Shown: positions 1-64,000 of the stretch, one piece after another | Layout: each line of letters opens with the position of its first letter | Numbering within the stretch: position 1 is the first letter of the stretch | Source: Candidatus Nomurabacteria bacterium RIFCSPHIGHO2_01_FULL_37_25 | GTDB taxonomy: Bacteria; Patescibacteriota; Minisyncoccia; Phycocordibacterales; UBA9973 | Assembly (NCBI GenBank): GCA_001786765.1 | Contig: MFTH01000008.1 | Span: 2,939-66,938 of the forward strand | Direction of reading: 5' to 3' | Length of the DNA stretch: 64,000 nt | The notes under the pieces: model-generated | What the model saw: the letters and a program-made list of their open reading frames with translations, nothing else | Database searches by the model: none | Told to the model about the DNA's origin: nothing | Program-made: the position numbers and the translations under genes

Positions 1-10
1 TGTTGAAACC

Positions 11-544
11 GTGCACTATTTAAATATTTTCCTTGGGGCAGGGGCTATTATTCTGCAAGTTCTTTCAGTTGTTGCATTATTTCTTTTATTTTTTACTTCT
101 GGGGGAAATAGTAGAAATAAATTTCTAGATTATATTAATAAACATTTTTTGGTATTGAGTTTTTTAATTTCCGTATTTGCTTCAGTTTTTCCTTTAGTCT
201 ATTCTGAAATTGTTGGTTTTTTACCATGTTATTTGTGTTGGTGGCAGAGAGTTTTTATGTTTTCAACGTTCTTTCTTTTTGGTACGGCATTTTGGGATAA
301 AGATAGAAAAGTTGTGAGATATACCACACCTTTGCTTTCTGTCGGTTTTCTTATTTCCGTCTATCAAAATTTCTTCTATTATTTTGGAGAAAGTTCAAGT
401 TTGCCTTGCGACGCTTCGGGAGTTTCTTGTTATCAGCAGTTAGTATCTGAATTTGGCGGATATATATCAATCCCAATGTTGGCCCTCACTGCATTTTTTA
501 GCCTGCTGACTCTTTCAGCAGTAGTTCATTTTAATCCAAAGTGA
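11..544 (+). CDS. DsbB/BdbC-like disulfide bond formation membrane protein
   Basis: 177-aa polytopic membrane ORF with paired Cys motif (LPCYLCWWQR) typical of the DsbB family. Confidence 0.4.
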   Translation: MHYLNIFLGAGAIILQVLSVVALFLLFFTSGGNSRNKFLDYINKHFLVLSFLISVFASVFPLVYSEIVGFLPCYLCWWQRVFMFSTFFLFGTAFWDKDRKVVRYTTPLLSVGFLISVYQNFFYYFGESSSLPCDASGVSCYQQLVSEFGGYISIPMLALTAFFSLLTLSAVVHFNPK

Positions 545-556
545 TACAATATTTAT

Positions 557-1651
557 ATGTCTTTTGATTTGTTTAACAGATTTTTTAAGAGATTTTTTCC
601 GGTGCCTTATTTTCTTACAGTACCTTCTTTTGGTTTAGATATAGGAGACGAATCATTGAAATTTTTAGAACTTGTAAATACAAAGAACGGGTTACGAGTC
701 GGTCGGCACGGTGAATGCAATATTCCGCCGGGCGTTATTGAGTTGGGTGAGATTAAAAATCCAAAAAAGATAGAGGAAATTTTGATAAAGCTTCGGGAAG
801 AAGTCGGGTTGAAATCCGTGCGGGTCTCTTTATTAGAAGAGCAGGTGTATCTCTTTAAACTTAGATTAGAAAAAATAGGATTAGAAAGCATCAGAGAAAG
901 CATAGAGCTTTCTCTTGAAGAACATATACCACTCAAAGCTTCTGAGGCCATTTTTGATTATGAATTGCTTAGTCAGGATGAAAAGAGTCTGGAGCTTCAG
1001 GTTGCGGCTATTCCTAAAAATGTAATTGAAAGTTATCTCGCTGTGTTTAAGAACGCAAAAATTATAGTTAAGTCGTTTGAGCTTGAAGCGCAAGCTATTT
1101 CTAGGTCTACAGTTAAAAATGGAGATTTGGAAACTTATATGATTGTGGACTTTGGAGAAAAACGCACTGGGATTTTTATCGTATCTCGTGGCGCTGTAAT
1201 GTTTACTTCTACGCTAGATGTGGGTGGGACAATGCTTTCTAATATGATTGCCAAAAATTTCAAAGTAAGTTTTGAGGAAGCAGATAAAATGAAACGAAAA
1301 TATGGTCTTCAACGCAATACTGAAAATAAAGAAATATTTTCAGTAATTTTAAATAGCGTTTCTGTTTTGCGTGACGAAGTCGTAAAGCATTTTTTATACT
1401 GGCACACCCACAAAGACGAAGAGGATAGAGATAATCCACCGATTAAGAAAATAATTCTCTGTGGCGGGGATTCTAATTTAATAGGGCTTTCTGAATATTT
1501 TTCTGTTAGCATGAAAAACACAGTAGAGATGGCTAACGTTTGGGTTAATATATTAGATACGGAAAAACATGTTCCAGATATTAATTTTAAGCGAGCGCTC
1601 TCATTTGCCGCATCTTTAGGACTTGCCTTAAGAGATTATAAACATAATTGA
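557..1651 (+). CDS. pilM: type IV pilus assembly protein PilM (actin-like ATPase fold)
   Basis: 364 aa; N-terminal GLDIGDESLKF motif; followed by PilN/PilO-like single-TM genes. Confidence 0.7.
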   Translation: MSFDLFNRFFKRFFPVPYFLTVPSFGLDIGDESLKFLELVNTKNGLRVGRHGECNIPPGVIELGEIKNPKKIEEILIKLREEVGLKSVRVSLLEEQVYLFKLRLEKIGLESIRESIELSLEEHIPLKASEAIFDYELLSQDEKSLELQVAAIPKNVIESYLAVFKNAKIIVKSFELEAQAISRSTVKNGDLETYMIVDFGEKRTGIFIVSRGAVMFTSTLDVGGTMLSNMIAKNFKVSFEEADKMKRKYGLQRNTENKEIFSVILNSVSVLRDEVVKHFLYWHTHKDEEDRDNPPIKKIILCGGDSNLIGLSEYFSVSMKNTVEMANVWVNILDTEKHVPDINFKRALSFAASLGLALRDYKHN

Positions 1652-1654
1652 TTT

Positions 1655-2194
1655 ATGATTAATTTAATTCCAAACGCAGAGAAAAAAGAAATAATTAAGG
1701 GTTTTTACTGGCGACTCGTGGTTTTGTTTTTTGTAATGATGGGTGTTTCTTTTATTATTGCTTTTGTCGCGATCTTGCCACCTTATTTCCTTTCTTCTGT
1801 AAAAAATAGAATTGCAGACACAAATCTGGAAGCGCTAAAAAATGAACCAGCGCTTGAACCTAATTCTAAAACCCTTAAAACAGTTGAAGACCTAAAAACC
1901 AAACTAACGCTGATTGAAAAAACTCAAAATAATAAATTTAGTGTTTTAGAAAAAGTAATAAATATTGTTCTTCTAAAAAAAATGGATAATATTAAAATTA
2001 ATAGTATTTCCTACTATGATGACTCTTTGAAAGGTAAAAAAATAAAAATACAGGGGAGCGCTTCTTCTCGTGAAGTTTTGCTTTCATTTAGACAAAAACT
2101 TGAAGATGACATAACTTTTAAAAATGTTGACTTACCAATCTCTAATTTTATAAAGGGGTCTAATATACAATTTAATTTAAATTTAACTCTGTAA
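1655..2194 (+). CDS. pilN: PilN-like fimbrial assembly protein
   Basis: 179 aa, N-terminal TM helix then coiled coil; 4 nt after pilM. Confidence 0.5.
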   Translation: MINLIPNAEKKEIIKGFYWRLVVLFFVMMGVSFIIAFVAILPPYFLSSVKNRIADTNLEALKNEPALEPNSKTLKTVEDLKTKLTLIEKTQNNKFSVLEKVINIVLLKKMDNIKINSISYYDDSLKGKKIKIQGSASSREVLLSFRQKLEDDITFKNVDLPISNFIKGSNIQFNLNLTL

Positions 2195-2204
2195 CAATAA
2201 ATAT

Positions 2205-2747
2205 ATGCAAAGCAATTTTCCAAAAATACCCTTATTCTTTTCCATGATATTCTTTGCTTTTTCTTTGTTTGTTTTTTTGTTTTTCTTTGGAGAGATAAAT
2301 AACAATAATCGCAAAGCGGAGATAAAAGAAGGAGAGTGGTTGAATGAAAAAATTAAACGTAATGAAATGGAAACTCTTGATAATTCAATCAAAATTATAG
2401 ATAAAGAAATGATAGAGTTAGAAACTCATTTCGCAAAAAGTTCGGATATTGTGCCATTTTTAGACACAATTGAAGGATTGGCATCTAAGGTAAATATTAG
2501 CGCAGAGGTTGTATCTGTTAACATTTTAACAAACCATACTGGACTCACGGTCGGAGCGAAAACATCAGGAACTTTTAGCGAGATTTATAAATTCTTAGCG
2601 CTTTTAGAAAATTCTCCTTATGAAATCGAAGTTACCTCAATTGACATGCGTAGAGAGACAGAGTTAAATAGTGAAGAGAATAAAAATACCACAGTCCCAA
2701 AATGGAATATAACTTTTGAGATAAAACTTTTAAGTTTTATAGAGTAA
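2205..2747 (+). CDS. pilO: PilO-like pilus assembly protein
   Basis: 180 aa, single N-terminal TM, position in pilMNO cluster. Confidence 0.4.
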   Translation: MQSNFPKIPLFFSMIFFAFSLFVFLFFFGEINNNNRKAEIKEGEWLNEKIKRNEMETLDNSIKIIDKEMIELETHFAKSSDIVPFLDTIEGLASKVNISAEVVSVNILTNHTGLTVGAKTSGTFSEIYKFLALLENSPYEIEVTSIDMRRETELNSEENKNTTVPKWNITFEIKLLSFIE

Positions 2748-2757
2748 ATAAAAAAAT

Positions 2758-3081
2758 ATGTTTAAATTTTCCTTAAAAAAATTAAAAAAACAAAAGAATT
2801 TTACAAAAGACCAGGAAAGTTTCTGGCTGAATATAAATTTTTATTGGGAGGTGGCTGTTTTTGTTATGTTTGTAATAATTACGCTATCTTCTTTTTTTGG
2901 TTATTATCTTTTTGTAAAAACAAATCAAAAACTTGTTTTGGAAACAAATGATACTAATGCGCAGTTAAACACAATAAAAAAAGAAAGAATTGATAAGGTG
3001 TTAGAATATTTTTCTATAAAAAATAAAAAATCAGATCAAATATTAAATTCTCCTGCGCCCATAGTTGACCCCTCGCTCTAG
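2758..3081 (+). CDS. small single-TM protein (PilP-like or hypothetical)
   Basis: 107-aa ORF directly after pilO; no recognisable motif. Confidence 0.25.
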   Translation: MFKFSLKKLKKQKNFTKDQESFWLNINFYWEVAVFVMFVIITLSSFFGYYLFVKTNQKLVLETNDTNAQLNTIKKERIDKVLEYFSIKNKKSDQILNSPAPIVDPSL

Positions 3082-3085
3082 AAAG

Positions 3086-3114
3086 TTGAAAAGGTGTGAT
3101 TATATTGCTAGTAT
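3086..3114 (+). promoter_or_regulatory. sigma70-like promoter TTGAAA-N17-TAGTAT for tRNA-Val
   Basis: canonical -35/-10 spacing, ~30 nt upstream of tRNA 5' end. Confidence 0.4.
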
Positions 3115-3145
3115 ACTTAAGAGTGGTTTTAATAATATAAATTAT

Positions 3146-3221
3146 GCGCGGTTAGCTCAGTTGGTAGAGCGACTCATTTACACTGAGAAGGTCGGGGGTT
3201 CAAGTCCCTCACCGCGCACCA
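3146..3221 (+). tRNA. tRNA-Val(TAC)
   Basis: hand-folded cloverleaf: acceptor GCGCGGT/ACCGCGC, D-arm GCTC...GAGC, anticodon loop TTTACAC, T-arm GGGGG-TTCAAGT-CCCTC, encoded CCA. Confidence 0.85.
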
Positions 3222-3356
3222 ATATCAAACCTTCCGATTTTTGAAGCCAAAATGCGGGACGCGCGGAGCGCGTGGTGGAATAAAACTAATTTATACGCTT
3301 CTAAAACAATAAACAATAAATTAATATGGAGATATAGAAATTTATAAGCATTACCC

Positions 3357-3836
3357 ATGAAAAAAAATGCAACAATATTTCTTCAGGTAGTTATTATAAT
3401 CATCGGCATCACGGCGCTGGGTATCATGATTTGGTTTCCTTTGACCGAGGGTAGGGCCGTAAATCTAGACCTGTTTAGTATTTATGCTGACCCATTCATC
3501 ATATATGGATATGTGGTGTCTATTGCATTTTTTGTTGCTTTGCACCAGGCGTTTAAATTATTCGGATATATAAGGCAAAATAAATTATCCTCACCAAGCT
3601 CCGTGAAAGCTTTAAGGATTATAAAATATTGCGCGATTATATTAAGCGTTTCAATTGTAATGGCGGTGCTGTATATAACGATATTTCATAATAAAGATGA
3701 TGATCCAGCGGGTTTTGTTGCTATTGGTATTTTAGCTACTTTTATTTCTATCATAATCGTCACTATGGCTACGGTGTTTGAAAGAACTTTACAAAATCCC
3801 GTAGATATAAAGCCCGATAACGACTTAACCGTTTAG
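3357..3836 (+). CDS. hypothetical polytopic membrane protein
   Basis: 159 aa, 4 predicted TM helices, no motif. Confidence 0.3.
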   Translation: MKKNATIFLQVVIIIIGITALGIMIWFPLTEGRAVNLDLFSIYADPFIIYGYVVSIAFFVALHQAFKLFGYIRQNKLSSPSSVKALRIIKYCAIILSVSIVMAVLYITIFHNKDDDPAGFVAIGILATFISIIIVTMATVFERTLQNPVDIKPDNDLTV

Positions 3837-3928
3837 TACCATGGTAATTATTATAAACAAAGAAATAGACTTGAATAAATTGTTTCTGTAATGGGTGTTT
3901 CAAAAGAAGATTTGGTAAAATATAAGGT

Positions 3929-4291
3929 ATGAACACTTCCAACACACACAATCAGCGTATCGCAAAAATGATTTTCGCCTCGGTCTATCCGATGTACATA
4001 GAAAAGGTAGAGAAGAAAGGCAGAACGAAAAAAGAATTGCATCAGGTCATAGAGTGGTTAACAGGATTCGATACTAAAAAGCTACAGGAACTGATAAAAG
4101 AGAAAGTGACTTTTGAAACATTTTTTGAGCGAGCAAAACTCAACCCCAACGCACGTTTCATCACTGGAGTAATCTGCGGATATCGTATAGAGAAAATTGA
4201 GAATCCTTTGACGCAGAAGGCCAGGTATTTAGACAAGTTAGTGGATGAGTTGGCGAAAGGCCGGAAAATAGAGAAGATTTTAAGAAAATAA
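3929..4291 (+). CDS. hypothetical cytoplasmic protein (DUF-type)
   Basis: 120-aa ORF, good coding character, no motif recognised. Confidence 0.35.
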   Translation: MNTSNTHNQRIAKMIFASVYPMYIEKVEKKGRTKKELHQVIEWLTGFDTKKLQELIKEKVTFETFFERAKLNPNARFITGVICGYRIEKIENPLTQKARYLDKLVDELAKGRKIEKILRK

Positions 4292-4458
4292 TATTCATTA
4301 TCAAAATATAAACATGTTCAAACCAGTCAAAGCCCATCTAATTACCCTCGTTTTATTTATGGTATAGTATTTCTATATTAGATAAACAAATTTTTACTAT
4401 GAAATGCAAAAATATACATGGATGTTGTAGTGGAGCTTGTGATGTTGAGTCAACAGCA

Positions 4459-5028
4459 ATGTCATTTGCTAAGATTGGACACATGATTCCCGATGTGGAG
4501 GTGGAAGCATTTCACAACGAGGAAATAAAAAAGATTAAACTCTCTGATTATCGTGGCAAATGGCTCATACTTTTTTTCTATCCCGCAGATTTTACATTTG
4601 TTTGTCCAACAGAGCTCGAAGAAATGGCAGACAATTACGAAGTTATTCAAAAGCTCGGCGCGGAGGTCCTCTCTATTTCTACGGATACTGTATTCGTTCA
4701 CAAAGCGTGGCACGATACTTCGGAGGCTATCAAGAAGATTAAGTTTCCAATGCTCTCCGATTCGCGTCGAGAACTGTGTTCAATTTTTGGTACCCTTATT
4801 CAAGAAGAAGGGCTTTCTCTTCGCGGGACATTTGTAGTTGACCCAGATGGCGTCCTCCGTATCGTTGAAATAAATGATAACAGTGTGGGAAGAAACGCAA
4901 AAGAACTCATTCGCAAACTTCAAGCCGCTAAATTTGTTCGTGAACATGGTGATAAGGTTTGTCCCGCAGGCTGGGAGCCAGGCGATGATACGTTAACTCC
5001 CGGGCTAGACTTGGTGGGGAAGATATAG
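4459..5028 (+). CDS. 2-Cys peroxiredoxin (AhpC/TSA family)
   Basis: FYPADFTFVCPTE peroxidatic Cys motif; start taken at internal MSFAKIG (ORF opens at 4399). Confidence 0.8.
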   Translation: MSFAKIGHMIPDVEVEAFHNEEIKKIKLSDYRGKWLILFFYPADFTFVCPTELEEMADNYEVIQKLGAEVLSISTDTVFVHKAWHDTSEAIKKIKFPMLSDSRRELCSIFGTLIQEEGLSLRGTFVVDPDGVLRIVEINDNSVGRNAKELIRKLQAAKFVREHGDKVCPAGWEPGDDTLTPGLDLVGKI

Positions 5029-5156
5029 TTATTTTTTCTTAGTCTCGATTAATTGGTGTAAAAAAATTCTGTCGTTTTGTTAGAAAAATTCCTCCACATC
5101 AATAGAGAATTTGATAAAATTAAAAAACAAAAAATTTTGAAGACTATTCTCAAATT

Positions 5157-6323
5157 ATGAATGAAATAAAAAAATTAGATGAAAAATTACAACCTAAAAT
5201 TGACGCTGGTGAAGCTAGTAATTTTATCAAAGCTCAAGAACTAACTAAAGATGATTACTTCAGGGGTGTCGCAAGAAAATACGAGCAGACTAGACCTATA
5301 AAAGATAGTATCGTTCGTCTTGACCAAGAAGCTAAAATTGTAGAGACACTTCGCGCAGATAAACCTGTACTAATTCGAGGAAATTGGCGTATGGGAAAAA
5401 CTAGCATGATGGAATCTTTACAAACACATCAATTTGGTTTGAAAAATTCTATTGTTGCTGATGTAATGATGGAAAATCCATACAGCGCTAAATCTCTTAA
5501 AAATTTTCAAAAACAATTTGGATTGAATGCCGTTGTTGAATTTATAGCAAAAAGAGAATTTAAGAAAAAGGATGAACTTAGAAAGCAAATAACAAAAAGT
5601 CGAAAATTTCCCTTCGAATTTCTTAATGACTATCTTATTGAGCATGGAGAAAAAGTATTTTTGTCTCTAGATGAGGTTATATTTTTTGCGGAGGAACTGG
5701 AAAAACTGAAATACCTCGCTAATCTAAAAAGTTTAAGTAATATACAGATTACCCTTGTGTTGCATAGAGTTGCTTATTATGAAAGTTCATTTAAGGAGAT
5801 TTTTGAAGAATATGAGACACATTTTGTGCGGGCACTAACTTTAGAAGAAGTCGAAACATTAGTACGAAAACCTCTTGAGGGAACACGGATAACTTTTACC
5901 GATGACGCTATTCAGAGAATTTTTGAATTTACAGGTGGTAGACCAATGGAAATTAACAATGTCTGTTGGGCTTTAATGGGCTCATCTGAACATAAAAATT
6001 ATAAATTTACTTATTCCGCGGAAGATATAGACGCATTAACTAGAAAAGAAACTTGGGAACTAGGAGAACCATTTAGGATAGCTATTGTTAATTATAAAAA
6101 CATTTATACTTCCTCTATGAACAACGAGGAACAAGCGATAATTGATAAATTGATTGAAAAAGGTGAAGTTCCTGTTTCAGAAATTGAAGCGGTAAAAGTA
6201 CAACCATTGATTGATACGACTTTCGTTACTAGAGATTTCGCTAAGGGAGCTTATCGTATAAATGGCGAACTATTTAAGCGGGTGGTTTTGGATAAAAATC
6301 TTTGGCCGCGAATTACTTATTAG
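5157..6323 (+). CDS. stand-alone P-loop ATPase (archaeal-ATPase/AAA-like, GNWRMGKTS Walker A)
   Basis: 388 aa; Walker A GxxxxGKT/S; size and architecture like Arch_ATPase/DUF234 proteins. Confidence 0.45.
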   Translation: MNEIKKLDEKLQPKIDAGEASNFIKAQELTKDDYFRGVARKYEQTRPIKDSIVRLDQEAKIVETLRADKPVLIRGNWRMGKTSMMESLQTHQFGLKNSIVADVMMENPYSAKSLKNFQKQFGLNAVVEFIAKREFKKKDELRKQITKSRKFPFEFLNDYLIEHGEKVFLSLDEVIFFAEELEKLKYLANLKSLSNIQITLVLHRVAYYESSFKEIFEEYETHFVRALTLEEVETLVRKPLEGTRITFTDDAIQRIFEFTGGRPMEINNVCWALMGSSEHKNYKFTYSAEDIDALTRKETWELGEPFRIAIVNYKNIYTSSMNNEEQAIIDKLIEKGEVPVSEIEAVKVQPLIDTTFVTRDFAKGAYRINGELFKRVVLDKNLWPRITY

Positions 6324-6403
6324 TTAATAAATATATAGAACTATAATTAAATTTAGATACCAACTTGCCGGTTCGCATGGTGTTTGTTTTTTATAAATTT
6401 AGT

Positions 6404-9148
6404 TTATAACCATGTTTGAAATCTTCTTATATAGAAAACTTTAACGACTTGTGTTAAGACACAGTAAGAAAGTAGAATTCCAAAGAGCCACAAGAAATAT
6501 GTGAAAGGGAGGGAAACCATACCCACAGCATGTCCGAAGGAAGAAAATGGAATATATACTCCTATGATCATAACGAGGCCTGTTATCATAAGCACAGGAG
6601 TCGTTGCTATGCTTTGTATGAAAGGAATTTTTGGAGTTCGTATCATATGAACGATAAGTATTTGAGAAAGTAATCCCTCAATAAACCAACCAGATTGGAA
6701 GAACGCTTGACCTGCAAGTGTATTTGCCGCAAATATATACCACAATACAAAGAAGGTAATGATATCAAAAACAGAACTGATAGGACCAATAAAAAACATA
6801 AAGCGCGCGATACCACTCGGGTCCCATTTGCGTGGTTTTAACAAAAATTCTTTATTCATCTTGTCCCAAGGCATTGATAGCTGAGAGAAATCATAAAGAA
6901 GATTTTGTATGAGCAGGTGAATAGGCAACATCGGAAGAAAGGGCAGAAAAATACTAGCCGCTATTATACTAAAAACATTGCCGAAATTTGAACTAGCTGT
7001 CATCTTGATATACTTGATAATGTTTCCGTACACGGTGCGTCCATGAATAACACCTGTTTTAAGCACCAATAAACTTTTCTCAAGCAGAATAATGTCAGAA
7101 GATTCTTTGGCAATATCAGCCGCGGTGTCCACAGAAATACCTACGTCTGCTTGACGAAGAGCAGGGGCGTCATTTATTCCATCTCCCATAAATCCAACGA
7201 CGTGGCCTCTTTTTTGCAAGGCTTTTATAATGCGAGCTTTTTGGTCCGGAGAAACTTTTGCGAAAACTGTGGTTTTGTTTGCAAGCTCGGCGAGTTCTTC
7301 TTCAGACAATTTTTCCATTTCGCTTCCTAGAACAAGATGGTCAATATTCATGTTCACAGCTTTACATATGTGTCTTGCCACTAGATCGTTATCGCCGGTA
7401 AGGATTTTTACTCGGACGCCATCTTCTTTTAGTTCAGCAATTGCCGCCGCCGCCGTTTCTTTTGGCGGATCAAGAAAATCAATAAATCCAGCCAAGATTA
7501 GGTCTGTCTCATTGCTTATGTTATAAGGAGCATCTTCTGGCGATGTTTTTTTATAGGCTACCGCTATAATACGCAAACCACTTTCATTTAGATTTCTAGT
7601 AAGATTGATAACATTATTTCTGATTTCATCTGTGAGAGGAATAATTTTCCCTTTGTCTTCAACTTGTGTGCAGACTTTTAGAATTTCTTCAATTGCTCCT
7701 TTACATATTAAGAGCTGTTGACTGTCTTGGTCAATTACCACGGACATTCTGCGACGAATAAAATCAAAAGGAATTTCGTCAATCTTTTTTGTATTAGGGA
7801 GTTTTAGTTTTACTTCAAGTTCAGCGAATTCAAGAACAGCGCGATCTAAAAGATTTTTTAGTCCAGTTTGGTAATAACTATTCATATAGGCGTATTCAAG
7901 CACTGGTGTGTATTTTTCTCCATGAATGTCTAAATACTCAATCAGAACAATTTTGTCTTGGGTAATTGTTCCTGTTTTGTCAGTACACAATATATCCATA
8001 GCGCCCAAATTTTGAATTGAATTAATTTTTTTTACAACAACCTTCTCTTTCGCCATAGACACAGCGCCTTTTGCTAGATTAGCAGTGACAATGACCGGAA
8101 GCATTTCAGGAGTAAGTCCGACCGCTACAGCAATAGCAAAAATAAAAGATTCTTGCCAATCACCTTTACTAAATCCATTAATCACAAAAACAGCCGGAAC
8201 CATAACACTCATAAAACGAATAAGAAGCAGAGACACTTTTTTAATGCCTTTATCAAAACTTGTCTCGCTTCTATGTCCTAGAACGTTTTTTGCCAGCGAG
8301 CCAAAAAATGTTGCGTCGCCAGTAGTTACTACGACTGCTATTCCTGCGCCACTTATTACATCCGAACCAAGAAAGCAAATATTCTTGCGTTCTAAGGCGG
8401 AAGTTTTATTTTTTTCTTCATCTGTTGAATTAGGCAGAAATTTGCTTTCTTTTTCAACAGGGAGAGCTTCACCTGTCAGAGCTGATTGGCTAACGAAAAG
8501 GTCTTTTGATGAAATTAAACGAATATCTGCCGGTATCATATCACCAGCCGAAAGTTTGATAATATCTCCGGGGACTATTTCTTCAAGCGGTATTTCCACC
8601 CAGCGACTTACTAGGTTGATGGTTCCGTCAGGTTTTTCATCTTCAAACTGACGTTGCGCTGTAGCTGTTGTTTTCACCATAGCTTGCAGTTTTTCTGCGG
8701 CTTTTGAAGATCGAAATTCTTGAATGAAGCGTAGAACAATACTGATTGCGACCATTGTGCTCACTATTACAACAGCTCGAATATCTTCTGTAAGATATGA
8801 AATAATTCCAAGAAAAATGAGAACAAGAATAAATGGATCTTTGAAATTATGAAGTAACATGATATACCAAGGGTTTGGCTTTTCATGAACAATTTTATTT
8901 TTTCCATATTGCGAGAGTCTTCGCTTTGCTTCGTCTTCAGTAAGTCCACCGGTGATAGCAACTAGCCACGATAAAACATCTGCTTCCTCCATACTCGAAG
9001 CGGTGAAAATTTTATCAAATAGCGTTGTTTGTTTGACGCGGGCTGGCGTTGATGTGGTTTGTTGTGGCATAATTGGGATAGATAAATCAAGAAAAATTCT
9101 TTTGTATTTTATACATGCTAGTATAATATTGTATTTGAAATTATGCAA
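6404..9148 (-). CDS. mgtA: Mg2+-importing P-type ATPase (MgtA-like)
   Basis: 914 aa; DKTGTIT phosphorylation motif, GDGINDAPAL hinge, 10 TM pattern; true start may be the internal MPQQ (about 9070). Confidence 0.75.
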   Translation of the reverse strand: MHNFKYNIILACIKYKRIFLDLSIPIMPQQTTSTPARVKQTTLFDKIFTASSMEEADVLSWLVAITGGLTEDEAKRRLSQYGKNKIVHEKPNPWYIMLLHNFKDPFILVLIFLGIISYLTEDIRAVVIVSTMVAISIVLRFIQEFRSSKAAEKLQAMVKTTATAQRQFEDEKPDGTINLVSRWVEIPLEEIVPGDIIKLSAGDMIPADIRLISSKDLFVSQSALTGEALPVEKESKFLPNSTDEEKNKTSALERKNICFLGSDVISGAGIAVVVTTGDATFFGSLAKNVLGHRSETSFDKGIKKVSLLLIRFMSVMVPAVFVINGFSKGDWQESFIFAIAVAVGLTPEMLPVIVTANLAKGAVSMAKEKVVVKKINSIQNLGAMDILCTDKTGTITQDKIVLIEYLDIHGEKYTPVLEYAYMNSYYQTGLKNLLDRAVLEFAELEVKLKLPNTKKIDEIPFDFIRRRMSVVIDQDSQQLLICKGAIEEILKVCTQVEDKGKIIPLTDEIRNNVINLTRNLNESGLRIIAVAYKKTSPEDAPYNISNETDLILAGFIDFLDPPKETAAAAIAELKEDGVRVKILTGDNDLVARHICKAVNMNIDHLVLGSEMEKLSEEELAELANKTTVFAKVSPDQKARIIKALQKRGHVVGFMGDGINDAPALRQADVGISVDTAADIAKESSDIILLEKSLLVLKTGVIHGRTVYGNIIKYIKMTASSNFGNVFSIIAASIFLPFLPMLPIHLLIQNLLYDFSQLSMPWDKMNKEFLLKPRKWDPSGIARFMFFIGPISSVFDIITFFVLWYIFAANTLAGQAFFQSGWFIEGLLSQILIVHMIRTPKIPFIQSIATTPVLMITGLVMIIGVYIPFSSFGHAVGMVSLPFTYFLWLFGILLSYCVLTQVVKVFYIRRFQTWL

Positions 9149-9234
9149 AATTTTTCTGCCTGCTAAGTCGTGAGAAAATGATATAATGGCAATGATTGCA
9201 GGGATAGAGATATTTACAATAATTCAAAAGAATA

Positions 9235-9483
9235 ATGTTTGCAAAATTGCTTAAAACCATTAAAGAGCATATCCACGACAAACCGAAAGTTAAAAAAATA
9301 GTTGGTGTTGTTTTGGTTTTTATTGGTTTTATTGCTTTTATCACCCCTCTTACACCTGGCTCTTGGCTTGCAATTGTCGGTCTTGAATTATTAGGATTAA
9401 GGATTTTGTTTTTAGATAAATTCAACTTTTTTTTACTCTGGATAAAAAAAATATTGGATAAATTGAAATTTTGGGAAAAATAA
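9235..9483 (+). CDS. small PGPGW-like transmembrane protein
   Basis: 82 aa, TPLTPGSWL motif inside TM hairpin. Confidence 0.3.
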   Translation: MFAKLLKTIKEHIHDKPKVKKIVGVVLVFIGFIAFITPLTPGSWLAIVGLELLGLRILFLDKFNFFLLWIKKILDKLKFWEK

Positions 9484-9484
9484 C

Positions 9485-10543
9485 ATGAATCATAAAAAAT
9501 CAGAACTTTATTTTTTATTAGCTTTTCTCGCAGGAATTTCTGTCCTTATCTTTTTTATTTTTAAACCTTTTTTATATGCTCTTATTATGGCGATAATTTT
9601 TGCAACTGTTTTCGAACCGCTACATAAAAAAATCCTTACTATGACACAAGGAAGGAGTGTTCTGTCAGCGTTCCTCGCTACTATTTCTGTTCTTGCCATT
9701 GTTGTAGCGCCTCTTCTATTTTTAAGTGTGCAAATTTTTCAGGAAACAAAAGGGTTGTATTTTTATCTTACTCTCTATGATGGCGAAAATAATATATTTA
9801 GCCAAGTTTTCAACGGCGCAAGTTTTTTCCACAGTGTAGAAAATGCATTACAAAGCCTCGCAAGATTTTCTCCTGCGCCCATAGATTCCCCAGATATTAG
9901 TCAGTATCTAAAAGAAGGATTAAACTGGCTACTTCAACATTTTGGTTTATTTTTTACAAATGTTGCAAAAATAATGATGGGTATTTTTATATTTCTTGTC
10001 GCGTTGTTTTATTTATTCAAAGATGGATATAAGTTGAAAAAAGCTGTTGTCGCCCTAAGTCCTTTGCAAGAGATATATATTGAAGCAATTTTTAGCAAAC
10101 TTGCTTTATCAATTAATTCTATTATAAAAGGTAGTCTCGCGGTGGCGTTCATTCAGGGCGTATTAACTGCTGTGGGGTTCACTATTTTTGGAATTCAAAA
10201 TGCGACTCTCTGGGGGAGTGTCGCGGCAATCACTGCTTTAATTCCCGGTATCGGGACAGCTTTGGTGATTATTCCCGGGGTTCTTTTTCTTTTCTTTAGT
10301 GGAGAAACTTTTTTGGCGATCGGTCTTTTACTTTGGGGAATAGTGGCAGTGGGACTTGTCGATAATTTTCTAGGACCAAAATTTGTTGAAAGGGGGACGA
10401 ATCTTCATCCATTTTTAATTCTTCTTTCTATTTTAGGAGGTATTAGTTTTTTTGGCCCCCTTGGGTTTTTATTCGGGCCACTTGTTTTGAGCTTGCTTTT
10501 TATTTTTATTGAAATATATTATATAATCTCAAAAGAACAATGA
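9485..10543 (+). CDS. AI-2E family transporter (PerM/UPF0118)
   Basis: 352 aa, 8 TM, characteristic FYLLKDG region. Confidence 0.65.
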   Translation: MNHKKSELYFLLAFLAGISVLIFFIFKPFLYALIMAIIFATVFEPLHKKILTMTQGRSVLSAFLATISVLAIVVAPLLFLSVQIFQETKGLYFYLTLYDGENNIFSQVFNGASFFHSVENALQSLARFSPAPIDSPDISQYLKEGLNWLLQHFGLFFTNVAKIMMGIFIFLVALFYLFKDGYKLKKAVVALSPLQEIYIEAIFSKLALSINSIIKGSLAVAFIQGVLTAVGFTIFGIQNATLWGSVAAITALIPGIGTALVIIPGVLFLFFSGETFLAIGLLLWGIVAVGLVDNFLGPKFVERGTNLHPFLILLSILGGISFFGPLGFLFGPLVLSLLFIFIEIYYIISKEQ

Positions 10544-10986
10544 TATTTTCAAACAACATTTTAATACGACTTACAATTTTTATTTTAGGCTTTTGTGGTT
10601 TTATGGTGGCCAAGCATATATTTAAGAGAAAAAATGATACTGAAAAACCACTTGTTTGTCCACTAAAATTTGATTGTCACAAAGTAGTTCATAGCGATTA
10701 TTCTAAACTTTTTGGTGTGCCGGTGGATATTTTTGGAATGATTTATTATGGTTTTATATCGGTTTTTTACCTTTTTTTTATTTTTAGGCCTGAGCCCCTA
10801 CCATTTATTCTAGTCAATTTTTTAATAACTTTGTCTTTAATGGCGTTTCTCTTTTCTATTTATCTGATAATTGTGCAAATTTTTATATTAAAAAATGGAT
10901 GCTTTTGGTGTATCATTTCCACTTTTATTTCCACTTTTATTTTTATTTTAACTCTACTTCCTCATGTTTTTAGTTCTATGCCTTAA
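10540..10986 (+). CDS. vitamin K epoxide reductase (VKOR) family protein
   Basis: 148 aa membrane protein with loop Cys pair (CPLKFDC) and CFWC (CXXC) active-site motif. Confidence 0.55.
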   Translation: MIFSNNILIRLTIFILGFCGFMVAKHIFKRKNDTEKPLVCPLKFDCHKVVHSDYSKLFGVPVDIFGMIYYGFISVFYLFFIFRPEPLPFILVNFLITLSLMAFLFSIYLIIVQIFILKNGCFWCIISTFISTFIFILTLLPHVFSSMP

Positions 10987-11045
10987 GTTTTCAAAAAATT
11001 ATAACTAGCATTTATAGACTTTTTTTGTTATAAATAAAAACACAT

Positions 11046-11119
11046 GGTGCCTATGGTGTAATAGTAGCACTAGAGCTTGTGGAGCTCTAAGATTCGGAGC
11101 ATAACCGAATAGGCACCCA
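11046..11119 (+). tRNA. tRNA-His(GTG) with genome-encoded G-1
   Basis: hand fold: G-1 plus acceptor GTGCCTA/TAGGCAC, discriminator C, anticodon stem AGAGC/GCTCT, loop TTGTGGA; T-loop AGCATAA atypical. Confidence 0.7.
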
Positions 11120-11148
11120 ATTTTAGTATATAATTAAAGTATAATAGT

Positions 11149-11535
11149 TTATCTTTTTTCTATATCTTGGTCTATATGATCTAATTTCTTTTCCAGTCTA
11201 CTCAAAGTGCTTTGTAAATCCTGTAGCTCTGCTTCTTCTGTTTTTATTTCATTTACTTCTTTTTCCGCTAATTTTTTTTCACCAGAAAGTCCAGAAATAA
11301 TCAATCGATTTCCAATAAAAGCGGAGACAAATACTCCTGTCACAAGGAGAATAATACTGCCAATCAAAATTGAAACAATACTACTGATATTTATATCATC
11401 TGCGATATGCCATACTCCGCGCCAAAACAATACCACTCCTATGCCCCCAAATAATGCGTAAACAATAGGATAATGACTCAATTTTCCTCTTACTTTATCT
11501 TCTAATTTATCAAAAAATTTTAATATTTTTTTCAT
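11149..11535 (-). CDS. hypothetical membrane / coiled-coil protein
   Basis: 128 aa; TM segment followed by Glu/Lys-rich coiled coil. Confidence 0.3.
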   Translation of the reverse strand: MKKILKFFDKLEDKVRGKLSHYPIVYALFGGIGVVLFWRGVWHIADDINISSIVSILIGSIILLVTGVFVSAFIGNRLIISGLSGEKKLAEKEVNEIKTEEAELQDLQSTLSRLEKKLDHIDQDIEKR

Positions 11536-11601
11536 TGATGTATTATTTATTATACATGAATAGTAGGATTATTTCTATATATATCGTATAATATATGAAT
11601 T

Positions 11602-12132
11602 ATGTCGCAAAATCATATTTCATTCTTAAAGTCACTCTTTGGCGAGAACGAAGAGCCGGGAAGAAAAATACTTCGTAGTATAAAAGCAAAAGCTTACGCT
11701 AAAAGAACTCTCACAGAAAAAATAACTGACTGGATGACTTCTAGTTTTGGGAGCAATACTTTCTTATTATTTAACATTTTTTTATTTGTTGCCTGGATAC
11801 TTATCAATACCAATCAAATAAAAATAATACCCCCATTTGACCCTTTCCCTTTTAATCTCTTAACCACCTTTGTTTCCTTGGAAGCTATTTTTCTTGCAAT
11901 CTTTGTGCTTATTTCTCAGAATCGCAGTTCAAAAGTAGATGATTTACGAGAAGAAACTCATTTACAGCTTAACCTTATTTCCGAAAAGGAAATTACCAAA
12001 TTGATGAAAATGACGGCATTGCTTCTAGAAAAAGAAGGGATAGACTTATCACAAGATCCGGAATTAAAGAAAATGATTCGTCCAGTCTCCGAAGAAGAAA
12101 TAGAAAAAAGATTGGAGAAGGAAATTTTGTAA
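11602..12132 (+). CDS. DUF1003-like membrane protein
   Basis: 176 aa, two TM helices then coiled-coil tail. Confidence 0.35.
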   Translation: MSQNHISFLKSLFGENEEPGRKILRSIKAKAYAKRTLTEKITDWMTSSFGSNTFLLFNIFLFVAWILINTNQIKIIPPFDPFPFNLLTTFVSLEAIFLAIFVLISQNRSSKVDDLREETHLQLNLISEKEITKLMKMTALLLEKEGIDLSQDPELKKMIRPVSEEEIEKRLEKEIL

Positions 12133-12147
12133 TAAGGGAACAATATT

Positions 12148-13233
12148 ATGGAGATTCATAAAGACTACGATTTAACTAAATTAAACACTTTTGGCATTTC
12201 CGTGAGCGCCAAATTTTTTATTGAAATACATGATAAAACAGATTTAGAAAATCTTTTTGACACCCCAGAGTTTAAAAATAATAAAAAATTATTTTTAGGA
12301 GGCGGAAGCAATATTTTGTTTACGAAAAATTTTGATGGTTTGGTTGTTTTAAATAAATTAAAAGGAATAAAGATTTTAAGTGAAAGTTCCACGGATGTTG
12401 TAATCCATGCAATGAGTGGAGAGATTTGGCATGACCTTGTTATTTTTGCTGTGGAGCGTGGCTACTGGGGTATTGAGAATCTGTCGCTTATCCCTGGCAC
12501 AGTCGGCGCCGCGCCAATGCAAAATATTGGAGCCTATGGAGCGGAACTTAGAGATGTTCTCGAGAGTGTTGAAGCCTATGATCTAGAAAGTGGCAAAGAG
12601 AATAAGAAGAAAGTTTTTAGTAGAGAAGAGTGTTTATTTGGCTACCGAGACAGTATTTTCAAAAATGAGTTAAAAGACAAGTATTTTATTTTTGCCATAA
12701 CTTTAAAATTAAGCAAGGTAGAGAAAAAAAATATAAGTTATAAAATATTGCGAGAGTATTTAGAGAATCTGTATGCGCAGACAGGAAACAAAATTGTTCC
12801 GTATTCCTTGAAAGACATAAGCGATGCAGTCGGAGCTATACGCAAGAGTAAATTGCCAGATCCAGCCATTATCCCCAATGCAGGAAGTTTTTTTAAAAAT
12901 ATTTTTGTGGAGGAAGAAAAATTAAATGAGTTATTAAAAATTTATCCCAACATGCCGTATTTTGAAGAAAAAAACGGAAGAAAAAACGGAAGCAAGGCTT
13001 CCGTTTTTATTGCTTCCGTTTTTAAAAAAATTCCCGCCGCGTGGTTGATTGAACAGTGTGGATGGAAAGGCAAGAGAATAGGCAATGTCGGTGTTCATAA
13101 TATGCAGGCTTTGGTTCTAGTTAATTATGGTGGAGCAACTGAAGAAGAAGTAAAAAATTTAGCAGAGAGCATTATCGCTGATGTGAAAAACAAATTTGGT
13201 CTTGTTCTTATACCAGAAGTAAATTTGATTTAA
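12148..13233 (+). CDS. murB: UDP-N-acetylenolpyruvoylglucosamine reductase
   Basis: 361 aa; FAD-binding N-domain (LGGGSNILF) and MurB C-domain. Confidence 0.8.
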   Translation: MEIHKDYDLTKLNTFGISVSAKFFIEIHDKTDLENLFDTPEFKNNKKLFLGGGSNILFTKNFDGLVVLNKLKGIKILSESSTDVVIHAMSGEIWHDLVIFAVERGYWGIENLSLIPGTVGAAPMQNIGAYGAELRDVLESVEAYDLESGKENKKKVFSREECLFGYRDSIFKNELKDKYFIFAITLKLSKVEKKNISYKILREYLENLYAQTGNKIVPYSLKDISDAVGAIRKSKLPDPAIIPNAGSFFKNIFVEEEKLNELLKIYPNMPYFEEKNGRKNGSKASVFIASVFKKIPAAWLIEQCGWKGKRIGNVGVHNMQALVLVNYGGATEEEVKNLAESIIADVKNKFGLVLIPEVNLI

Positions 13234-13294
13234 TTTTTTTTGAGTATATAATTATTCAGACTTATTATTTTTAATTATTAATTAATATAAATAT

Positions 13295-13756
13295 ATGGAA
13301 AAGAAAAACGATATGAATATTACTGTATCAGTAATAATTTGTTTGGCTCTGGTTGGTTTTTTAATTTTTATCAGTATGAATAATAAAACAAATATGAATT
13401 CAAATGACAATGTAGATAATAATATGATTCCAGCTGAAGATGTGGCTAAAACAGGCCTGTCTGCGCAGGCGGGAGATACAGTTTCAATGAATTACACAGG
13501 CAGACTAGAAAATGGCACAGTTTTTGATTCAAATGTTGACCCAAAATTCAATCATGTTGAGCCTTTTGTTTTTAATTTAGGCGCTGGACAAGTTATTTCG
13601 GGCTGGGATAAAGGCATAGTCGGAATGAAAATCGGCGAGAAAAAGACGCTGACAATAACCCCCGAAGATGCTTACGGCGCAAGAGGTGTTCCTGGTGTTA
13701 TTCCTCCAAATTCTACACTGGTCTTTGATGTTGAACTTGTTTCTATTAATAAATAA
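13295..13756 (+). CDS. FKBP-type peptidyl-prolyl cis-trans isomerase
   Basis: [26 protein letters not shown]...[8 protein letters not shown] FKBP signature. Confidence 0.8.
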   Translation: [153 protein letters not shown]

Positions 13757-13787
13757 TCTGCTCTACCGTAGCGTGGATGTAAAAAAT

Positions 13788-14603
13788 ATGGACAGTATAA
13801 ATAATTTGCCAAATGAGTATGTGAAAAATTTATATAAAGCGTTATTAAGTTTTTTAGTCGTTCTTATTTTATTCTTTGCTGTAAAATCAGTAAGTGAATG
13901 GAGATCTATCGGTATGATGGTCAATAATACCGTCACTCTCTCCGGTCATGGGGAAGTTAATGCTGTGCCAGACATTGCAAATGTTTATTTTACTATTCGC
14001 AAAGAAGGAAAAACGGTAAAAGAAGCGCAAAATGCTGTGGCTGTCATAGAAAAATCATCACTGGATTTCTTAAAAAATAATAGTGTGGCAGAAAAAGATA
14101 TTAAAACTACCAATTCTTCTTTTAATCCTAAATATGAATACAGGTATGATACAAAAACATTAATGCCTTGCAATGAGTTTGGTTGTCCGCCTCGTCCGGG
14201 CAAGAATGTGATTTCAGGCTATGAAGCGTATGAGAATATAACGGTTAAAGTTAGAAATACGGATGATGTGGGGAAAATAATGCAAGGTTTGGGAGAACTT
14301 GGTGTTTCAGAGTTAAGTGGTCCTAATTTTACGATAGATAACGAAGATGACCTAAAAGCTCTTGCTCGAAAAAAAGCAATTGACGACGCCAAAGAAAAAG
14401 CAAAAATTCTGGCCAGAGATTTGGGGGTAAGGTTGGGTAAAGTAGTGAACTTCAGCGAAGGTGGCGAATACGGAGGGCCTATGTACTTTGCCGAATCTGC
14501 GATGATGAAGAACAATATGGGGGGAGACACTATTTCGGCGGAAATTCCTAAAGGCGAGAACACCATTAGTTCAGATGTGACTATAGTTTACGAGATAAGA
14601 TAA
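13788..14603 (+). CDS. SIMPL/DUF541 domain periplasmic protein
   Basis: signal/TM then SIMPL-like beta-rich domain (VTLSGHGEV...); start taken at internal MDSINN. Confidence 0.5.
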   Translation: MDSINNLPNEYVKNLYKALLSFLVVLILFFAVKSVSEWRSIGMMVNNTVTLSGHGEVNAVPDIANVYFTIRKEGKTVKEAQNAVAVIEKSSLDFLKNNSVAEKDIKTTNSSFNPKYEYRYDTKTLMPCNEFGCPPRPGKNVISGYEAYENITVKVRNTDDVGKIMQGLGELGVSELSGPNFTIDNEDDLKALARKKAIDDAKEKAKILARDLGVRLGKVVNFSEGGEYGGPMYFAESAMMKNNMGGDTISAEIPKGENTISSDVTIVYEIR

Positions 14604-14650
14604 GTCCGTATAAAAAATTTGACTATTTTACGCAAAAAGAGTAGTCTTTA

Positions 14651-14676
14651 AAAAGCCCTTGAAAGGGGGCTTTTTA
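14651..14676 (+). terminator. rho-independent terminator
   Basis: AAGCCCTTGAAAGGGGGCTTTTT hairpin plus U-tract. Confidence 0.6.
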
Positions 14677-14715
14677 ATAAATTGGGTTCTACTTTCTAGG
14701 TTATAGAAAAAAATA

Positions 14716-14750
14716 CTAGAAACTAGTCACTAGTCACTAGCAACTAGACG
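14716..14750. repeat. tandem heptad repeat ACTAGTC x3-4 upstream of secE
   Basis: actagtcactagtcactagcaactagacg read directly. Confidence 0.6.
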
Positions 14751-14758
14751 CTAATTTT

Positions 14759-14941
14759 ATGAAGATTGTTGAATACTTAAAAGAGACTAAAACAGAGTTA
14801 AAACATGTGATTTGGCCAGAGTGGAGTCAGACTTTTTACTATACTTTGGTTATTATAGTTTTGTCTGTGACAGTTGCGTATTATTTAGGTATTTTTGATT
14901 TTATTTTTTCAAAAGGATTAGAAAAGGTAATAACCCCCTAA
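14759..14941 (+). CDS. secE: preprotein translocase subunit SecE
   Basis: 60 aa single-TM; conserved secE-nusG-rplK order. Confidence 0.75.
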   Translation: MKIVEYLKETKTELKHVIWPEWSQTFYYTLVIIVLSVTVAYYLGIFDFIFSKGLEKVITP

Positions 14942-14948
14942 GGTTGTC

Positions 14949-15491
14949 ATGAAACAAGAAGAACAAGGAGCTAGAAATTGGTATGCTATCCATACTTACG
15001 CCGGGTATGAAAATGTTGTTCTGCGCAATTTAAAACAACGTATTGATTCTCTAGCAATGAATGACGAAATTTTTAATGTTATCGTTCCAGTTGAAAAGAA
15101 AATAAAAATAAAAGGAAGTAAAAGGGTGGAAGTGGAAGAAAAAATTTACCCCGGGTATGTCTTAGTGGACATGATTGTCACGGATGATTCTTGGTATGTT
15201 GTGCGCAATACTCCGCGAGTTACCGGTTTTGTCGGCGCTGGAGTAAACCCCGTGCCACTTAAAAAAGAAGAAGTGGAATATCTTTTCAAGAAAATGGATG
15301 TCAGTGTGGCAAAACATAATATTGATATGGTTGTTGGTGAAAGTATTTTGATTATTGATGGTCCGTTTAAGGATCTCGAGGGAAAAATTAATTCTATAGA
15401 CCAAGACCGTGGAAAAGTAAAAGTGCTTGTTTCAATGTTTGGTCGCGAGACTCCCGTAGAGCTAGATTTCTTGCAAGTCAAGAAAATTTAA
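14949..15491 (+). CDS. nusG: transcription termination/antitermination factor NusG
   Basis: NGN domain (NWYAIHTYAGYE) plus KOW. Confidence 0.85.
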   Translation: MKQEEQGARNWYAIHTYAGYENVVLRNLKQRIDSLAMNDEIFNVIVPVEKKIKIKGSKRVEVEEKIYPGYVLVDMIVTDDSWYVVRNTPRVTGFVGAGVNPVPLKKEEVEYLFKKMDVSVAKHNIDMVVGESILIIDGPFKDLEGKINSIDQDRGKVKVLVSMFGRETPVELDFLQVKKI

Positions 15492-15506
15492 GTTAATCTC
15501 AAATAT

Positions 15507-15929
15507 ATGGCAAAAAAAATAACCAAAAAAATAAAACTCCAAATAGAAGCCGCCAAGGCTACTCCTGCGCCTCCTTTGGGGCCGGCGCTTGGTCAAGCAG
15601 GCATTAACATAGGGGACTTTGTGACTAAATTCAACACTGCAACAGCCAAAATGGCAGGGGATAAAGTTGGAGTTTCTATTACAGTTTATGAAGATAGAAG
15701 TTATGATTTCTTTGTTAAAACTCCTCCAGCAACTGGTCTTATATTAAAAGCGGCTGGGGTAGAGAAAGGTTCAGGCAAGAATGTCGCGACTAAAGCGGGG
15801 AAAATAACTCGCGCTCAAGCTCTAGAAATAGCTAAAAAGAAAATGCCTGATTTAAATGCAAAAGATGATGACGGCGCTATAAATATCATTGTCGGCTCTG
15901 CTAGGAGTATGGGCATTGAGGTGAAATAA
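15507..15929 (+). CDS. rplK: 50S ribosomal protein L11
   Basis: [14 protein letters not shown] motif. Confidence 0.9.
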
Positions 15930-15948
15930 TGTTTATAAAAACAAAATA

Positions 15949-15985
15949 AAAAGCCAACAAGAAATTGTTGGCTTTTTATTTTGTT
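15949..15985 (+). terminator. rho-independent terminator after rplK
   Basis: AAGCCAACAA-GAAA-TTGTTGGCTT stem then TTTTATTTT. Confidence 0.6.
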
Positions 15986-16006
15986 TAGAGTATATTAAAG
16001 AGGAAT

Positions 16007-16333
16007 ATGATAGACTTAAAAAAATTACAAAAAAAAATAATAGCTAATAGAAAAGCAAAAGGTTTCAGTAATGATGTTGTTCGAGACCTTTGTCGCACAT
16101 ACGAAGAGCTCTCTGAAGCTTTCTCTAAATATGATAGGGGAGAAGACGGAGTTGCGGAAGAATTCGCGGATGTGATTATTTTTATTCTGGGGATATCTTA
16201 TAATCTTGGTTTCGATCTGGAAAAGGAATTGATAGCTAAAATAGAAAAAAATAGAAAACGTAAATATCAAAAAAAGAAATCTCTTGACGGAAAAGATATT
16301 TTTATTCGCATTAAAACTCCAGAAGATCCTTAA
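16007..16333 (+). CDS. MazG-like nucleotide pyrophosphohydrolase (small type)
   Basis: 108 aa; EELSEAF...EEFADVIIFILGI MazG/EEXXE helix motifs. Confidence 0.55.
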   Translation: MIDLKKLQKKIIANRKAKGFSNDVVRDLCRTYEELSEAFSKYDRGEDGVAEEFADVIIFILGISYNLGFDLEKELIAKIEKNRKRKYQKKKSLDGKDIFIRIKTPEDP

Positions 16334-16342
16334 AACTACTGC

Positions 16343-16876
16343 TTAGAATTTCTCGTACACAGAAAATGTATAATCAAAAAGATTTTTTTCATCCGCTTTG
16401 TGTTCTGTGTGTGAAATTTCATTCCAAACCATTGGAATAATTTCTGGGAAAAAACTGTCAGCTTCTTTATCTTCTGCGTCAATGTGTGTTATATAAAGTT
16501 TATCAGCTATTTCCATAGATTGTTTATACAATTCTCCTCCTCCGATTATAAAAATTTCCTCATTTTTATCAGGAAATAAATCAAACGCTTCAGAGAGGGA
16601 ATGAACAATTTCAACTCCTGCATGCGTAGTCAGGTTTTTTTGTTTATAATTTGCGTCTCGAGTGATTATTATATTTCTTCGATTTGGCAGTGGTTTCCCC
16701 ATAGGCTCGCCCGTAGGGCTACGCCCGAGGGATTCAAAAGTTTTTCTTCCCATAATAACTGCGTGCAGTTCTGTAATATTTCTAAAATGTTTCATATCAG
16801 CAGGCATATGCCAAAGCAAAGAGTTGTTTTTCCCCAGTTCGTTATTTTTACCGATAGCGGCGATGAGTGAAATCAT
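16343..16876 (-). CDS. folA: dihydrofolate reductase
   Basis: MISLIAAIGKNNELGKNNSLLWHMPADMKHF...IMGRKTFESLG DHFR signature. Confidence 0.85.
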   Translation of the reverse strand: MISLIAAIGKNNELGKNNSLLWHMPADMKHFRNITELHAVIMGRKTFESLGRSPTGEPMGKPLPNRRNIIITRDANYKQKNLTTHAGVEIVHSLSEAFDLFPDKNEEIFIIGGGELYKQSMEIADKLYITHIDAEDKEADSFFPEIIPMVWNEISHTEHKADEKNLFDYTFSVYEKF

Positions 16877-16879
16877 TAT

Positions 16880-17713
16880 TTATTTTACAATATTTAATCC
16901 AGTAATTGGTTCTCCGGGTTTATAGTATGGTTCAAATGCTTTATAGATTTCATCTACCAAATTTTCATCTTTTTTTTCTGCCCGATCAAATATATCATCA
17001 GGAAAGATTGGAAAGATATTTGCATGATTATTTGTTCTCGTTATCAATTCTTTTGCTCCCTCATAATGAATGTCATAAATATGCGCGTTGGAAATTGTAT
17101 GTGTGTATATTCCAGGCTTCACTTTTAATTTTTGAGCCAAGGTGCACAATAATAAAACAAAACCAAAAGTATCAAATGGACAACCCAGCATCATATCATT
17201 AGACCTTATAATATTGTGCAAGTTGAGACGCCCTCCGATAATATTTACAGTGAAAGCGAAAAGACAAGGCACATTTTTCTTTGGAGTTCCTCCATGTCCA
17301 TCGTCATTTGGGTCCCAGGTGATGATCACTCCATGCCTTGAGCTAGGATCTTTTTGTAATAATTCTACTAAACTAGTTAGTTGGTCTCTTTTAAAATGAT
17401 GTTTCCAGCGATACCCATAAGCTGAAGTTATAGTGCCATCAGGTTCAATGAATTCATCCCACATTTTAGTATATTTTCTCAAAAATTCTGTATTTTTTTC
17501 TCCAGAAATAAACCAAATTTGTTCGGCGATTGGGGATTTGATGGGATTCTTTCTCAGTGTTAATACTGGGAAACCATCTTTTTCTAAATCAATTTGAAAA
17601 GTAATTCCAGGCAAGGCCTTTGTTTTATGCCCTGTGCGCTCGTTTAATTCTTCAATGCCTTCCTCCATTATTTTTTTTAGAATGTTTTGGTAGATTGTGT
17701 CGAAGGTGGTCAT
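16880..17713 (-). CDS. thyA: thymidylate synthase (divergent ThyA)
   Basis: RSNDMMLGCPFDTFGF motif and catalytic Cys (VPCLFAF); sits directly upstream of folA. Confidence 0.75.
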   Translation of the reverse strand: MTTFDTIYQNILKKIMEEGIEELNERTGHKTKALPGITFQIDLEKDGFPVLTLRKNPIKSPIAEQIWFISGEKNTEFLRKYTKMWDEFIEPDGTITSAYGYRWKHHFKRDQLTSLVELLQKDPSSRHGVIITWDPNDDGHGGTPKKNVPCLFAFTVNIIGGRLNLHNIIRSNDMMLGCPFDTFGFVLLLCTLAQKLKVKPGIYTHTISNAHIYDIHYEGAKELITRTNNHANIFPIFPDDIFDRAEKKDENLVDEIYKAFEPYYKPGEPITGLNIVK

Positions 17714-17727
17714 ATAGTAGAGTATAT

Positions 17728-18237
17728 ATGAATAAAAGTATTATGGAAAGTGATCAAAATAAAATCAAATATCCATATTTACCAAAAGGCAGGACTATTT
17801 TATATGTGCCGGAGGATAATAAATATATGTTTTTTGCAAAAGAAATTACCCTTACGCAATCAACTGATAAAAAGATTTCCACGGGAGCTGTGATTGTAGA
17901 TGAAGATGGAAAAATTTTAGTTAGTGCGGCCAATCAATCTGCGCTCAAAAATCAATATCTTTTAGATACCCATAAAAATTGGTGCATCAGAAAACTTTTT
18001 AAAATTCCATCGGGTCAAAAATATTGGCTATGTCCCGGTTGCGCATCGCACAAGAATCACGGAGAATATCAAGCAGTAATGGCTTTGGAGAAAAAGTTCC
18101 CACAGAAAATTAATTCCACTTTAGATTTATATTTATGGGGACATTGGTGGTGTTGCAAGCCTTGTTGGGATAAAATGATAGAAGTTGGAATTAAGAATGT
18201 ATACCTTATGGAAGGTATTGATAAACTTTTTAAATAA
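17728..18237 (+). CDS. dCMP/CMP deaminase zinc-binding family protein
   Basis: H-G-E and PCxxC zinc-binding motifs; start moved to MNKSIM to avoid overlap with thyA. Confidence 0.55.
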   Translation: MNKSIMESDQNKIKYPYLPKGRTILYVPEDNKYMFFAKEITLTQSTDKKISTGAVIVDEDGKILVSAANQSALKNQYLLDTHKNWCIRKLFKIPSGQKYWLCPGCASHKNHGEYQAVMALEKKFPQKINSTLDLYLWGHWWCCKPCWDKMIEVGIKNVYLMEGIDKLFK

Positions 18238-18239
18238 AA

Positions 18240-19043
18240 ATGATGATAGAAAATAAAGATCTAAAAATTTTAGTCAAAGCTGCTCATGCTGGCGGGAAAG
18301 TTCTGAAAAAATATTTTGGACAGGTCTTAAATCTAAAAGAAAAATCAACTTTGGCGGACTTTCAAACTGAGGCTGATATTGAGTCAGAAGAAGCAATTTT
18401 AAAAATTATAAAAAAAGAATTATCCCCATACAATATTCAATCCGAGGAAGAAGGCAAAATTCACAACGGATCTTATTATACAGTTGTGATTGATCCCATG
18501 GATGGCACGAATAATTTTGTAACAGGTATTCCAAATTTTACTGTTTCAATTGGTTTATTGCATAAAGGTCAGGCTGTTTTGGGTGTTATTTACCAGCCAA
18601 TACTTGATCAAACTTTTACTGCAGAGAAAGACAAGGGCGCATATCTAAACGGAAAGAAAATAACAGTTAATGATGTAAAAGATTCTAAAAGAAGCACTGT
18701 TACTTATATTTGTGGGTACAAAACCGATAGAGTCTACCTCGGTAGTGTAATGAATTCGTTGCTGGTTGGAGGTCATAAAAGAATTCTCTATAATTGGTCG
18801 GGAGCTTATGATTATTGTTTGCTTGCTTTGGGTAAAGTGGAGTCAGTTATCACCGACGGCATAGAACTTCACGATTATGCAGCCGGCAAGCTTATAGCAG
18901 CTGAAGCAGGAGGTAAGATTATTGATTTTGGTGGAAAAAAAGAAATTGATTATACTAACGATAAATTTATTATCAGCAATACTGATCAAGTTAACCAATA
19001 TATTTTAAATATAATTAAACCCTTGCAAACATTGACAAAATAG
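18240..19043 (+). CDS. inositol monophosphatase family protein (SuhB-like)
   Basis: DPMDGTNNF metal-binding motif. Confidence 0.75.
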   Translation: MMIENKDLKILVKAAHAGGKVLKKYFGQVLNLKEKSTLADFQTEADIESEEAILKIIKKELSPYNIQSEEEGKIHNGSYYTVVIDPMDGTNNFVTGIPNFTVSIGLLHKGQAVLGVIYQPILDQTFTAEKDKGAYLNGKKITVNDVKDSKRSTVTYICGYKTDRVYLGSVMNSLLVGGHKRILYNWSGAYDYCLLALGKVESVITDGIELHDYAAGKLIAAEAGGKIIDFGGKKEIDYTNDKFIISNTDQVNQYILNIIKPLQTLTK

Positions 19044-19103
19044 ACGCTAAATGTTATTCTTTGAACATCATTCTCACTAATTACATTTTGGGAGTGGCCC
19101 ATT

Positions 19104-20354
19104 ATGTACACACGTCATTCGGGTAGCCTGCGGGCTAGCCATTCGGTTGCGCCGAGCAAATTCGCGCGTCCTAGAAAATTTAATAATTCTCGTCCACGTT
19201 TTGGTGGGAGGAAAATAACAAACAAAAGATCTCGCGGAGAGCGGATAGATTTTTCTCGTTTCATTAAGAAGAATATTTATGTGGAAGAAAAACCTTATGT
19301 GTCCAAACATACTTTTGCGGATTTTTCTTTTCATTCGCAACTGCGCAAAAATATAGCTCGAGCCGGGTTCATTCATCCGAGACCCATCCAGGATCAAGCG
19401 ATACCAATAGTGCTCACTGGCAAGGACGTTTTTGGTATGGCTAATACCGGCACAGGAAAAACGGCGGCATTTCTCTTACCCTTAATTGAAAAAATTTCAA
19501 AAACGAAAGGGCAAGCTAAGAGAGAGACGGTCTTAATAATGGCGCCAACTAGAGAGCTCGCGCTTCAAATAGAGACTGATTTCAAAAACCTAGCTTTTGG
19601 ATTCGGAATGTTTTCCGTAGCTTGTGTGGGGGGTTTGCCTATAATGAAACAAATCAGAGAAATAAAGCTCGGAGTGTCGTTCGTTATCGGCACGCCGGGA
19701 CGTTTGCGGGATTTGATTGATAAAAAGGTTTTAGATTTGTCTAAATGTTACAGTGTGGTTCTCGATGAAGCTGATCGAATGCTCGATATGGGATTTCGTG
19801 ATGACATGGTTTACATAATAGGTAAAACCGCGAAAGAAAGACAGACATTATTTTTCTCCGCGACTCTTTCTTCTGAAATTAAAAAATTAACAGAGCAATA
19901 TCTAAAAGACCCTGTTTTTATTTCTGTTATTTCTGGCGAGACAGCTAAGAACATTGACCAGGATGTAGTGCGATACAGAGGAGCCGATGAAAGATTGCAA
20001 AAGCTTCATGAAGTTCTAAAGCAAGACGGTTCGGATAAAGTTTTAATTTTCCGCGAGAGAAAACATCATGTAGACGAATTAGAAAAAGATCTTAAACGAG
20101 TGGGCTTAAAGGCAGGCGCAATTCATGGAGACAAAAGAAGTCGTGAACGAATTCGCATTCTTGATTCGTTTAAAAAAGACCATATAAATATATTGATTGC
20201 CACAGATGTAGCCGCGCGAGGACTGGACATTCCAGATGTTACTCACGTTATAAACTACGATGTACCGCAGACTTACGATACCTATGTGCATCGTATCGGC
20301 CGAACCGGTCGTAGCGGTAAAAAGGGAACGGCGTTGACCTTTGTGCCGGGGTAA
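19104..20354 (+). CDS. DEAD-box ATP-dependent RNA helicase
   Basis: Q-motif, GTGKTAAF, DEAD, SAT, HRIGRTGR; Arg-rich N-terminal tail. Confidence 0.85.
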   Translation: MYTRHSGSLRASHSVAPSKFARPRKFNNSRPRFGGRKITNKRSRGERIDFSRFIKKNIYVEEKPYVSKHTFADFSFHSQLRKNIARAGFIHPRPIQDQAIPIVLTGKDVFGMANTGTGKTAAFLLPLIEKISKTKGQAKRETVLIMAPTRELALQIETDFKNLAFGFGMFSVACVGGLPIMKQIREIKLGVSFVIGTPGRLRDLIDKKVLDLSKCYSVVLDEADRMLDMGFRDDMVYIIGKTAKERQTLFFSATLSSEIKKLTEQYLKDPVFISVISGETAKNIDQDVVRYRGADERLQKLHEVLKQDGSDKVLIFRERKHHVDELEKDLKRVGLKAGAIHGDKRSRERIRILDSFKKDHINILIATDVAARGLDIPDVTHVINYDVPQTYDTYVHRIGRTGRSGKKGTALTFVPG

Positions 20355-20379
20355 AATAAATTCAGAGTATAAAATAAAA

Positions 20380-20470
20380 AGAAAATTTTTGTCGGTACGG
20401 ATTTTTTGAAGCTTAAAAAATCCTGAAATTGGCTCGCCGTCGCTCGCCAAACCCCTTAAAAACTTTCTTT
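20380..20470. repeat. copy 1 of ~95-nt structured repeat (core GGTACGGATTTTTTGAAGCTTAAAAAATCCTGAA)
   Basis: near-identical to 55787-55886; contains palindrome GGATTTTTT...AAAAAATCC. Confidence 0.7.
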
Positions 20471-20478
20471 TTATTTTT

Positions 20479-20727
20479 CTAATTAGTTTTTATCAACCCA
20501 GCTTTGAGGAGAGTAGCATAGGTGCCTCGTTTTTTCATTGTGCGCATACCTTGAGTTGAGATTTTTATATTTATGAACTTATTTATTTCCGGAACAAAAA
20601 TCCTCTTCTTTTGAAGATTCAAATATTTTCGCACTTTGCCAGTCGGATTAAATTGAGTGGCTCGAGTTCTGTTGGAATACCCGCCTCCAATGATTGAACT
20701 CTTTTTTGTTATTGCGCATGTTTTCAT
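20479..20727 (-). CDS. rpmB: 50S ribosomal protein L28
   Basis: MKTCAITKK...GMRTMKKRG matches L28; start at internal Met of the listed ORF. Confidence 0.8.
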   Translation of the reverse strand: MKTCAITKKSSIIGGGYSNRTRATQFNPTGKVRKYLNLQKKRIFVPEINKFINIKISTQGMRTMKKRGTYATLLKAGLIKTN

Positions 20728-20759
20728 ATATAGTTTCCATATGCTATCATAAACTTTAC

Positions 20760-21392
20760 ATGGAAGCAACTGATAAACTTTTTTATATAGCTGTACTTAT
20801 TATGTCTGTGGTGATACATGAAGTCTCACATGGTTTTGTGGCGGAATGGTTCGGTGACAAGACGGCGCGTTTTGCCGGAAGATTAACATTAAATCCATTA
20901 CCACATGTTGATTTGTTTGGCTCAATAATTTTACCGGCAGTTTTGCTTTTATCAAATTCTCCTTTTTTATTTGGCTGGGCGAAGCCGGTGCCATATAATC
21001 CGGATAATCTAAGTAATAAAAAATGGGGGACGATAGCTGTTGCAGGGGCTGGAGTTTTAGCAAATTTTTCTATTGCAATTATATTCGGAGCTATTATCCG
21101 TCTTTCTACTAATTTTTCCTTACCGGAAGGTTTTTATTTTATAACTTCTATTATCGTTATAATAAATCTAGCTTTGGGTGTATTTAATCTAGTTCCTATT
21201 CCACCACTTGATGGTTCTAAAATACTTTTTTCTCTTTTACCTTATTCTTTCTCTAAAATAGTCTTATTTTTTGAACAATACTCTATATTTTTATTTATTA
21301 TTTTTATTTATTATTTTTTTGTTTATTTTTCTGATTATTTATATTCAATACTCGTTTTTCTTTTTACCTTAATCACCGGTCTTGCAATTTAG
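20760..21392 (+). CDS. site-2 protease family (M50) zinc metalloprotease
   Basis: HEVSHG HExxH in TM helix and LDGS motif; start at MEATDK. Confidence 0.6.
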
Positions 21393-21496
21393 TTTTTTTT
21401 ATAGTAAATTATTCTAGTGTCTTTTTGGAGTCTTCGGACTTTTTTATTTTCTATTTTTTTAGGAACTATAATCTGGAAATTAGAATCTGGTATGTT

Positions 21497-21925
21497 ATGC
21501 CAACAATTAATCAATTAATCAAAAGACCGAGAGTCAAAGCTCATCCGAAAGACAAGACGGTTGCTTTGACGCGTGGATTTAATGTTCTCAAAAACAGACC
21601 AATCTTTTTTTCGTCGCCTTTCAAGCGTGGCGTGTGTGTAAAAGTCTCCACAACGACCCCTAAAAAACCAAACTCAGCTCTTCGAAAGATCGCGAGAGTG
21701 CGACTTACCAACGGCATGGAAGTCACGGCTTACATCCCGGGCGAAGGACATAACTTGCAAGAACATTCTGTAGTTATGCTTCGCGGAGGACGCGTCAAGG
21801 ACTTGATCGGAGTAAGATATCATATTGTGCGTGGAGTATTAGACACACAGGGAGTTGAAAAAAGGAGACAAGGAAGGTCGCTTTACGGAAATAAAAAACC
21901 AAAAGAAAATGCGAAGAAAAATTAA
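21497..21925 (+). CDS. rpsL: 30S ribosomal protein S12
   Basis: [12 protein letters not shown]...; start at internal Met. Confidence 0.9.
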
Positions 21926-22379
21926 AAATAGAAATATAATTCAGCCCGACTTTATTTACAATTCTCAAAAATTGGAGAAGTTTATTAACTACATCATGTG
22001 GTCTGGAAAAAAAGAAACTGCGCGAAAAGTGATGTATGCGACTTTTGATGTAATTAAAGAAAAAACAGGCAATCCAAATCCGCTCGAGGTTTTTGATTTA
22101 GCAATGAAAAACGCCGGTCCTTTGACCGAAGTGCGTTCAAAGCGTATTGGTGGCGCAAACTATCAGATACCGATCGAAGTGCGATCTGAACGTCGCATAG
22201 CTTTAGCCATGCGATGGATTCGTGACGCCGCTCGCGGCGGGAAAGGCAAACCAATGCACTTGAAACTCGCCGATGAATTAATCGCCGCTTCCAAAGGAGA
22301 AGGTTCAGCTATTAAAAAGAGAGAAGATACGCACAAAATGGCCGAGGCAAATAAAGCTTTTGCCCACTTTGCTTGGTAG
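21909..22379 (+). CDS. rpsG: 30S ribosomal protein S7
   Basis: S7 signature; overlaps rpsL end. Confidence 0.9.
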
Positions 22380-22526
22380 TAATGTGATATACTTAACTGG
22401 TCGGGGTTCTAATCATTATTTATATAATCTTTTTGTTTAGCGGGAGTTTCTTTTGGTAGTTGTAAATTTTCAATATTTTTAGCTTAGTAAATTTATTTGC
22501 AAAAAACATTGATTTAGTCTAACATT

Positions 22527-22868
22527 ATGGGTATGAAAATAGAGCGACCTATAAATACTAAAAAAAAAGGAACTATAGAGTTTTTAGTTTACAAAGAAGG
22601 CAAAACTTTTGTTGGTGTTTGTCTGACTTTTGATATTATTGAAGAAGGTAATAATCCAGAGAAATTAATGGAAAGTATCCAAGAAGCAGCTCAAGGGCAC
22701 CTAAAAGTTGTTAGGGAAAAGAATATGCCAGATGATTTGCTTAATAGATATGCGCCAAAAGAATATTGGGATATATACTATAAAGCTATAGAAGATATAA
22801 AGAGCAAGAAATCAATAAAGTCACCTTATAGTTTTCTAATTTTTCCGTATGCCTCGAGGACTGTTTAA
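22527..22868 (+). CDS. hicB: HicB-family antitoxin
   Basis: 113 aa; HicB N-domain-like pattern (FVGVCLTFDIIEEGNNPEKLMESIQEAAQGHL); overlaps the next gene. Confidence 0.55.
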   Translation: MGMKIERPINTKKKGTIEFLVYKEGKTFVGVCLTFDIIEEGNNPEKLMESIQEAAQGHLKVVREKNMPDDLLNRYAPKEYWDIYYKAIEDIKSKKSIKSPYSFLIFPYASRTV

Positions 22869-23088
22869 TTGGTCATATCGAGATGTTATAGATTTCATCT
22901 CTAAAAATGGTTTTGTTTTTTATAAACAAAGAGAGGGTTCTCATGAATATTGGATAAATGAATCAACAAACGCGATTCTAGATATTAACTTTCATGGGCA
23001 AAAAAGTTTTCCACCAAGAACTCTCGAGACTATGATTCGTCAGTCAAAAATCAATAAAAAACTTTGGCGTGAATGGACTTCTCGTTAA
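22849..23088 (+). CDS. hicA: HicA-family mRNA interferase toxin
   Basis: 79 aa; REGSHEYWINESTNAILDINFHGQK matches HicA GSH core. Confidence 0.6.
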   Translation: MPRGLFNWSYRDVIDFISKNGFVFYKQREGSHEYWINESTNAILDINFHGQKSFPPRTLETMIRQSKINKKLWREWTSR

Positions 23089-23243
23089 TTTGCAAAAACT
23101 AGCTTTATAATATATAGTATCGGTAGCGCATGGGGCGCTTTTTATTATTTAATATTTGAATGTGAGCGTGTATTTTCCTTCGAGACAAAAGGTCTCTCAG
23201 GATGGTGATTTTCTAATCGCTTCGCTCAAGAAAAATCAACCAT

Positions 23244-25403
23244 ATGGAACGAGACTATCCTCTAGAAAAAGTTAGAAATTTTGGAATTATCGCGCACATT
23301 GATGCGGGCAAAACGACCACGACTGAGCGTGTTCTTTACTACACAGGCACGAAACACAAAATCGGTGAAGTTCACGAAGGAGAAACCACGACTGATTGGA
23401 TGGAGCAAGAGCGAGAACGCGGAATTACGATTACTTCTGCCGCGGTTACCTGTTTTTGGACACCCACATATGCTCCTAATGATAAAAACAAAAAACATCG
23501 TTTTAATATTATAGATACTCCCGGGCACATTGATTTTACGGTGGAGGTGAAAAGATCTCTGCGTGTTTTAGACGGAGCTGTCGTTGTTTTCGATGGAGTC
23601 GCTGGCGTAGAACCGCAATCAGAAACAAATTGGCGTTACGCTGATGAAGCCAAAGTTCCTCGTGTTTGTTTTATAAATAAATTGGACCGAATCGGCGCTT
23701 CTTTTGAACATTCGTACGCAACTATTTTAGATAGGCTTAGTAAAAAGGCTGTGCGTGTTCAGATCCCTATCGGTCTCGAAGACAAGTTTGAAGGTGTTAT
23801 TGATCTACTGCGAATGAAAGCTTTTTATTTTGAAGGAGAAATGGGCAATCAAGTTATTGAAAAAGACTTAGACACCTTGCCAGAAAATTTGAAAATGGAT
23901 GTGGTGAAATATCATTCTGAACTAGTAGAAAAAATAGTTGAGACGGACGATGCTATGATGACGGAATATTTAGAAGGCATGATTCCAGATCTTGATGTGC
24001 TAAAGAAAACTCTTCGCAAGGCGGTAATTGCGAATCAAATCTTTCCAGTTTTCGCCGGAAGCGCGTTAAAAAACAAAGGTGTTCAGCTAGTGCTCGATGC
24101 GGTGGTGGACTATCTGCCAGCGCCTACGGACATTGCTGCGGTTTCGGGCATTGATCCGAACAACGATGACGCTGTTATCACCAGAAATGCTTCAGATAAA
24201 GAACCTTTTTCCGCTCTCGCTTTCAAGGTGGCGACTGACCCATTTGTCGGTCAGCTTATTTTCTTCCGAGTTTATTCCGGCATACTTTCGGCTGGCAGTT
24301 ATATTTACAATCCCCGCACGCGCAACAAAGAACGCATCGGCCGAATTTTAAGAATGCATGCGAACGACAGAGAAGAAGTGAAACAAGTCTTTGCTGGAGA
24401 AATAGCCGCCGCTGTCGGGCTCAAAGACACTATCACTTCAGATACTATTTGTGATGAAAACAGTCCGATTATTTTAGATAGAATTGTTTTCCCAGAACCT
24501 GTTATCTCGCTTCGCATTGAACCAAAGACCAAAGCCGATCAAGAAAAAATGGGGATGGCTTTGAATAGACTTGCGCAAGAAGACCCTACTTTCAAAGTCA
24601 GCACTGACCAAGAAACAGGCGAGACTATCATTGCCGGCATGGGAGAATTGCATTTGGAAATTATTGTGGATCGAATGAAGCGTGAATTTACTGTGGAAGC
24701 GAATGTCGGCAAGCCTCAAGTAGCATATCGCGAAACGATTAACGGCACAGCTTCTGCTGAAGGGAAATATATTAAACAATCAGGCGGGCGTGGAAACTAT
24801 GGACATGTAAAGATAAAAGTGAAACCGATGGCAATGCTTTCAAAAGAAGAATTGGAAGATTTGCCAAAAAATACAAAGAGGTCTCCCGGTTTTGAATTTA
24901 TCAATACTATTAAAGGAGGAGTAATTCCGCAAGAATATATCGCGCCGTGTGAAAAAGGATTTAAAGAAGGGCTCGACCGTGGAGTTTTGGCTGGATTTAA
25001 GATGGTAAATGTCTCGGTGGAACTTTGGGATGGGAGTTATCATGAAGTTGATTCCAACGAACTCGCTTTCAAAATTGCTTCATCTATGGCAGTGCAGGAT
25101 GCATGCCGTCAGGCAAACCCGGTGATATTGGAACCAATGATGAAAGTGGAAGTTGTCACTCCAGATAAATTTATGGGAGATGTTACTGGAAATCTTTCTT
25201 CTAAACGAGCTCTTATTGAAGGCATGGAAGACAAAGGAATGAATAAAGTTATTCGCGCTATTGTGCCTCTTTCTGAAATGTTTGGCTACATGACTGGATT
25301 ACGTTCTATGACCGAAGGCCGGGCATCTTTTACTATGGAATTCTTTAGGTATGACATAGTTCCGCAAAATGTCGCGGAAGTAATAATATCTTCACGCAAG
25401 TGA
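23244..25403 (+). CDS. fusA: elongation factor G
   Basis: [10 protein letters not shown]-domain, full EF-G length. Confidence 0.95.
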
Positions 25404-25439
25404 TTTGGTATTTTTTTAATTTTTTGCTATATTATACTT

Positions 25440-25667
25440 ATGAAACAGTCGCGAAAATTTACTGCGGTCTATAAAAAGTCTGGCAAGTGGTATTCTGGTT
25501 GGATTGAGGAAATTCCTGGCGTAAATACCCAAGGTAGGACATTGACTGAAACTAAAGCTAATTTAAAAGAAGCGCTTTTGCTTATTTTGGAAACTAATCG
25601 TATGCTATCTAAAAAATCCGAAGGCCAATCTATTATCACCCGTGAAAGTCTAGCTGTATTTGCTTAA
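25440..25667 (+). CDS. hicB: HicB-family antitoxin (short)
   Basis: 75 aa; SGWIEEIPGVNTQGRTLTETKANLKEAL pattern. Confidence 0.55.
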   Translation: MKQSRKFTAVYKKSGKWYSGWIEEIPGVNTQGRTLTETKANLKEALLLILETNRMLSKKSEGQSIITRESLAVFA

Positions 25668-25673
25668 TTTCTC

Positions 25674-25868
25674 ATGAAACAGGTTGACCTTATAAAACAT
25701 CTCAGAAAATGTGGATGTATTTTTGTAAGGGAAGGCAATTCGCATAGTGTTTGGTATAATCCACTTACAGGAAGAACCTCTACTGTGCCAAGACATCATG
25801 AGATTAATAATTTTACAGGAAGAAATATTTGTAAAGATTTGGGTGTATCTATAATCAAAAAAAGATAA
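25674..25868 (+). CDS. hicA: HicA-family toxin
   Basis: 64 aa; LIKHLRKCGCIFVREGNSHSVWYNP...VPRHHEINNFTGRNICKDLGV is a near-textbook HicA. Confidence 0.75.
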   Translation: MKQVDLIKHLRKCGCIFVREGNSHSVWYNPLTGRTSTVPRHHEINNFTGRNICKDLGVSIIKKR

Positions 25869-25878
25869 TATAATAAAT

Positions 25879-26523
25879 ATGTTTGAATCTAATCAGGAAG
25901 TTATTGATATATTGGAAAAAACAGGCGCAGTAGTTGGTGACAGTCATTTTGTCTATGTTTCTGGAAAACATGCGCCCGTTTATGTTAATAAAGATTATGT
26001 CTATCCTCACACTGCGTATGTTTCTCGAATTGCGGAAATAATTGCCCAAAAATATAAAGACAGCCCGGTTGATGTTGTGGTTGGACCATCTATCGGGGGT
26101 ATTATACTTTCTCAATGGACAGCTCATCATCTTTCTCGTCTAAAAAGTAAAGATATATTGAGCATTTATACGGAAAAACAAATAGATAAAGATCAAATTT
26201 TTACTAGAGGTTACGATACATATGTCAGAGGGAGGAATGTTTTGATCGTTGAAGATGTGGTTACGACCGGTGGTTCGATAAAAAAGGTTATAAATAGTGT
26301 CCAAAAAAATGCTGGAAGAGTTCTAGCCGCTTGCGCGATAGTCAACAAAGACCCGATAAATATAAATCCAAGTTTTATCGGCGTGCCTTTTGATTATCTA
26401 GCCATTATCGGCATGGATGTTTATGATGCAAAAGACTGTCCATTGTGTGAGCAAAATATTCCCATCAACATCCAAATGGGCCATGGGAAAAAATATTTAG
26501 AATCCAAAAAAATAGCGCAATAA
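25879..26523 (+). CDS. pyrE: orotate phosphoribosyltransferase
   Basis: PRTase motif VLIVEDVVTTGGSI. Confidence 0.75.
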   Translation: MFESNQEVIDILEKTGAVVGDSHFVYVSGKHAPVYVNKDYVYPHTAYVSRIAEIIAQKYKDSPVDVVVGPSIGGIILSQWTAHHLSRLKSKDILSIYTEKQIDKDQIFTRGYDTYVRGRNVLIVEDVVTTGGSIKKVINSVQKNAGRVLAACAIVNKDPININPSFIGVPFDYLAIIGMDVYDAKDCPLCEQNIPINIQMGHGKKYLESKKIAQ

Positions 26524-27354
26524 ATGATTGTTAATAAATACAACAAAAGAGCGAAGAAAATAAATTCATTGCTTTGCGTTGGTTTGGATTCAGACTTTAC
26601 TAAAATTCCAAAGCGTTTTTTGAAATTAAAATTTCCACAATTTGAATTTAATAAGTGGATTATAGATGAAACACACGAATACGCAGTTGCTTATAAAATG
26701 AATAGCGCTTTTTATGAAATGCGCGGAGACAAAGGAATAGCAGAACTTAAGATGACGATAGATTATTTAAATAAAAATTATCCAGATATTTTTACAATTT
26801 TTGATGCCAAGCGAGCGGACATTGGAAATACAAACAATGGATACGTCATTTCTATTTTTGATTGGTTCTGTTTTGACGCGGTAACCTTACATCCATATTT
26901 AGGACAAGAAGCTCTCCAGCCTTTTTTAGACAGAAAAGATAAATGCTCTATTATTTTATGTCGCACTTCGAATCCGGGCGCGGGGGAGTTTCAAGATTTG
27001 GTATTAAAGAAACCCGCCTCCGCCAAAGGCTCCAGCGAGGCAAAGCCACTTTGGCAAATCGTGGCTGAAAAAGTTTCAAAAGATTGGAATAAAAATAAAA
27101 ATTGCATGCTAGTTGTCGGGGCGACTTATCTAAAAGAGATGAAAAAAATCCGTAGTATTATAGGTGGTATGACTTTTCTTGCGCCGGGTATCGGCGCGCA
27201 GGGAGGGGATTTGAAATCAGTGCTTAAATCCGGATTAAATAGTAAAGGTCTCGGTCTCATCATCAATTCTTCCCGCGGTATAATTTTTGCTGAAAATCCA
27301 AAAGAAGAAGCAAAAAAACTTTGCCAAGAAATAAGAAAATACAAAGATAATTAA
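26524..27354 (+). CDS. pyrF: orotidine-5'-phosphate decarboxylase (type 2)
   Basis: LCVGLDSD and DAKRADIGNT motifs. Confidence 0.75.
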   Translation: MIVNKYNKRAKKINSLLCVGLDSDFTKIPKRFLKLKFPQFEFNKWIIDETHEYAVAYKMNSAFYEMRGDKGIAELKMTIDYLNKNYPDIFTIFDAKRADIGNTNNGYVISIFDWFCFDAVTLHPYLGQEALQPFLDRKDKCSIILCRTSNPGAGEFQDLVLKKPASAKGSSEAKPLWQIVAEKVSKDWNKNKNCMLVVGATYLKEMKKIRSIIGGMTFLAPGIGAQGGDLKSVLKSGLNSKGLGLIINSSRGIIFAENPKEEAKKLCQEIRKYKDN

Positions 27355-27361
27355 TGAGTTT

Positions 27362-27392
27362 GACAACATTTTTTTATCTGCTATTATAGTCA
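27362..27392 (+). promoter_or_regulatory. candidate promoter TTGACA-N16-TATTAT upstream of tuf
   Basis: consensus -35 with good spacing; followed by ACTGCACTTTTGCAGT palindrome. Confidence 0.35.
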
Positions 27393-27522
27393 GAACTGCA
27401 CTTTTGCAGTTTTTATGTTGTTTTTTAAAAACAAAGATAAATTATTAGTTAATATATCGTTAGTAATCAAGCCTTAGCGACTGGTTCCTGTACGTTGAGT
27501 TTTGGTTAGTAATAAAAATTTT

Positions 27523-28716
27523 ATGGCAGAAGAATTTAAAAGAGACAGGCCACATATAAATGTCGGCACTATTGGTCACGTTGACCACGGCAAGACTACT
27601 TTGACCGCCGCAATTTTACATGTGCTAAACATGGCTGGAAAGTCAGTGCGACTTCGAGGTGTTGACCAGATCGACAATGCTCCCGAAGAAAAAGCTCGTG
27701 GAATTACTATTAATATTTCTCACAACGAATATTCAACGGATGCTCGTCATTATGCTCATATCGACGCTCCGGGACACGCTGATTATATTAAAAATATGAT
27801 TACAGGAGCGGCGCAAATGGATGGCGCTATTTTGGTGGTTGCGGCGACTGATGGCGCTATGCCTCAGACTCGTGAGCACGTTCTCCTTGCAAAGCAAGTT
27901 GGTGTGCCAAAAATAATCGTATTTTTAAACAAGTGCGATATGGTTGATGATAAAGAAATGATTGACTTGGTTGAAGAAGAAATTCGTGAACTTTTGACCA
28001 AGCAAGGATTTGATGGCGCAGGGGCTCCAGTTATTCGCGGTTCTGGACTCAAGGCTCTTGAATCAAAATCAGCTGATGACGAATGGGCGAAAAAAGTGCT
28101 TGAACTCGTAAACGCTCTTGATACTTATATTCCAATTCCGGTACGAGATATTGCAAAACCTTTTCTTATGCCTGTTGAAGACATATTTTCAATTGAAGGT
28201 CGTGGCACAGTTGTGACCGGAAAAATTGAAAGAGGTGTAATCAAGCTAGATGAGGATGTAGAGATTGTCGGTATTAAACCTACCCAAAAATCAACAGTTA
28301 CAGGTATTGAAATGTTTAATAAGAATCTAAAAGAGGGTATGGCTGGAGACAATGCCGGTATCCTTCTTCGTGGTCTAAAGAAAGAAGATATTACTCGCGG
28401 ACAAGTTCTCTGTAAGCCAGGCACAACTACCCCACATGATAATTTTACTGCTGAAATATATGTTTTGAAAAAAGAAGAAGGCGGACGTCACACCCCATTC
28501 TTTAAAGGCTATAAACCTCAATTTTATATTCGAACAACGGATGTTACGGGTGATGTGACTCTCGCAGAAGGCGCTGAAATGGTTATGCCTGGAGATACAG
28601 TAAAAATTACAGTTAAGTTAGTTACTCCAGTTGCGCTAGAAGAATCCCAAAGATTTGCTATTCGTGAAGGAGGCAAGACTGTAGGAGCTGGAGTAGTTAT
28701 AAAAATTTTAGGTTAG
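27523..28716 (+). CDS. tuf: elongation factor Tu
   Basis: [15 protein letters not shown]-equivalent, NKCD motifs; start at MAEEFKR. Confidence 0.95.
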
Positions 28717-28748
28717 AATATATTAATTTTGTTCATTAAAAATTAATC

Positions 28749-29213
28749 ATGGCAATAACAGAAAAAAAAGTTTCCGCCAAAGGCGGATCCGTCTCAGGCG
28801 GAAAAAATAAGAAAGAGCCTAAAGCAATTAAAGTTGCAAAAGCGCCTAAGGTTTCAAAAATTTCTCCGCAAAAGCAGAAATCTGTTCGCGCTGATACAAA
28901 AGATGCCAAAGTCATACTGCGTATTCGAGTCCGCGCTTACGAGAGTAAAATCTTGGATGCCTCAGTTAAACAAATCATAGATACGGCGGTTCGTTATGAT
29001 GCGGTGATAGTCGGACCTGTGCCTTTACCCACTGAAATAAAAAAATATACAGTCAATCGCTCTCCTTTTATTTATAAAAACACACGAGAGCAATTTGAAA
29101 TTCGTGTTCATAAAAGGTTGATTGATATCATAAACCCAAATACAAAGACTATTGAGGCTCTTACCAATTTGTCGCTTCCTTCCGGAGTAGATATTGACGT
29201 TAAAATGCTATGA
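28749..29213 (+). CDS. rpsJ: 30S ribosomal protein S10 with ~50-aa Lys/Ala-rich N-terminal extension
   Basis: C-terminal 100 aa match S10 (ILRIRVRAYESKILD...). Confidence 0.85.
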   Translation: MAITEKKVSAKGGSVSGGKNKKEPKAIKVAKAPKVSKISPQKQKSVRADTKDAKVILRIRVRAYESKILDASVKQIIDTAVRYDAVIVGPVPLPTEIKKYTVNRSPFIYKNTREQFEIRVHKRLIDIINPNTKTIEALTNLSLPSGVDIDVKML

Positions 29214-29333
29214 TCCCGTTAGAAGCCGCGATCGCAATTTAAAATATAAACAAAATATGAGATCAGATATTAGTAAAATTAATAACATAAAATGCGAGAT
29301 ATCCGAGTTGTTCGCGATCTGCTTCTAAACGGG
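29213..29333. mobile_element. palindromic MITE-like element E1 (type A), TIR TCCCGTTAGAAGC.../...GCTTCTAACGGGA, flanked by ATGA duplication
   Basis: ~22-bp terminal inverted repeat; ATGA at both flanks; downstream ATGA is the rplC start codon. Confidence 0.75.
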
Positions 29334-29942
29334 ATGAAATTCATTTTAGCAACAAAAGAAAATATGACGGAGTATTTTTCTGAAGAGGGTGTGGTTATCC
29401 CAGTAACGATACTTTCTGCCGGACCCGTGACGGTGACTAGAATTTTTGAAAAATCCAAAGATGGTTATAACTCTGTCCAAGTGGGTTTGGAAAAAAAGTC
29501 CCGACGCCCGAAGGGGTCGGGAGCCCGACCGCAAGCGTCGGGAAAAAATATCCTAAAAGAATTTAGATTAAAATCCGCCGACAAGATAGATGCAAAAAAG
29601 GGCGACAATATTGATGTTTCGGTTTTTGTTCCGGGTGATAAACTCCAAGTCTCCAGCGTATCTAAAGGCAAAGGCTTTCAGGGTGTCGTAAAGCGTCATG
29701 GTTTTAGTGGCGGTCCGCGCACTCATGGTCAAAAACATTCTGAAAGAGAGCCGGGAAGTATCGGAGGAGGACTCCGCACTCATGTTCCAAAGGGAATGAG
29801 AATGGCTGGCAGAATGGGCGGAGATCGCATTACCCAAAAGAATATCAAAGTTGTTTCTGTTGATAAAGAAAATAATATAATGCTGGTAAAAGGAGCAATC
29901 GCCGGCAAACGCGGGACTTTAGTTGAAATAATCAGCAGGTAA
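29333..29942 (+). CDS. rplC: 50S ribosomal protein L3
   Basis: L3 signature; the listed ORF start at 29292 lies inside element E1, so start set at MKFILATK. Confidence 0.9.
29503..29546. repeat. tandem GC-rich double hairpin (CCCGAC-N-GTCGGGA x2) inserted in frame in rplC
   Basis: gtcccgacgcccgaaggggtcgggagcccgaccgcaagcgtcggga; same element at 38072-38115. Confidence 0.7.
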
Positions 29943-29946
29943 TGAA

Positions 29947-30065
29947 CCCCGTTAGAAGTCGCGATCACGATTATGGCGATAATAAAGATATGAAAAAAGA
30001 TAACACAATACAAAAAAATAAAGAAAACTCTGAAAGTGTTGTATCGCGACCTACTTCTAACGGGG
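29947..30065. mobile_element. palindromic element E2 (diverged type A) between rplC and rplD
   Basis: ccccgttagaagtcgcgatcacg ... cgcgacctacttctaacgggg inverted repeat; 3' arm abuts a GTG start. Confidence 0.65.
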
Positions 30066-30727
30066 TGGAAGCAAAAATATACAATCAAAAAGGAGCTGAA
30101 ACCGGGACGATAAGTCTTCCAGAGAAAGTTTTTGCCGTCAAGTGGAAGAGTGACTTAGTGCATCAAGTTGTGCAAAGTATGAGAAGTAATAAAAGAGCAG
30201 GGACTGCCGACACCAAAGACCGTGGAGAAGTTCGTGGTGGAGGTAAAAAACCTTGGAAGCAAAAAGGTACAGGACGCGCAAGACATGGTTCAAGCCGAAG
30301 CCCTATCTGGGTTGGTGGAGGGGTAACGCACGGTCCGCTTGCTAAAAAAAATTATAAAAGAAAAATTTCAAAGAAAATGCGCGCGCAAGCTCTTTTCTCT
30401 GTTCTTTCAAAGAAGCTTAAGGATGAAGAAATTCTTTTTGTGGACACACTTTCTATGTCTTCTATCAAAACAAAAGATGCGGTAAAAGTAGTAGAGAATT
30501 TAGCGAAAGTTACTGATTGGAAAATGAAAGATTCTTCCCTGAAGCCTCGAGTGTTGACTGCGCTTTTTGGACGCAATGAAAAAACAGAAAAAAGTTTTAG
30601 AAATATTCCAGCATTAGAATTAGTATTTTTGAAGAATTTAAATCCATTTGATGTTTTAAATTATAAATATCTTTTAATAGAAAATCCGGTCGAAAGTATA
30701 AAATTTTTAGAATCTCGAGGTCAGTAA
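30065..30727 (+). CDS. rplD: 50S ribosomal protein L4 (GTG start)
   Basis: VEAKIYNQKG... matches L4 N-terminus; upstream part of the listed ORF is element E2. Confidence 0.8.
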   Translation: MEAKIYNQKGAETGTISLPEKVFAVKWKSDLVHQVVQSMRSNKRAGTADTKDRGEVRGGGKKPWKQKGTGRARHGSSRSPIWVGGGVTHGPLAKKNYKRKISKKMRAQALFSVLSKKLKDEEILFVDTLSMSSIKTKDAVKVVENLAKVTDWKMKDSSLKPRVLTALFGRNEKTEKSFRNIPALELVFLKNLNPFDVLNYKYLLIENPVESIKFLESRGQ

Positions 30728-30733
30728 AACAAC

Positions 30734-31012
30734 ATGACAATGATAATTAAAAATCCAAGAATTACCGAGAAAGCGTCTTTTGCGCAAGAGCAAAATGTTT
30801 ATACTTTTGATATTTCTTCCGGAGCTAGCAAAACCAACAAGACTGAGATAAAGAAAGCTATCTTTGCTCTTTACAAAGTAAAGCCTTTGAAAGTAAATGT
30901 TTTACCTGTGCCAAAGAAAAATATTATGTTTAAAGGGCGCGCTGGAGTAAAAGGCGGAGGCAGGAAAGCTTTAGTTTATTTAAAAGCGGGAGATAAAATT
31001 GAATTTATTTGA
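30734..31012 (+). CDS. rplW: 50S ribosomal protein L23
   Basis: L23 signature. Confidence 0.85.
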   Translation: MTMIIKNPRITEKASFAQEQNVYTFDISSGASKTNKTEIKKAIFALYKVKPLKVNVLPVPKKNIMFKGRAGVKGGGRKALVYLKAGDKIEFI

Positions 31013-31092
31013 CACTGAGGCATGACACTGAGGTACTTAGGTCTTGCCTCAGTGAAACAGTGAAAAGAAACACAATAAAACAATAAACAATT

Positions 31093-31932
31093 ATGAAAAC
31101 ATATAAACCAACAAGTAAATCACGAAGACAAATGACCCATGTGCTTTACAGGGAACTTTTGACGAAGTCACAACCGACCAAGTCTCTCACTTATGGTTTT
31201 AGACGTTCTGTCGGGAGGAATAGCAGAGGACGCATCACTGTGCGACATAAAGGTGGAGGACACAAACGTCTTTATCGCGAGGTTGATTTTTTATATAATA
31301 AAAAAGAAATTCCGGCTATAATAAAATCTATCGAATATGACCCAAATCGTTCAGCTTTTATTGGGCTAGCTATTTATAAAGACGGAGAAAAGAGATATGT
31401 TATATTGCCTAAATCTATAAAGCCCGGAGACTCTTTTATTGTTTCGGAAAAGGCGCCTCTCTCAGTCGCTAATAGACTTCCTCTTAAAAATATCCCAGTC
31501 GGGACTTTTGTTTATAATATTGAAATACAACCAAATGGTGGAGCGAAGATAGGTCGTTCCGCAGGAATTTTTGCGCAAGTAGTTGCTAATGCTGATGGAT
31601 ATACAAACATTAAAATGCCTTCAACTGAAGTCCGTAAAATAAATGAAAACTGCTTCGCGTGTATCGGTACTGTTTCAAACGAAGAACATCATCTTGAAAA
31701 TTATGGTAAAGCTGGACGAAGTCGCTGGAAGGGAATACGACCGACAGTGCGTGGAACTGCGATGAACCCTGTTGACCATCCGTACGGAGGTGGAGAAGGC
31801 AGACAAGGACGCGGAACAAAACGTCCAAAGACTATGTGGGGCAAAGTAACCGGCGGAAGAAAAACCCGCAGTCCAAAGAGATACTCAAATGTCTTTATTG
31901 TTTCTCGTCGTAAGACTGGGAAGAATAAATAA
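31093..31932 (+). CDS. rplB: 50S ribosomal protein L2
   Basis: L2 signature (GRNSRGRITVRHKGGGHK...). Confidence 0.95.
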   Translation: MKTYKPTSKSRRQMTHVLYRELLTKSQPTKSLTYGFRRSVGRNSRGRITVRHKGGGHKRLYREVDFLYNKKEIPAIIKSIEYDPNRSAFIGLAIYKDGEKRYVILPKSIKPGDSFIVSEKAPLSVANRLPLKNIPVGTFVYNIEIQPNGGAKIGRSAGIFAQVVANADGYTNIKMPSTEVRKINENCFACIGTVSNEEHHLENYGKAGRSRWKGIRPTVRGTAMNPVDHPYGGGEGRQGRGTKRPKTMWGKVTGGRKTRSPKRYSNVFIVSRRKTGKNK

Positions 31933-31970
31933 ATTTAAAATTTGTATCCTTTTTTGCGCTGTGGTATAAT

Positions 31971-32270
31971 TTGAATCTTATGAAAAAATTAACACTCAAA
32001 GAAATAAATTTACCAGTTACAATATTTAAAGAAGGCAAGAGTTATGTGGCGTATAGCCCTGCTCTTGATCTTTCTACTTGCGCTTCCACTTACAAAAAAG
32101 CGCAAACTAATTTTTCCGAGATTGTTGGAATTTTTATTGAAGAACTTGTAGAAATGGGCACACTGGATGTAGTGCTCCGAGAATTAGGCTGGCAGAAAAT
32201 AAAATCTAACTGGCAACCGCCAGTTGTTGTTTCAAATTATTTTCAACCGATGAATCTTTCGTATGCCTAA
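31971..32270 (+). CDS. hicB: HicB-family antitoxin
   Basis: 99 aa; PVTIFKEGKSYVAYSPALDLSTCAST HicB N-domain pattern; overlaps next ORF. Confidence 0.5.
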   Translation: MNLMKKLTLKEINLPVTIFKEGKSYVAYSPALDLSTCASTYKKAQTNFSEIVGIFIEELVEMGTLDVVLRELGWQKIKSNWQPPVVVSNYFQPMNLSYA

Positions 32271-32493
32271 GAAGCAAAATGTAACGAATAGGCAGTTTCA
32301 ACAATTTTTAATATATGTCGGTTGTTCTTTTAAAAGATCTAAAGGAGATCATTTTGTATATGCGCGTTCCGATTTAATACGCCCTATTATAGTTCCTAAA
32401 GATAATCCTCTACCTCAATTTATTATAAGAAATAATCTTAAATTGCTTGGAATGTCTTGGGAAGAATTTTTCAATATAATTGATAGAATATAA
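32263..32493 (+). CDS. hicA: HicA-family toxin
   Basis: 76 aa; GDHFVY...IIVPKDNPLPQFIIRNNLKLLGMSWEEF matches the HicA/YcfA core. Confidence 0.55.
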   Translation: MPKKQNVTNRQFQQFLIYVGCSFKRSKGDHFVYARSDLIRPIIVPKDNPLPQFIIRNNLKLLGMSWEEFFNIIDRI

Positions 32494-32498
32494 ATTAA

Positions 32499-32568
32499 AC
32501 CCGCAGTCCAAAGAGATACTCAAATGTCTTTATTGTTTCTCGTCGTAAGACTGGGAAGAATAAATAAG
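32499..32568 (+). repeat. 70-bp direct duplicate of the rplB 3' end (identical to 31863-31932)
   Basis: aacccgcagtccaaagagatactcaaatgtctttattgtttctcgtcgtaagactgggaagaataaataa present twice, bracketing the hicBA pair. Confidence 0.85.
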
Positions 32569-32609
32569 ACCTCACCTAAACCAAAAATTGTTTTTCCACA
32601 TTTTGCTGT

Positions 32610-32890
32610 TGCATTATTTCAAATATAATGTTAAAAAAACAAGCAGAAAGGGGGTGATGGTGTGGCAGTGATGCAAGTAAAAAGAACTCTTGCTAGAGCA
32701 AGGAAGAAAAAGGACCGCTTCTACTGGCATAAGAAGCGGCAGGCAACACGCTTAAGGAAAAGGAGGGTGAAAAGATGATACTGTTGTGGGGCTCTCTATT
32801 AAGGGGCCCCACTGTTGTTTTTACTCAAATATTTGACATTTTACTCTTATTTGCTACTATAAAACCAAGCTCGATTCGAGCTTTTTGTTT
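32610..32890 (+). ncRNA. candidate structured GC-rich RNA ending in a terminator hairpin
   Basis: no ORF; local GC well above genome average; several perfect hairpins (CCGCTTCT/AGAAGCGG, GGGGCCCC); AAGCTCGATTCGAGCTTTTT terminator at about 32866-32890. Confidence 0.2.
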
Positions 32891-32903
32891 ATATAAATTA
32901 TGA

Positions 32904-33024
32904 TCCCGTTAGAGATTATTCGGTTAAAATTTAACGGTTTATATAATGTATATACTAAAGTGAAATTATTAGTTTTAATAAGAAGACACAACGGAAATCT
33001 AAAGATTTCCTATCTCTAACGGGA
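32904..33024. mobile_element. palindromic element E3 (type B) upstream of rpsS
   Basis: TCCCGTTAGAGAT ... ACGGAAATCTAAAGATTTCCTATCTCTAACGGGA; ATGA on both flanks. Confidence 0.75.
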
Positions 33025-33377
33025 TGACAAGATCAATCAAAAAAGGCGTATATGTGGATGAAAGGCTTTTAAAAAAGATTGCCGGCAAAAATCCTCTTAA
33101 TACAGGAACCATAAAAACATGGAAGAGAGCTTGTGTTATATCTCCCGATATGCTCGGTTTTACTTTTGGTGTTTATAATGGCAAGGTTCATGTGGATGTC
33201 TTTGTTACTGAAGACATGGTGGGGCACAGATTGGGAGAATTTTCTCCAACAAAGAAATTTACAAAACACGGCGGAAAGATGCAGAAAGAACTCGAACAAA
33301 AGAAAATGGAAGCTGAAATAAATGCCGCCAAAGGGGCGACTGCGGCCGCGGCTGACGCCAAGGGCAGTAAAAAGTAG
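33024..33377 (+). CDS. rpsS: 30S ribosomal protein S19 (Lys/Ala-rich C-terminal extension)
   Basis: S19 core motif. Confidence 0.9.
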
Positions 33378-33383
33378 GAATGA

Positions 33384-33504
33384 ATCCCGTTAGAAGCCAC
33401 GATCGCAATTTGAAAAGAAACAAAAATATGAAATCAAGCATTATAAAAATTAATAATATAAAATATCAGACATGCGAGTTGATCGCGATCTGCTTCTAAC
33501 GGGA
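33384..33504. mobile_element. palindromic element E4 (type A) between rpsS and rplV
   Basis: ~85% identical to E1; flanked by ATGAA/ATGAA. Confidence 0.75.
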
Positions 33505-33896
33505 TGAAAGCATTTTTAAAAAATTACAGACAGGCTCCGAGGAAAGTTCGCTTGGTTGCGAGTCTCTTAAAGGGCAAGAGTGTTGTGGAAGCCCTAGCCG
33601 AGCTTGATTTTTTAGCCAAACGCGCAGGACTGCCTATAAAAAAGCTTTTAATTTCCGCAGTTTCCAATGCAAAATCTATGGGAATTCAAACAGATAATTT
33701 ATTTATAAAAGAATTGCGAGTAGATAAAGGCATAACAATGAAAAGAATGATGCCGGCGGCTATGGGCACAGGACACAGGATAAATAAACGCACGAGCCAT
33801 TTGAATTTGTTGCTCGCAGAAAAAGTTTTAGCAGTTAAAAATTCTCCAAAAAGGACAGTCCTTAAGAGAGTTTCCCCAAGGACCGTCCTTAAGTAA
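33504..33896 (+). CDS. rplV: 50S ribosomal protein L22
   Basis: L22 signature. Confidence 0.9.
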   Translation: MKAFLKNYRQAPRKVRLVASLLKGKSVVEALAELDFLAKRAGLPIKKLLISAVSNAKSMGIQTDNLFIKELRVDKGITMKRMMPAAMGTGHRINKRTSHLNLLLAEKVLAVKNSPKRTVLKRVSPRTVLK

Positions 33897-33900
33897 TAAC

Positions 33901-34614
33901 ATGTCAAAAATAGTTCATCCATACGCCCATAGATTAGTAATACTTCGAGACTGGAAAAGTCGCTGGTTTGCTGATTCGAAAAAATACGTTTCTTATTTAA
34001 AAGGGGACGTCCTTATACGTCAATATTTAGAAAAGAAATTGCGTGGCATGTATATTTCTTCAATTGAAATTGAAAGAAGCCGAAAAGCGACTAGGTTTAT
34101 AATCAAAACTTCTCGACCCGGTCTTATCATAGGCAGGAATGGCGAAGGAGCAACAAAATTAAAAGAAGATATTTTGAAAAAAATGGATAAATTGAAACTT
34201 CCAAAGCCGGAAGATTTCAAACTTGAAATTATTGAAGTAACAAATCCAGAAGCCGATGCCGCGATTGTGGCATATATGATTGCCGAAGGGTTAGAGAAAA
34301 GATTGCCATATCGTCGTGTTATTAAAACAATTATTGAAAAAGTTATGGCGGCGCGCGGAGTAGAAGGAGCGAGAGTGGTTCTCTCAGGCAGGTTGGGAGG
34401 AGCTGACATTGCTCGCACAGAAGAGCTCAAACGCGGGTCTATTCCGCTTCAGAGTTTCCGCGCTGATATTGATTTCAAGCGCGAGCGCGCCACTTTGTCT
34501 TATGGTGTTGTCGGCATAAAGGTTTGGATTTATCGCGGTAAAATTTTTGCCGACAAGAATATGAAAAATACAAAAAAGAACGAAATATTAGAAAATAAAA
34601 CAAAGTCTGATTAA
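33901..34614 (+). CDS. rpsC: 30S ribosomal protein S3
   Basis: KH plus S3-C domains. Confidence 0.9.
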   Translation: MSKIVHPYAHRLVILRDWKSRWFADSKKYVSYLKGDVLIRQYLEKKLRGMYISSIEIERSRKATRFIIKTSRPGLIIGRNGEGATKLKEDILKKMDKLKLPKPEDFKLEIIEVTNPEADAAIVAYMIAEGLEKRLPYRRVIKTIIEKVMAARGVEGARVVLSGRLGGADIARTEELKRGSIPLQSFRADIDFKRERATLSYGVVGIKVWIYRGKIFADKNMKNTKKNEILENKTKSD

Positions 34615-34618
34615 TTTT

Positions 34619-35047
34619 ATGTTAGTACCTAAAAAAGTAAAATTTAGAAAATGGCAGACTATGCGTAGTAATCCTAAAAAGACTTCGCCCGACACTCGCG
34701 GGACAAAACTTTCTTTTGGCTCTTATGGTCTAAAATCAGAAAGTCAAACACGCATCAAGTCGACCCAGATTGAAGCTGCCCGAAAGGTAATAGCCCGAAC
34801 ACTTACTAAAGCCGGTAAGTATTGGATTCGTATTTTCCCAGATCGTCCTTATACTTCTAAAGCCGCAGAGATGGGTATGGGAAAAGGTAAAGGGGATCCG
34901 CAAGGATATTGTTTTGATGTTTTTCCCGGACGCATCATTTTTGAAGTGGATGGAGTAAATGAAAAAATCGCCAAGGAGGCGCTTAGAAAGGCTGGTAGTA
35001 AATTGCCAATCTCTGTTAGAATTATGTCCAGAACGCATAAGCAGTAG
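34619..35047 (+). CDS. rplP: 50S ribosomal protein L16
   Basis: L16 signature. Confidence 0.9.
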   Translation: MLVPKKVKFRKWQTMRSNPKKTSPDTRGTKLSFGSYGLKSESQTRIKSTQIEAARKVIARTLTKAGKYWIRIFPDRPYTSKAAEMGMGKGKGDPQGYCFDVFPGRIIFEVDGVNEKIAKEALRKAGSKLPISVRIMSRTHKQ

Positions 35048-35062
35048 GTTGCGAAAAAATAT

Positions 35063-35263
35063 ATGAAAAATAAAAAAGAAAACTTGAAAGATATGAAAAA
35101 AGACGAACTCAACAAAAAGCTCGCTGTTTTACGAGAAAATGCAAGAGTTATAAGGTTTAAGTCTGAAGGTTCAAAATCAAAAAATGTGAAAGAACTTTCA
35201 GTTTTAAGGAAAAACATAGCTCGGATTTTAACGGAAATCAACCGTCAAAAAGTTATGAAGTAA
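35063..35263 (+). CDS. rpmC: 50S ribosomal protein L29
   Basis: size and position. Confidence 0.8.
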
Positions 35264-35277
35264 TTTTTATAAAAAAA

Positions 35278-35535
35278 ATGACAACAAAAATAGAAAGAAA
35301 AAATAAAAAAGGAAAAGGTAGCATCTTAAACGGGGTGGTGGTTTCAGACAAAATGGAAAAGACTGTTGTTGTAACTGTATCCAGATTTATCAAGCATCCC
35401 TTGTATGGTAAATATTATAAAGTGAGCAAAAAATACAAAGCGCATGACGAGGAAAATAAATATAAAGTGGGAGATAATATAGAGATAGTTGAGACAAAAC
35501 CAATTTCAAAAGACAAACATTTTGCCGTAATTTAA
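35278..35535 (+). CDS. rpsQ: 30S ribosomal protein S17
   Basis: S17 motif. Confidence 0.85.
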
Positions 35536-35665
35536 CGAACGAAGTGAGTATAAATTACGAGCATCCCGCCCCACTTTTAACATTAACATTTATTATCAAA
35601 TAAAAATTTTACAAACAATGAATTTTAAGTTAGTATCAAATTAATTATTAAAAGTGGAGCGGGAT
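35531..35665. mobile_element. palindromic element E5 (type C; arms CATCCCGCCCCACTTTTAA / TTAAAAGTGGAGCGGGATG)
   Basis: ~135-bp repeat, ~85% identical to E6, directly after the rpsQ stop. Confidence 0.7.
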
Positions 35666-35706
35666 GACGATTTTTATAGTCATTTCATTCCTTAAAAATC
35701 AGTCAT

Positions 35707-36078
35707 ATGATTCAAGCAGGCACATGGGTAAAAATAACAGATAACGCCGGAGGCACTGTAGGCAAAGTGTTCAAGATTTTAGGGTCTTCTAAAAAAAGAT
35801 ATGCTTCTTTGGGTGAACAAGTGATTATTGCCGTAAAGGTGGCAAGTCCCAGAAAGGGAGTTAAAAAGAAAGATGTGCATCAGGCGGTCATTGTGCGTAC
35901 CAGAGCTGCCTTTAGGAGAAAGGATGGATCTTATATTCGTTTTGATGATAATGCTGTGGTTCTTATAGAAAAAGGAAAGCTTGATCCAAAGGCTGGGCGT
36001 ATTTTCGGGCCAATTCCGAGAGAGCTCGCCGAGAAGGGATTTCAGAAAATTATTTCTTTAGCGCAGGAGGTCCTGTAA
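35707..36078 (+). CDS. rplN: 50S ribosomal protein L14
   Basis: MIQ...L14 signature. Confidence 0.9.
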   Translation: MIQAGTWVKITDNAGGTVGKVFKILGSSKKRYASLGEQVIIAVKVASPRKGVKKKDVHQAVIVRTRAAFRRKDGSYIRFDDNAVVLIEKGKLDPKAGRIFGPIPRELAEKGFQKIISLAQEVL

Positions 36079-36083
36079 ATTAA

Positions 36084-36215
36084 TGAACGGAGTGAATATA
36101 ATTTACAAGGATCCCGCCTCACTTTTAACACTAACATTCATAGATCAATTAAAATTTTACAAGCAATGAACTTTAAGTTATTATAAAAATTAAGTATTAA
36201 AAGTGGGGCGGGATG
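36084..36215. mobile_element. palindromic element E6 (type C) between rplN and rplX
   Basis: paralogue of E5. Confidence 0.7.
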
Positions 36216-36250
36216 CTCAAATTTGAAATTCGCTTCGCTCATAACAAATT

Positions 36251-36469
36251 ATGACAAAAATCAAAAAAGGAGACAATGTAACAATAATAACCGGCAAAGA
36301 TAAAGGTAAAAAAGGAAAAATCGTCCGTGTTTTGGTGAGTGAAAATAAAGTCATTATTGAAGGAGCGAATATGATGAAAAAACATCAGCGTCCGAGAAAG
36401 TCTGGTGAAAAAGGAAGTATAAAAAATATTGAGATGCCAATACATGCTTCCAATGTTAAGAAATTATAA
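36251..36469 (+). CDS. rplX: 50S ribosomal protein L24 (short KOW form)
   Basis: KKGDNVTIITGKDKGKKGKI KOW motif. Confidence 0.85.
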   Translation: MTKIKKGDNVTIITGKDKGKKGKIVRVLVSENKVIIEGANMMKKHQRPRKSGEKGSIKNIEMPIHASNVKKL

Positions 36470-36490
36470 ATAGAGTAAGAAGGGATGAAA

Positions 36491-36611
36491 TCCCGTTAGA
36501 GATCCTTCAGTTAAAATAATCAATAGAGTAAAAATATTATGATAAGTTTAAATAAATTATTAATAGTTATAAAAAGAACGGAAATCTAAAGATTTCCTAT
36601 CTCTAACGGGA
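36491..36611. mobile_element. palindromic element E7 (type B) between rplX and rplE
   Basis: same TIRs as E3/E8; flanked by ATGAAA/ATGAAA. Confidence 0.75.
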
Positions 36612-37186
36612 TGAAACATTTAATTATAAAAGAAAAAGAGAAAGAAGTGTTTGAAAAAATGAAAGAAATTTTTCGTTTCAAAAATACTTTTGCCTCTCCA
36701 AAAATGCAAAAGATTGTGTTAAATGTCGGCACGGGGACAGCTATAAAAAAAGATAAGAATAAAAATGACGAAATATCTCTTCGTCTAGCGAAAATTACTG
36801 GGCAAAAGCCGGTTACTAGGGGTGCTAAGCATTCAATCGCATCTTTCAAAACCAGAGCGGGTGACCCAATAGGAATTGTTGTAACACTGCGAGGAAAAAG
36901 GATGTATGCTTTTTTAGAAAAACTTATCAATGTCGCTTTGCCTCGCACGAAAGACTTTCGCGGTATCGCTCGTACGGGAGTAGATAATATAGGCAATCTC
37001 ACTATCGGTATAAAGGAGCACACTATTTTCCCAGAAACAGCTGATGAGGACATTCGGGATATCTTTGGTATGTCTATTACTTTGGTTTCTTCCGCAAAAA
37101 ATAAAAAAGAAGGCACAGCTTTCTTTGAGCTTTTAGGCGTGCCTTTGAAGAAAGAAGAGTCTGTTCGCAAGATTAAGCAAGGATAA
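36611..37186 (+). CDS. rplE: 50S ribosomal protein L5
   Basis: L5 signature. Confidence 0.9.
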   Translation: MKHLIIKEKEKEVFEKMKEIFRFKNTFASPKMQKIVLNVGTGTAIKKDKNKNDEISLRLAKITGQKPVTRGAKHSIASFKTRAGDPIGIVVTLRGKRMYAFLEKLINVALPRTKDFRGIARTGVDNIGNLTIGIKEHTIFPETADEDIRDIFGMSITLVSSAKNKKEGTAFFELLGVPLKKEESVRKIKQG

Positions 37187-37246
37187 GGGCAAGCAAGGAT
37201 AATCCTTGATATTTTAATTCTTGATATTTTTTACTGAAAAATTTAT

Positions 37247-37275
37247 TTGACTATTTTTGTTTCTTTTGATAGTAT
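37247..37275 (+). promoter_or_regulatory. internal promoter-like TTGACT-N17-TAGTAT between rplE and rpsZ
   Basis: consensus hexamers with 17-nt spacer inside a 267-nt AT-rich spacer; TAGCTA palindrome arrays follow. Confidence 0.35.
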
Positions 37276-37453
37276 GAAAGAGTCTAGGATATAGATTGAT
37301 CTGTGTTTCTCCTTAAGGTCTAACAGTTTTTTCTGGGATTTTAAGAAAAAATACACGATATCGTCTAGTATCTGGATAGCTAATTAGCTTATGCCTTATA
37401 GCTAATTAGGAAATTCAAAGCTAGAAAGCTAAGTAGCTAATAAGTTAATTCAT

Positions 37454-37639
37454 ATGACAAAAACATCAGTCAAAGCTAGAGCCTTAAAGACACAGAAGTT
37501 TAGCACTCGGCAAAAAAACCGATGTTTTCGTTGTGGTCGAGGTAACGCTTTCATGAGAGATTTCGGTCTATGTCGTATTTGTTTTAGAGAATTGGCAAAC
37601 GAAGGAATGTTGCCGGGTGTTCGTAAATCAAGTTGGTAG
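37454..37639 (+). CDS. rpsZ: 30S ribosomal protein S14 type Z (zinc-binding)
   Basis: 61 aa with CxxC...CxxC. Confidence 0.85.
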
Positions 37640-37653
37640 TTCATAAAATCATT

Positions 37654-38070
37654 ATGGATTCAATTTCAAATATGATAATAATGTTAAAAAACGCAAGCTT
37701 GGCAGGCAAAGAGTCTGTATTCTTGCCATATTCTAAAATGAGAAATGCGATTGCGGAATGTTTAAAGAAAGAAGGATATGTTTCCAACATTTCCAAAAAA
37801 GTTTCTACTCGAGGCGGGTCCGTTTCAAACACAAAAAACAAACAGTCAATTCTCGAAGTAGGGTTAATGTACATTGACAAGAAGCCAAAAATTGTGGAAG
37901 TTGAGAGAATTTCTAAACAATCGAGGCGTGTTTATTTTAGAATAAAAGATATTCATACGGTTAAGAATGGTTCAGGATTACTCGTGCTTTCAACACCTAA
38001 GGGAATTTTGTCAGGTAGAGAAGCTCGCAAAGAGCAAGTCGGCGGTGAAGCATTGTTTAAAATTTGGTAG
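37654..38070 (+). CDS. rpsH: 30S ribosomal protein S8
   Basis: S8 signature; start at MDSISNM. Confidence 0.85.
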   Translation: MDSISNMIIMLKNASLAGKESVFLPYSKMRNAIAECLKKEGYVSNISKKVSTRGGSVSNTKNKQSILEVGLMYIDKKPKIVEVERISKQSRRVYFRIKDIHTVKNGSGLLVLSTPKGILSGREARKEQVGGEALFKIW

Positions 38071-38071
38071 C

Positions 38072-38115
38072 CCCGACGTAAAGTCGGGGTCCCGACCGAA
38101 AGCGTCGGGATTAAC
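38072..38115. repeat. tandem GC-rich double hairpin (second copy) between rpsH and rplF
   Basis: ccccgacgtaaagtcggggtcccgaccgaaagcgtcggga; second half near-identical to the rplC copy. Confidence 0.7.
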
Positions 38116-38132
38116 AAAAAATAAAAATTATA

Positions 38133-38677
38133 TGAGTAGAATAGGAAAACAAGAAATACAAATACCAAAAGGAGTTGAAGTCACAAAAAATGGTGACATT
38201 TTGAAAGTTGCAGGACCTAAAGGAACACTCGTTAAAACTTTTCGTGATGATATTATTTTCAATATAGGAGATAAAACAATTACATTGAATACAAAAAGAA
38301 ACGATAAATTTTCCAAATCTCTTTGGGGTACTTATGTTTCGCATATAAAAAATATGATTATTGGCGTAGAGACGCCATATCAAAAGAAATTAATATTAGA
38401 AGGCGTCGGATTCAAATCTGAAGTCAAATCCGAAGGAAAGAATAATTTTTTTAACTTTGCGTTAGGATTTTCTCATCCGGTCATTGTAAAAATCCCAGAC
38501 ACGATCACTGCTACGGCTGAAAAAAATAATATTACAATTACTGGGATTGATAAAGAATTGGTCGGAAGTTTTGCCGCGGCTATTCGCGCGCTGAAGAAGC
38601 CGGAACCTTACAAAGGCAAAGGAATGCGTTATGAAGGTGAAGTTATTAGACGTAAGCAGGGGAAAAAGACGGTGTAG
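38133..38677 (+). CDS. rplF: 50S ribosomal protein L6
   Basis: MSRIGKQEIQIPKGVEV L6 N-terminus; the listed ORF start at 37967 is a spurious upstream extension. Confidence 0.85.
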
Positions 38678-38714
38678 AATAGCTTATAGCTAACTAGCTA
38701 AAAAGCTTAAAATT

Positions 38715-39080
38715 ATGAAAAAGAAGCAAGACAAAAGAATAAGATTGAAGAAAAAAATTAGAGCAAAAATCAAAGGCACTTCGGCGCGTCCAAGGCTTTC
38801 TGTTTTTCGTTCTAATAAATTTATTTATGCGCAAGTCATCGATGATATCTTGGGTAAGACTTTGGCGGAAGCGAATGACTTGCCTCGCCGAGCCGAGCCG
38901 GGTGTAAAAATAACAAAAGGCACGAAATCAGAAAGAGCTAGAGAAGTAGGTCGGATGATTGGTCAAGCTTGTTTGCAAATAAAAATTAACAAAGTTGTTT
39001 TTGACCGAAATGGATTTAAGTATACTGGACGAATAAAATTAGTGGCAGATGAAGCGAGAACTGCTGGACTTAAATTCTAA
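38715..39080 (+). CDS. rplR: 50S ribosomal protein L18
   Basis: L18 signature. Confidence 0.85.
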   Translation: MKKKQDKRIRLKKKIRAKIKGTSARPRLSVFRSNKFIYAQVIDDILGKTLAEANDLPRRAEPGVKITKGTKSERAREVGRMIGQACLQIKINKVVFDRNGFKYTGRIKLVADEARTAGLKF

Positions 39081-39104
39081 ATATTTATAAATAAATTAAA
39101 AAAA

Positions 39105-39695
39105 ATGGAAAAAGTAGAAAAAAAGAAGAATAGTAATCGCAGAGGGTCTTTTTTTGGGAGACCAAAACCAGAATTTGATCAAAAGATTTTAAATATTCGT
39201 CGTGTGACTAGAGTTGTCGCTGGGGGACGCAGGTTTTCTTTTAGTATAGCATTAGTAGTTGGAGACAAAAAAGGCTCTGTTGGTTTTGGTTTAGGAAAAG
39301 CTGGAGATACAGCGCTGGCAATTAATAAAGCTGTAAGAAATGCCAAAAAAAATATGGTTAAACTCAATTTGACGAAAACTATGTCTATCCCTCATGAACT
39401 TTCTGCCAAGTTTTCCAGCTCAAAAATTATACTTATGCCCAACAAGGGTCGTGGACTTGTCGCGGGTTCGGTTATTCGTGATGTAATAAAATTATCTGGC
39501 ATGAAAGATGTTACGGGAAAGATTTTATCTAATAGTAAAAATAAATTAAACAATGCCAAAGCAGTTATGAAAGCGCTTTCAGTTATTTCTTCAAAATATG
39601 CAAAAACTATACCAGAGAATTCTTTAATGGTTGCTGAAAAAGACATCGTTTTGCCTTTATCTATAAAAGAAGATGAAAAAAAAATTCAAAAATAA
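39105..39695 (+). CDS. rpsE: 30S ribosomal protein S5
   Basis: S5 dsRBD plus C-domain. Confidence 0.9.
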   Translation: MEKVEKKKNSNRRGSFFGRPKPEFDQKILNIRRVTRVVAGGRRFSFSIALVVGDKKGSVGFGLGKAGDTALAINKAVRNAKKNMVKLNLTKTMSIPHELSAKFSSSKIILMPNKGRGLVAGSVIRDVIKLSGMKDVTGKILSNSKNKLNNAKAVMKALSVISSKYAKTIPENSLMVAEKDIVLPLSIKEDEKKIQK

Positions 39696-39718
39696 TATAA
39701 CTCTAAAAAATTAAACAA

Positions 39719-40021
39719 ATGCAGATACATAACTTAAAAAGAACTCATAAAAACAAAAAGGACAGATTAGTGGGGCGTGGTGGCAAACATGCTAAAACGT
39801 CTGGTCGTGGAGGCAAGGGGCAAACGGCTCGCGCCGGCAATAAGCGTCGTCCAGAACTTCGTGACATCATTAAAAAATTGCCTAAGAATCGTGGATATCA
39901 ATTCAAGTCTATCCAGAAGATTTTTTTGCTAGGCAAGAATAAGATGATTTCTAAAGAAGAAAAACTTTCAGAGATCCGCAAGCGTCTTATGATAAAAGGT
40001 AAAAAGATAAAACTCAGATAG
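39719..40021 (+). CDS. rplO: 50S ribosomal protein L15 (short)
   Basis: GRGGKHAKTSGRGGKGQ motif; no rpmD between rpsE and rplO. Confidence 0.75.
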   Translation: MQIHNLKRTHKNKKDRLVGRGGKHAKTSGRGGKGQTARAGNKRRPELRDIIKKLPKNRGYQFKSIQKIFLLGKNKMISKEEKLSEIRKRLMIKGKKIKLR

Positions 40022-40031
40022 TCATAGTAAT

Positions 40032-41303
40032 ATGCAAAATTTTTTAAATAAAATGAAATTGGTTTGGACAGATACTACGCTACGAAAACGTGTTTTATTT
40101 GTATTTTTTGCGTTAATAGTATTTAGATTATTTTCTGCTATACCTATTCCAGGAATTGACACAATTCAACTCAATCGTTTTCTTTCCAATAATCAATTTT
40201 TTGGTATCTTAAATATATTTTCTGGAGGCGGATTGACAAATCTTTCAATAATAATGCTTGGAGTTGGTCCATACATCACTAGTTCAATTATTATGCAACT
40301 TCTCACTATCATGGTGCCTGCCTTAAAGAAGATTTACCACGAAGAGGGTGAAGCTGGTAGGAAAAAGTTTAGTCAGTATTCTAGATTGCTTACTGTTCCA
40401 CTCGCTGCCATCCAAGGTTTTGCTCTTTTAGCTATTCTTGAAAGTCAAAATATTTTAGTGAACTTAACAGTTTTTGATAGAGTCACAAATTTAATCATTG
40501 TTATTGCCGGGTCGATGTTATTAATGTGGATTGGGGAACTTGTGTCTGAATTTGGTATTGGCAATGGAGTATCACTTATAATTTTTGCGGGTATTGTGGC
40601 TCAACTTCCATCCACAATTAGCCAGTTTCTTTTTACTTTTGATGTTTCTCAGATTCCACTTTATCTTGTATTTGCCGTGGTTGGGTTGCTTGTTATTGCG
40701 GGCATTGTTCTTGTTACCGAGGCTGAACGTCCGATTCCGGTTACTTATGCCAAGCGTGTTCGTGGCATGAAGATGTATGGCGGAGGCTCAACTTATTTGC
40801 CTCTTCGCGTCAATCAAGCTGGAGTCATTCCTATAATTTTTGCTCTTTCAATTCTTCTTTTCCCTCAAATGATTGGTACTTTTTTATCCCGTTTTGATAA
40901 TGCAATTATTGCAAAAATTTCTAGTGTGCTTATTTCCTTTACACAGACTTCTATACTTTACGCAGTATTGTATTTTATTTTAGTGTTTCTTTTTACTTAT
41001 TTTTACACAGCAGTCACTTTTGACCCTGAAGCGCTTTCTACTAATTTACAAAAAAATGGCGCATTCATTCCGGGTATTCGTCCGGGCGCATCAACATCTG
41101 AATATATTTCAAAAGTTTTAACTCGTATTACTTTACTTGGCGCAGTCTTTTTAGGATTTGTTGCAGTTCTGCCTCTTATTATGCAATATCTAACAGGCAT
41201 TACCACCCTTGCCCTAGGTGGCACATCAATACTTATCGTTGTTTCTGTTGTCCTTGATCTAATAAAAAAAATAAACGCGCAGATCTCTATGCGAGAGTAT
41301 TAG
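40032..41303 (+). CDS. secY: preprotein translocase SecY
   Basis: 10-TM SecY signature. Confidence 0.9.
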   Translation: MQNFLNKMKLVWTDTTLRKRVLFVFFALIVFRLFSAIPIPGIDTIQLNRFLSNNQFFGILNIFSGGGLTNLSIIMLGVGPYITSSIIMQLLTIMVPALKKIYHEEGEAGRKKFSQYSRLLTVPLAAIQGFALLAILESQNILVNLTVFDRVTNLIIVIAGSMLLMWIGELVSEFGIGNGVSLIIFAGIVAQLPSTISQFLFTFDVSQIPLYLVFAVVGLLVIAGIVLVTEAERPIPVTYAKRVRGMKMYGGGSTYLPLRVNQAGVIPIIFALSILLFPQMIGTFLSRFDNAIIAKISSVLISFTQTSILYAVLYFILVFLFTYFYTAVTFDPEALSTNLQKNGAFIPGIRPGASTSEYISKVLTRITLLGAVFLGFVAVLPLIMQYLTGITTLALGGTSILIVVSVVLDLIKKINAQISMREY

Positions 41304-41874
41304 ATTTCTCTATCCATTTTTTATATTCTGTTAAAATGATTTTAACAACTTGCTTGAGGTTGTTTTTATTTGTATCTATGACCAGGTCAAAGTTTTTATG
41401 GTCGGCATGATTTTCTATTCCATATAATTCTTTATACCTATTTTTTTCACTTTCCCGACGCGAGATTATTTTCTCATAAATTTCTTCTAGATTTTTTACC
41501 CCTTCACTTTTTCTGCGTAAATCATTCTCTTTTAAATTATTAAAGATTCTTTCTTTTGCAATTTCTGGTTTGAGATCCAGGTAAACTTTAAATGACTCTG
41601 GAATCCAATGAAAAGCTAGGCGAGAATCAATTATAATTTTTTCCATTTTTCCGGCTTTACGAACTTCATTATCTATTTTTTTATCTACGCTTGAATCTTT
41701 TTCTGCCACAATACTAAGCTCGTTTAGAGAAACGCCAAGTAGAGTAGCTATTTTTCGCATAAAATCTCCAGAAGAAAATCTTTTCCACCCAAGTTCTTCT
41801 GCTATAGCGTCTGCCGTGCTGGATTTTCCACTTCCAAGCGTCCCCGTGATTGTTATAATTTCTTTTTTCTTCAT
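41287..41874 (-). CDS. cmk: cytidylate kinase, archaeal-type (COG1102-like)
   Basis: ITITGTLGSGKSS P-loop; about 190 aa; FSSGDFMRKIA NMP-binding region. Confidence 0.5.
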   Translation of the reverse strand: MKKKEIITITGTLGSGKSSTADAIAEELGWKRFSSGDFMRKIATLLGVSLNELSIVAEKDSSVDKKIDNEVRKAGKMEKIIIDSRLAFHWIPESFKVYLDLKPEIAKERIFNNLKENDLRRKSEGVKNLEEIYEKIISRRESEKNRYKELYGIENHADHKNFDLVIDTNKNNLKQVVKIILTEYKKWIEKSNTLA

Positions 41875-41964
41875 ATTACTTGTTGGTTACTTTGTAATTA
41901 AAACATATTTTTAGGCAAAAAGATAACATTGATTTTTAAGGCTAAATTTTGTATTGTTAACTAT

Positions 41965-42558
41965 ATGCAACCACAGACTTTTGTATTTTATGGAATAGTT
42001 GGCTCGGGCAAGGGAACACAGGTCAAGTTATTGACAGATTATATAAAAAATAAATACGGGAAGGATTGTGTTTATATTGGCACGGGGGAAATTTTTAGAA
42101 AAATCATTGAATCTAGAGATAATAATTTCGATACAAACACTGTAAAAGAGTTCCTAAATTCTGGAAGACTGGTCCCGGACGAAATGACAAACAAGTTTGT
42201 GGCTGAAGCTGTCAGATTAAATTCATCTAGAGAAGAGCATCTGATTTTTGATGGATATCCGAGAACTGTAAATCAATCAGAAAAATTTATGGACTTGCTG
42301 AAATCAGTCAAAAGATATAATGTGAAAATTATTTATATTGAAGTTGGTAAAGAGGAGGCTATGAAAAGGAATCTTTTGCGGGGTAGGCATGATGACACAA
42401 GAGAGGGGTTAGCAAAAAGATTTGATGAATATGTGAACAATGTGATTCCATCAATGAATTATTTTAAGGATAAAGAGGATTATATGATTTATAAAATAAA
42501 TGGAGAACAAATAGTCGAAAATGTGCACAAAGATATTATCAAATCATTGGGGATTTAG
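41965..42558 (+). CDS. adk: adenylate kinase
   Basis: GIVGSGKGTQ P-loop, NMP-bind and LID regions; start at MQPQTF. Confidence 0.8.
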   Translation: MQPQTFVFYGIVGSGKGTQVKLLTDYIKNKYGKDCVYIGTGEIFRKIIESRDNNFDTNTVKEFLNSGRLVPDEMTNKFVAEAVRLNSSREEHLIFDGYPRTVNQSEKFMDLLKSVKRYNVKIIYIEVGKEEAMKRNLLRGRHDDTREGLAKRFDEYVNNVIPSMNYFKDKEDYMIYKINGEQIVENVHKDIIKSLGI

Positions 42559-42559
42559 T

Positions 42560-43240
42560 ATGCAAGAAACAATAATAATTTCACTTGGCGGGTCATTAAT
42601 TGTGCCGGATAGTATAGATATTGATTTTCTTAAATCTTTCAAGGATTTAATTCTCTCGCATGTTTCTAAGGGGAAAAAATTTGTAATTATTACCGGTGGA
42701 GGGAAAGTTTGTCGAAGATATCAAGAAGCAGCCAAAGAACTTGCTAGCCCTTCTGATGAAGATTTAGATTGGATAGGTATTGCATCCTTGAAAGTAAACG
42801 CCGAATTAATGCGAATTATTTTTGGTGAATATGCTCAAAATGAAGTAATTTCTAACCTTTCAGTTCCTTTTTCTTTTGAAAAACCAATAATTATTGGATC
42901 AGCTTATGCTCCTAAGCGGAGCACAGACTATGATGCGGTTTTGGCTTCCAAATCAATTAATGCAAAAAAAATTATTAATCTCTCAAATATTGATTATGTC
43001 TATGATTCTGACCCAAAAGTTAACCTAAATGCCAAGAAAATTGAAAAGATATCTTGGGCAGACTACCGAGCCATTATTCCCAAAAAATGGACTTCTGGAC
43101 TTAATTCTCCCTTTGATCCTGTAGCTTCTGAAATGGCTCAAAAAGAAGGTATGCAGGTGATAATTATGAACGGCAAGCCAATTGATAACTTGTCAAAGTG
43201 TTTGAGTGGAGATAAGTTTTTAGGGACAATAATTTCTTAA
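42560..43240 (+). CDS. pyrH: UMP kinase, archaeal-type (amino acid kinase family)
   Basis: ISLGGSLI...IITGGGKVCRRY...YVYDSDP motifs. Confidence 0.55.
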   Translation: MQETIIISLGGSLIVPDSIDIDFLKSFKDLILSHVSKGKKFVIITGGGKVCRRYQEAAKELASPSDEDLDWIGIASLKVNAELMRIIFGEYAQNEVISNLSVPFSFEKPIIIGSAYAPKRSTDYDAVLASKSINAKKIINLSNIDYVYDSDPKVNLNAKKIEKISWADYRAIIPKKWTSGLNSPFDPVASEMAQKEGMQVIIMNGKPIDNLSKCLSGDKFLGTIIS

Positions 43241-43242
43241 TT

Positions 43243-44028
43243 ATGATAATTATCAAAACATCAGAGGAAATAAAAATACTGCGAGAGGGCGGCAAACGTT
43301 TAGCGACTGTTCTTTATAAAGTGAAAGACATGGTCAAGCCCGGTGTTTCTACAAAAGATTTAGATATATATGCGGAGGACTTAATCAGAAATATGGGTGA
43401 CGAGCCAGCTTTTTTAAATTATCGTCCAGAGGGAGCAGAGTATCCTTTTCCCGCATCTTTGTGTGTATCGGTCAATGACGAGGTTGTGCACGGGATTCCA
43501 AACAAGAAAAGAATATTAAAAGAAGGCGACATTGTTTCGCTTGATCTAGGTGTTAAACACAAGGGTCTTTTTACAGATATGGCGATTACCATACCTGTCG
43601 GCGCTGTCAGTTCTATTAATCAAAAACTTATGGATACAACCGAGCAAGCTCTAAAGGCGGGTGTTGACGCGGCGCGCTCTGGAGGCACTGTAGGAGATAT
43701 TGGTTTTGCTGTGGAAAGTTTTATACGTTCAAAAGACAAGAAAAACAATATGCAATATGGCATTGTGGAAGTTCTCTCGGGACATGGAGTGGGTCGCGCG
43801 ATTCACGAAGATCCGTATATTCCAAATTTTGGAAAGAAAGGTAAAGGAGCAAAGCTGATTCCCGGTATGGTTATAGCCATAGAGCCAATGATTAATTTAG
43901 GCGCTAAGAATGTAACACTAGAAACTGATGGCTATACTTTTCGTACAGCTGACAGAAAAAACAGCGCTCATTTTGAGAATACGATTTTAATCACTGACGG
44001 TGAACCTGAGATTTTAACTAAGATTTAG
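43243..44028 (+). CDS. map: methionine aminopeptidase type I
   Basis: pita-bread metal ligands; usual position after adk. Confidence 0.85.
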   Translation: MIIIKTSEEIKILREGGKRLATVLYKVKDMVKPGVSTKDLDIYAEDLIRNMGDEPAFLNYRPEGAEYPFPASLCVSVNDEVVHGIPNKKRILKEGDIVSLDLGVKHKGLFTDMAITIPVGAVSSINQKLMDTTEQALKAGVDAARSGGTVGDIGFAVESFIRSKDKKNNMQYGIVEVLSGHGVGRAIHEDPYIPNFGKKGKGAKLIPGMVIAIEPMINLGAKNVTLETDGYTFRTADRKNSAHFENTILITDGEPEILTKI

Positions 44029-44046
44029 TTTTTTTGATATAATAAA

Positions 44047-46818
44047 TTGATGGACTCATCATTTTTTCAGGAAATGCCAAAGTTTAAGAATCCCGAAGAG
44101 GAGCTTGAATATTTGCGCGCTCATGTTGCCAAACGCGAAGAGGAACTTGTAAAAACAGGACACTTTGAAAATGCGAAAGAAAATGCCGCGCGCGAAGTTG
44201 TGGGAGCCTATAAAGAGCTTCCAGCAAAACAAGTAGTGCATAGCAGTCATATTATAAGTGAAAAAGAAGCGCAAGGCATAGTTTTAGCTCTTCGGCCTGA
44301 ATCGCATGATAATGTGATGGAGGAACTTTTAGGTATTGTCATTACAAAAGGAATCCGTAATGCTCTCTCGGTAGTGGAAGCAATGGGCAATCCTCACGTT
44401 GACGATGATTTTCACAGATTGCTGGTTCAATATTTAAAAACTGGACAAATAATCCCAGATATTAAAGAAGGCACGCCTTTGCATAAGTCTCTCAATATGA
44501 CGCTTTTTGAAATCACCCTTCCGCCTCCTGCGGAGGAAGCTGACAAGTCAAAAAACTTCAAAGAGTTCATCGGTGCGATGGAGCAATTTTATGCAGGCAT
44601 GCAGTCTATTTCGGTAGATAAAAAAAATGAAAAGGAAATTTATTTTACACTTGAAGTGGCGCTTAGCAATCAAAATGACGAAGTAATCATTTATGCGGGC
44701 ATTCCAAACAAGCATCTCTCGCTTTTTGAAAAACAGATTTTGGCGTTTTATCATAATGCAAAAATTCACGAAATCGCGGATGATTATAATATTTTTAATG
44801 CTTCTGGCGGTTCAGTCGGAGCTTATGCGAGTTTTTCTGAACGAGGGGTGATGCCTATTAAAACTTATGACAATATAGAACATGATCCGATGAATATGAT
44901 ATTGAATGTTTTTTCTAAGTTAAAGACGGAAGGCGAAGGCGCGGCGATTCAGCTCGTGGTCGCTCCTGCTGGTGATAAATTTATAAATGAATTTCATATG
45001 ATTTTAGATGATGTGAAAGATGGCATGTCTGTAAAAAACGCGGCAGATGATTTATATAAGTTCAATCGGGCTTTGATTAAGGTGGGTAAAGAACTTTTTT
45101 TTGGACATAAAGAAAAACAACCAGAGGGAAAAAACCAAGATAAATATATGAAAGGCAGACGCGCAGTAGATGAGGGAGCTGTCGAGAAGATAGGCAATAA
45201 GATAAAAAGTACCATTATGAAAGCTAACATTCGTATTATCGCCTCTGCAGAAAATAAAGAGAGAGCAGAAGCCATACTGCAAGAAATAAAGTCTTCCTTT
45301 AATCAATTTTCTGAAGCGGCTAGCAATTCATTTATTTTTGAAGAAGCTCACGGCAGTGATTTGAAAAAACTTTTTCATGATTTCTCATATCGTTCTTTTT
45401 CTTCAGATAAAATTCTTCCGCTTAATTTGAAAGAGCTTGCTTCGGTGTTTCATTTTCCAGTTGGTAGTAGCCAGCCACAACTGAAAGAAGCTAAGGCAGG
45501 CATCGCGCCTGCGCCACTTGAGTTAAAAAACGAGGGAATAATTTTAGGAGTAAATAGTTATAGAGGAAAAGAGACTGAAGTTCATTTGGCTCGCGAAGAC
45601 CGAATGAGGCATTTTTATGTGATTGGTCAGACCGGAACAGGTAAAACTAACATAATGCTTAATATGATAACTCAAGACATCAGAAATGGCGATGGATGCT
45701 GTTATATTGACCCGCATGGCACGGACATTCAGACTATTTTGTCGCGTATTCCAAAAGAACGCATTGATGATGTTATTTATTTTGATCCGGCTTACACTCC
45801 TCGTCCAATGGGATTAAATATGCTTGAATACGATACTAAATATCCGGAGCAGAAGACTTTCGTAGTGAACGAACTGATGGGGATTTTTAATAAACTTTTT
45901 GATATGAAAGTGGGGGGTGGAGCGATGTTTGAGCAATATTTTAGAAATAGCGCGTTTCTTGTGATGGAAGATCCAGAATCTGGTTCAACACTTCTTGAAA
46001 TCACTCGTGTTCTTGCTGACAAAGAATTCAGAGATATGAAACTAGAAAGATGTAAAAATCCTATCATTAAACAATTTTGGATTTCCGCTGAGCAGACAAC
46101 CGGGGACCAATCTTTAGCAAACTTTGTGCCGTACATTTCTTCAAAATTTGATAACTTTATCAGCAATGACATAATGCGTCCTGTCGTGCTTCAACAAAAT
46201 TCAGTTTTCAATTTCCGCAAAATTATGGACGAGAAAAAGATTCTTTTAGTGAATCTCTCTAAAGGTAGGTTGGGAGATATAAATGCGAATTTGATAGGTT
46301 TAGTGCTCGTGGGGAAAATTCAAATGGCTGCGTTGTCGCGGGTGGATATGTTTGGCAAACCAATGAATGATTTTTATCTTTATATTGATGAATTTCAAAA
46401 TGTGACGACTGACTCTATCGCGTCCATTTTGTCCGAAGCTCGTAAGTATAGACTTTCACTCAATATCGCGCATCAATATATTACGCAACTTGAAGAGAAT
46501 ATTAAAAATGCGGTTTTTGGCAATGTCGGAGGAATGGCAGTTTTTCGTGTTGGCACCGAAGATGCCACCTTTCTGGAATCAAAATTTAAACCTCAATTTA
46601 CAGCTCAAGATATCACCAAACTCGATAATTACAATGCCTATATCAGCATGTTGGTAAATGGTCAACCGGTAAAACCTTTCAACTTGAGAACCCTAGCGCC
46701 AGAGAAAGGCAATCCTGATATTGTGGATAGTCTGAAAGAACTCTCTTATGTAAAATACGGCAGAGACAGAGAAGAAGTGGAAAACGAAATTATGGGGAGA
46801 TATAAATCAATGGAATAA
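44047..46818 (+). CDS. large P-loop NTPase, TraD/VirD4/HerA-FtsK-like C-terminal ATPase with unknown ~480-aa N-domain
   Basis: 923 aa; Walker A GQTGTGKT, Walker B LYIDEFQNV, C-terminal EARKYRLSL...HQY like T4SS coupling proteins; no TM anchor. Confidence 0.5.
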   Translation: MMDSSFFQEMPKFKNPEEELEYLRAHVAKREEELVKTGHFENAKENAAREVVGAYKELPAKQVVHSSHIISEKEAQGIVLALRPESHDNVMEELLGIVITKGIRNALSVVEAMGNPHVDDDFHRLLVQYLKTGQIIPDIKEGTPLHKSLNMTLFEITLPPPAEEADKSKNFKEFIGAMEQFYAGMQSISVDKKNEKEIYFTLEVALSNQNDEVIIYAGIPNKHLSLFEKQILAFYHNAKIHEIADDYNIFNASGGSVGAYASFSERGVMPIKTYDNIEHDPMNMILNVFSKLKTEGEGAAIQLVVAPAGDKFINEFHMILDDVKDGMSVKNAADDLYKFNRALIKVGKELFFGHKEKQPEGKNQDKYMKGRRAVDEGAVEKIGNKIKSTIMKANIRIIASAENKERAEAILQEIKSSFNQFSEAASNSFIFEEAHGSDLKKLFHDFSYRSFSSDKILPLNLKELASVFHFPVGSSQPQLKEAKAGIAPAPLELKNEGIILGVNSYRGKETEVHLAREDRMRHFYVIGQTGTGKTNIMLNMITQDIRNGDGCCYIDPHGTDIQTILSRIPKERIDDVIYFDPAYTPRPMGLNMLEYDTKYPEQKTFVVNELMGIFNKLFDMKVGGGAMFEQYFRNSAFLVMEDPESGSTLLEITRVLADKEFRDMKLERCKNPIIKQFWISAEQTTGDQSLANFVPYISSKFDNFISNDIMRPVVLQQNSVFNFRKIMDEKKILLVNLSKGRLGDINANLIGLVLVGKIQMAALSRVDMFGKPMNDFYLYIDEFQNVTTDSIASILSEARKYRLSLNIAHQYITQLEENIKNAVFGNVGGMAVFRVGTEDATFLESKFKPQFTAQDITKLDNYNAYISMLVNGQPVKPFNLRTLAPEKGNPDIVDSLKELSYVKYGRDREEVENEIMGRYKSME

Positions 46819-46819
46819 A

Positions 46820-47401
46820 ATGGATATGGAAGAGTTTGAAATAAAATTCTTAGAAGTTGATGTGCCGGAATTAGAGAAGAAACTCTTGTCTATTGGCGCA
46901 AAGAAAGTGGGGGAGTATGATTATAGTCGGACTATTTTTTATTCTGCTGATACGAATATGGAAAAGAAAAAAGGCTGGATTAGAGTGCGAACTGATGGCA
47001 GAGAAACGACGTTGGCTTACAAAGAAAATATTAAAGAAAAACAAGAAGATGGAAGTATGAAAAATGTTGGGATGAAAGAGATAGAAGTAATGGTAGATGA
47101 TTATGAAAAAACTTGCCAGCTTGTTAAGGCAACAGGGTTTTTAGAAAATCAAAAAGAAAAAAACAGAAGAATACGTTATGTAAAAGGGGAAGTAGTTTTC
47201 GATATTGATTTTTGGCCACAAATTCCTACATATTTAGAAATTGAATCAAGTTCCTTCGAGAAAGCTAAAAATGCCGCGCGAGAACTTGGTTTTGATCCAG
47301 AAATTGGTATTATAGGTACAGCTGGGACTGTTTATAAAAAATACGGCTATAATATAAACGATTATTCTTCCATAACTTTTGAAGGAATGATTAAAAAATA
47401 A
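46820..47401 (+). CDS. CYTH-domain protein (triphosphate tunnel metalloenzyme)
   Basis: N-terminal EFEIKFLEVD EXEXK motif; starts 2 nt after the ATPase stop. Confidence 0.6.
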   Translation: MDMEEFEIKFLEVDVPELEKKLLSIGAKKVGEYDYSRTIFYSADTNMEKKKGWIRVRTDGRETTLAYKENIKEKQEDGSMKNVGMKEIEVMVDDYEKTCQLVKATGFLENQKEKNRRIRYVKGEVVFDIDFWPQIPTYLEIESSSFEKAKNAARELGFDPEIGIIGTAGTVYKKYGYNINDYSSITFEGMIKK

Positions 47402-47438
47402 TTTTGCAAAATTATTTTTTTCTGCTAGAATAGATTTT

Positions 47439-48023
47439 ATGAAACATCCAAAAGAAGAGAGGACATATGTGATGCTAAAGCCTGATGGAGTACGAAAGGG
47501 CTTAACGGGGGAGATTATTCGTCGCTTTGAACAACGCGATCTAAAGATCATAGCGCTGGAAATGTTCCAGCCTTCGCATGACCAAATAGATAATCATTAT
47601 CCAAAGAACGAAGAATGGATTACTCGACTTGGGCATAAAACTCTCACGACTTATGAGAAATATGGTTACGACGCTATGCTTGATTTTGGAACTCTAGAAC
47701 CTGAAAAAATTGGTCCGGAAATTCGCAAATGGTTGATTGATTACATGAAATCAGCGCCATTGGTAAAAATGGTTGTGCAAGGGGTGCATGCAGTTGATGT
47801 TGTTCGTAAAATAGCTGGCGATACGATGCCATACAAAGCAGATATGGGCACAATTCGGGGAGATTTTTCTATAGATAGTCCGGCATTGGCTAATAAAGAA
47901 AAACGCGCAGTGATGAATATTATTCATTGCTCCGAAACTCCAGAAGAAGCGGAGCACGAAATAAAACACTGGTTCGGCGAAGGAAAAACCTACGACTATA
48001 AACGTTTTGGTGTGGATGAATAA
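47439..48023 (+). CDS. ndk: nucleoside diphosphate kinase (long form)
   Basis: RTYVMLKPDGV, active-site His region. Confidence 0.7.
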   Translation: MKHPKEERTYVMLKPDGVRKGLTGEIIRRFEQRDLKIIALEMFQPSHDQIDNHYPKNEEWITRLGHKTLTTYEKYGYDAMLDFGTLEPEKIGPEIRKWLIDYMKSAPLVKMVVQGVHAVDVVRKIAGDTMPYKADMGTIRGDFSIDSPALANKEKRAVMNIIHCSETPEEAEHEIKHWFGEGKTYDYKRFGVDE

Positions 48024-48028
48024 AAAAA

Positions 48029-48052
48029 ACGGAAGCCTTGCTTCCGTTTTTT
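48029..48052. terminator. bidirectional rho-independent terminator
   Basis: AAAAAAAACGGAAGCCTTGCTTCCGTTTTTT. Confidence 0.65.
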
Positions 48053-48062
48053 ACATTAATTT

Positions 48063-48530
48063 ATGTATAATCACGAACCAGAAAATTATATTTGTCCTTT
48101 GTGCCAAATTTCACAAGGAGAAGTTACAGAGAAAGGTGATCAAGAAGGATCGATAATCTTTAGAGATACATTTATCACTGTTTTCATTGCTGGTAAATGG
48201 TGGAAATCAAATTTAGGACATGTAATAATTATTCCTAACGAACACATAGAAAATATCTATGATATGTCGGAAGAAATAGGTCATAAAATTTTTGATTTTT
48301 CTAAGAAAATAGCTGTGGCCTTAAAAGAAGCTTATAAATGTGATGGTATTTCCACAAGGCAACACAATGAGCCTGATGGTAATCAAGATGTTTATCATTA
48401 TCATCTACATATTTTTCCTCGATATAAAGGAGATAATTTATATTTAAACCATGAAGATACTTACTGGCCAACTCAAGAAGAAAAACAACCGTATGTTGAT
48501 AAGCTAAAAGCTTTTTTATCTAAAAGTTAA
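48063..48530 (+). CDS. HIT family hydrolase
   Basis: YHYHLHIFPR histidine triad. Confidence 0.75.
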   Translation: MYNHEPENYICPLCQISQGEVTEKGDQEGSIIFRDTFITVFIAGKWWKSNLGHVIIIPNEHIENIYDMSEEIGHKIFDFSKKIAVALKEAYKCDGISTRQHNEPDGNQDVYHYHLHIFPRYKGDNLYLNHEDTYWPTQEEKQPYVDKLKAFLSKS

Positions 48531-48559
48531 TTCAGAAACAAAAAATTGTCTTTGTCTAG

Positions 48560-48790
48560 TTGCTTATATTAATGACCTTGCTATAATTTCAGTAGGGTTA
48601 TTTCCGATCATTACCTAGAACACTAAATTATGGGAGTTTCGATCGAGTGTAACTTTGGTTGCGCGCGTCTAACACCCACGTAGCTATAAGCTATGGTAAT
48701 ACATCAGAAATAGTCCTAAGAAGAACTCCGCTACCGATTATTTTGGGCGGATTTTTTCTTGTAAAATAGGTATATGGATTACCATATAGC
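48560..48790 (+). ncRNA. candidate small RNA or leader (promoter TTGCTT-N16-TATAAT followed by ~200 nt non-coding)
   Basis: no ORF; promoter-like hexamers at about 48572-48600; ends in weak hairpin plus T-tract (gggcggatttttt). Confidence 0.15.
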
Positions 48791-48819
48791 AATGGCGTTC
48801 GGACATTAAACAAATAAAT

Positions 48820-49251
48820 TTGTTTCTGCTTCTCTCTTATTGCTATAATACTGGAATGGACAGAAGAAAGCTCATAAAAACTTTAATATACCTTATTTTT
48901 TTAATTTTTTTAGTAAATTTTTTCGCAAATAAATTCTACTGGTATTCTTCTATTTGGTATTTTGATATGATTATGCATTTTTTGGGCGGATTTTGGGTTG
49001 GGCTTGCCTATTTCTATATTTTTCTACTCCAAAATATGTCTAGTAGATTAATTTTCAAAATATTATTTTCAGTATTAATTATTGGTGTCGGCTGGGAAGT
49101 ATATGAAATCTTAGTGAACGATATTCTTGCGCAAAATCCTTTTAATTATATAGACACTGTGTCTGATTTATTTTTTGACTTATTCGGCGGTTTATGTGCT
49201 ATTCTTTATTTATGGATCCCGTTAGAGATTAAAAAGTTTAATATAAAATAA
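48820..49251 (+). CDS. hypothetical membrane protein
   Basis: 143 aa, 4 TM; its last codons overlap the 5' arm of element E8. Confidence 0.3.
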   Translation: MFLLLSYCYNTGMDRRKLIKTLIYLIFLIFLVNFFANKFYWYSSIWYFDMIMHFLGGFWVGLAYFYIFLLQNMSSRLIFKILFSVLIIGVGWEVYEILVNDILAQNPFNYIDTVSDLFFDLFGGLCAILYLWIPLEIKKFNIK

Positions 49252-49335
49252 AAAATATATTTATGATCAAATTGATTAAAATATTAATAGTAATTAAGGG
49301 TACGGAAATCTAAAGATTTCCTATCTCTAACGGGA
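49216..49335. mobile_element. palindromic element E8 (type B) upstream of the beta-CASP gene
   Basis: TIRs identical to E3/E7; ATGGA/ATGGA flanks. Confidence 0.75.
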
Positions 49336-50699
49336 TGGAAAAAATTGCCAAAATAACATTTTGTGGAGGAACTGGCTCTGTGACTGGAGCTAATTTTCTT
49401 TTGGAGGTAGATGGAAAGAAAATTTTGGTTGATTGCGGACTTATTCAGGGAACAAAATTAGCGGACGATATAAATTGGGATCCTTTTCCTTATGATTCAA
49501 GGGAAATAGATATTCTTTTTGTTACTCATGCGCATGTTGACCATTTGGGCCGTATTCCGAAACTTATTAATGAAGGATTTCATGGGAAAATATATTCCAC
49601 AGAACCTACTCGCGCATTGGCTTTTCCAATGCTTGAGGATACTGCAGGTATTTTATCTAAAAATGCAGAACTTCATTTGGATAAAATTTATACACCAGAA
49701 AGTATAAAATTAGCGCTCTCATTTTGGCAAGGATTTAAATATCACGATACAATAAAAATTACTCCAAATTTAGAAGTATCTTTTTTAGATGCTGGGCATA
49801 TATTAGGTTCAGCCATGATTAGATTCGTGTTCAATGGCAAGGTCATTCTTTTCACTGGAGACTTAGGCAATTCACCTTCACCGCTTCTTCCTGATACTGA
49901 AAGAGTTATTGATGCTGATTATTTAATTATGGAGTCCGTCTATGGTGATAGAAATCATGAGTCCAGAGATGATCGCAGGAAATTTCTGGAAGAAACAATA
50001 GAGGATAATTATAAAAGAAAAGGAACACTTATCATACCGACTTTTTCGCTAGAACGTTCCCAAGAGCTCCTCTTTGAGCTCAATGCTTTAGTAGAAAACA
50101 ATCGTATTCCCGTAATGCCTATTTTCCTCGACTCTCCTTTGGCTATTCGTTTAACTGAAGTTTTCAAACAATTTAGAAATTATTTTAATGAAACAGCTCA
50201 AAAAGCGATGTCGCATGATAAATATTTGTTTGATTTTCCTGGATTGCATAATACTTTAAAGTCTGAAGAGTCCCGAATGATAGGTAATGTGCCAAATCCT
50301 AAAATAGTTATCGCTGGAAGCGGAATGTCTACGGGCGGGCGTGTAGTGCACCATGAAAGGCATTATTTGCCAGACCCAAACAACACTCTACTTCTTACTG
50401 GATATCAAACTGCAGGCAGTCTCGGGCGCTTGATTCAAGAAGGAGTTAAGACAGTGCGTATAACGAATGAAGACGTGGTAGTTCGAGCGCATATTGTTAC
50501 AATTACAGGATACTCAGGGCATAAAGATTGTTACGGGCTGCTCGCTTTTGTGGAAGATATGAGAGATACAATTAAAAAAGTTTTTGTAGTTATGGGTGAA
50601 CCAAAGTCAGCAATGTTTCTAACACAGAAACTTAGGGATAATTTAGGCATTGACGCATCGGCTCCGGAGCGGGGGGATAGTGTAACACTAGTTTGCTAA
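49335..50699 (+). CDS. MBL-fold beta-CASP ribonuclease (RNase J/CPSF-like)
   Basis: HAHVDHLG motif, beta-CASP region. Confidence 0.65.
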   Translation: MEKIAKITFCGGTGSVTGANFLLEVDGKKILVDCGLIQGTKLADDINWDPFPYDSREIDILFVTHAHVDHLGRIPKLINEGFHGKIYSTEPTRALAFPMLEDTAGILSKNAELHLDKIYTPESIKLALSFWQGFKYHDTIKITPNLEVSFLDAGHILGSAMIRFVFNGKVILFTGDLGNSPSPLLPDTERVIDADYLIMESVYGDRNHESRDDRRKFLEETIEDNYKRKGTLIIPTFSLERSQELLFELNALVENNRIPVMPIFLDSPLAIRLTEVFKQFRNYFNETAQKAMSHDKYLFDFPGLHNTLKSEESRMIGNVPNPKIVIAGSGMSTGGRVVHHERHYLPDPNNTLLLTGYQTAGSLGRLIQEGVKTVRITNEDVVVRAHIVTITGYSGHKDCYGLLAFVEDMRDTIKKVFVVMGEPKSAMFLTQKLRDNLGIDASAPERGDSVTLVC

Positions 50700-50716
50700 T
50701 ATGTTATACTAATATT

Positions 50717-51340
50717 ATGGATTCTTCATTAAATTTTCCAAACAAACATGGACACAGCCAGATAAAGATTTGCGTTTCAGGCGCGGCTGAGACTGGTCAT
50801 TGCGGGATAGATGCATTAGAAAAAGCAAAAGAACTAGGACGTGAAATTGCTCGGCAAGGAACAGTGCTCGTCACAGGAGCAACCACTGGATTCCCACTTT
50901 GGGTGGCGATGGGATTCAAAGAAATAGGTGGAATGTCCATCGGCTTTTCTCCAGCGGCGTCTGAGAAGGAACATGTTGAAGTTTATAAACTTCCGCTTGA
51001 TTATATGGATTTGATGATTTACACTGGTTTCGGTTATCCTGGACGCGATCTGCTACTGACTCGTTCTGCTGATGCTGTGATATGCGGTTGTGGGCGTATC
51101 GGCACTATCCACGAATTCACTGTTGCATTTGAAGATGGGAAGCCAATCGGTATTTTTGAAGGACCATGGGAAATGGGAGATCAAATTAAAGAGATTGTGC
51201 AAAAAAGTCATCGTCTCAATGCGAAAATTGTTACGAGCGATGACCCTAAGAAACTTGTGGAAGATATTATTGTTTTAGTTAAGAAAGATAAAATAAAAGA
51301 ATACAAAATTACAAAAGATTCTGTTTCGGATCCAAATTAA
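50717..51340 (+). CDS. TIGR00725/SLOG (LOG-like Rossmann) family protein
   Basis: ICVSGAAETGH...LVTGATTG pattern. Confidence 0.45.
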   Translation: MDSSLNFPNKHGHSQIKICVSGAAETGHCGIDALEKAKELGREIARQGTVLVTGATTGFPLWVAMGFKEIGGMSIGFSPAASEKEHVEVYKLPLDYMDLMIYTGFGYPGRDLLLTRSADAVICGCGRIGTIHEFTVAFEDGKPIGIFEGPWEMGDQIKEIVQKSHRLNAKIVTSDDPKKLVEDIIVLVKKDKIKEYKITKDSVSDPN

Positions 51341-51355
51341 GAAACAATTTGAATT

Positions 51356-51700
51356 TTATTTAACACTTTCTAAAATTCTAGCAAAAGTGGCAGGATGATG
51401 TTCGGCGAAGTCGGCGAGAATTTTACGGTCAAGTAAGATTTTTTTCTTTGTTAATTTGTCAATCAATTTCGAATAAGTCATTCCGAGCTCGCGGGCGCCG
51501 GCGTTTATCTTAATATTCCAAAGTTTTCTATTGTGCGACTTCTTGTCTTTCCTATGCGCGAAAGCATAATTTCCAGCATGTAAAAGAGCTTCTTTTGCTT
51601 GGCGTTCTTTGGTGCTTCGTCCATGACGAAAGCCTTTAGTTTGTTTTAAGATACTTCTGCGTCTTTTTAATGCGTGTACTCCTTTTTTTACTCTGGTCAT
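51356..51700 (-). CDS. rplT: 50S ribosomal protein L20
   Basis: L20 signature. Confidence 0.9.
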   Translation of the reverse strand: MTRVKKGVHALKRRRSILKQTKGFRHGRSTKERQAKEALLHAGNYAFAHRKDKKSHNRKLWNIKINAGARELGMTYSKLIDKLTKKKILLDRKILADFAEHHPATFARILESVK

Positions 51701-51732
51701 ATTAGTAGTTAAGTTATAAAGTTTATAAAGTC

Positions 51733-51927
51733 TTAAGAAAAGGGAAGCAAGTGGCTTTTTGGTTTGTTTTTAATAACAAAACTTTGACTATTTTTGCCGG
51801 CGAGTTGTTTAGCGCGCGACTGTTTTGCATTAAAATGATTAAATCCCGGCTTGCGAGAAATTATTTTTCCGTTTTTCGTGACTTTCAGTCTCTTGGAATA
51901 CGATTTATTTGTTTTCATTCCTTTCAT
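51733..51927 (-). CDS. rpmI: 50S ribosomal protein L35
   Basis: 64 aa, basic, conserved position. Confidence 0.8.
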   Translation of the reverse strand: MKGMKTNKSYSKRLKVTKNGKIISRKPGFNHFNAKQSRAKQLAGKNSQSFVIKNKPKSHLLPFS

Positions 51928-52430
51928 TTTGCTTTTTCTATTGTTGTTGTTAAACCTTTTGGGCCTTTTTTATAAGCATCGGATATTTTGTAATTTTCTG
52001 TAATCAAGTGCAATACTCTGTCTAAACGTTCTCTTAAAAATTTTTCATCCATATACTTCGCGCGTCCGGCAAGGAAAAGTTCAACTTTGACTCTGTGTCC
52101 TTCTTTTATCCACTTTGAAGCAGTTTTCGCTTTTAATTCCAAATCATGATCTCCGGTTCCTATCTTTATTTGAATTCCTTTCGTTTCTGTTTTGTTTGCG
52201 CCAGCTTTAGATTTTTTCAATTTTTTGTTGGCTTCGTATTGATATTTGCCAAAATCCATTATTTTCGCTAATGGGGGATTAGAATTTGGAGATATTTCAA
52301 TTAAGTCCAAGCCTTTACTTTGCGCTAATTCCAATGCGTTTTTTATGCTCAAAACACCTAGATTTTTGTTTTCACTGTCTAGAACCCGAAGTTCTGTCGC
52401 TCGTATTTGATTGTTTATTCTTTCTCGCAA
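51924..52430 (-). CDS. infC: translation initiation factor IF-3
   Basis: IF3 N and C domains; true start may be a non-ATG codon. Confidence 0.85.
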   Translation of the reverse strand: MRERINNQIRATELRVLDSENKNLGVLSIKNALELAQSKGLDLIEISPNSNPPLAKIMDFGKYQYEANKKLKKSKAGANKTETKGIQIKIGTGDHDLELKAKTASKWIKEGHRVKVELFLAGRAKYMDEKFLRERLDRVLHLITENYKISDAYKKGPKGLTTTIEKAK

Positions 52431-52523
52431 GTATTAATGTAAAGTAAATTTTAACTACTTAAATATAGCTTACTTAGAACTTAAAGTCAATGTGTGGTGG
52501 GGAACACTGTTATTTGTATTTTT

Positions 52524-54248
52524 CTAATATACTTCTTGCTGATAACATCGCTCGCAGTAAATTATCGGAGCATAGTTTTCATCATAGACTGTTTCTACTT
52601 CTGTTTTACATTTAGAACAAAAGCGTTTGATAGCGCGAAGCGGTGGGCGTTTTTCGAGTCGTCGCTTGTGTCTGATGTTAAAGCAAACTCTCGGAAGAGG
52701 TAAATCCATTCGGCGATAAAAAGTGAGTTCATTTTGAGTTATTCGATAGGCTCCCGTTGAATACTGGCTATCTTTCTCCGCGCATTCAATAATTTCACCT
52801 AAAATAGAATCATCGACTTCTTGGATAGTCTCGGGCAATTCTCCGCTTCGTTTGGTTGTCTTATAATTTCTTTTTTCTTTATCTTTCCATCTGTACCCTT
52901 TTGCGAGCGCTTCCTCTTTAGAAATTGGATATAAATATATGACGGAAGTTTCATTATAGGCAAAAGCTGAGAGCTCATCAGGGAAATGTTCTCCGAATCT
53001 GTATTCTATTCCTCTATTATCTACGAAAGGCATATCGTTCATGTGTTTTATAATTTTTGGCACTAACTCCTCGTATTCTTCTTTGCTGTATTTTTTATTC
53101 AAAATTGAGTACTGACCTTTCTTTAACCCAATACACCCAAAACAATAGCTTGAACTAGGACATGAATCACAATATAAAAGATCGTGCGCGCTCATCCAAC
53201 ATTGTGTAGAAAAAGATATTCGAGAAGAATTAATACCGACATTTAATGAATCATATATTAACTCTGAATTATTTCCCCATTGATAATAATCCATACAATC
53301 TTGCGCATCAAAAACTCCCAAAAGATATTTTCCATCTTTTACATTTCGACATTCAAAAGATTGAGTCACATTTTTACAATTCAAAAACCAATCACCAGAA
53401 ACATTTTCAGATTTTATAGACATTATTGCCCGTTTCGGGAATTTTTTTCTGAATTTGGTAAATTCTATTTCCATCGCTTTTATTCCAGTAAAAGTATTTA
53501 ATTTTAATTCTTTTAATTTCTCAAGATATTCTTCTTTTGTGTATTTTTTATTGAAAATAAAATATTCTTTGTTAACTAAATTCACACAACCAACGCAGTT
53601 AGAACAATTACGGCAAGCGTACAAAAACATGCTATCTCTACACTCTATGCTGTCTTTTGAGAATTTTGTTTTATAACATTTATTACAATCTATGCATTCA
53701 TAACATAAATCGCATTGAGATATATTATAACAATCTACACAGTCCGTTAAGTTAGTCGCATTGTAAATATACATAGAATCAAGACTATTACTGGCTCGAA
53801 AAACCATGTAAGAATTCTTCATATTATGAACACGATGCGTGTATTCGCTGTTTATTGAAAATCCTTGTCTGACCAAAGCCATTTTAGGAACTTTGTTTCT
53901 TAACTCTAAGAATTGTTGGAAAAATGGTTTAGAAAAATCATAATCCATGCCGTATTGATACGGGTCCCATTCATCGGAATACCATTTAGAAGTTTCATAT
54001 ACCGGGAAAGGCGCATCTTTGTCATACATGCTAAAAATCTGTTCCCCGGTAAAATCACATTTACGTTTATAAAGCGCTAACTCATTCGCGCTAACTAATC
54101 GTCTAATAAGTCTGCATTCCGGGCACCACGTCGGTGGTGGAACTTTTATTTTTTCGTAAAACAAAAAATCGTCAGGTTCAATCGAAAAATCCTTTTTACA
54201 ATTTTGACAGGTTCGCGTTGTGTTTGTTAAATGTGTTTTCTGTTTCAC
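52524..54248 (-). CDS. Cys-rich protein with internal tandem duplication (multiple CxxC clusters, zinc-ribbon ends)
   Basis: 574 aa; two ~200-aa repeats each ending ...C.GC.....YxIxNKKYxKEEY; terminal CxxC...CxxC. Confidence 0.4.
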   Translation of the reverse strand: MKQKTHLTNTTRTCQNCKKDFSIEPDDFLFYEKIKVPPPTWCPECRLIRRLVSANELALYKRKCDFTGEQIFSMYDKDAPFPVYETSKWYSDEWDPYQYGMDYDFSKPFFQQFLELRNKVPKMALVRQGFSINSEYTHRVHNMKNSYMVFRASNSLDSMYIYNATNLTDCVDCYNISQCDLCYECIDCNKCYKTKFSKDSIECRDSMFLYACRNCSNCVGCVNLVNKEYFIFNKKYTKEEYLEKLKELKLNTFTGIKAMEIEFTKFRKKFPKRAIMSIKSENVSGDWFLNCKNVTQSFECRNVKDGKYLLGVFDAQDCMDYYQWGNNSELIYDSLNVGINSSRISFSTQCWMSAHDLLYCDSCPSSSYCFGCIGLKKGQYSILNKKYSKEEYEELVPKIIKHMNDMPFVDNRGIEYRFGEHFPDELSAFAYNETSVIYLYPISKEEALAKGYRWKDKEKRNYKTTKRSGELPETIQEVDDSILGEIIECAEKDSQYSTGAYRITQNELTFYRRMDLPLPRVCFNIRHKRRLEKRPPLRAIKRFCSKCKTEVETVYDENYAPIIYCERCYQQEVY

Positions 54249-54401
54249 AGAATTATTCTAAGTAAAAATTTATAATGAATCAAAATTAAAGTCTTTTAAT
54301 AAGCTTACCTATTATTTTTCATAAAGAAAAAATTCTATATACTCTAGTCCGTGTAAAGTTTCAGTTCTAATAGGCCAATCTGATCCGGGATCAACTAGAG
54401 G

Positions 54402-55202
54402 TTAATTAATATGTTTTTGATTTTTTTCATTTACTCCTAAATTTATTACTCCAACAATATTTGGTCCCAATTTTATTCTTGGAGTTTCTCCTATCTCAAA
54501 GTTTGCGTTTACTCCTTTTGGTATTGGTTGTAACAAACCCAATAAATTTTCTCTAGTGCTTTTTGTGTTGTCTTTTTTGATTGGTTCTGATGTGTGAGGA
54601 ATATAAAGTTTTTCAGGTTTGAGACGGACAACAATACACAGACCTTTATCCGAACCCTTTCCTGTTGTAGTAAATTTATCTTCTTCATTATAGCCACCTA
54701 AAAACCAATCTTCACCTTCCACTCCATCAACAACAAATTCACCAGATTTAACTTTATTTAGAAGTTCTGCACCTCTTAATCTTTTGCTGTCATTAGCCCA
54801 GAAAAATCTCATAACATTCCCGCTAACTTCCACTGGCCTCTGTCCATAATTTTTTAGATCTACAGGTATCAATGTATTTTTACTACTATTTATATCCTTC
54901 AACATATCATCAGAAACATTGCTGTTGTGAAAACTTATTTCTACCCCAGTTTGCGCAAAAAAACTTCTTACAGACCAGCTCAAAGAGCCTAAACCTCCTT
55001 TAGTGATATCTATTGCGGGAAAATCTTTTTTATTTACAATAATATTAACACCTTGAGTTAATTGGTTCGGATTTATAATCACAGGTTTTTCTATTGCTAT
55101 ATCAGGACCAATCCAAATATTACCGAGCTTTTCTAATTGCTCAACTGATTTTTCACGTTCAGATAGTTGTTTTAAGTTTTCTGGGGTAAATGAGCCTAGC
55201 AT
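54402..55202 (-). CDS. hypothetical; weak resemblance to dCTP deaminase/dUTPase beta-barrel superfamily
   Basis: 266 aa; C-terminal third loosely alignable to Dcd (LGLL...IKLGPNIVGVINL); low confidence. Confidence 0.25.
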   Translation of the reverse strand: MLGSFTPENLKQLSEREKSVEQLEKLGNIWIGPDIAIEKPVIINPNQLTQGVNIIVNKKDFPAIDITKGGLGSLSWSVRSFFAQTGVEISFHNSNVSDDMLKDINSSKNTLIPVDLKNYGQRPVEVSGNVMRFFWANDSKRLRGAELLNKVKSGEFVVDGVEGEDWFLGGYNEEDKFTTTGKGSDKGLCIVVRLKPEKLYIPHTSEPIKKDNTKSTRENLLGLLQPIPKGVNANFEIGETPRIKLGPNIVGVINLGVNEKNQKHIN

Positions 55203-55309
55203 TTTTATTTTTTAATATATAAACGTAATACATTTGAATTATAACAGTCTTGCGTCGCTAAGGCTATGCAGGACTTACTGCTTATTTTTGTACCAAAAAT
55301 CAAAAAGCT

Positions 55310-55342
55310 CTCTTTTGAAAAGAGAGCTTTTTACGCTAAATT
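55310..55342. terminator. bidirectional terminator downstream of ssrA
   Basis: AAAAAGCTCTCTTTTGAAAAGAGAGCTTTTT. Confidence 0.6.
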
Positions 55343-55377
55343 TCTTGTGCTAGCACTGCGAAGCTTTAGCGAAGCAG

Positions 55378-55771
55378 TGGAGATGGGGGGAAATGAGCCC
55401 CCGTGCAGAAGGTTTTTGTCAAGAAGTCTACATACATAGCGCGTTTTTTGTTTTAAATTAAAAAATTCAGAAACGCGCGAAATATTTTTTAATCGAGCTT
55501 CTGTGTTTCGCCCCGACGGCGAAGCTGTGTCGGGACTATCCCGATAATATTATGCCTCTACTCATATATCGGAAGTCTATGAGAGAGACACGAGTTACGC
55601 GTAAGCGGAAACTCGAGCGAAAGCGAAGTCATTCATACTGAAGTATGGAGAGACTGCTTTCACCTTAGAAGCTAATTTTGCAATTAACATTTGAACGAAG
55701 TTTTACGAGATTACGTTCATGCTCGGTATGCGTCAATAACAAATGGCCTACTGTCTATGCCTTGCATCCCC
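55378..55771 (-). ncRNA. ssrA: tmRNA (ssrA), CCA not encoded
   Basis: minus strand: 5' GGGGATGCAAGGCATAGACAG pairs with 3' ...GGGGG-CTCATTT-CCCCCC-ATCTCCA, same acceptor pattern as B. subtilis tmRNA (GGGGACG/CGTCTCC); ~394 nt; next to smpB. Confidence 0.6.
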
Positions 55772-55786
55772 ATTTTATAAAAAATG

Positions 55787-55886
55787 TTGGAACATAACTT
55801 TTTCCGGTACGGATTTTTTGAAGCTTAAAAAATCCTGAAGTTCTCGGCTCGTCAGCCTCGAAACCCCTGCAAAAGTTATGTTCCAA
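55787..55886. repeat. copy 2 of ~95-nt structured repeat, closed by 16-bp inverted repeat TTGGAACATAACTTTT/AAAAGTTATGTTCCAA
   Basis: core identical to 20394-20430; lies between the smpB 3' end and the ssrA 5' end. Confidence 0.7.
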
Positions 55887-55897
55887 TATTTTTTTTG

Positions 55898-56344
55898 TCA
55901 ACGTTCTTTGTATTCTCTTCTTATTTCACGAAGAGTATCACGCTTTTTTAAAGTTTCACGTTTATCGTATTTTTTCTTACCCTTAACTAAAGCTATCTCT
56001 ATTTTGATTTTTCTGTTTTTATTATACACTGAAATCGGCACAATTGTCAAACTCTTGTTTTTCTCACTGCCGGCGAGTTCAAAGATTTCTTTTTTAGTTA
56101 GTAAAAGTTTTCTGTTGCGCAGTGGATCATAATCTTTTGGCGTATTTTTGACTTGATATGGCGGTATGTTGGAGTTTATCAAATATGTTTCTCCTCCCCG
56201 AACAGTAACAAAAGCTCCTTCGAGAGACATTTTTCCCCCTCTTATAGATTTTACCTCCACGCCCAAAAGCTCAATACCTGCTTCGTACTTCTCCAAGATT
56301 TCATAATTAAAATACACTTTTCTATTTTCCGCATAATGGGGCAT
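55898..56344 (-). CDS. smpB: SsrA-binding protein
   Basis: SmpB signature. Confidence 0.9.
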   Translation of the reverse strand: MPHYAENRKVYFNYEILEKYEAGIELLGVEVKSIRGGKMSLEGAFVTVRGGETYLINSNIPPYQVKNTPKDYDPLRNRKLLLTKKEIFELAGSEKNKSLTIVPISVYNKNRKIKIEIALVKGKKKYDKRETLKKRDTLREIRREYKER

Positions 56345-56418
56345 AATTTAATCTTAGCATAAATTTCCTCAGTTTTTTCTTGTTGTTTTGTGTTTTTTAT
56401 GGTACTCTCTAAAGATGG

Positions 56419-56697
56419 ATCCCGTTAGAGATTACTTATGTTTTATTACACATACATATTAAAAAGCAAGAAGGACGGTAAAATTTACACGGGACATACG
56501 CAAGATCTACGGAAGCGCCTAAATCAACACAATAAGGGTTTATCGACATATACGAAAGGCAGAGGCCCATTTGTTTTGATATATTACGAAGCGTGTTTAT
56601 TAGAAAGTAAAGCGAGGTCGAGGGAATTATACTTAAAATCGGGAATGGGTAAGCGTTATCTTAAAAGTAGATTGGGCGCTTCCTATCTCTAACGGGA
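56419..56697 (+). mobile_element. full-length palindromic element E9 carrying a GIY-YIG gene (putative autonomous parent of the type B MITEs)
   Basis: 5' arm ATCCCGTTAGAGAT and 3' arm CCTATCTCTAACGGGATG identical to E3/E7/E8; the loop is filled exactly by an 84-aa ORF. Confidence 0.75.
56438..56692 (+). CDS. GIY-YIG nuclease family protein (COG2827-like)
   Basis: YTYILKSKKDGKIYTGHTQDLRKRLNQHN GIY-YIG core; stop codon TAA lies inside the 3' TIR. Confidence 0.7.
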   Translation: MFYYTYILKSKKDGKIYTGHTQDLRKRLNQHNKGLSTYTKGRGPFVLIYYEACLLESKARSRELYLKSGMGKRYLKSRLGASYL

Positions 56698-58616
56698 TGA
56701 ATTTTAATTTTTTGAAGAAAAACAGCTTGCAAAATAAAGACAAAAAGCCAAAAGTGGAAAATACTTTTGGAAGTAGTGTTGCTGGAGCAATATTTATTTT
56801 TATGCTTATCACGGCAGTGTATTTAGTAGTGTCTGACAATGCAGAAATTATCCCAGAGATTCCGATTTCTGATTTAGCAAAAAGTGTTTCCGCTGGAGAA
56901 ATAAAAAAGATTCTTGTTGAAGGTGACAAACTCACTATCACTTTTCAAAATGATAAAATTAAAATTTCTAAAAAAGAAGTTGACGCGTCTTTATCACAGA
57001 CACTTTTTAATTATGGTGTAAGTAGCGAAGCATTAACAAAAACCGAGATAGAAATAAAAAAAGAAAGTGGTTTTGTATTTTTACTTTTAAACATTCTTCC
57101 GTTTTTATTGCCGATAATTTTTATTTTAATTTTCTTTTGGTATCTATCAAGGCAAGTTAAAGGAGCGGGTATGCAAGCGCTTTCTTTTGGTCAGTCCAAA
57201 GCGCGCATCACTGATCCAAATGACAAGAACAATAAAGTCACTTTTAAAGATGTGGCTGGATGTCGCGAGGCAAAAGAAGAATTAAAAGAAATTGTAGATT
57301 TTTTAAAAAGCCCCAAGAAATTTTTAGATATTGGCGCGCGGATTCCCAAAGGCGTTATTTTAACTGGCGCGCCGGGCACAGGAAAAACTTTACTTGCTAG
57401 AGCTGTGGCGGGGGAAGCCAGTGTGCCGTTTTTTCATTTATCTGGAAGTGAGTTTGTGGAGATGTTTGTGGGTGTAGGAGCTTCGCGCGTGCGGGACCTT
57501 TTTAAAATGGCGAAAAAAGCCGCTCCAGCGATAATATTTGTGGATGAAATAGATGCCATCGGGCGGACTCGTGGGGGTGGTTTTGGCGGAGGCAATGATG
57601 AGCGTGAACAAACATTAAATCAAATATTGGTGGAAATGGACGGTTTTGAACCGAATGATAAAGTAATAGTGATGGCGGCGACCAATAGACCGGACGTGCT
57701 TGACCCAGCTCTTATTCGCCCCGGCCGTTTTGATAGAAAAGTATTGCTTGATTTGCCTGATCGCGCTGACCGTGAAGAAATATTAAAAATTCATGCGGTC
57801 AAAAAACCATTAGCGGAAGATATTAATTTGAAGTTAATTGCCGAACGCACTCCCGGATTTTCTGGAGCTGATCTGCATTCCTTAATGAACGAAGGCGCGA
57901 TACTGGCCGCTCGCGAAAATCGCAAGAAAGTTTTCCAATTTGATTTGATTCGCTCTATTGAGAAAGTTATGTTAGGGCCAGAAAGAAAAAGCCATTTGCT
58001 TTCCAAAAAAGAAAAAGAAATTACAGCGTATCATGAAGCAGGGCACGCTTTAGTAGCTTCAGTTTTACCACACGCTGACCCAGTTCATAAAGTTTCTATT
58101 ATCTCTAGAGGAAATGCCGGAGGGTACACTTTGAAATTGCCCCTAGAAGAGAGGCGACTTCAATCTAAAAAAGAATTCATAGATGACATTGCCATGTCTC
58201 TCGGCGGTTATGTGGCAGAACAGATGATATTTGGAGATATCACCACCGGTCCTTCGAGCGACCTTTCAGCAGCGACTAATTTAGCCCGGGCAATGGTTAC
58301 ACGTTTCGGGATGTCAGACATTATTGGGCCTATTGCTTTAGTTGGAGGTGGGGGAAGACCTCAATATGGCGAGCTGATTGAAAAAGAATATTCTGAAGCG
58401 GTCTCTACAAAGGTGGATGCGGAAGTCTCAAGAATGATAGCTGATGGGTTAAAGTCCGCTAGAGATGTTCTGACTGAACATAAAAAAGCGTTCACTGCTA
58501 TTGCCAATAAACTTATTGAAGTGGAAACATTAGAGCAAGAAGAATATGAAAAAATATTAACTGCGCATGGGATAACGCTCAAGAAGAAGGAGATAATAGT
58601 ATCAACCGTTGCTTAA
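56697..58616 (+). CDS. ftsH: ATP-dependent zinc metalloprotease FtsH
   Basis: AAA Walker A/B, SRH, HEAGH zinc motif. Confidence 0.95.
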
Positions 58617-58657
58617 TCTATTTGTTTTTAGCTCAATAATGAGTTAATATTTTATAA

Positions 58658-58731
58658 CCGCCTGTAGCTCAGTTGGTTAGAGCATCTAGCTTATACCTAG
58701 AGGGTCCTACGTTCGAATCGTAGCAGGCGGA
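58658..58731 (+). tRNA. tRNA-Ile(TAT)
   Basis: hand fold: acceptor CCGCCTG/CAGGCGG, D-arm GCTC-AGTTGGTTA-GAGC, anticodon stem TCTAG/CTAGA, loop CTTATAC, T-arm CTACG-TTCGAAT-CGTAG; CCA not encoded. Confidence 0.75.
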
Positions 58732-58736
58732 CAACA

Positions 58737-61079
58737 TTACTCAAAATGAAATTCACCGGCTTTTTGGTGAACTTTTTGTTTAAGGAGGGGATAGTTTGAA
58801 AGTTCAGGATTTTCTTCTATCAAACGAATAGCTTCCGCGCGAGCGGCTTCCACCATTTTAATATTTTTAATCGCTTCCATGCCGAGATCAGTGATGCCCC
58901 ATTGTTTTACGCCTCCTAGTTCTCCGGCGCCACGAAGCGACAAATCTAATTCTGCCAATTCAAAACCATTCTTGGCGGTTTTCAATGCTTTCAGGCGAGC
59001 TATCGTTTTTTCACTTTTTGCTTCAGCAAAGATATAGCAATACGCTTGATGTGAGCTTCTGATTACACGTCCGCGCAATTGATGCAGTTGAGCCAGTCCA
59101 AAACGTTCCGCGCCTTCTATTATTATGACTGTGGCATTGGGGACATTTACTCCCACCTCCACCACAGAGGTGGCGCAAAGAATATTTAAATTGCCTTTTA
59201 CAAATTCCTGCATAACTTTTTCTTTTTTTTCCTTGCTCATTTTACTGTGGAGTACACCTATTTCATATTCGTAAAAAATTTCTTTTTTGAGACGTTTAGC
59301 TTCTGAAGTTACCGCTTTCATTTCTAGCGCTCCGAGCCGAGTGTTGCCGGACTCACCACGAAAATTTTCTGCTGAAAATTTTCTCTCTTCGTCGCCGTCG
59401 CTTCTCCGAAGGGTTCGCTCGACAACACTCGGCTCTTCGCCAGCTTCAAAAATTCTCGGACAAATTACATAGAGCTGTCTGCCAGACTTTAATTCTTTTC
59501 GTATTTGTTCATAAGTTTCCTCGCGCTTATCAGGTGTAATAATTTCTGTAATTATTTGTTTTCTGCCGGCCGGCATTTCATCTAGAAGCGACAGGTCCAA
59601 GTCGCCATAAATAGTAAGCGCGAGCGTGCGGGGGATGGGAGTAGCTGTCATAGAAAGCAAATGTGGCGCATTTGTAATTCCTTTTGCGTCTTTTCTCACT
59701 AGTTTTCTTCTTTGGGTTGTGCCAAATCTATGCTGTTCATCAATAACGGCTAATGCTAAATTTTTAAATTTTACAGTTTTTTGAATAAGAGCGTGTGTGC
59801 CTACAAGGATAGATATTTCTCCGTTCATTACCCATTTTAAAAGTTGCGCGCGAGAAATTGTAGTCCAGTTTACTTTACCATCGGGGCTGATTGTTTTTGC
59901 CGGAAATTTTCGACAACCGCTTCCCGTGATGAGTCCTATATTAATCGGCAAATACTGAAAATAATTTATAAAAGATTCAAAATGTTGAGTCGCTAATATT
60001 TCTGTCGGCGCCATATAAGCCACCTGCAGACCTGCTCGCAGTGTAACACTGCTCGTTGCGGGAGGGTTATAATTATTTTTTGCCTGATTTACTACAGCAT
60101 ATGCGGCCGTCGCTGCCACGGCAGTTTTTCCGCTTCCGACATCACCCTCCAATAGTCTAGACATAGGGAAGTTTTTTGCTATATCGTTTAATATTGTTTC
60201 AATTGATTTCGTCTGTGAGTTAGTGGGCTTAAAAGGAAAACGTTTCAAGAATTCTGCCGTATCTTTTCCACTTTGTTTTATTTGGAAAGATTTATTCTTT
60301 CTGTATTCAAATTTATCATGCTGGCGTTCAAGCTGAATGCAAAAAACTTCTTCAAAAGCGAATCTTTTGCGCGCAGACTCCGCATCTTTGGCATTTTTTG
60401 GTTTATGTATCCAGATGAGCGCAGTTTTTAGCGTTGGCAGATGATACTTATCTAGTATTTCTTTTGGTATGTAATCTTCTATCGTATCTAAAAACCGAGC
60501 TTCTTTCCCGCCAGAGGCGGGTCCGCCTTTGGCGGATATAATTTTTAAGATAGTGTGATAAAACCATTTTGAAGTTATTCCTCTGGTTTCAATATAAACA
60601 GGAAAACCAAATACCTCACTCTGTTTTTTCTTGTCAAAATTAAATAAAGAATCATGTATATCAATCGGCATTGAATCAACTTTTTTAAATTCTGGGTTTG
60701 CCAGATATTTGCCTCTTTTACTTTCCATTACTTTACCTGTGAATTCTACAAATTGTCCGGAATGTATCATTTTTGCCATATAAGCCTGATTAAACCAAAA
60801 TACTTTTATTTTTCCGGTTTCGTCTATTACTTCTCCTTCAGCTCTCAAGATTTTACTTTTATATCCTCGCTTTATATCTGGACTCCAAAATTTTCCATAT
60901 ACTGTGGCATATTCTCCTGCCACCAATTGATTTATGGGTTTTATTTCACTGATATGTGAATAGCGGACAGGGAAGTGAAAAAGCAGATCTGCCACAGAGA
61001 AAAGTTTGAGTTTATGTAAAGCTTTTTTCTGATTTTTATCCAAGCGGAATTTTTCTTCGAGTTTGTCGTGAAGTTGCAT
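58737..61079 (-). CDS. recG: ATP-dependent DNA helicase RecG
   Basis: SF2 motifs (GSGKT, DEQHRFG, MTATPIPRTL), N-terminal wedge/OB region. Confidence 0.8.
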   Translation of the reverse strand: MQLHDKLEEKFRLDKNQKKALHKLKLFSVADLLFHFPVRYSHISEIKPINQLVAGEYATVYGKFWSPDIKRGYKSKILRAEGEVIDETGKIKVFWFNQAYMAKMIHSGQFVEFTGKVMESKRGKYLANPEFKKVDSMPIDIHDSLFNFDKKKQSEVFGFPVYIETRGITSKWFYHTILKIISAKGGPASGGKEARFLDTIEDYIPKEILDKYHLPTLKTALIWIHKPKNAKDAESARKRFAFEEVFCIQLERQHDKFEYRKNKSFQIKQSGKDTAEFLKRFPFKPTNSQTKSIETILNDIAKNFPMSRLLEGDVGSGKTAVAATAAYAVVNQAKNNYNPPATSSVTLRAGLQVAYMAPTEILATQHFESFINYFQYLPINIGLITGSGCRKFPAKTISPDGKVNWTTISRAQLLKWVMNGEISILVGTHALIQKTVKFKNLALAVIDEQHRFGTTQRRKLVRKDAKGITNAPHLLSMTATPIPRTLALTIYGDLDLSLLDEMPAGRKQIITEIITPDKREETYEQIRKELKSGRQLYVICPRIFEAGEEPSVVERTLRRSDGDEERKFSAENFRGESGNTRLGALEMKAVTSEAKRLKKEIFYEYEIGVLHSKMSKEKKEKVMQEFVKGNLNILCATSVVEVGVNVPNATVIIIEGAERFGLAQLHQLRGRVIRSSHQAYCYIFAEAKSEKTIARLKALKTAKNGFELAELDLSLRGAGELGGVKQWGITDLGMEAIKNIKMVEAARAEAIRLIEENPELSNYPLLKQKVHQKAGEFHFE

Positions 61080-63426
61080 GTATGAATTATATAACTATTA
61101 TGATATATTACGAATAATGAATATTTCTAAAACTTACAAAGTAAAAGGAATGCACTGCGCTTCGTGCGCAAGTATTATTGAAAGAGCGGTCAAGAAAATC
61201 GATGGAGTAGAAGACATTTCAGTAAACAATGGCACCGAGAACGCAAGAATATCTTTTGATGAAAGTAAGACAAGCCCAGAAGATTTTAATAAGAAGTTAG
61301 AACCATTAGGGTATTCTTTGGTTCATGATGTGACTGAAAATATGACAGCTAGCGAAATGGGTATGTCTGCTAGCGAACATGCGGCGCATCTTGGGCTTAA
61401 TCAATCAAAAAAAGAAAAACTGAAAGAAATAGACGATATGAGAAAAGGAATGTTTGGCGCGCTTCCTGTCGCAGGTACCAGTATTTTTATAATGGGTTGG
61501 GAAATATTTGGACAATACAATCTAGTCGCTCCAATGTCTCATACAATGTATGAATTTTTCCACCACCTTCTGCCAATCTTTGCCACATACATTTTTGTAA
61601 CTATCGGCAAGCCATACTTGCTCGGAGTGTATAGATTTTTTCGTTATGGGAAAGCGAATATGGATACGCTTATCGGACTTGGAACATCAGTCGCCTTTTT
61701 ATACAGTTTTATTGTTACGGCATTTGAAGAAGTTTTGAAACCATATCTGAGCGCGCAATACAATTTTTACGATGTTTCTATTGTGGTGATTACTTTCATT
61801 GCTTTAGGAAAATATTTAGAGGCAAAATCAAAACTAAAAACTGGAGATGCAATTGAAAAACTCTTAGGACTTCAAGTAAAAAATGCTCTTGTCATAAGAG
61901 GTGGAAGAGAAATTGAAATAAAAATTGAAGAAGTAAAGCATGGGGAAATTATCATTGTAAAACCCGGACAAAAAATTCCTGTTGACGGGGTTGTTGTAGA
62001 AGGCTCCTCATATGTTGATGAAGCAATGATCAGTGGCGAACCAATTCCTGTAGAAAAAAGTATCGGTATGCAAGTTGTCGCTGGAACTATCAACACGACA
62101 GGAACTTTTAATTTTAGAGCGACAAAAGTTGGCTCTGAAACTTTGTTATCTCATATTATAAAAATGGTTGAGGACGCGCAAGGTAGCCGTGCCCCGATAC
62201 AAGCCCTTGCGGATAAAATCTCTGCTGTATTTGTGCCGATTGTATTAGTTGTCGCGATCATTTCATTTGGATTGTGGATGTATTTTGGTTTGCCAGTGTT
62301 TGGGTTTTCAAAAGCGCTCTCATTTGCGCTCACTGCGTTTGTAGGAATACTTGTCATTGCTTGTCCTTGCGCTCTCGGTCTCGCTACTCCTACGGCTATT
62401 ATTGTCGGAGTCGGCAAAGGAGCAAGAGAAGGAATATTAGTGAAGGATGCGGCAACGCTTGAGAAATTACACAAGGTGGATGTGGTGGTAGTTGATAAAA
62501 CAGGCACTATAACTCTAGGCAAGCCTACTCTTGTTAATATAGAAAACTTTTCAGAACAAAAAAATGATGAGTTGATATCAATCCTTGCGACGCTTGAGAA
62601 AAAGTCCGAACATCCTATTGCCCATGCAATAGTGAGTTACGCGCAAGGGAAAAATATTAATATAAAAGACATTTCAAACTTTGAAAGTATTAAGGGGAAA
62701 GGATTAAAAGGGTTAATCAATACTACAGAATATTTTGCTGGGAACATAAAGCTTGCGCAGGATCTCGGACTCACATTTGATCATTCAAAATTGGAACAAT
62801 ATACAGTAGAAGGCAAAACTCCCGTTATACTCGCGACAAAAGAAAAAGTGCTGGGTTTTATAATGGTTGCGGACGAAATAAAAACAGAATCAAAAGAAGC
62901 TGTAGAGAATCTACATAGACTTGGAATAAGAGTGGTGATGTTGACCGGAGACAATAAAAACACTGCAGAATATATTGCAAAACTTGCGGGTATAGATGAA
63001 GTTATAGCTCAAGTTTTGCCGGAAGATAAGTTGAAAAAAATAAGTGAATTGCAGAAGGCCGGGCATATAGTGGCAATGACCGGAGACGGGGTGAATGATG
63101 CTCCAGCGCTCGCTCAGGCTGATGTGGGTATTGCTATGGGCACAGGCACGGATGTGGCTATTGAGTCTGCTGGGATCACGCTTCTCCACGGGGATATTTC
63201 AAAACTCGTCAAAGCGATCAAGCTTTCAAAAGTGACTATGCGTGGAATAAAGCAAAATCTCTTCTGGGCATTCTTTTATAATATTGTTGGAATTCCGCTG
63301 GCGGCAGGAGTCTTTTATCCGATTTTTGGCTGGTTGCTCTCGCCTGTTTTTGCCGGTTTTGCAATGGCGATGTCTTCCGTTTCTGTAGTCGGAAATTCAT
63401 TAAGAATTAAAAGTAAGAAATTGTAA
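61078..63426 (+). CDS. copA: copper/heavy-metal translocating P1B-type ATPase
   Basis: N-terminal HMA (GMHCASCAS), CPC in TM6, DKTGTIT, GDGVNDAPAL; start may be the internal Met at 61117. Confidence 0.85.
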   Translation: MYELYNYYDILRIMNISKTYKVKGMHCASCASIIERAVKKIDGVEDISVNNGTENARISFDESKTSPEDFNKKLEPLGYSLVHDVTENMTASEMGMSASEHAAHLGLNQSKKEKLKEIDDMRKGMFGALPVAGTSIFIMGWEIFGQYNLVAPMSHTMYEFFHHLLPIFATYIFVTIGKPYLLGVYRFFRYGKANMDTLIGLGTSVAFLYSFIVTAFEEVLKPYLSAQYNFYDVSIVVITFIALGKYLEAKSKLKTGDAIEKLLGLQVKNALVIRGGREIEIKIEEVKHGEIIIVKPGQKIPVDGVVVEGSSYVDEAMISGEPIPVEKSIGMQVVAGTINTTGTFNFRATKVGSETLLSHIIKMVEDAQGSRAPIQALADKISAVFVPIVLVVAIISFGLWMYFGLPVFGFSKALSFALTAFVGILVIACPCALGLATPTAIIVGVGKGAREGILVKDAATLEKLHKVDVVVVDKTGTITLGKPTLVNIENFSEQKNDELISILATLEKKSEHPIAHAIVSYAQGKNINIKDISNFESIKGKGLKGLINTTEYFAGNIKLAQDLGLTFDHSKLEQYTVEGKTPVILATKEKVLGFIMVADEIKTESKEAVENLHRLGIRVVMLTGDNKNTAEYIAKLAGIDEVIAQVLPEDKLKKISELQKAGHIVAMTGDGVNDAPALAQADVGIAMGTGTDVAIESAGITLLHGDISKLVKAIKLSKVTMRGIKQNLFWAFFYNIVGIPLAAGVFYPIFGWLLSPVFAGFAMAMSSVSVVGNSLRIKSKKL

Positions 63427-63471
63427 AAGGTCGATAGTAAAAATGATTATAATAAGACTAACTCTTAATTT

Positions 63472-64000
63472 ATGTGTTTTTCAGCAACAGCAAGTTTTGT
63501 AGCCGGAGGAGCGCTCACTGCAGTTGGAGTGGCTACAATAAAAAAGACTAAACGAAAAGCGGAGCTACCTTTTGCTACTATTCCACTCTTGTTCGGAATT
63601 CAGCAAATCATTGAAGGAATTGTCTGGATTTCTTTCAGCAATCCCACTCTGAATGTTATCTCGACTTATGCATACTCTATGTTTTCGCACGTATTGTGGC
63701 CGATATTTATTCCTGTAGCTATCTTGCTTTTGGAAAAAGATCCTGCAAGGAAGAAAATTTTGCATGTACTTGCTGGTATTGGTTTGGCGGTGGGAATATT
63801 TCTCTTTTATTTCATTCTAGCGAATGGAGTTACCGCGCGGACTGTGAATAATAGTATTGCATATATTTCCTCGCATTTATATTTACCTTTAATACTGACT
63901 CTCTACGTGCTCGCAACATGTGTAAGTTTTTTTATCTCAAGTAGCAAAACGTTAAATGTTATTGGAATAGTGATGTCTTCATCTTTTTTTATCGCAGGTT
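63472..64000 (+). CDS. hypothetical polytopic membrane protein (3' partial, runs off the window)
   Basis: ATG at 63472 with open frame to window end, several hydrophobic helices. Confidence 0.35.
   Translation, partial: MCFSATASFVAGGALTAVGVATIKKTKRKAELPFATIPLLFGIQQIIEGIVWISFSNPTLNVISTYAYSMFSHVLWPIFIPVAILLLEKDPARKKILHVLAGIGLAVGIFLFYFILANGVTARTVNNSIAYISSHLYLPLILTLYVLATCVSFFISSSKTLNVIGIVMSSSFFIAG

Follow-up and report, generated by a model that had tools for sequence, protein, structure and literature searches.

Locus and gene order

The window, the whole stretch of 64,000 nucleotides that was analysed, contains the str–S10 cluster of a Candidatus Nomurabacteria genome, and reading it confirmed all six ORFs of three hicB–hicA pairs, each on the plus strand (Table 1). 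The source is a tiny bacterium from groundwater. The neighbours confirmed by Pfam are the genes for S12, S7, EF-G, a pyrE-like PRTase, OMP decarboxylase, EF-Tu, S10, L3, L4, L23, L2 and S19, so the pairs do lie among the str and S10 ribosomal genes, where a preliminary description had placed them: pair 1 at rpsG–fusA, pair 2 at fusA–tuf and pair 3 at rplB–rpsS. The exact proteins recur in identical gene order in at least 22–24 contigs of independent JGI, ENA and NCBI assemblies, all three pairs stand together on one JGI contig (Ga0209541_10001503), and the ORFs are intact in every assembly carrying them. An assembly artefact as the source of the arrangement was rejected, since it recurs across independent assemblies.

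Some details of the preliminary description change. An overlap of the toxin gene with the antitoxin gene is found in pairs 1 and 3, whereas the genes of pair 2 are separated by 6 nt. The conserved start of hicB1 is ATG 22533, as the first ATG (22527, the ORF-finder start) is absent from homologues, and hicB3 most likely starts 9 nt downstream of the position first given. The divergence of the pairs is borne out, with identities of 25–31% among the HicAs and 14–22% among the HicBs and no nucleotide similarity found on comparing the three pairs; they were not duplicated in place and represent three separate acquisitions.

Table 1. Positions of the three hicB–hicA pairs and of associated features in the window
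Feature	Position	Strand	Remarks
rpsG (S7), 5' flank of pair 1	21909..22379	+	Pfam Ribosomal_S7, 191 bits
Pair-1 predicted promoter	22497..22525	+	-35 TTGCAA 22497-22502, 17-nt spacer, -10 TAACAT 22520-22525
hicB1, short HicB antitoxin, 111 aa	22533..22868	+	N-terminal domain only
hicA1 toxin, 79 aa	22849..23088	+	20-nt overlap with hicB1; Pfam HicA_toxin 42.8 bits
ATTTGCAAAAA second copy, promoter-like site and hairpin	23088..23148	+	5' of fusA
fusA (EF-G)	23244..25403	+	Pfam GTP_EFTU, EFG_III/IV/C
Pair-2 predicted promoter	25405..25433	+	TTGGTA-17-TATATT; promoter scan
hicB2, short HicB, 75 aa	25440..25667	+	UPF0150 27.1 bits (gathering score 27.3)
hicA2 toxin, 64 aa	25674..25868	+	Pfam HicA_toxin 46.9 bits (gathering score 27)
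pyrE-like PRTase and pyrF (OMP decarboxylase)	25879..27354	+	Pfam; resident cargo of fusA–tuf
Direct repeat copy 1, last 23 codons and stop of rplB	31862..31932	+	rplB at 31093-31932
Pair-3 predicted promoter	31942..31970	+	TTGTAT-17-TGgTATAAT; read from sequence
hicB3, short HicB, 96 aa	31980..32270	+	most likely start ATG 31980, not TTG 31971
hicA3 toxin, 76 aa	32263..32493	+	8-nt overlap with hicB3
Direct repeat copy 2, non-coding rplB 3'-end duplicate	32497..32567	+	3 nt after hicA3 stop
Intrinsic terminator, rpsS promoter, hairpin	32786..32883	+	32786-32812; 32833-32860; 32867-32883
rpsS (S19), 3' flank of pair 3	33024..33377	+	Pfam Ribosomal_S19

Identity of the toxins and antitoxins

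The assignment of the ORFs to HicA and HicB, made earlier from reading alone, is supported by profile, fold and gene order, and the profile searches back it in part. First, HicA1 and HicA2 lie above the Pfam gathering score of 27 bits, and HicA3 falls just below it (HicA_toxin 24.5 bits, E 3e-5). The catalytic histidine occupies one aligned column, within GSH in HicA1, NSH in HicA2 and GDH in HicA3, and matches 1whz and 9svk as well. The latter, a HicA-family toxin, is the sole PDB match of HicA2, with the SH motif aligned; the HicA-like 1whz is the sole PDB match of a HicA3-family profile, with its histidine aligned. Within the HicA3 family G28-D29-H30 is invariant in 20 sequences, and precomputed annotation places PF07927 on 27 of 34 close homologues. 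Second, HicB2 comes just short of the UPF0150 threshold, with an additional weak Pfam match to HicB_lk, and its only PDB sequence matches are the HicBs 6g1c (E 0.0033) and 6g1n (E 0.0076) and TTHA0281. HicB1 and HicB3 have no Pfam match; the HicB assignment draws on fold, profile–profile comparison and PDB sequence matches. In the predicted structures the partial RNase H-like fold of the HicB N-terminal domain (three strands, a helix and a fourth strand) is present, and no RHH or HTH follows it in the models, nor did Pfam give a DNA-binding match for any of the three proteins (75–111 aa). For such short HicBs classical autoregulation thus cannot be assumed. Two of them belong to short, Patescibacteria-specific subfamilies that escape the present Pfam models. 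A HicA-like gene stands 3' of the HicB1-family gene in about 72 of the 80 loci from metagenomes.

It is very improbable that these are not toxin–antitoxin modules at all, being instead ribosome-acting small RNA-binding proteins with the folds of HicA (dsRBD-like) and HicB (RNase H-like), or decayed remnants. Such a reading could draw on the two of three antitoxin candidates that escape Pfam, on the sub-threshold HicA3 and on PADLOC, which gave no matches for the pairs. However, the hicB–hicA order, coupling and sizes are canonical, the motif around the catalytic histidine is invariant in the HicA3 family along with the residue itself, the ORFs have stayed intact, and the families are patchy and mobile, unlike conserved ribosome factors. 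The modules themselves are ordinary HicAB; what is new is the setting.

Boundaries of the cassettes

Each cassette consists of a predicted promoter, hicB and hicA only. No recombinase was found within the three, no integrase in their flanks in the window and no inverted repeats at their ends. By consensus reading, the predicted promoters end 6–9 nt 5' of the hicB ATG (7 nt for pair 1, 6 nt for pair 2 and 9 nt for pair 3), and the hicB mRNAs would thus be leaderless or nearly so.

The three differ in their surroundings. Pair 3 is bounded by two 71-nt copies of the rplB 3' end that are 100% identical, both present in independent assemblies, and the insert between them is 564 bp and recombinase-free. 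With perfect flanking repeats, clean excision should be possible; pair 3 is kept in 22 of 22 contigs with an identical L2 protein, and no excised allele was seen among them. Around pair 2 no long direct repeats were found. Its predicted promoter begins 1 nt past the fusA stop, and hicA2 ends 10 nt before the pyrE-like gene, which together with pyrF is found at fusA–tuf in about 20 relatives. Around pair 1 the direct repeats reach 11 nt only, long ones being absent. The copies of ATTTGCAAAAA lie at 22495-22505 and 23088-23098, and the second forms a promoter-like site (TTGCAA-17-TATAGT) followed by the hairpin AGCGCATGGGGCGCT and a T-run (23125-23139) ahead of fusA; this element is conserved 5' of fusA only where the rpsG–fusA junction of the relative is open. 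The locus L114 has a 27-nt repeat of the same promoter on each side of its cassette.

Long target duplications were found in 3 of about 100 cassettes examined. That of L104 measures 85 nt (96%), and that of L040, around a RelE-type pair with rpsG as the target, 59 nt (93%); comparison of pair 3, L104 and L040 showed no common core among repeats at different sites. No one insertion mechanism accounts for all cassettes.

Junctions in relatives

The synteny comparison identifies the pairs as insertions relative to related genomes: rpsG–fusA measures 9–12 nt in many relatives and 864 nt here, and rplB–rpsS, 1091 nt here, is as short as 101 nt. Among 80 relatives the only junctions ever expanded are rpsG–fusA, fusA–tuf, rplC–rplD and rplB–rpsS. 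Their small ORFs (146 scanned) include YafQ, RHH, RelB, HigB, ParE, HicA, UPF0150, GIY-YIG and Cas2-like proteins. Gene callers disagree at these variable junctions, for instance on the assigned starts of the S10, L3 and L4 genes.

A location inside the most highly transcribed operons, as first proposed, fits pair 1, whose junction is tight in many relatives. It does not fit the others as well. The rplB–rpsS junction is an operon boundary in this clade, because a terminator is followed there by an rpsS promoter (TTGACA-16-TACTAT) within a stretch, 32830-32892, that is conserved just 5' of rpsS in about 60 relatives; at fusA–tuf, pyrE and pyrF are already resident; and the cassettes have predicted promoters of their own.

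Mobility and enrichment

Homologues of all three pairs occur elsewhere. Those of pair 1 (85–86% nucleotide identity) stand at rplC–rplD in five loci (L001, L010 and L110–L112), with the promoter stretch conserved along with the cassette, and others lie at rpsJ–rplC, after rplI, after groEL and in an integrase/Mrr island. A pair-2 homologue stands at rplB–rpsS in L011, its promoter conserved there and in L075. Pair-3 homologues adjoin rpsB or Nramp, or stand in tandem with another hicBA, and the promoter is conserved with the cassette in three non-ribosomal or other contexts (L089, L091, L104). Between contexts, homology starts at the -35 hexamer and stops at the hicA stop. Identities also speak for horizontal exchange. 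The hosts closest in their flanks (S7 92–94%, EF-G 92%) have HicB1 proteins only 55–59% identical, whereas more distant hosts reach 84–89%, and the pair-1 cassette is 86% identical in nucleotides against 77–80% for the flanking rpsG.

Could the cargo instead have been copied between diverged relatives by homologous recombination, with the ultra-conserved S7/EF-G or L2/S19 genes serving as homology arms after DNA uptake, so that ribosomal junctions accumulate cassettes? The cargo at given junctions is indeed very variable, and foreign-type rplB 3'-end remnants lie 3' of rplB in L011 and L024. Divergent HicB1 alleles also share the rpsG–fusA junction, with an order of similarity that disagrees with that of the flanks. 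In the genomes with the most similar cassettes, however, nucleotide identity is flat at 70–84% across rpsL and rpsG, the genes that the profile covered (fusA alignments were gapped and left out), without a rise toward the cassette. Homology ends at the cassette ends, and flank recombination cannot place one cassette at several ribosomal junctions as well as outside the ribosomal genes, as found. We regard it as quite unlikely.

In an unbiased metagenome scan the str/S10 cluster holds 18 of 80 HicB1-family loci. Dereplication leaves 11 of 62 clusters there, and the share is 11 of 39 when informative clusters alone are counted. The expected share is about 1–2%, a figure derived from typical genome sizes and not from a census; measured against this background, the family occurs in the cluster at roughly ten times chance. 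Placement is clearly non-random, which fits a safe-haven or target-preference idea without separating the two reasons first proposed, addiction at undeletable loci and regulation. Some of the signal at rpsG–fusA may stem from a single old insertion passed on vertically.

The same bias might be taken to mean that the cassettes were recruited to regulate growth rate or stress responses. With read-through from the promoters of rpsL–rpsG, fusA and the S10 operon, the supply of HicB and HicA would follow ribosome production, and a drop in ribosomal transcription would let labile HicB decay, leaving HicA to cut mRNAs and bring on dormancy. The three pairs run in the direction of the ribosomal genes, and no terminator is predicted between upstream gene and cassette; HicBs devoid of a DNA-binding domain imply that promoter context, not autorepression, must set expression; and pair 3 is fixed in all sampled contigs of the species. 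On the other hand, each cassette takes its own predicted promoter to non-ribosomal sites, unrelated cargo occupies the same junctions, and a HicA of any kind occurs in the cluster in just 7 of 80 close relatives, in no case at a conserved position, whereas the reverse would be expected of a conserved regulator. Such recruitment is unlikely.

Proposed explanation

We consider it likely that the three pairs are independently acquired, autonomous type II HicB–HicA cassettes lodged at permissive ribosomal junctions through tolerance and retention. Each would be a minimal unit of about 0.45–0.6 kb with its own sigma-70-type promoter, a short HicB amounting to the toxin-binding N-terminal domain and a translationally coupled HicA that retains the catalytic histidine. 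Judging from characterised HicAB systems, HicA would cut mRNA without needing the ribosome, and HicB would bind the toxin directly and so neutralise it. A few hypervariable str–S10 junctions collect diverse small cargo throughout the clade, other toxin–antitoxin families included, and the cassettes would shift between junctions and genomes as discrete units without their flanks. For some, insertion may produce a target duplication of 60–85 nt, here of the rplB 3' end, which would leave rplB intact. Over-representation most likely reflects target tolerance and retention, an addictive module at the boundary between undeletable essential genes resisting loss; this is more probable than a dedicated function in regulating ribosomes. 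A bolder reading, in which the str–S10 junctions of Paceibacteria/Nomurabacteria are preferred landing pads of recombinase-free, promoter-bearing toxin–antitoxin cassettes, entered by an undescribed insertion process that duplicates 60–85 nt, and in which co-orientation links the supply of toxin and antitoxin to ribosome synthesis as a growth-rate or dormancy switch, seems doubtful.

The most conserved gene cluster of very small genomes thus has a few hypervariable junctions at which toxin–antitoxin cassettes accumulate and are exchanged. This offers a natural system for the old question of whether chromosomal toxin–antitoxin modules are kept for their usefulness or for the difficulty of losing them, and pair 3, with its perfect repeats, is especially suited to it. 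Furthermore, synteny is not strict in a ribosomal-protein block that is used in phylogenomics and in the binning of uncultured bacteria.

Comparison with known systems

The pairs share the hicB-then-hicA order and small sizes of HicAB from E. coli, Burkholderia pseudomallei (6g1n/6g26), Yersinia pestis (HicA3B3, 4p78) and S. pneumoniae (5yrz), as well as a PF07927-type HicA with a catalytic histidine, assigned here by sequence. In characterised HicBs a C-terminal RHH or HTH mediates autorepression; it is absent from all three HicBs here, whose mRNAs would by prediction lack a leader, and two HicBs fall in Patescibacteria-specific subfamilies. The stand-alone UPF0150/HicB-like proteins TTHA1756 (2yzt), TTHA0281 (2dsy) and TTHA1013 (1wv8) of T. 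thermophilus likewise consist of a single HicB-fold domain (67–87 aa), and HicB2 reaches UPF0150 about at threshold. The Thermus proteins, however, were structural-genomics targets with no demonstrated toxin partner function, whereas each HicB here is paired with a hicA.

Toxin–antitoxin cassettes of Vibrio super-integrons are also very small, promoter-bearing and mobile, and are thought to stabilise the surrounding DNA against deletion. The cassettes described here differ from these in having no integron integrase, attC-like inverted repeat or cassette array, and in targeting essential-gene junctions. As in islands at the 3' ends of tRNA, tmRNA or protein genes, pair 3 is bounded by a repeat of the target 3' end with the gene left intact, and L040 has the same arrangement for rpsG; unlike such islands, pair 3 is 0.56 kb without an integrase, and pairs 1 and 2 have no long repeats. 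Finally, the self-splicing introns and homing endonucleases of CPR rRNA genes are likewise selfish DNA in the best-conserved region of very small genomes, one that cannot be deleted, and GIY-YIG genes also occur at str–S10 junctions. These CPR elements, on the other hand, interrupt a gene and splice out, whereas the HicAB cassettes are intergenic and presumably maintained by addiction.

Host region and cluster junctions

The source of the window is a low-GC Candidatus Nomurabacteria (Patescibacteria/Paceibacterota) genome, and the 80 closest public-genome rplB loci all come from the same group, with L2 identities of 84–94%. Within its str, S10 and spc ribosomal gene clusters, S12, S7, EF-G, PRTase, OMP decarboxylase, S10 and L4 were confirmed by Pfam, and EF-Tu, L3, L23, L2, S19, L22, S3 and the following genes by the gene tables of identical public contigs. 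An Rfam scan detected no known RNA family in this region, the only hits being tmRNA and tRNAs elsewhere in the window, and PADLOC returned no match, leaving known defence systems without support. The S10 reading frame can be extended at its N-terminus by ~50 Lys/Ala-rich codons (154 aa versus 104–117 aa); JGI annotates the extended version, whereas NCBI starts at the shorter one, and the Pfam S10 domain begins at residue 58.

Across the 80 relatives, most cluster junctions are tight (medians 20–74 nt; 146 nt for the wider tuf–rpsJ). At four of them, expansion beyond 300 nt occurs in some loci or in most, with denominators giving the loci counted per junction: rpsG–fusA (11/36, minimum 9 nt), fusA–tuf (45/49, pyrE/pyrF often lying inside), rplC–rplD (4/68) and rplB–rpsS (58/69; median 575, range 101–7349 nt). 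Three of the four hold the window pairs. Pair 1 (hicB1-hicA1) opens rpsG–fusA, which measures 9–12 nt in many relatives; pair 2 (hicB2-hicA2) is squeezed in 36 nt from the fusA stop and 10 nt from the pyrE-like start; pair 3 (hicB3-hicA3) is located after rplB. Here a strong predicted terminator precedes a promoter and hairpin that ~60 relatives conserve just upstream of rpsS, and these signals mark rplB–rpsS as a predicted operon boundary in the clade. The preliminary description had placed all three pairs inside the str and S10 operons; given such a boundary at the pair 3 site, this wording is only partly apt.

These two junctions also carry other sequence. Between the repeat behind pair 3 and the terminator lies a hypervariable spacer, in which a 35-aa, highly basic mini-ORF (MQVKRTLARARKKKDRFYWHKKRQATRLRKRRVKR), preceded by a GGGGG-rich stretch, is probably no gene, since relatives have no conserved counterpart; the minus-strand ORFs found in their own rplB–rpsS spacers are likewise unconserved and probably not genes. 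Before fusA, two blocks are kept only in relatives with an rpsG–fusA insert of any kind. The comparison loci concerned are L007, L031, L042, L057, L068, L071 and L080, with copies elsewhere in L031, L038 and L013, and the blocks look like a putative portable leader that would 'restart' expression of the gene behind them.

A Pfam scan of 146 small ORFs taken from expanded junctions in the relatives gave matches that include YafQ (3), RHH_1 (3), RelB, HigB-like, ParE, HicA (2), UPF0150 (3), GIY-YIG (2) and Cas2-like (3); the junction ORFs, mostly without assignment, form >200 sequence clusters. The str/S10 junctions are hot spots of a general kind, collecting small cargo that is often selfish. 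The window itself has a stand-alone GIY-YIG nuclease gene (84 aa, Pfam 66 bits) adjoining the tmRNA gene. A separate family of ~117–120-nt elements with terminal inverted repeats (TCCCGTTAGA...TCTAACGGGA) is also found in L039, L061, L072, L073 and L118/L119. Each element fills exactly the interval from a stop (TGA) to the next gene's ATG and folds into a 14–20-bp closing stem with an AU-rich loop (z -3.7 to -6.2), the stem bringing stop and start codons together. Every copy is oriented with transcription, where the chance expectation is none, and the differing S10, L3 and L4 start calls between annotations are due to these elements. They have no Rfam match; a mobile hairpin element and a device for translational coupling are both candidate readings.

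Positions of features in the window and in comparison loci
Feature	Sequence	Position	Strand	Remarks
str, S10, spc clusters	window	21.4-40 kb	+	
11-nt repeat ATTTGCAAAAA	window	22495-22505, 23088-23098		around pair 1
First pre-fusA block	window	23089-23148		promoter-like site, GC hairpin, T-run
Second pre-fusA block	window	23198-23243		just before fusA
S10 N-terminal extension	window	28749-28898		
~117-120-nt element	window	29213-29333	+	rpsJ/rplC
~117-120-nt element	window	29948-30064	+	rplC/rplD
71-nt repeat, copy 1	window	31862-31932		last 23 codons + stop of rplB
71-nt repeat, copy 2	window	32497-32567		starts 3 nt past hicA3 stop
Hypervariable spacer	window	32568-32785		
Mini-ORF	window	32671-32778		
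Predicted terminator	window	32786-32812		
Promoter and hairpin	window	32833-32883		TTGACA-16-TACTAT
~117-120-nt element	window	32905-33023	+	upstream of rpsS
~117-120-nt element	window	33386-33503	+	rpsS/rplV
~117-120-nt element	window	49218-49334	+	gene pair outside cluster
tmRNA gene	window	55375-55771	-	
GIY-YIG gene	window	56438-56692		
85-nt repeat	L104	2300-2384, 3254-3338		intergenic terminator region
Tandem hicBA pairs	L105/L106	2501-3662		
rplB 3'-end remnants	L011	3930-3995, 4548-4592		past own rplB stop
rplB 3'-end remnant	L024	3143-3203		past own rplB stop

Identity and separate origins of the pairs

All six ORFs named in the preliminary description are present, exactly where it placed them. 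HicA1 and HicA2 score 42.8 and 46.9 bits with Pfam HicA_toxin against a gathering score of 27, and HicA3 lies just under it (24.5 bits, E 3e-5). PF07927 is matched by 27 of 34 HicA3 homologues, a G-D-H motif is invariant across this family, and the sole PDB match of its profile is the HicA-like 1whz, with the histidine aligned; the histidines of HicA1 (H32), HicA2 (H24) and HicA3 (H30) fall in a single alignment column. HicB2 reaches 27.1 bits with UPF0150 (threshold 27.3), and its only PDB sequence matches are B. pseudomallei HicB (6g1c, E 0.0033; 6g1n, E 0.0076) and TTHA0281. HicB1 and HicB3 have no match in Pfam, and none of the six proteins matched NCBIfam. The two represent Patescibacteria-wide families of 129 and 93 clusters, mutually related (hhalign probability 89.5%, E 2e-6), whose members are occasionally labelled HicB by JGI or PGAP. 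Their AlphaFold models (pLDDT 83 and 91) have three strands, a long helix and a returning strand; Foldseek on the HicB models by itself gave no significant match. The profile, motif and PDB evidence for HicA, together with the PDB, hhalign and model evidence for HicB, therefore makes the identity as hicB-hicA pairs well supported, and from it we infer HicA toxicity and HicB neutralisation. The earlier observation was thus real and its identification correct.

Between pairs, identity is 25–31% for HicA and 14–22% for HicB, and comparison of the cassettes (promoter, hicB and hicA) detects no nucleotide similarity among the three. These values bear out the proposed independent acquisition and reject duplication of one pair in place. 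An assembly artefact, whether of the 71-nt repeat at pair 3 or of the entire arrangement, is also rejected, both copies and the gene order being found again in independent assemblies.

Cassette anatomy and mobility

When each pair is aligned with homologues from different genomic contexts, shared similarity runs from ~35–40 nt upstream of the hicB ATG to the hicA stop or a few bases beyond. The common upstream stretch has a promoter reading in all three: TTGCAA-17-TAACAT in pair 1, TTGGTA-17-TATATT in pair 2 and TTGTAT-17-TGgTATAAT in pair 3, with 7, 6 and 9 nt from -10 to ATG, respectively. Because the predicted -10 ends 6–9 nt before the ATG, this arrangement suggests that hicB mRNAs are leaderless. 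The hicA genes are without a Shine-Dalgarno sequence and either overlap hicB or lie directly against it, an arrangement that implies coupled translation. The cassettes contain no recombinase, and no terminal inverted repeats were found at their ends.

When 1.35 Mb of sequence around the relatives' loci was searched locally with profiles, just 7/80 relatives, L031 among them, proved to have HicA genes. The six mapped against their neighbours are all at cluster junctions, often other than that of the window homologue: pair-1-like cassettes at rplC–rplD (L001, L010) and rplB–rpsS (L025), pair-2-like ones at rplB–rpsS (L011) and in the fusA–pyrE interval (L075), and a pair-3-like one at rplB–rpsS (L009). 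Look-ups free of the rplB bias place further cassettes at rplC–rplD, downstream of rplI, upstream of rpsB, downstream of groEL, beside Nramp, in an integrase/Mrr island and in a tandem hicBA array. In L105/L106, a HicB3-family pair is followed in tandem by a HicB_lk_antitox and HicA pair, which shows that hicBA cassettes can stack.

A metagenome scan for the HicB1 family yielded 80 loci, 18 of them in the str/S10 cluster (rpsG–fusA 10, rplC–rplD 4, rpsJ–rplC 4). After dereplication at 95% nucleotide identity, 11/62 clusters lie there, or 11/39 of those with enough flank to judge, against 1–2% expected if, by our own estimate, a genome this small has several hundred intergenic sites of which ~11 are such junctions; the remaining loci have heterogeneous neighbours. 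The similarity of the cassettes does not track that of their hosts: with S7 and EF-G 92–94% identical to the window's, hosts have HicB1 at 55–59%, and hosts at 86–88% have HicB1 at 84–89%. The pair-1 cassette retains 85–86% nucleotide identity versus 77–80% for the flanking rpsG, with no rise alongside; it therefore travels as a unit and leaves its flanks behind. Flank-borne transfer by homologous recombination is not supported, flank identity being flat near the cassette and homology stopping at the cassette ends, nor is phage carriage, as 2.9 million viral contigs held no HicB1-family relatives.

Target duplications

A perfect 71-nt direct repeat brackets pair 3. Both copies occur in independent assemblies, and the insert is present in 22/22 contigs encoding an identical L2. 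In L104, an 85-nt, 96.5% direct repeat encloses a HicB3-family hicBA and a DUF2283 gene, the same long target duplication as at pair 3 but at a non-ribosomal site. Other cargo is similarly framed: a 59-nt, 93% repeat of the rpsG 3' end surrounds an RHH and RelE/YafQ-type pair in L040, and rplB-like 26-nt remnants flank an RHH and RelE-type pair on both sides in L011. Beyond their own rplB stop codons, L011 and L024 carry other-lineage rplB 3'-end remnants (...AAGACTGGRAARAATAAATAA), preceded by a hairpin and in L011 repeated on either side of that pair; they resemble the traces that recurrent recombination would leave at this gene end. Pair 1 has just an 11-nt repeat, coinciding with the -35 elements of both the cassette promoter and the promoter-like site before fusA, with a 27-nt counterpart in L114; pair 2 has no flanking repeat. 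The long duplications compared have no core sequence in common. Candidate insertion mechanisms are a small circle with target homology, replicative template switching and a recombinase acting in trans.

Interpretation

The reading with the best support is that the window holds three HicAB addiction modules, autonomous and horizontally mobile, at permissive junctions that separate essential genes. Tolerance and retention would generate the clade-wide bias towards ribosomal-cluster junctions, and best explain it. Selfish addiction at undeletable loci, as proposed in the preliminary description, is compatible with this reading. The regulatory role coupled to ribosome synthesis that it also raised is disfavoured, since the distribution of cassettes is patchy and non-orthologous and they bring their own promoters.

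The presence of HicAB in ultra-small groundwater prokaryotes has been mentioned (PMC9938205), and ribosomal proteins and tuf are reported to be frequent components of predicted genomic islands in Patescibacteria (PMC12455944). Our literature searches found nothing on toxin-antitoxin genes within ribosomal protein operons. The genomic niche is unusual and appears to be a general, previously unremarked property of the lineage. Characterised antitoxins have an RHH or HTH domain, whereas all three window HicBs are without one; the modules are ordinary members of HicAB, with short antitoxins.

Follow-up and report, generated by a model that had tools for sequence, protein, structure and literature searches.

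What are the palindromic repeats that adjoin start codons in this DNA, and how did they come to lie there? The window, i.e. the whole 64 kb stretch that was analysed, comes from an uncultured CPR bacterium, Ca. Nomurabacteria. It contains seven elements of types A and B with the termini (T/C)CCCGTTAGA...TCTAACGGG(A/G), each adjoining a start codon. Exact matches to CCCGTTAGA numbered 13 in the 64 kb and all 13 were element termini, while the two-arm pattern had no match in 100 shuffles. Each element forms a long hairpin (z-scores of −3.2 to −5.4 as RNA, −3.6 to −4.1 as DNA). The initial annotation had placed these seven copies and given their flanking words correctly. It had also counted nine elements as one family, which stands for the seven; the other two, E5 and E6 (type C), share only the TCCCG/CGGG core with them and form a different composite palindrome. 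The features are:

E1, 29214..29334, + strand: type A short, 121 nt including the terminal T..A pair, at the rpsJ-rplC junction; flanks ATGA / ATGA, duplication TGA at 29211-29213 and 29335-29337
E2, 29947..30065, + strand: type A short, C..G terminal pair, at the rplC-rplD junction; flanks TGAA and TGGA (words ATGAA / GTGGA)
E3, 32904..33024, + strand: type B short, adjoining the rpsS start; flanks ATGA / ATGA, duplication TGA
E4, 33385..33504, + strand: type A short, at the rpsS-rplV junction; flanks ATGAA / ATGAA, duplication TGAA
E5, 35536..35706, + strand: type C, occupying the rpsQ-rplN spacer; inner hairpin 35562-35666 (ATCCCGCCCCAC...GTGGAGCGGGAT)
E6, 36079..36250, + strand: type C, occupying the rplN-rplX spacer; starts ATGAACGG at 36084
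E7, 36491..36611, + strand: type B short, at the rplX-rplE junction; flanks ATGAAA / ATGAAA, duplication TGAAA
E8, 49217..49335, + strand: type B short, adjoining the start of a beta-CASP/RMMBL nuclease gene; flanks ATGGA / ATGGA, duplication TGGA
E9, 56420..56697, + strand: long form, 278 nt, adjoining the ftsH start; flanks TGGA and TGAA (ATGGA / ATGAA)
GIY-YIG nuclease ORF within E9, 56438..56692, + strand: 84 aa, Pfam PF01541, E = 3e-18

In all seven type A and B elements the downstream copy of the flanking word is the start codon of the host gene, as previously noted. The genes are rplC, rplD, rpsS, rplV, rplE, the beta-CASP nuclease gene and ftsH. The 3' A of E1, for example, forms the rplC start with the following TG. 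Reading frames entering the elements from upstream took different courses. The frame from the 5' ATG of E2 (29942), which shares one base with the rplC TAA, crosses the element in frame into rplD as a 41-codon N-terminal extension; the copy at this junction in L053, with a T..A pair and ATGGA/ATGGA flanks, is likewise in frame. ORFs of 39 codons run from the 5' ATGs of E3 (32900) and E4 (33380) to a TAA in the 3' inverted repeat, which in E3 lies 4 nt 5' of the rpsS ATG. The corresponding ORF of E7 has four codons (MKSR) and stops at a TAG within the 5' repeat. An upstream ORF (48820-49251) extends 12 codons into E8. The 3' arm ends of the type B elements E3, E7 and E8 were indeed identical, over 38 nt. 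Separately, a GC-rich hairpin pair was observed in frame inside rplC.

Orthologous junctions were compared in 80 related genomes, in which most were short and held a single ATGRA. Empty junctions carried one copy of ATGAAATT (rplC), ATGGAAGCA (rplD), ATGAAAGCA (rplV) or ATGAAACAT (rplE), and at the E7 locus empty rplX-rplE sites read ATGAAACATTTA. These four junctions thus reconstruct to a single copy of the duplicated word. Some relatives had the same element at the same junction: L053 carried the type of E1 between rpsJ and rplC, and L007 and L009 carried the same element as E4 between rpsS and rplV, where L002 had another hairpin family and most relatives were empty. The E3 site was also filled in metagenome loci L145 and L104. 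Copies also occurred at unrelated genes, as in L117 and L158, whose 194-nt copies were 100% identical, and one contig held two copies with 95.7% identity. In metagenome loci L169 and L195, a nuclease-bearing copy of 276-277 nt with TGGA/TGGA flanks lies at a start codon whose first bases are shared with the window ftsH and read ATGGATTTTAAT there. The proposed MITE-like mobility is borne out, and the evidence supports the palindromic repeats being real mobile elements with genuine target-site duplication.

Metagenomes were then scanned for one exact 17-mer subfamily. The scan was unbiased with respect to the flank, because the 3' arm alone served as the query. It yielded 113 unique copies (about 124 matches) with sizes of about 85, 120, 190 and 277 nt. 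An ATG immediately followed CGGG in 77 of the 113 copies (68%, against a background of 1.6%), and 72 of these 77 led into an ORF of at least 50 codons; the host genes were many different housekeeping genes. In 60 of the 77, at least 4 nt were duplicated exactly (permutation mean 26, maximum 36). Across the 113 copies the duplicated bases at positions 4-5 covaried perfectly with the target (AA/AA 29, GA/GA 13, CG/CG 2, mixed 0). The terminal T..A pair is part of the element and not of the duplication. With the terminal pair so assigned, duplications of at least 3 nt were found in 73/113 copies, including 12 non-ATG copies (permutation mean 3, P < 0.001), and 3-7 nt, with a mode of 4 (TGRA, mostly TGAA or TGGA), is the best reading of the duplication length. 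Such variable length is atypical of a dedicated transposase. Among the 23 copies whose terminal pair is C..G, 14 lacked a direct duplication, and in four copies the flank repeats were inverted instead of direct. Around 30% of copies lay away from start codons. The window offers approximately 127 intergenic TGRA sites against 28-47 ATGR(A) gene starts, and all seven copies are at starts; this enrichment could come partly from purifying selection instead of targeting.

The largest form of the element, 272-284 bp, has a terminal inverted repeat of 14-15 bp (YCCCGTTAGAGAT...ATCTCTAACGGGR), and the single gene that fills the element encodes a single-domain GIY-YIG protein of 84-95 aa of the Ssn/UPF0213 type. 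The window copy E9 still bears the whole 84-residue gene, intact and single-domain, with its TAA stop within the 3' inverted repeat, 4 nt 5' of the ftsH ATG. Homologues of the E9 protein fell into more than 1180 clusters; among the 120 listed, nearly all had 84 aa, with 83-95% identity, and members from Nomurabacteria, Paceibacterota and Woesebacteria shared 88-95%. The nearest solved structures were the UPF0213 proteins 1ZG2 and 1YWL. The family conserves Y..Y, YTG, R, H, YYE and RE motifs (catalytic-type residues), with Y6, Y17 and E63 corresponding to the SsnA mutant positions Y6, Y17 and E64, and dN/dS was about 0.19. In the metagenome scan the ORF was intact in 37 of 40 long copies. It started at the captured upstream ATG in eight long copies and otherwise began 14-25 nt inside the element. 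The stop was either a TAA in the 3' repeat, separated from the host ATG by 4 nt (n = 5), or a TGA or TAA drawn from bases 2-4 of the rebuilt start, as in the ATGA overlap ((A/G)TGA or GTAA, n = 27). Fused versions of 92 aa occurred in other contexts, with the host gene beginning 4 nt past the stop. Some short forms were internal deletions of the long form and several kept 85 nt from the 5' end of the nuclease gene, while the internal sequence of many was unrelated to it.

Taken as a whole, these data are probably best explained by a family of tiny transposable elements in CPR/Patescibacteria, comprising a form with a GIY-YIG gene and internally deleted, non-coding derivatives. The sequence comparisons show integration into a short T-N-N-A-like target, mostly the TGAA or TGGA at bases 2-5 of a gene. 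Right after the element, the ATG (or GTG) of the host is rebuilt from the element's own 3'-terminal A (or G) and the downstream duplicated TG. The original ATG stays upstream of the element with the host initiation context. Ribosomes loaded at this upstream ATG may translate the 5' arm and melt the 14-bp stem that buries the host AUG, and the host protein might then be made through termination-reinitiation or an unfolding type of coupling. With such coupling, it would be understandable that essential genes tolerate the insert. Coupling models have been described, with NTGA as the commonest coupling motif (PMC12548453). Among the short copies (about 85, 120 and 190 nt) with a 5' ATG, 34 of 43 had an early stop in the ORF; read-through coupling is therefore not universal. 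By analogy with SsnA, the predicted nuclease may bind single-stranded DNA where the repeat has folded and nick it a few nucleotides outside the stem, host repair finishing the movement. Copies of 85-200 nt, among them eight of the nine window elements, may be moved in trans, or may survive as relics. What counts against this explanation, besides the variable duplication length, the copies away from start codons and those without direct duplication, is that a hydrolytic GIY-YIG domain alone cannot carry out strand transfer.

The same weakness favours a reading as ordinary MITEs that a conventional (e.g. DDE) transposase, encoded elsewhere in the genome, moves in trans, with the GIY-YIG ORF as a secondary invader (e.g. 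a homing endonuclease) or a loop passenger in some copies. Inverted repeats with 3-5 bp duplications are typical of MITEs of DDE transposons, and the many short forms with interiors unrelated to the nuclease gene would also fit. We nevertheless consider this reading quite improbable: no element with these termini exceeded 285 nt among the approximately 124 matches, the search covering the 64-kb window and metagenome fragments, the nuclease ORF takes its first and last codons from the repeats and is mostly intact, and the short forms with its 5' end are deletion derivatives. A domesticated system of the Ssn/SRM type, in which the hairpins mark the starts of important genes to the benefit of the host, seems fairly improbable. 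Its nuclease would not be a mobility enzyme; it would cut incoming or exposed single-stranded DNA beside the hairpins, like SsnA at NTS in Neisseria transformation, and the repeats would spread via recombination or another route. Transposition-like spread, however, is shown by the target-derived duplications, by the empty sites and by unrelated genes that carry identical copies; at many loci the nuclease gene is itself enclosed by the repeat pair and has its own duplication; and its distribution over three lineages at high identity looks selfish or horizontal. In favour of domestication, SsnA has a modulating role in natural transformation, with its repeats clustered round particular genes (PMC11893778), the conserved 3' ends of E3, E7 and E8 beside a diverged remainder suggest constraint, and same-junction copies in related genomes suggest long persistence. 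Domestication and mobility are compatible, not mutually exclusive.

The initial annotation had instead proposed that the elements home to ATGA junctions at which the stop and start codons of translationally coupled genes overlap, a reading that now appears very improbable. E1 does lie exactly on the rpsJ/rplC ATGA overlap, its 5' TGA being the rpsJ stop codon and the empty state in L001 and L020 a single overlapping ATGA, and five of the seven copies are within the S10-spc ribosomal protein operon. E1 is, however, the only copy on such an overlap. Several 5' copies had been said to carry the upstream stop, but those of E3, E4, E7, E8 and E9 do not, and empty rpsS-rplV, rplC-rplD and rplX-rplE junctions are spacers of 1-30 nt. 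Targets are mostly plain start codons, including first genes after divergent promoters (E9, between smpB on the − strand and ftsH on the + strand) and dozens of unrelated genes; in the metagenomes, the genes that follow the copies are of many kinds, and the DNA upstream is often non-coding. Locally evolved, immobile cis-regulatory RNA hairpins (for instance RNase III sites, or attenuators of translation in ribosomal protein operons) would account for stable hairpins that bury the AUG, and several unrelated hairpin families end right at the ATG in related genomes. The duplications, the presence/absence polymorphism, the nuclease-bearing form, the identical copies at unrelated loci, the reverse-oriented copies and the absence of any Rfam family match for the elements make their chance almost negligible, although a regulatory side-effect of the hairpins is possible.

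The mobile family resembles several known systems in part. Neisseria Correia elements, which are bacterial MITEs, duplicate TA and are not known to be associated with start codons. They share a size of 100-160 bp, terminal inverted repeats folding into a transcript hairpin, a short target duplication, many gene-adjacent copies and co-transcription with host genes; in contrast to them, the end base of the CPR element rebuilds the host ATG. We know of no bacterial MITE with a parent element made of a nuclease gene alone. Rickettsia palindromic elements lie within coding regions, are tolerated via in-frame translation and follow no known start-codon rule; E2 in rplD and the hairpin pair in rplC are similar to them, and to our knowledge they have no nuclease-bearing parent. 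IS200/IS605 and REP/RAYT use an HUH tyrosine transposase, not GIY-YIG, have subterminal hairpins instead of terminal inverted repeats, and do not duplicate the target. The CPR family shares with them very small size, hairpin DNA recognised single-stranded, a short specific target at one end and abundant non-autonomous palindromic derivatives, although the smallest IS200/IS605 members have about 700 bp compared with about 277 bp. Both groups are discussed in PMC11893778. The Seg GIY-YIG homing endonucleases of T-even phages exceed 200 aa and have DNA-binding domains (PMC2988022). Like the CPR gene, theirs are wedged among conserved essential genes, are often promoter-less and overlap neighbouring ORFs, with translational coupling suspected (PMC2988022). 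Unlike the CPR family, each has one cognate site, without inverted repeats or duplication, and spreads by recombination-dependent homing, not to many sites per genome.

Of the described systems, the pair of Ssn nucleases and NTS hairpins, published in 2025, comes nearest. The claim that nothing similar had been described needs narrowing in view of these small GIY-YIG nucleases flanked by hairpins (PMC11893778), although they were published without start-codon targeting or duplications. SsnA acts specifically on single-stranded DNA: it binds the hairpin, and its cut falls in the variable flank a few nt upstream; Chenal et al. 2025 called the architecture "identical to" an insertion sequence, and proposed control of transformation, not mobility, as the role (PMC11893778). 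Start codons, Patescibacteria and target duplications go unmentioned in their text, which neither compares filled with empty sites nor describes an overlap of the ORF with the host start. Our literature search found no paper on start-codon insertion, duplication or translational piggy-backing. Both systems have a GIY-YIG protein of about 90 aa and a single domain, in which the catalytic positions agree. In both, palindromic repeats built on a CCCG/CGGG core bracket the gene, and many solo repeats adjoin genes and rarely lie within them. The CPR gene is bracketed by the two halves of one long-range inverted repeat, whereas Ssn genes lie between two self-contained short hairpins. A Sinorhizobium homologue of the E9 nuclease (39% identity) had NTS-like hairpins on both flanks; the published SRM search motif had no match in the window.

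The type C elements E5 and E6 are a related but separate family with a composite palindrome of about 170 nt, in which 38-43 nt separate the end of the inner hairpin from the start codon and a conserved tail reaches the ATG. They resemble Ssn/NTS in carrying CGGGATGACG, found in E5, the reverse complement of the 5' half of the Neisseria NTS (motif from PMC11893778). The outer arms of E6 are inverted repeats ending ...GCTCAT. Relatives of E5 occupied other junctions as far as the ATG in L009, L035, L036 and L051.

The element-bearing region of the window was the S10-spc ribosomal protein operon and its neighbours in Candidatus Nomurabacteria (Paceibacterota, CPR). Among 185,579 species genomes, the best matches to its S19 protein were Nomurabacteria and Paceibacterota MAGs (85–91% identity). 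Seven palindromic elements of types A and B, with the termini (T/C)CCCGTTAGA...TCTAACGGG, were dispersed within the 64 kb, and two type C palindromes lay among them.

Palindromic elements of the window. Flanking words are given with the terminal base pair assigned to the element.
E1, start 29214, at the start of rplC, duplication TGA
E2, start 29947, at the start of rplD, flanks TGAA and TGGA (one mismatch)
E3, start 32904, at the start of rpsS, duplication TGA
E4, start 33385, at the start of rplV, duplication TGAA
E5, 35536–35706, type C, larger composite palindrome
E6, 36079–36250, type C, larger composite palindrome
E7, start 36491, at the start of rplE, duplication TGAAA
E8, start 49217, at the start of a beta-CASP nuclease gene, duplication TGGA
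E9, start 56420, long form, at the start of ftsH, flanks TGGA and TGAA (one mismatch)

The elements and their flanks were as the initial annotation had described them: the 4–6 bases before each type A/B element repeated the first bases of the gene, and all seven elements abutted starts, the base after CGGG being the gene's first base. Exact matches to CCCGTTAGA numbered 13 in the 64 kb, every one an element end, and the paired two-arm terminus pattern was absent from shuffled window sequence. The terminal inverted repeat measured 14–15 bp (YCCCGTTAGAGAT/ATCTCTAACGGGR in type B and E9; ...AGAAGC in type A). Six of the seven elements were 119–121 nt long, terminal pair counted, and these short elements formed long hairpins whose 14-bp basal stem included the first two bases (A and U) of the downstream AUG. 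Their RNA minimum free energies were −32 to −37 kcal/mol (z-scores −3.2 to −5.4); folded as DNA, they had z-scores of about −4. E3, E7 and E8 had identical 3' ends over 38 nt, with a small hairpin of their own (GGAAATC-TAAA-GATTTCC); this identity suggests a bound site or gene conversion. Type C shared only the CCCG/CGGG core with types A and B, and we treated it as a separate but related family.

E9 was 278 nt long and carried an 84-codon ORF (56438–56692) with a GIY-YIG catalytic domain (PF01541, E = 3e-18). The ORF began 6 nt past the 5' repeat, and the 3' repeat formed its last codons and TAA stop (...TCC TAT CTC TAA CGGG ATG). The protein had more than 1180 homologous clusters; among the 120 matches listed, nearly all were exactly 84 aa long and 83–95% identical to it, and they came from Nomurabacteria, Paceibacterota and Woesebacteria, many of them on very short contigs. 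The architecture ATGGA-TCCCGTTAGAGAT-ORF-ATCTCTAACGGG-ATGGA recurred in two unrelated contexts, upstream of a TraG/VirD4-like gene and of a gene for an uncharacterised 196-aa protein, with the host gene starting 4 nt past the nuclease stop. The family proteins had 84–95 aa, with PF01541 as the sole domain. The nearest solved structures to the E9 protein were the UPF0213 proteins 1ZG2 and 1YWL (function unassigned). More distant GIY-YIG genes (44–46% identity) at two comparison loci, L066 (9460–9890, followed by a tandem non-coding copy) and L048 (6100–6440), were bounded by their own, different inverted repeats, indicating that the architecture is broader than the CCCGTTAGAG family.

A metagenome collection was scanned with the 3' arm alone (TTCCTATCTCTAACGGG), so that start codons were not selected for. 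The scan yielded 113 unique copies with both ends, in size classes of about 85 nt (7 copies), 120 nt (46), 190 nt (20) and 277 nt (40 copies of 272–284 nt, with the GIY-YIG ORF). E9 and these 40 copies were thus longer coding elements with the same termini as the short forms. Several short forms retained the first ~85 nt of the nuclease gene, indicating that they are internal deletions. Orphan 3' arms were followed upstream for up to 6 kb without any larger parent element being found; they were contig ends or long forms (~275 nt) whose 5' repeat had 2 mismatches. In the window and the metagenome loci, the only ORF was the GIY-YIG nuclease, which belongs to none of the recognised transposase classes (DDE, HUH, serine or tyrosine recombinase). 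The ORF was intact (at least 80 codons) in 37 of the 40 long copies. The motifs Y-x-Y, YTG, R, H, YYE and RE were conserved in at least 90% of intact ORFs, and Y6, Y17 and E63 across 37 nuclease sequences. The median dN/dS was ~0.19, with dS near saturation. In the basal stem, G·U and A·C mismatches were too few to separate RNA- from DNA-level constraint, the 3' arm being fixed by the search pattern.

ATG directly followed CGGG in 77 of the 113 copies (68%), against a background ATG frequency of 1.6%, and an ORF of at least 50 codons followed in 72 of these 77. Five further copies abutted a GTG or TTG start. Another five were inverted relative to a gene on the opposite strand (CAT directly before CCCG): four short forms and L119, a 274-nt nuclease-bearing copy. 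The host genes, named from their N-terminal sequences without a domain search, appear to be diverse housekeeping genes. Putative hosts were murJ, infC, pheT, dnaB, rpsS, secD, topA, a release factor gene, rpsB, rplQ, dnaJ, proS, priA, ftsI, ftsA, mraY, ftsH, murG, ruvX, dprA and others. At five loci (L137, L173, L141, L144, L165) elements stood in tandem, the end of one forming the 3' or 5' flank of another (e.g. ...CGGG ATGAA TCCCGTTAGAAGCCG); the rebuilt start codon is therefore open to repeat insertion.

Of the 77 ATG-abutting copies, 60 were flanked by exact direct repeats 4 nt or longer (flank permutation: mean 26, maximum 36). In copies whose upstream ATG preceded the T by 5 nt, the two bases following that ATG agreed with the downstream copy in every case (AA/AA 29, GA/GA 13, CG/CG 2, GG/GG 1), and the pairing AA/GA never occurred. 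Rare words (ATGCG, ATGCAA, ATGGG, ATGAATAA) were duplicated too, so the upstream copy is not borne by the element. The base before CCCG was complementary to the base after CGGG in 108 of the 113 copies (T..A 84, C..G 23, G..C 1). With this terminal pair assigned to the element, 73 of the 113 copies had a duplication of 3–7 nt (mode 4). In twelve of these the site was not an ATG, and the duplicated word was, for example, TAAA, TTTA, CTTA, TTCA or TAGCA (permutation mean 3, P < 0.001). Parsing the duplication as ATG plus 1–5 nt, with the T counted to the element, was replaced, since the element-borne T..A or C..G pair also recovers the duplications at non-ATG sites. The best reading is an element YCCCG...CGGGR and a T-N-N-A-like target tetramer, in most cases a start's TGAA or TGGA, with the ATG rebuilt from the last A of the element and the duplicated TG.

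At the sites of the two imperfect window copies, perfect TGGA/TGGA duplications occurred elsewhere: at the rplC-rplD junction of L053 (apparently the E2 site), and, apparently at the E9 site, in L169 and L195, where the start codon reads ATGGATTTTAAT. E2 has a C..G pair and GTG, the L053 copy T..A and ATG, which reflects either a compensatory pair difference or independent insertions. The direct duplication was absent in 14 of the 23 copies with a C..G pair. Four copies had inverted flank repeats of 4–5 nt instead (TAAAC/GTTTA, TTCAC/GTGAA, CTCGC/GCGAG, TTTAC/GTAAA), which might stem from inversion between copies or from hairpin-templated repair.

Empty sites in relatives, the decisive check named in the initial annotation, bore out the duplication. 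Across 80 related genomes, the S10-spc junctions were mostly 1–30 nt long, and empty junctions held a single copy of the word (ATGAAATT before rplC, ATGGAAGCA before rplD, ATGAAAGCA before rplV and ATGAAACAT before rplE). The empty rplC site of two relatives, L001 and L020, was an ATGA overlap. Other relatives carried the same element at the same junction (E4 in L007 and L009; E1 and E2 in L053). The rpsS-rplV site of L002 held a hairpin of a different family, indicating that sites are hit repeatedly. Two 194-nt copies before unrelated genes (L117, L158) were 100% identical, and two copies with 95.7% identity preceded two genes on one 7-kb contig. The family shares with MITEs and TIR transposable elements multiple dispersed copies, presence/absence polymorphism, recent copies, terminal inverted repeats, a target-derived duplication and a longer coding element from which short forms derive.

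Further hairpin families ended right at a start codon in related genomes, namely at S10-spc junctions of L020, L025, L034 and L053 and in L002 and L066. A ~76-nt family (TATACTTGTCCCGT...ACTGGG, then ATG) occupied four different junctions and had no visible duplication. Variant termini with ATGAA duplications were seen in L002 (10355–10490, TCCGGTAGTAG...) and L066 (6289–6422, TCTCGTTAGAG...).

The proposal that the elements are mobile, duplicate their target and sit at start codons was upheld; the specific model of targeting to stop/start ATGA overlaps was not. The preference for starts may lie in the choice of target or in the survival of insertions. Seven of seven window copies were at starts, although the window offered ~127 non-coding TGRA tetramers and only 28–47 ATGR(A) gene starts. 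About 70% of the metagenome copies were at starts, versus ~20–27% expected under uniform TGRA insertion and loss of all intragenic copies. Hence either target choice goes beyond the tetramer, or selection acts against intergenic insertions as well. The question of whether start-codon specificity arises from target recognition or from the survival of only harmless insertions thereby becomes testable. A hydrolytic nuclease is unable to join DNA, so integration must need host functions or another partner.

The nuclease ORF was interlocked with the host gene. In 27 long copies it ran through the 3' repeat as ...KRFLSLTG and ended at the TGA or TAA that bases 2–4 of the rebuilt start provide, a classical ATGA overlap. 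Five ORFs and E9 used another frame (...GASYL), in which the TAA of the repeat served as the stop, 4 nt short of the ATG. Eight ORFs, and likewise the 92-aa homologues, began at the upstream duplicated ATG (MNPVRD...), that is, at the original start codon of the host gene. In the short window elements, an ORF from the upstream ATG spanned all of E3 and E4, ending at the TAA in the repeat, and was in frame through E2 into rplD, as in the L053 copy; it ended early in E1, E7 and E8, and also in the long E9. Among the 43 short copies carrying a 5' ATG, such an ORF spanned the element in 9, compared with 1 of 86 control frames. An open upstream-ATG ORF therefore failed as a universal rule and was only enriched.

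Translational coupling is known to be supported by NTGA overlaps and very short spacers, via structure unfolding or reinitiation (PMC12548453). By this route, ribosomes initiating at the retained upstream ATG would open the basal stem and pass to the rebuilt ATG, and this handover may be why essential genes carry the inserts. Translational bypass (a "hop") is needless, as the element lies outside the host ORF. A self-splicing or BHB-type intron was rejected on account of size, the DNA-level duplications and the lack of an Rfam match: at gathering thresholds, the Rfam hits in the window were confined to tmRNA and tRNAs, and intron and ribozyme families were absent.

Among described systems, the Ssn family of single-domain GIY-YIG proteins (~94 aa, cd10448) comes closest; its members bind hairpin repeats solely as single-stranded DNA, and the Neisseria repeat (NTS) is CGTCATTCCCGCG..CGCGGGAATC (PMC11893778). 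Repeats lie on both sides of 42% of Ssn homologues, an arrangement the authors call "identical to" an insertion sequence; their proposal is that the system was domesticated to control transformation. Rickettsia and Wolbachia are among the bacteria with many SRM repeats (PMC11893778). The CPR protein is likewise single-domain and of similar size, and its Y6, Y17 and E63 correspond, by residue number only, to Y6, Y17 and E64 of the Neisseria protein SsnA. Plasmid-borne homologues with 36–48% identity included B. subtilis YazA and a Sinorhizobium protein, 39% identical to the CPR protein, that is bracketed by NTS-like hairpins. Type C elements hold the reverse complement of the NTS 5' half, and they alone among the window elements have the GTCAT-CCCG half-motif; the published SRM motif HGTCWY...RNCYNB had 0 matches in the window. 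The position of the CPR duplications, 3–7 nt outside the stem, is compatible with ssDNA-specific cutting of the SsnA kind, which falls upstream of the hairpin by a few nt. In contrast to the Ssn repeats, the flanks of the CPR nuclease are the halves of one long-range inverted repeat, and the text of the Ssn paper mentions neither duplications nor start codons nor CPR (PMC11893778). The CPR family is a variant relative to that 2025 description.

Other known systems resemble the family in part. T4 Seg endonucleases share the GIY-YIG domain, the position between essential genes and the overlapping ORFs, but they are large and single-site and have neither repeats nor duplications. A free-standing GIY-YIG homing endonuclease would have a DNA-binding domain and one long site, whereas this protein comprises 84 aa in a single domain and its elements occupy dozens of sites. 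The hairpin and single-stranded DNA logic recalls IS200/IS605 and REP/RAYT; these rely on HUH enzymes (a Y1 transposase in IS200/IS605) and make no duplication, while the CPR elements encode a GIY-YIG ORF and are flanked by duplications. Our literature search returned no report of a start-codon-targeting MITE or a bacterial GIY-YIG transposon, the Ssn paper being the nearest.

Together, these data describe a family widespread in CPR and made up of ~277-bp nuclease-only elements and their MITE derivatives; its members insert at start codons and interlock translationally with the host gene. Duplications, empty sites and identical copies provide sequence-level evidence that palindrome-flanked single-domain GIY-YIG nucleases are, or recently were, mobile, which the 2025 Ssn paper had raised merely as a hypothesis. 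It seems to us possible, if somewhat short of probable, that the elements are autonomous transposons of a class so far unrecognised in prokaryotes and the smallest known (~277 bp), with an Ssn-type GIY-YIG single-strand nuclease as sole protein, specialised for start codons, where they take the host initiation site and return translation via the rebuilt ATG. If so, the Ssn/NTS-type repeats of Neisseria and those of other SRM-rich bacteria would descend from selfish elements of this kind; if the nuclease is the mobility enzyme, the family would constitute a new class of prokaryotic transposon. Insertion before essential genes is accommodated without splicing: the first bases are duplicated, the missing A is supplied, and the ORFs are presumably coupled. 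This strategy for neutralising an insertion stands alongside introns, inteins and translational bypass. The family also accounts for a common annotation problem in CPR genomes, including 120-nt gaps, false N-terminal extensions (rplC, rplD) and "excinuclease ABC subunit C" mini-proteins in their hundreds, and it offers natural nuclease/hairpin pairs for single-strand DNA tools.

Mechanical ORF calling in the window gave an extended rplC (29292–29942, from an ATG inside E1) and an extended rplD (29942–30727, from the ATG at 29942 through E2). Such N-terminal extensions are likely to turn up in CPR genomes, either as annotation artefacts or as real extensions.

The rplB-rpsS junction (31933–32899) contained an inserted HicB-like ORF (31971–32270) and a HicA toxin ORF (32263–32493; Pfam match 24.5 bits, under the gathering threshold of 27). 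A ~70-nt direct repeat of the rplB 3' end (about 31863–31932) recurred after the HicA ORF (about 32497–32566), and a very basic 35-codon ORF (32671–32778) had a GGGGGTGA motif upstream. This junction was long (72–8512 nt) in nearly all of the ~65 measurable relatives, which marks it as a hot spot of insertion for the clade. Small GC-rich hairpins (CCCGAC-loop-GTCGGG) occurred as tandem pairs inside rplC (29500–29542) and just past the rpsH stop (38072–38109). The rplC pair was in frame, with KSRRPKGSGARPQASGKN replacing the loop QKKERVSKGRAGAMKGAFYKT of relatives. Both pairs have the look of NTS/SRM-type repeats with short loops, the rplC pair being translated in the manner of Rickettsia palindromic elements. 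ARAGORN called a tRNA-His (11047–11118) that Rfam, at its gathering threshold, missed. At 55375–56344, a tmRNA (minus strand, 111.9 bits) adjoined smpB (minus strand), and a 29-nt inverted repeat with 90% complementarity (55779–55807 / 55866–55894) lay between the two.

Follow-up and report, generated by a model that had tools for sequence, protein, structure and literature searches.

The Correia elements (NEMIS), which are MITEs of Neisseria, measure about 100-150 bp, occur in many copies beside genes with which they are co-transcribed, are flanked by a short duplication, and carry terminal inverted repeats that yield one long hairpin in the transcript. These hairpins are cut by RNase III and provide a precedent for processing of this kind. 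The IS200/IS605 elements and PATEs are likewise very small, hairpin-dependent and orientation-specific, with a short specific sequence alongside, and the palindromic elements of Rickettsia are repeats tolerated at essential genes in a reduced genome. Each of these systems resembles, in the respects named, the foldback elements described here from Candidatus Nomurabacteria. Within the window (the whole 64-kb stretch of DNA that was analysed), seven such elements of one family, family A (TCCCGTTAGA…TCTAACGGGA), were found, each placed directly on a start codon. The original prediction had read them as RNA hairpins serving ribosomal-protein genes and overlooked the main point, which is that the hairpins probably form the terminal inverted repeats of very small mobile DNA elements, a family widespread in CPR/Patescibacteria and specific for start codons. 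A full-text literature search found no published description of the TCCCGTTAGA…TCTAACGGGA start-codon element.

All seven copies lie on the + strand, and coordinates are given from the terminal T to the terminal A (in E2, from C to G). Of the genes named originally, rplC, rplD, rpsS, rplV, rplE and ftsH were each found to be hit; the rplN region holds a different family, and the seventh gene hit encodes a beta-CASP RNase. The 3' arm abuts a real gene start in 7/7 copies, as had been predicted, but the AACGGGATG ending expected in every copy was not universal, since E1 has TCTAAACGGGATG, with an extra A, and E2 has AACGGGGTG, leading into the GTG of rplD. E1 (29214..29334) is a 121-nt non-autonomous foldback between rpsJ and rplC. 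On its left side the left ATG (29210-29212) shares bases with the rpsJ stop TGA (29211-29213), its right arm contains the one extra A (TCTAAACGGG), and its last A (29334) doubles as the first base of the rplC start codon ATG, with TGA duplicated. E2 (29947..30065; 119 nt) lies between rplC and rplD, its left ATG (29942) overlapping the rplC stop (TAATG) and the frame from that ATG being open through the whole element into rplD. A terminal C:G pair replaces the usual T:A, so that rplD starts with GTG (30065); the orthologous elements at the same site in loci L153, L120 and L136 have T:A ends and ATGGA duplications. E3 (32904..33024; 121 nt) occupies the start codon of rpsS, with a left ATGA at 32900-32903 and the rebuilt ATG at 33024, and E4 (33385..33504; 120 nt) occupies that of rplV, with ATGAA duplicated (33380-33384 and 33504-33508) and a mini-ORF of 39 codons extending from the left ATG to the TAA of the right repeat. 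Both E3 and E4 were present without base differences in five independently assembled contigs from other samples, and are therefore not assembly artefacts. E5 (36491..36611; 121 nt) lies at the rplE start codon, with ATGAAA duplicated (36485-36490 and 36611-36616), and E6 (49217..49335; 119 nt) at that of the beta-CASP/RMMBL metallo-hydrolase (RNase J/CPSF-like) gene, with ATGGA duplicated and the upstream ORF now terminating within the element (49251). E7 (56420..56697), at the ftsH start codon, is a full-length element of 278 nt whose inverted repeats are the same as those of E3, E5 and E6.

The foldbacks near rplN (ATCCCGCC...GGCGGGAT) constitute a family B that is separate from E1-E7. The first (ATCCCGCCCCACTTTTAA...TTAAAAGTGGAGCGGGAT; 35553..35665, +) lies inside a 171-nt block (35536-35706) in the rpsQ/rplN gap and the second (36111..36214, +) inside a block (36079-36250) in the rplN/rplX gap, the two being 81% identical, small upstream hairpin included. 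Their CGGGATG is not a gene start, as rplN begins 44 nt and rplX 37 nt further on, and at 35553-35665 no start codon is abutted and no duplication was detected.

When up to two mismatches were allowed, the 12-mer TCTAACGGGRTG was found 15 times in the window against 4.7 occurrences expected, a count reached by none of 100 shuffled sequences. In a genome collection, at least 119 loci carry the element, nearly all of them labelled CPR. The left repeat was absent from all 20 viral-contig matches, which were therefore taken as chance hits and are usable as a negative control. The family-A consensus is 5'-TCCCGTTAGA-RRY ... RYY-TCTAACGGGA-3'. Among the matches listed, the terminal inverted repeats are complementary over 13 bp across 117 copies, in which arm positions 1-10 are invariant and positions 11-13 co-vary, the latter being 93-97% Watson-Crick paired with alternation of A:T and G:C. 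The terminal T:A pair is itself part of the element, as C:G-ended copies (E2 and those in L072 and L097) are followed by a GTG start while the left copy stays ATG. Three main size classes were distinguished, of about 275 nt (with one gene, for an 84-aa GIY-YIG nuclease), 110-125 nt (the commonest) and 70-80 nt. Tandem insertions (...CGGG ATGAA TCCCG...) were also seen.

The insertion target is A|TGRR of the start codon, with the element running in the direction of the gene. The duplication census comprised the 117 copies, among the matches listed, that adjoin an ORF of at least 60 aa. In this set an exact TGNN repeat of 4 bp was present in 81 copies, of 3 bp in 9 and of 5 bp in 5, and an ATG was located 1-3 nt before the left end in 98 of the 117. 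The target logo from the same listed matches (A 97%, T 100%, G 100%, R 92%, R 98%) is preceded by sequence that is merely AT-rich, and beyond ATGRR it contains no feature distinguishing start codons from other ATGRR sites. The variation in duplication length (3, 4 or 5 bp) is not what a fixed-stagger transposase usually produces and counts against the mobile-element reading. The duplicated ATGA noted originally is real, although it is one form of a general target-site duplication consisting of ATG plus 1-3 nt (ATGA, ATGAA, ATGAAA, ATGGA), and orthologous empty sites contain a single copy of the duplicated sequence, as prior to insertion. On insertion, the 3'-terminal A of the element and the right-hand TGNN together rebuild an ATG directly after the element, and the left-hand ATGNN preserves an overlapping upstream stop codon (ATGA, TAATG). 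Both neighbouring genes therefore escape damage.

The association with start codons was also seen in elements collected in other ways. An ATG or GTG directly follows 7/7 window copies and 10/10 distinct elements from S10-operon loci, which were fetched without reference to the element. Among the matches listed, 117 of 138 genome-collection copies adjoin the start of an ORF of 60 aa or more (by crude longest-ORF gene calls), adjoin one that extends past the edge of the locus, or belong to a tandem pair; because the scan pattern ended in ATG, this set is ascertained for ATG, whereas ORF, left duplication and orientation played no part in its selection. The window contains 23 free and 7 occupied ATGRR sites at starts against 54 intergenic non-start sites, so that seven of seven insertions at starts has p ~8e-4, even supposing all coding-region insertions to be lethal. 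Orientation relative to the gene was common to 22 of 23 (non-independent) pairs with similar interiors, and nuclease ORFs, intact or decayed, all run in the direction of the gene.

The matches listed are spread across CPR phyla and stand at the starts of housekeeping genes from more than 100 unrelated families, with 116 Pfam families represented downstream; the elements are not confined to ribosomal-protein genes. Insertions ahead of essential genes are indeed tolerated and the start codon is truly duplicated, as stated originally. The element is missing from 69 of 80 related S10 operons, and orthologous sites at the rpsS, rplV and rplD starts are variously empty or filled. Loci L145, L124, L127 and L159 represent empty rpsS (E3) sites, because they have the same 5' leader minus the element. 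The rplV (E4) site is empty in L120, L123, L127, L145 and L159 and filled in L122, L149, L195 and L130, with a different foldback family filling it in L124. These comparisons bear on the idea that the hairpins serve the host by regulating ribosomal-protein synthesis (as translational operators, thermosensors or attenuators) and are not selfish insertions, which appears very improbable. The S10/spc operon does hold 5/7 window copies, the terminal pair of E2 has changed from T:A to C:G on both sides (the orthologue in L153 retaining T:A), and the five contigs with identical E3 and E4 also share an identical rplV protein, which identifies them as the same population in several samples. However, the sites in question lack hairpins in related genomes, including L120, whose S19 is 97% identical; most related operons have none at all, the same element precedes the unrelated Pfam families counted among the listed matches, and the flanking duplications and nuclease-bearing parent are marks of mobility. 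As a mobile element, the family combines the characters by which MITEs are recognised, namely terminal inverted repeats, a flanking target-site duplication, and multiple copies at unrelated loci with presence/absence polymorphism, and it has a longer relative (about 275 nt) with identical ends, encoding a GIY-YIG nuclease that may be the mobilising enzyme.

In silico folding of the junction RNAs, as originally suggested, gave one long predicted hairpin for every family-A copy in the window (z-scores -3.2 to -5.4; about -30 kcal/mol for the whole fold), with the helix stopping precisely at the A of the AUG; the start codon itself and the bases that follow it were unpaired in all predicted folds. 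The stem had been described as perfect over some 22 bp; it is perfect over 13-14 bp, with 6-7 more pairs past an internal loop in E1, E2 and E4. A 13-bp stem ending at -1 should hinder initiation, and this counts against the main reading. It had also been supposed that the element removes a normally spaced Shine-Dalgarno sequence. That premise is void, as just 3 of the window's 67 long ORFs are preceded by a Shine-Dalgarno-like motif (GGAG/GAGG/AGGA), the lack of such motifs being genome-wide and not tied to the element, and no purine-rich Shine-Dalgarno was present in the reconstructed target sites. Because the organism hardly uses such sequences, insertion at -1 costs no ribosome-binding site.

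Cutting of the stems by RNase III, or by another dsRNA nuclease, to give leaderless or near-leaderless mRNAs beginning at the AUG or a few nt before it, is judged quite unlikely. A cut at the stem base would yield a 5'-AUG according to the predicted folds, the interrupted helix of E1, E2 and E4 reaches about 20 bp, and a stable stem at -1 requires some means of neutralisation. Against the substrate criterion used (about two turns, or 20-22 bp, of dsRNA), however, four of the seven copies (E3, E5, E6 and E7) would be poor classical RNase III substrates, because their perfect stem is 13-14 bp and not 22, and the length is 13 bp over the 117 copies among the matches listed. Furthermore, arm mismatches of G:U type (10) and A:C type (8) are equally common, and so provide no indication that the RNA strand is under selection, searches against Rfam matched no family or ribozyme, and the Shine-Dalgarno argument behind the leaderless idea has fallen away.

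The full-length copy E7 contains an 84-aa GIY-YIG nuclease ORF (56438..56692, +) in the same direction as ftsH, whose stop TAA (56690-56692) falls in the right inverted repeat and is separated from the ftsH ATG (56697) by 4 nt. The product matched Pfam PF01541 (E=2.9e-18) and, in the PDB, the UPF0213 structure 1zg2 (E=5.1e-9) and 1ywl (E=6.7e-5). Its AF2 model (pLDDT 90) matched the Slx1 nuclease domain at TM 0.65-0.72 (rmsd 1.4-3.4 A), with Foldseek returning 1zg2 and Slx1 (7cq2, 7cq3, 6seh, 4xlg) at probability 1.00 and I-TevI as a distant structural match only (E 0.4-0.5). Close homologues number more than 1183, mostly of 84 aa; variants of 92 aa begin M[DSN]PVRD, as results when reading starts at the duplicated host ATG and continues through the left repeat. 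In some copies the nuclease frame takes in the captured host ATG (M-x-P-V-R-D...), and in others an ATG about 20 nt inside the element serves as the start. The ORF always stops at the right-repeat TAA, 4 nt before the host ATG (TAA CGGG ATG), and has no promoter or Shine-Dalgarno of its own. A homing endonuclease gene was considered and rejected: the GIY-YIG domain is present, yet the 84-aa protein is the catalytic domain only, with no separate DNA-binding domain, and the insertions are at more than 100 genes sharing only ATGRR. An intron-encoded homing endonuclease was likewise rejected, as no group I intron or ribozyme was matched in Rfam at the gathering score or at E<=5.

The position of the nuclease stop invites the suggestion that translation of the host gene may start by termination-reinitiation, or that ribosomes initiate directly on the unpaired AUG; in short copies the equivalent route would be a mini-ORF read from the left ATG, or entry of ribosomes at the free AUG. 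Among the matches listed, the mini-ORF of short copies reaches the right-repeat TAA or fuses in frame in 23 of 86, most terminating early, and in 25 of 86 the left and right ATGs share a frame; the interior has an open TAA frame in 35 of 97 copies, whereas the two remaining frames together are open in 18 of 194 cases. Some evidence favours translational coupling, in that the frame ending in TAA is open unusually often. The coupling proposed originally has some support from this frame and from the nuclease stop just before the host ATG; at the left end, an upstream stop codon overlaps or abuts the ATG in only 11 of 106 copies among the matches listed. Far entry into the stem by terminating ribosomes would be expected for E1 only, which counts against the main reading.

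A putative role for the nuclease in mobility is suggested by its linkage to the repeats. The Slx1/UPF0213-like enzyme may recognise the fold-back or cruciform DNA of the repeats and make the cuts for movement. It is unlikely that an unlinked conventional transposase moves the foldbacks in trans, with the GIY-YIG gene a passenger or a free-standing selfish nuclease in one subfamily. The bare 84-aa catalytic domain, the frameshifted ORFs of several full-length copies and the absence of the gene from most copies would fit such an arrangement. However, the nuclease stop and last codons (..S-Y-L-TAA) belong to the right repeat, and short copies retain the exact TTCCTATCTCTAA end; full-length copies from different phyla have a single architecture of about 275 nt, and no other ORF was found between the repeats in about 160 copies among the matches listed. 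It is proposed, tentatively and at somewhat less than even odds, that the family represents a previously unrecognised class of prokaryotic mobile element: an autonomous transposon of about 275 bp whose sole gene, for an 84-aa Slx1-like GIY-YIG nuclease, acts on its own fold-back DNA, and which parasitises start codons by capturing the host ATG and initiation context and returning a rebuilt ATG 4 nt past its own stop. If true, this would add an enzyme class and a targeting logic (start-codon insertion with the codon regenerated) to those of prokaryotic transposons and make about 275 bp the new minimum for an autonomous element, which is, to our knowledge, below the size of any known insertion sequence. 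It would also explain a common type of unannotated intergenic sequence in CPR/Patescibacteria genomes, together with the many tiny genes annotated there as 'GIY-YIG nuclease family protein'. For Shine-Dalgarno-independent translation it raises the question of how essential genes are expressed despite a 13-bp helix ending at -1, and for tool builders a tiny integration system that is 5-nt-specific, orientation-specific and scar-tolerant would be of interest.

Among known enzymes, the 84-aa protein resembles the UPF0213/YhbQ/Slx1 branch in sequence and predicted fold. Slx1 cuts branched and stem-loop DNA, which by analogy would fit an enzyme acting on a fold-back element, but it requires Slx4 and has a RING domain, whereas the CPR protein is a bare domain. 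We know of no member of this branch that is mobile or flanked by inverted repeats, and of no GIY-YIG enzyme acting as a transposase. The GIY-YIG homing endonucleases (Seg proteins, I-TevI) are similarly selfish genes beside host genes, relying on host transcription. They have, however, a separate DNA-binding domain and one cognate site, home via recombination of homologous flanks, and show neither inverted repeats nor a duplication, unlike the CPR element with its many different target genes. The IS200/IS605 elements have subterminal hairpins, no duplication and an HUH (Y1) tyrosine transposase; membership of this group, or of the PATEs, was rejected, because the CPR element has both inverted repeats and a duplication and its sole ORF encodes a GIY-YIG protein. 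Rickettsia palindromic elements lie in frame inside coding sequences and are translated, whereas those of CPR lie at the start codon and are usually out of frame. Correia/NEMIS membership was rejected on repeat sequence, TGNN duplication and CPR hosts: the Neisseria elements have a 26-bp repeat and a TA duplication, in contrast to the unrelated repeat TCCCGTTAGA and the TGNN at ATGRR found here. They are, moreover, orphans or derived from a DDE insertion sequence, whereas the linked parent of the CPR element has a GIY-YIG nuclease, and it is the CPR element that sits exactly on the start codon and supplies the A of its ATG.

Our main result is that the hairpins form the termini of a widely distributed mobile element aimed at start codons. 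In the window, an AT-rich stretch (36% G+C) that includes tuf as well as the S10/spc ribosomal-protein operon, seven copies of this foldback element (E1 to E7, together family A) were found at the start codons of rplC (E1, 29214-29334), rplD, where it is GTG (E2, 29947-30065), rpsS (E3, 32904-33024), rplV (E4, 33385-33504), rplE (E5, 36491-36611), a beta-CASP RNase gene (E6, 49217-49335) and ftsH (E7, 278 nt, 56420-56697). In all seven, the first base of the real gene's start codon is the element's last base. Each copy begins with TCCCGTTAGA and ends with TCTAACGGGA, E2 having C and G at its extreme positions and E1 one extra A in its right arm. Matches to the end motif numbered 15 against 4.7 expected, a count reached in none of 100 shuffles. 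As five contigs assembled from other samples are base-for-base identical to the window across E3 and E4, these two copies are real; contigs of this population are present in JGI samples 3300025317 and 3300025311 and in ENA ERZ4903125, ERZ27254759 and ERZ27254767. The hairpins at gene starts described in the original prediction were partly confirmed; the stem length and the grouping of the "rplN region" hairpins were corrected. E7 lies between the divergent genes smpB and ftsH; a tmRNA (Rfam, 111.9 bits) adjoins smpB, the two occupying 55375-55771 and 55898-56344 on the minus strand.

The anatomy of the element was drawn from about 160 copies. The left border consists of ATGNN followed by TCCCGTTAGA and the right border of TCTAACGGG followed by ATGNN, with NN equal on both sides, so that the direct repeat is TGNN when the terminal T:A pair is assigned to the element. 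Among 117 copies, the duplication measured 4 bp in 81, 3 bp in nine and 5 bp in five. Copies with C:G ends (E2 and the loci L072 and L097 from other genomes) have GTG on the right and still ATG on the left, which identifies the terminal A as part of the element; orthologues of E2 at the rplD site (L153, L120 and L136) carry ATG, and their ends are T:A. The consensus of the target reads A-T-G-R-R (97, 100, 100, 92 and 98%), with only AT-richness upstream. A resemblance of GTTAGA/TCTAAC to the attC core of integrons was considered and set aside, since on sequence grounds the halves appear reversed and NN truly duplicated. Copies fall into size classes of about 70-80 nt, 110-125 nt (the majority), about 185 nt and about 275 nt. 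Since short forms retain the last codons of a nuclease gene (TTCCTATCTCTAA) in their right arm, they derive from the long form by deletion.

That gene is intact in E7, the full-length copy, as an 84-codon ORF (56438-56692) encoding a GIY-YIG nuclease (PF01541, E=2.9e-18); it stops at a TAA within the right repeat, and 4 nt separate this codon from the ftsH ATG. The product falls within the UPF0213/YhbQ group (PDB 1zg2, E=5e-9), and its AlphaFold model (pLDDT 90) best matched UPF0213 and the Slx1 nuclease domain (TM 0.65-0.72), I-TevI being a distant match only. More than 1183 close homologues were found, nearly all of 84 amino acids, in a wider family of 7438 clusters at 50% identity. We infer a role in mobility for this GIY-YIG enzyme.

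A scan for the right end in one genome per species of a genome collection recovered at least 119 loci; its pattern ended in ATG, so that the set is ascertained for ATG, though not for ORF, left duplication or orientation. Among the matches listed, nearly all were labelled as CPR (Saccharibacteria, Paceibacterota/Parcubacteria, Kaiserbacteria, Doudnabacteria, Wolfebacteria, Levyibacteriota and others). A phage vector was considered and rejected: the 20 matches in 2.9 million viral contigs all occurred without the left repeat, so they match by chance and serve well as a negative control. Several observations speak for mobility. Occupancy varies between relatives, a copy being absent from 69 of 80 related S10 operons. 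The rplV start is occupied in L122, L149, L195 and L130 and empty in L120 (S19 97% identical), L123, L127, L145 and L159. The rpsS leader of the window is also present in L145, L124, L127 and L159, where ATGAC occurs once and the element is missing. Tandem pairs occur, with a spacer of exactly ATGAA.

Specificity for start codons was assessed in samples blind to the sequence after the element, namely the window and S10-operon loci fetched by S19 homology. ATG or GTG followed the element in 17/17 copies (seven in the window and ten in S10-operon loci); for the seven in the window, the gene starts were verified. Of the ATGRR sites in the window, 30 are at start codons (seven occupied), 54 are intergenic non-start sites and 472 lie in coding regions; finding 7/7 at starts has a p of about 8e-4 even with all coding insertions taken as lethal. 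Among the genome-collection matches listed, 117 of 138 copies were found where an ORF of 60 or more amino acids, or one leaving the locus, begins, or else were the first of a tandem pair. Downstream proteins in the matches listed represent 116 Pfam families; a preference for ribosomal-protein genes was rejected, as the downstream genes are diverse housekeeping genes, including those for aminoacyl-tRNA synthetases, RuvC, L17, topoisomerase, RRF, trigger factor and adenylate kinase. Element orientation is fixed relative to the gene: it was equal in 22 of 23 pairs with similar interiors, and the nuclease ORFs all run in the direction of the gene.

In silico folding bore out the hairpins, giving a single long one in all copies (z-scores -3.2 to -5.4). 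The perfect helix, put at about 22 bp in the original prediction, is shorter, at 13-14 bp in the window copies; past an internal loop it goes on for 6-7 more pairs in E1, E2 and E4 only. In a set of 117 copies drawn from many genomes, complementarity extends over 13 bp and is then broken. Arm positions 11-13 hold either A:T or G:C yet stay 93-97% complementary, so pairing itself is maintained. It is possible that RNase III cleaves such stems to leave a message beginning with 5'-AUG, although the stem geometry speaks weakly against processing and the arm mismatches carry no RNA-strand signature, G:U-type and A:C-type mismatches numbering 10 and 8, which gives no signal of selection specific to the RNA strand. 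The original prediction had also remarked on the lack of a normally spaced Shine-Dalgarno sequence. This absence proved to be a property of the organism, GGAG, GAGG or AGGA being present at -18 to -3 in only 3/67 long ORFs of the window; at 87 reconstructed target sites, no purine-rich block was found upstream of the target. No Shine-Dalgarno sequence is lost on insertion, because none is used. A known riboswitch, ribozyme or intron was excluded at Rfam gathering score, where only the tmRNA and two tRNAs were detected; at E<=5, family A had no match. A promoter inside the element likewise found no support, as sigma-70-like sites are not enriched (21 against 21.8 expected in 28700-37200).

The original mechanism is partly supported: its coupling branch has some support, and the Shine-Dalgarno premise of its RNase III/leaderless branch is void. 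An overlapping upstream stop is kept by the left ATGNN (as in the ATGA of rpsJ or the TAATG of rplC), and the right copy of the duplication supplies the ATG of the downstream gene. The nuclease ORF ends in all cases in TAA-CGGG-ATG, and 92-residue variants start with M[DSN]PVRD, which, read from sequence, would be the captured host ATG translated through the left repeat. These two features suggest that the element borrows the host initiation site, and it would hand ribosomes back 4 nt before the host ATG. Among 86 short copies, 23 have a frame open from the left ATG to the TAA or into the gene. The left-ATG frame is open through the interior in 28% of copies versus 13% for other frames (p=0.005), and the TAA frame in 36% versus 9%, a bias that may be partly inherited from the parent ORF. 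Against general coupling, the majority of mini-ORFs end within 15 codons, and an upstream stop overlaps or abuts the left ATG in only 11/106 copies. A coding function for the short element was rejected, as the mini-ORF peptides share repeat-encoded ends only (MxPVR... and ...SYL/ICF). So was in-frame N-terminal extension as a rule: left and right ATG share a frame in 25/86 copies, with read-through in only five, E2 being one exception with such an extension. The way in which translation copes with the stem is something we infer.

The hairpins of the "rplN region", originally grouped with the others, belong to a second type, family B (ATCCCGCCCCACTTTTAA...TTAAAAGTGGAGCGGGAT, with a small hairpin ahead). 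Its two copies, at 35553-35665 (block 35536-35706) and 36111-36214 (block 36079-36250), fill the rpsQ-rplN and rplN-rplX spacers, 44 nt upstream of the rplN start and 37 nt upstream of the rplX start; most relatives have only 3-30 nt in these spacers. Family B also occurs in L130 (8070-8211) and L126 (2649-2787). Its CGGGATG end is like that of family A, but it lacks the duplication and lies off the start codon, so it was rejected as part of that family; in Rfam at E<=5 it gave only weak miRNA-precursor look-alikes. Short hairpins TTCCCGCCAWAGGCGGAC directly precede the rplN ATG in the S17-L14 spacer of L153, L131, L163, L165, L174, L188 and others, and might, with ends like family B, be remnants or a separate small repeat.

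Further oddities were observed at neighbouring sites. Just downstream of the S19 stop in L124 (about 5855-5995), a different foldback, TCCGGTAGTAG...CTCACTAACCGGA, occupies the rplV ATGAA site with an equal ATGAA duplication, which suggests a wider superfamily of start-codon-targeting foldbacks. In L121 (about 360-500), a duplicate of some 24 nt of the rplV 5' end (TATGAAAGCATTTTTAAAAAATTA) brackets an insert of roughly 55 nt, which makes it an insertion of another kind at this gene start. At the rplB 3' end, an exact 71-nt duplication (31862-31932 and 32497-32567) flanks a 564-nt insert with two small ORFs, one of which, at 32263-32493, has a match to HicA toxins (PF07927, E=3e-5, short of the Pfam cut-off); the arrangement resembles a toxin-antitoxin cassette whose insertion duplicated the end of the host gene. 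An Arg/Lys-rich 38-codon ORF follows at 32662-32778 (stretch 32662-32883), together with a hairpin resembling a terminator (32786-32812) and, at 32833-32860, a promoter-like TTGACA-16-TACTAT. Just upstream of rpsS stands a hairpin, AAGCTCGATTCGAGCTT, and then a T-run; as this leader is conserved in L124, L127, L145 and L159, rpsS seems to begin a transcription unit of its own. GC-rich double palindromes lie in frame within ribosomal-protein coding regions at 29497-29550 (rplC), 28763-28805 (rpsJ), 60504-60546 and the rplV 3' end (about 33845-33893), that of rplC having SRRPKGSGARPQASGKNI in place of the conserved L3 segment ERISKSSAGAMKGGFYKT of relatives, at equal length.

Full-text literature searches found no description of such an element, which is apparently undescribed. 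To our knowledge, no known family combines this repeat, a TGNN duplication, an exact start-codon site, ATG regeneration and an Slx1-like GIY-YIG parent. In its inverted repeats, duplication and short derivatives of a longer parent, family A has the same anatomy as an insertion sequence together with its MITEs. In respect of hairpins cotranscribed with genes, the nearest functional analogue is the Correia element. Rickettsia elements bring in-frame N-terminal extension, which is not the rule in family A. The nearest literature report concerns CPR rRNA genes, in which scattered non-intron insertions encode GIY-YIG proteins and seemingly were not spread by homing (PMC11270868); these insertions may be the same element.
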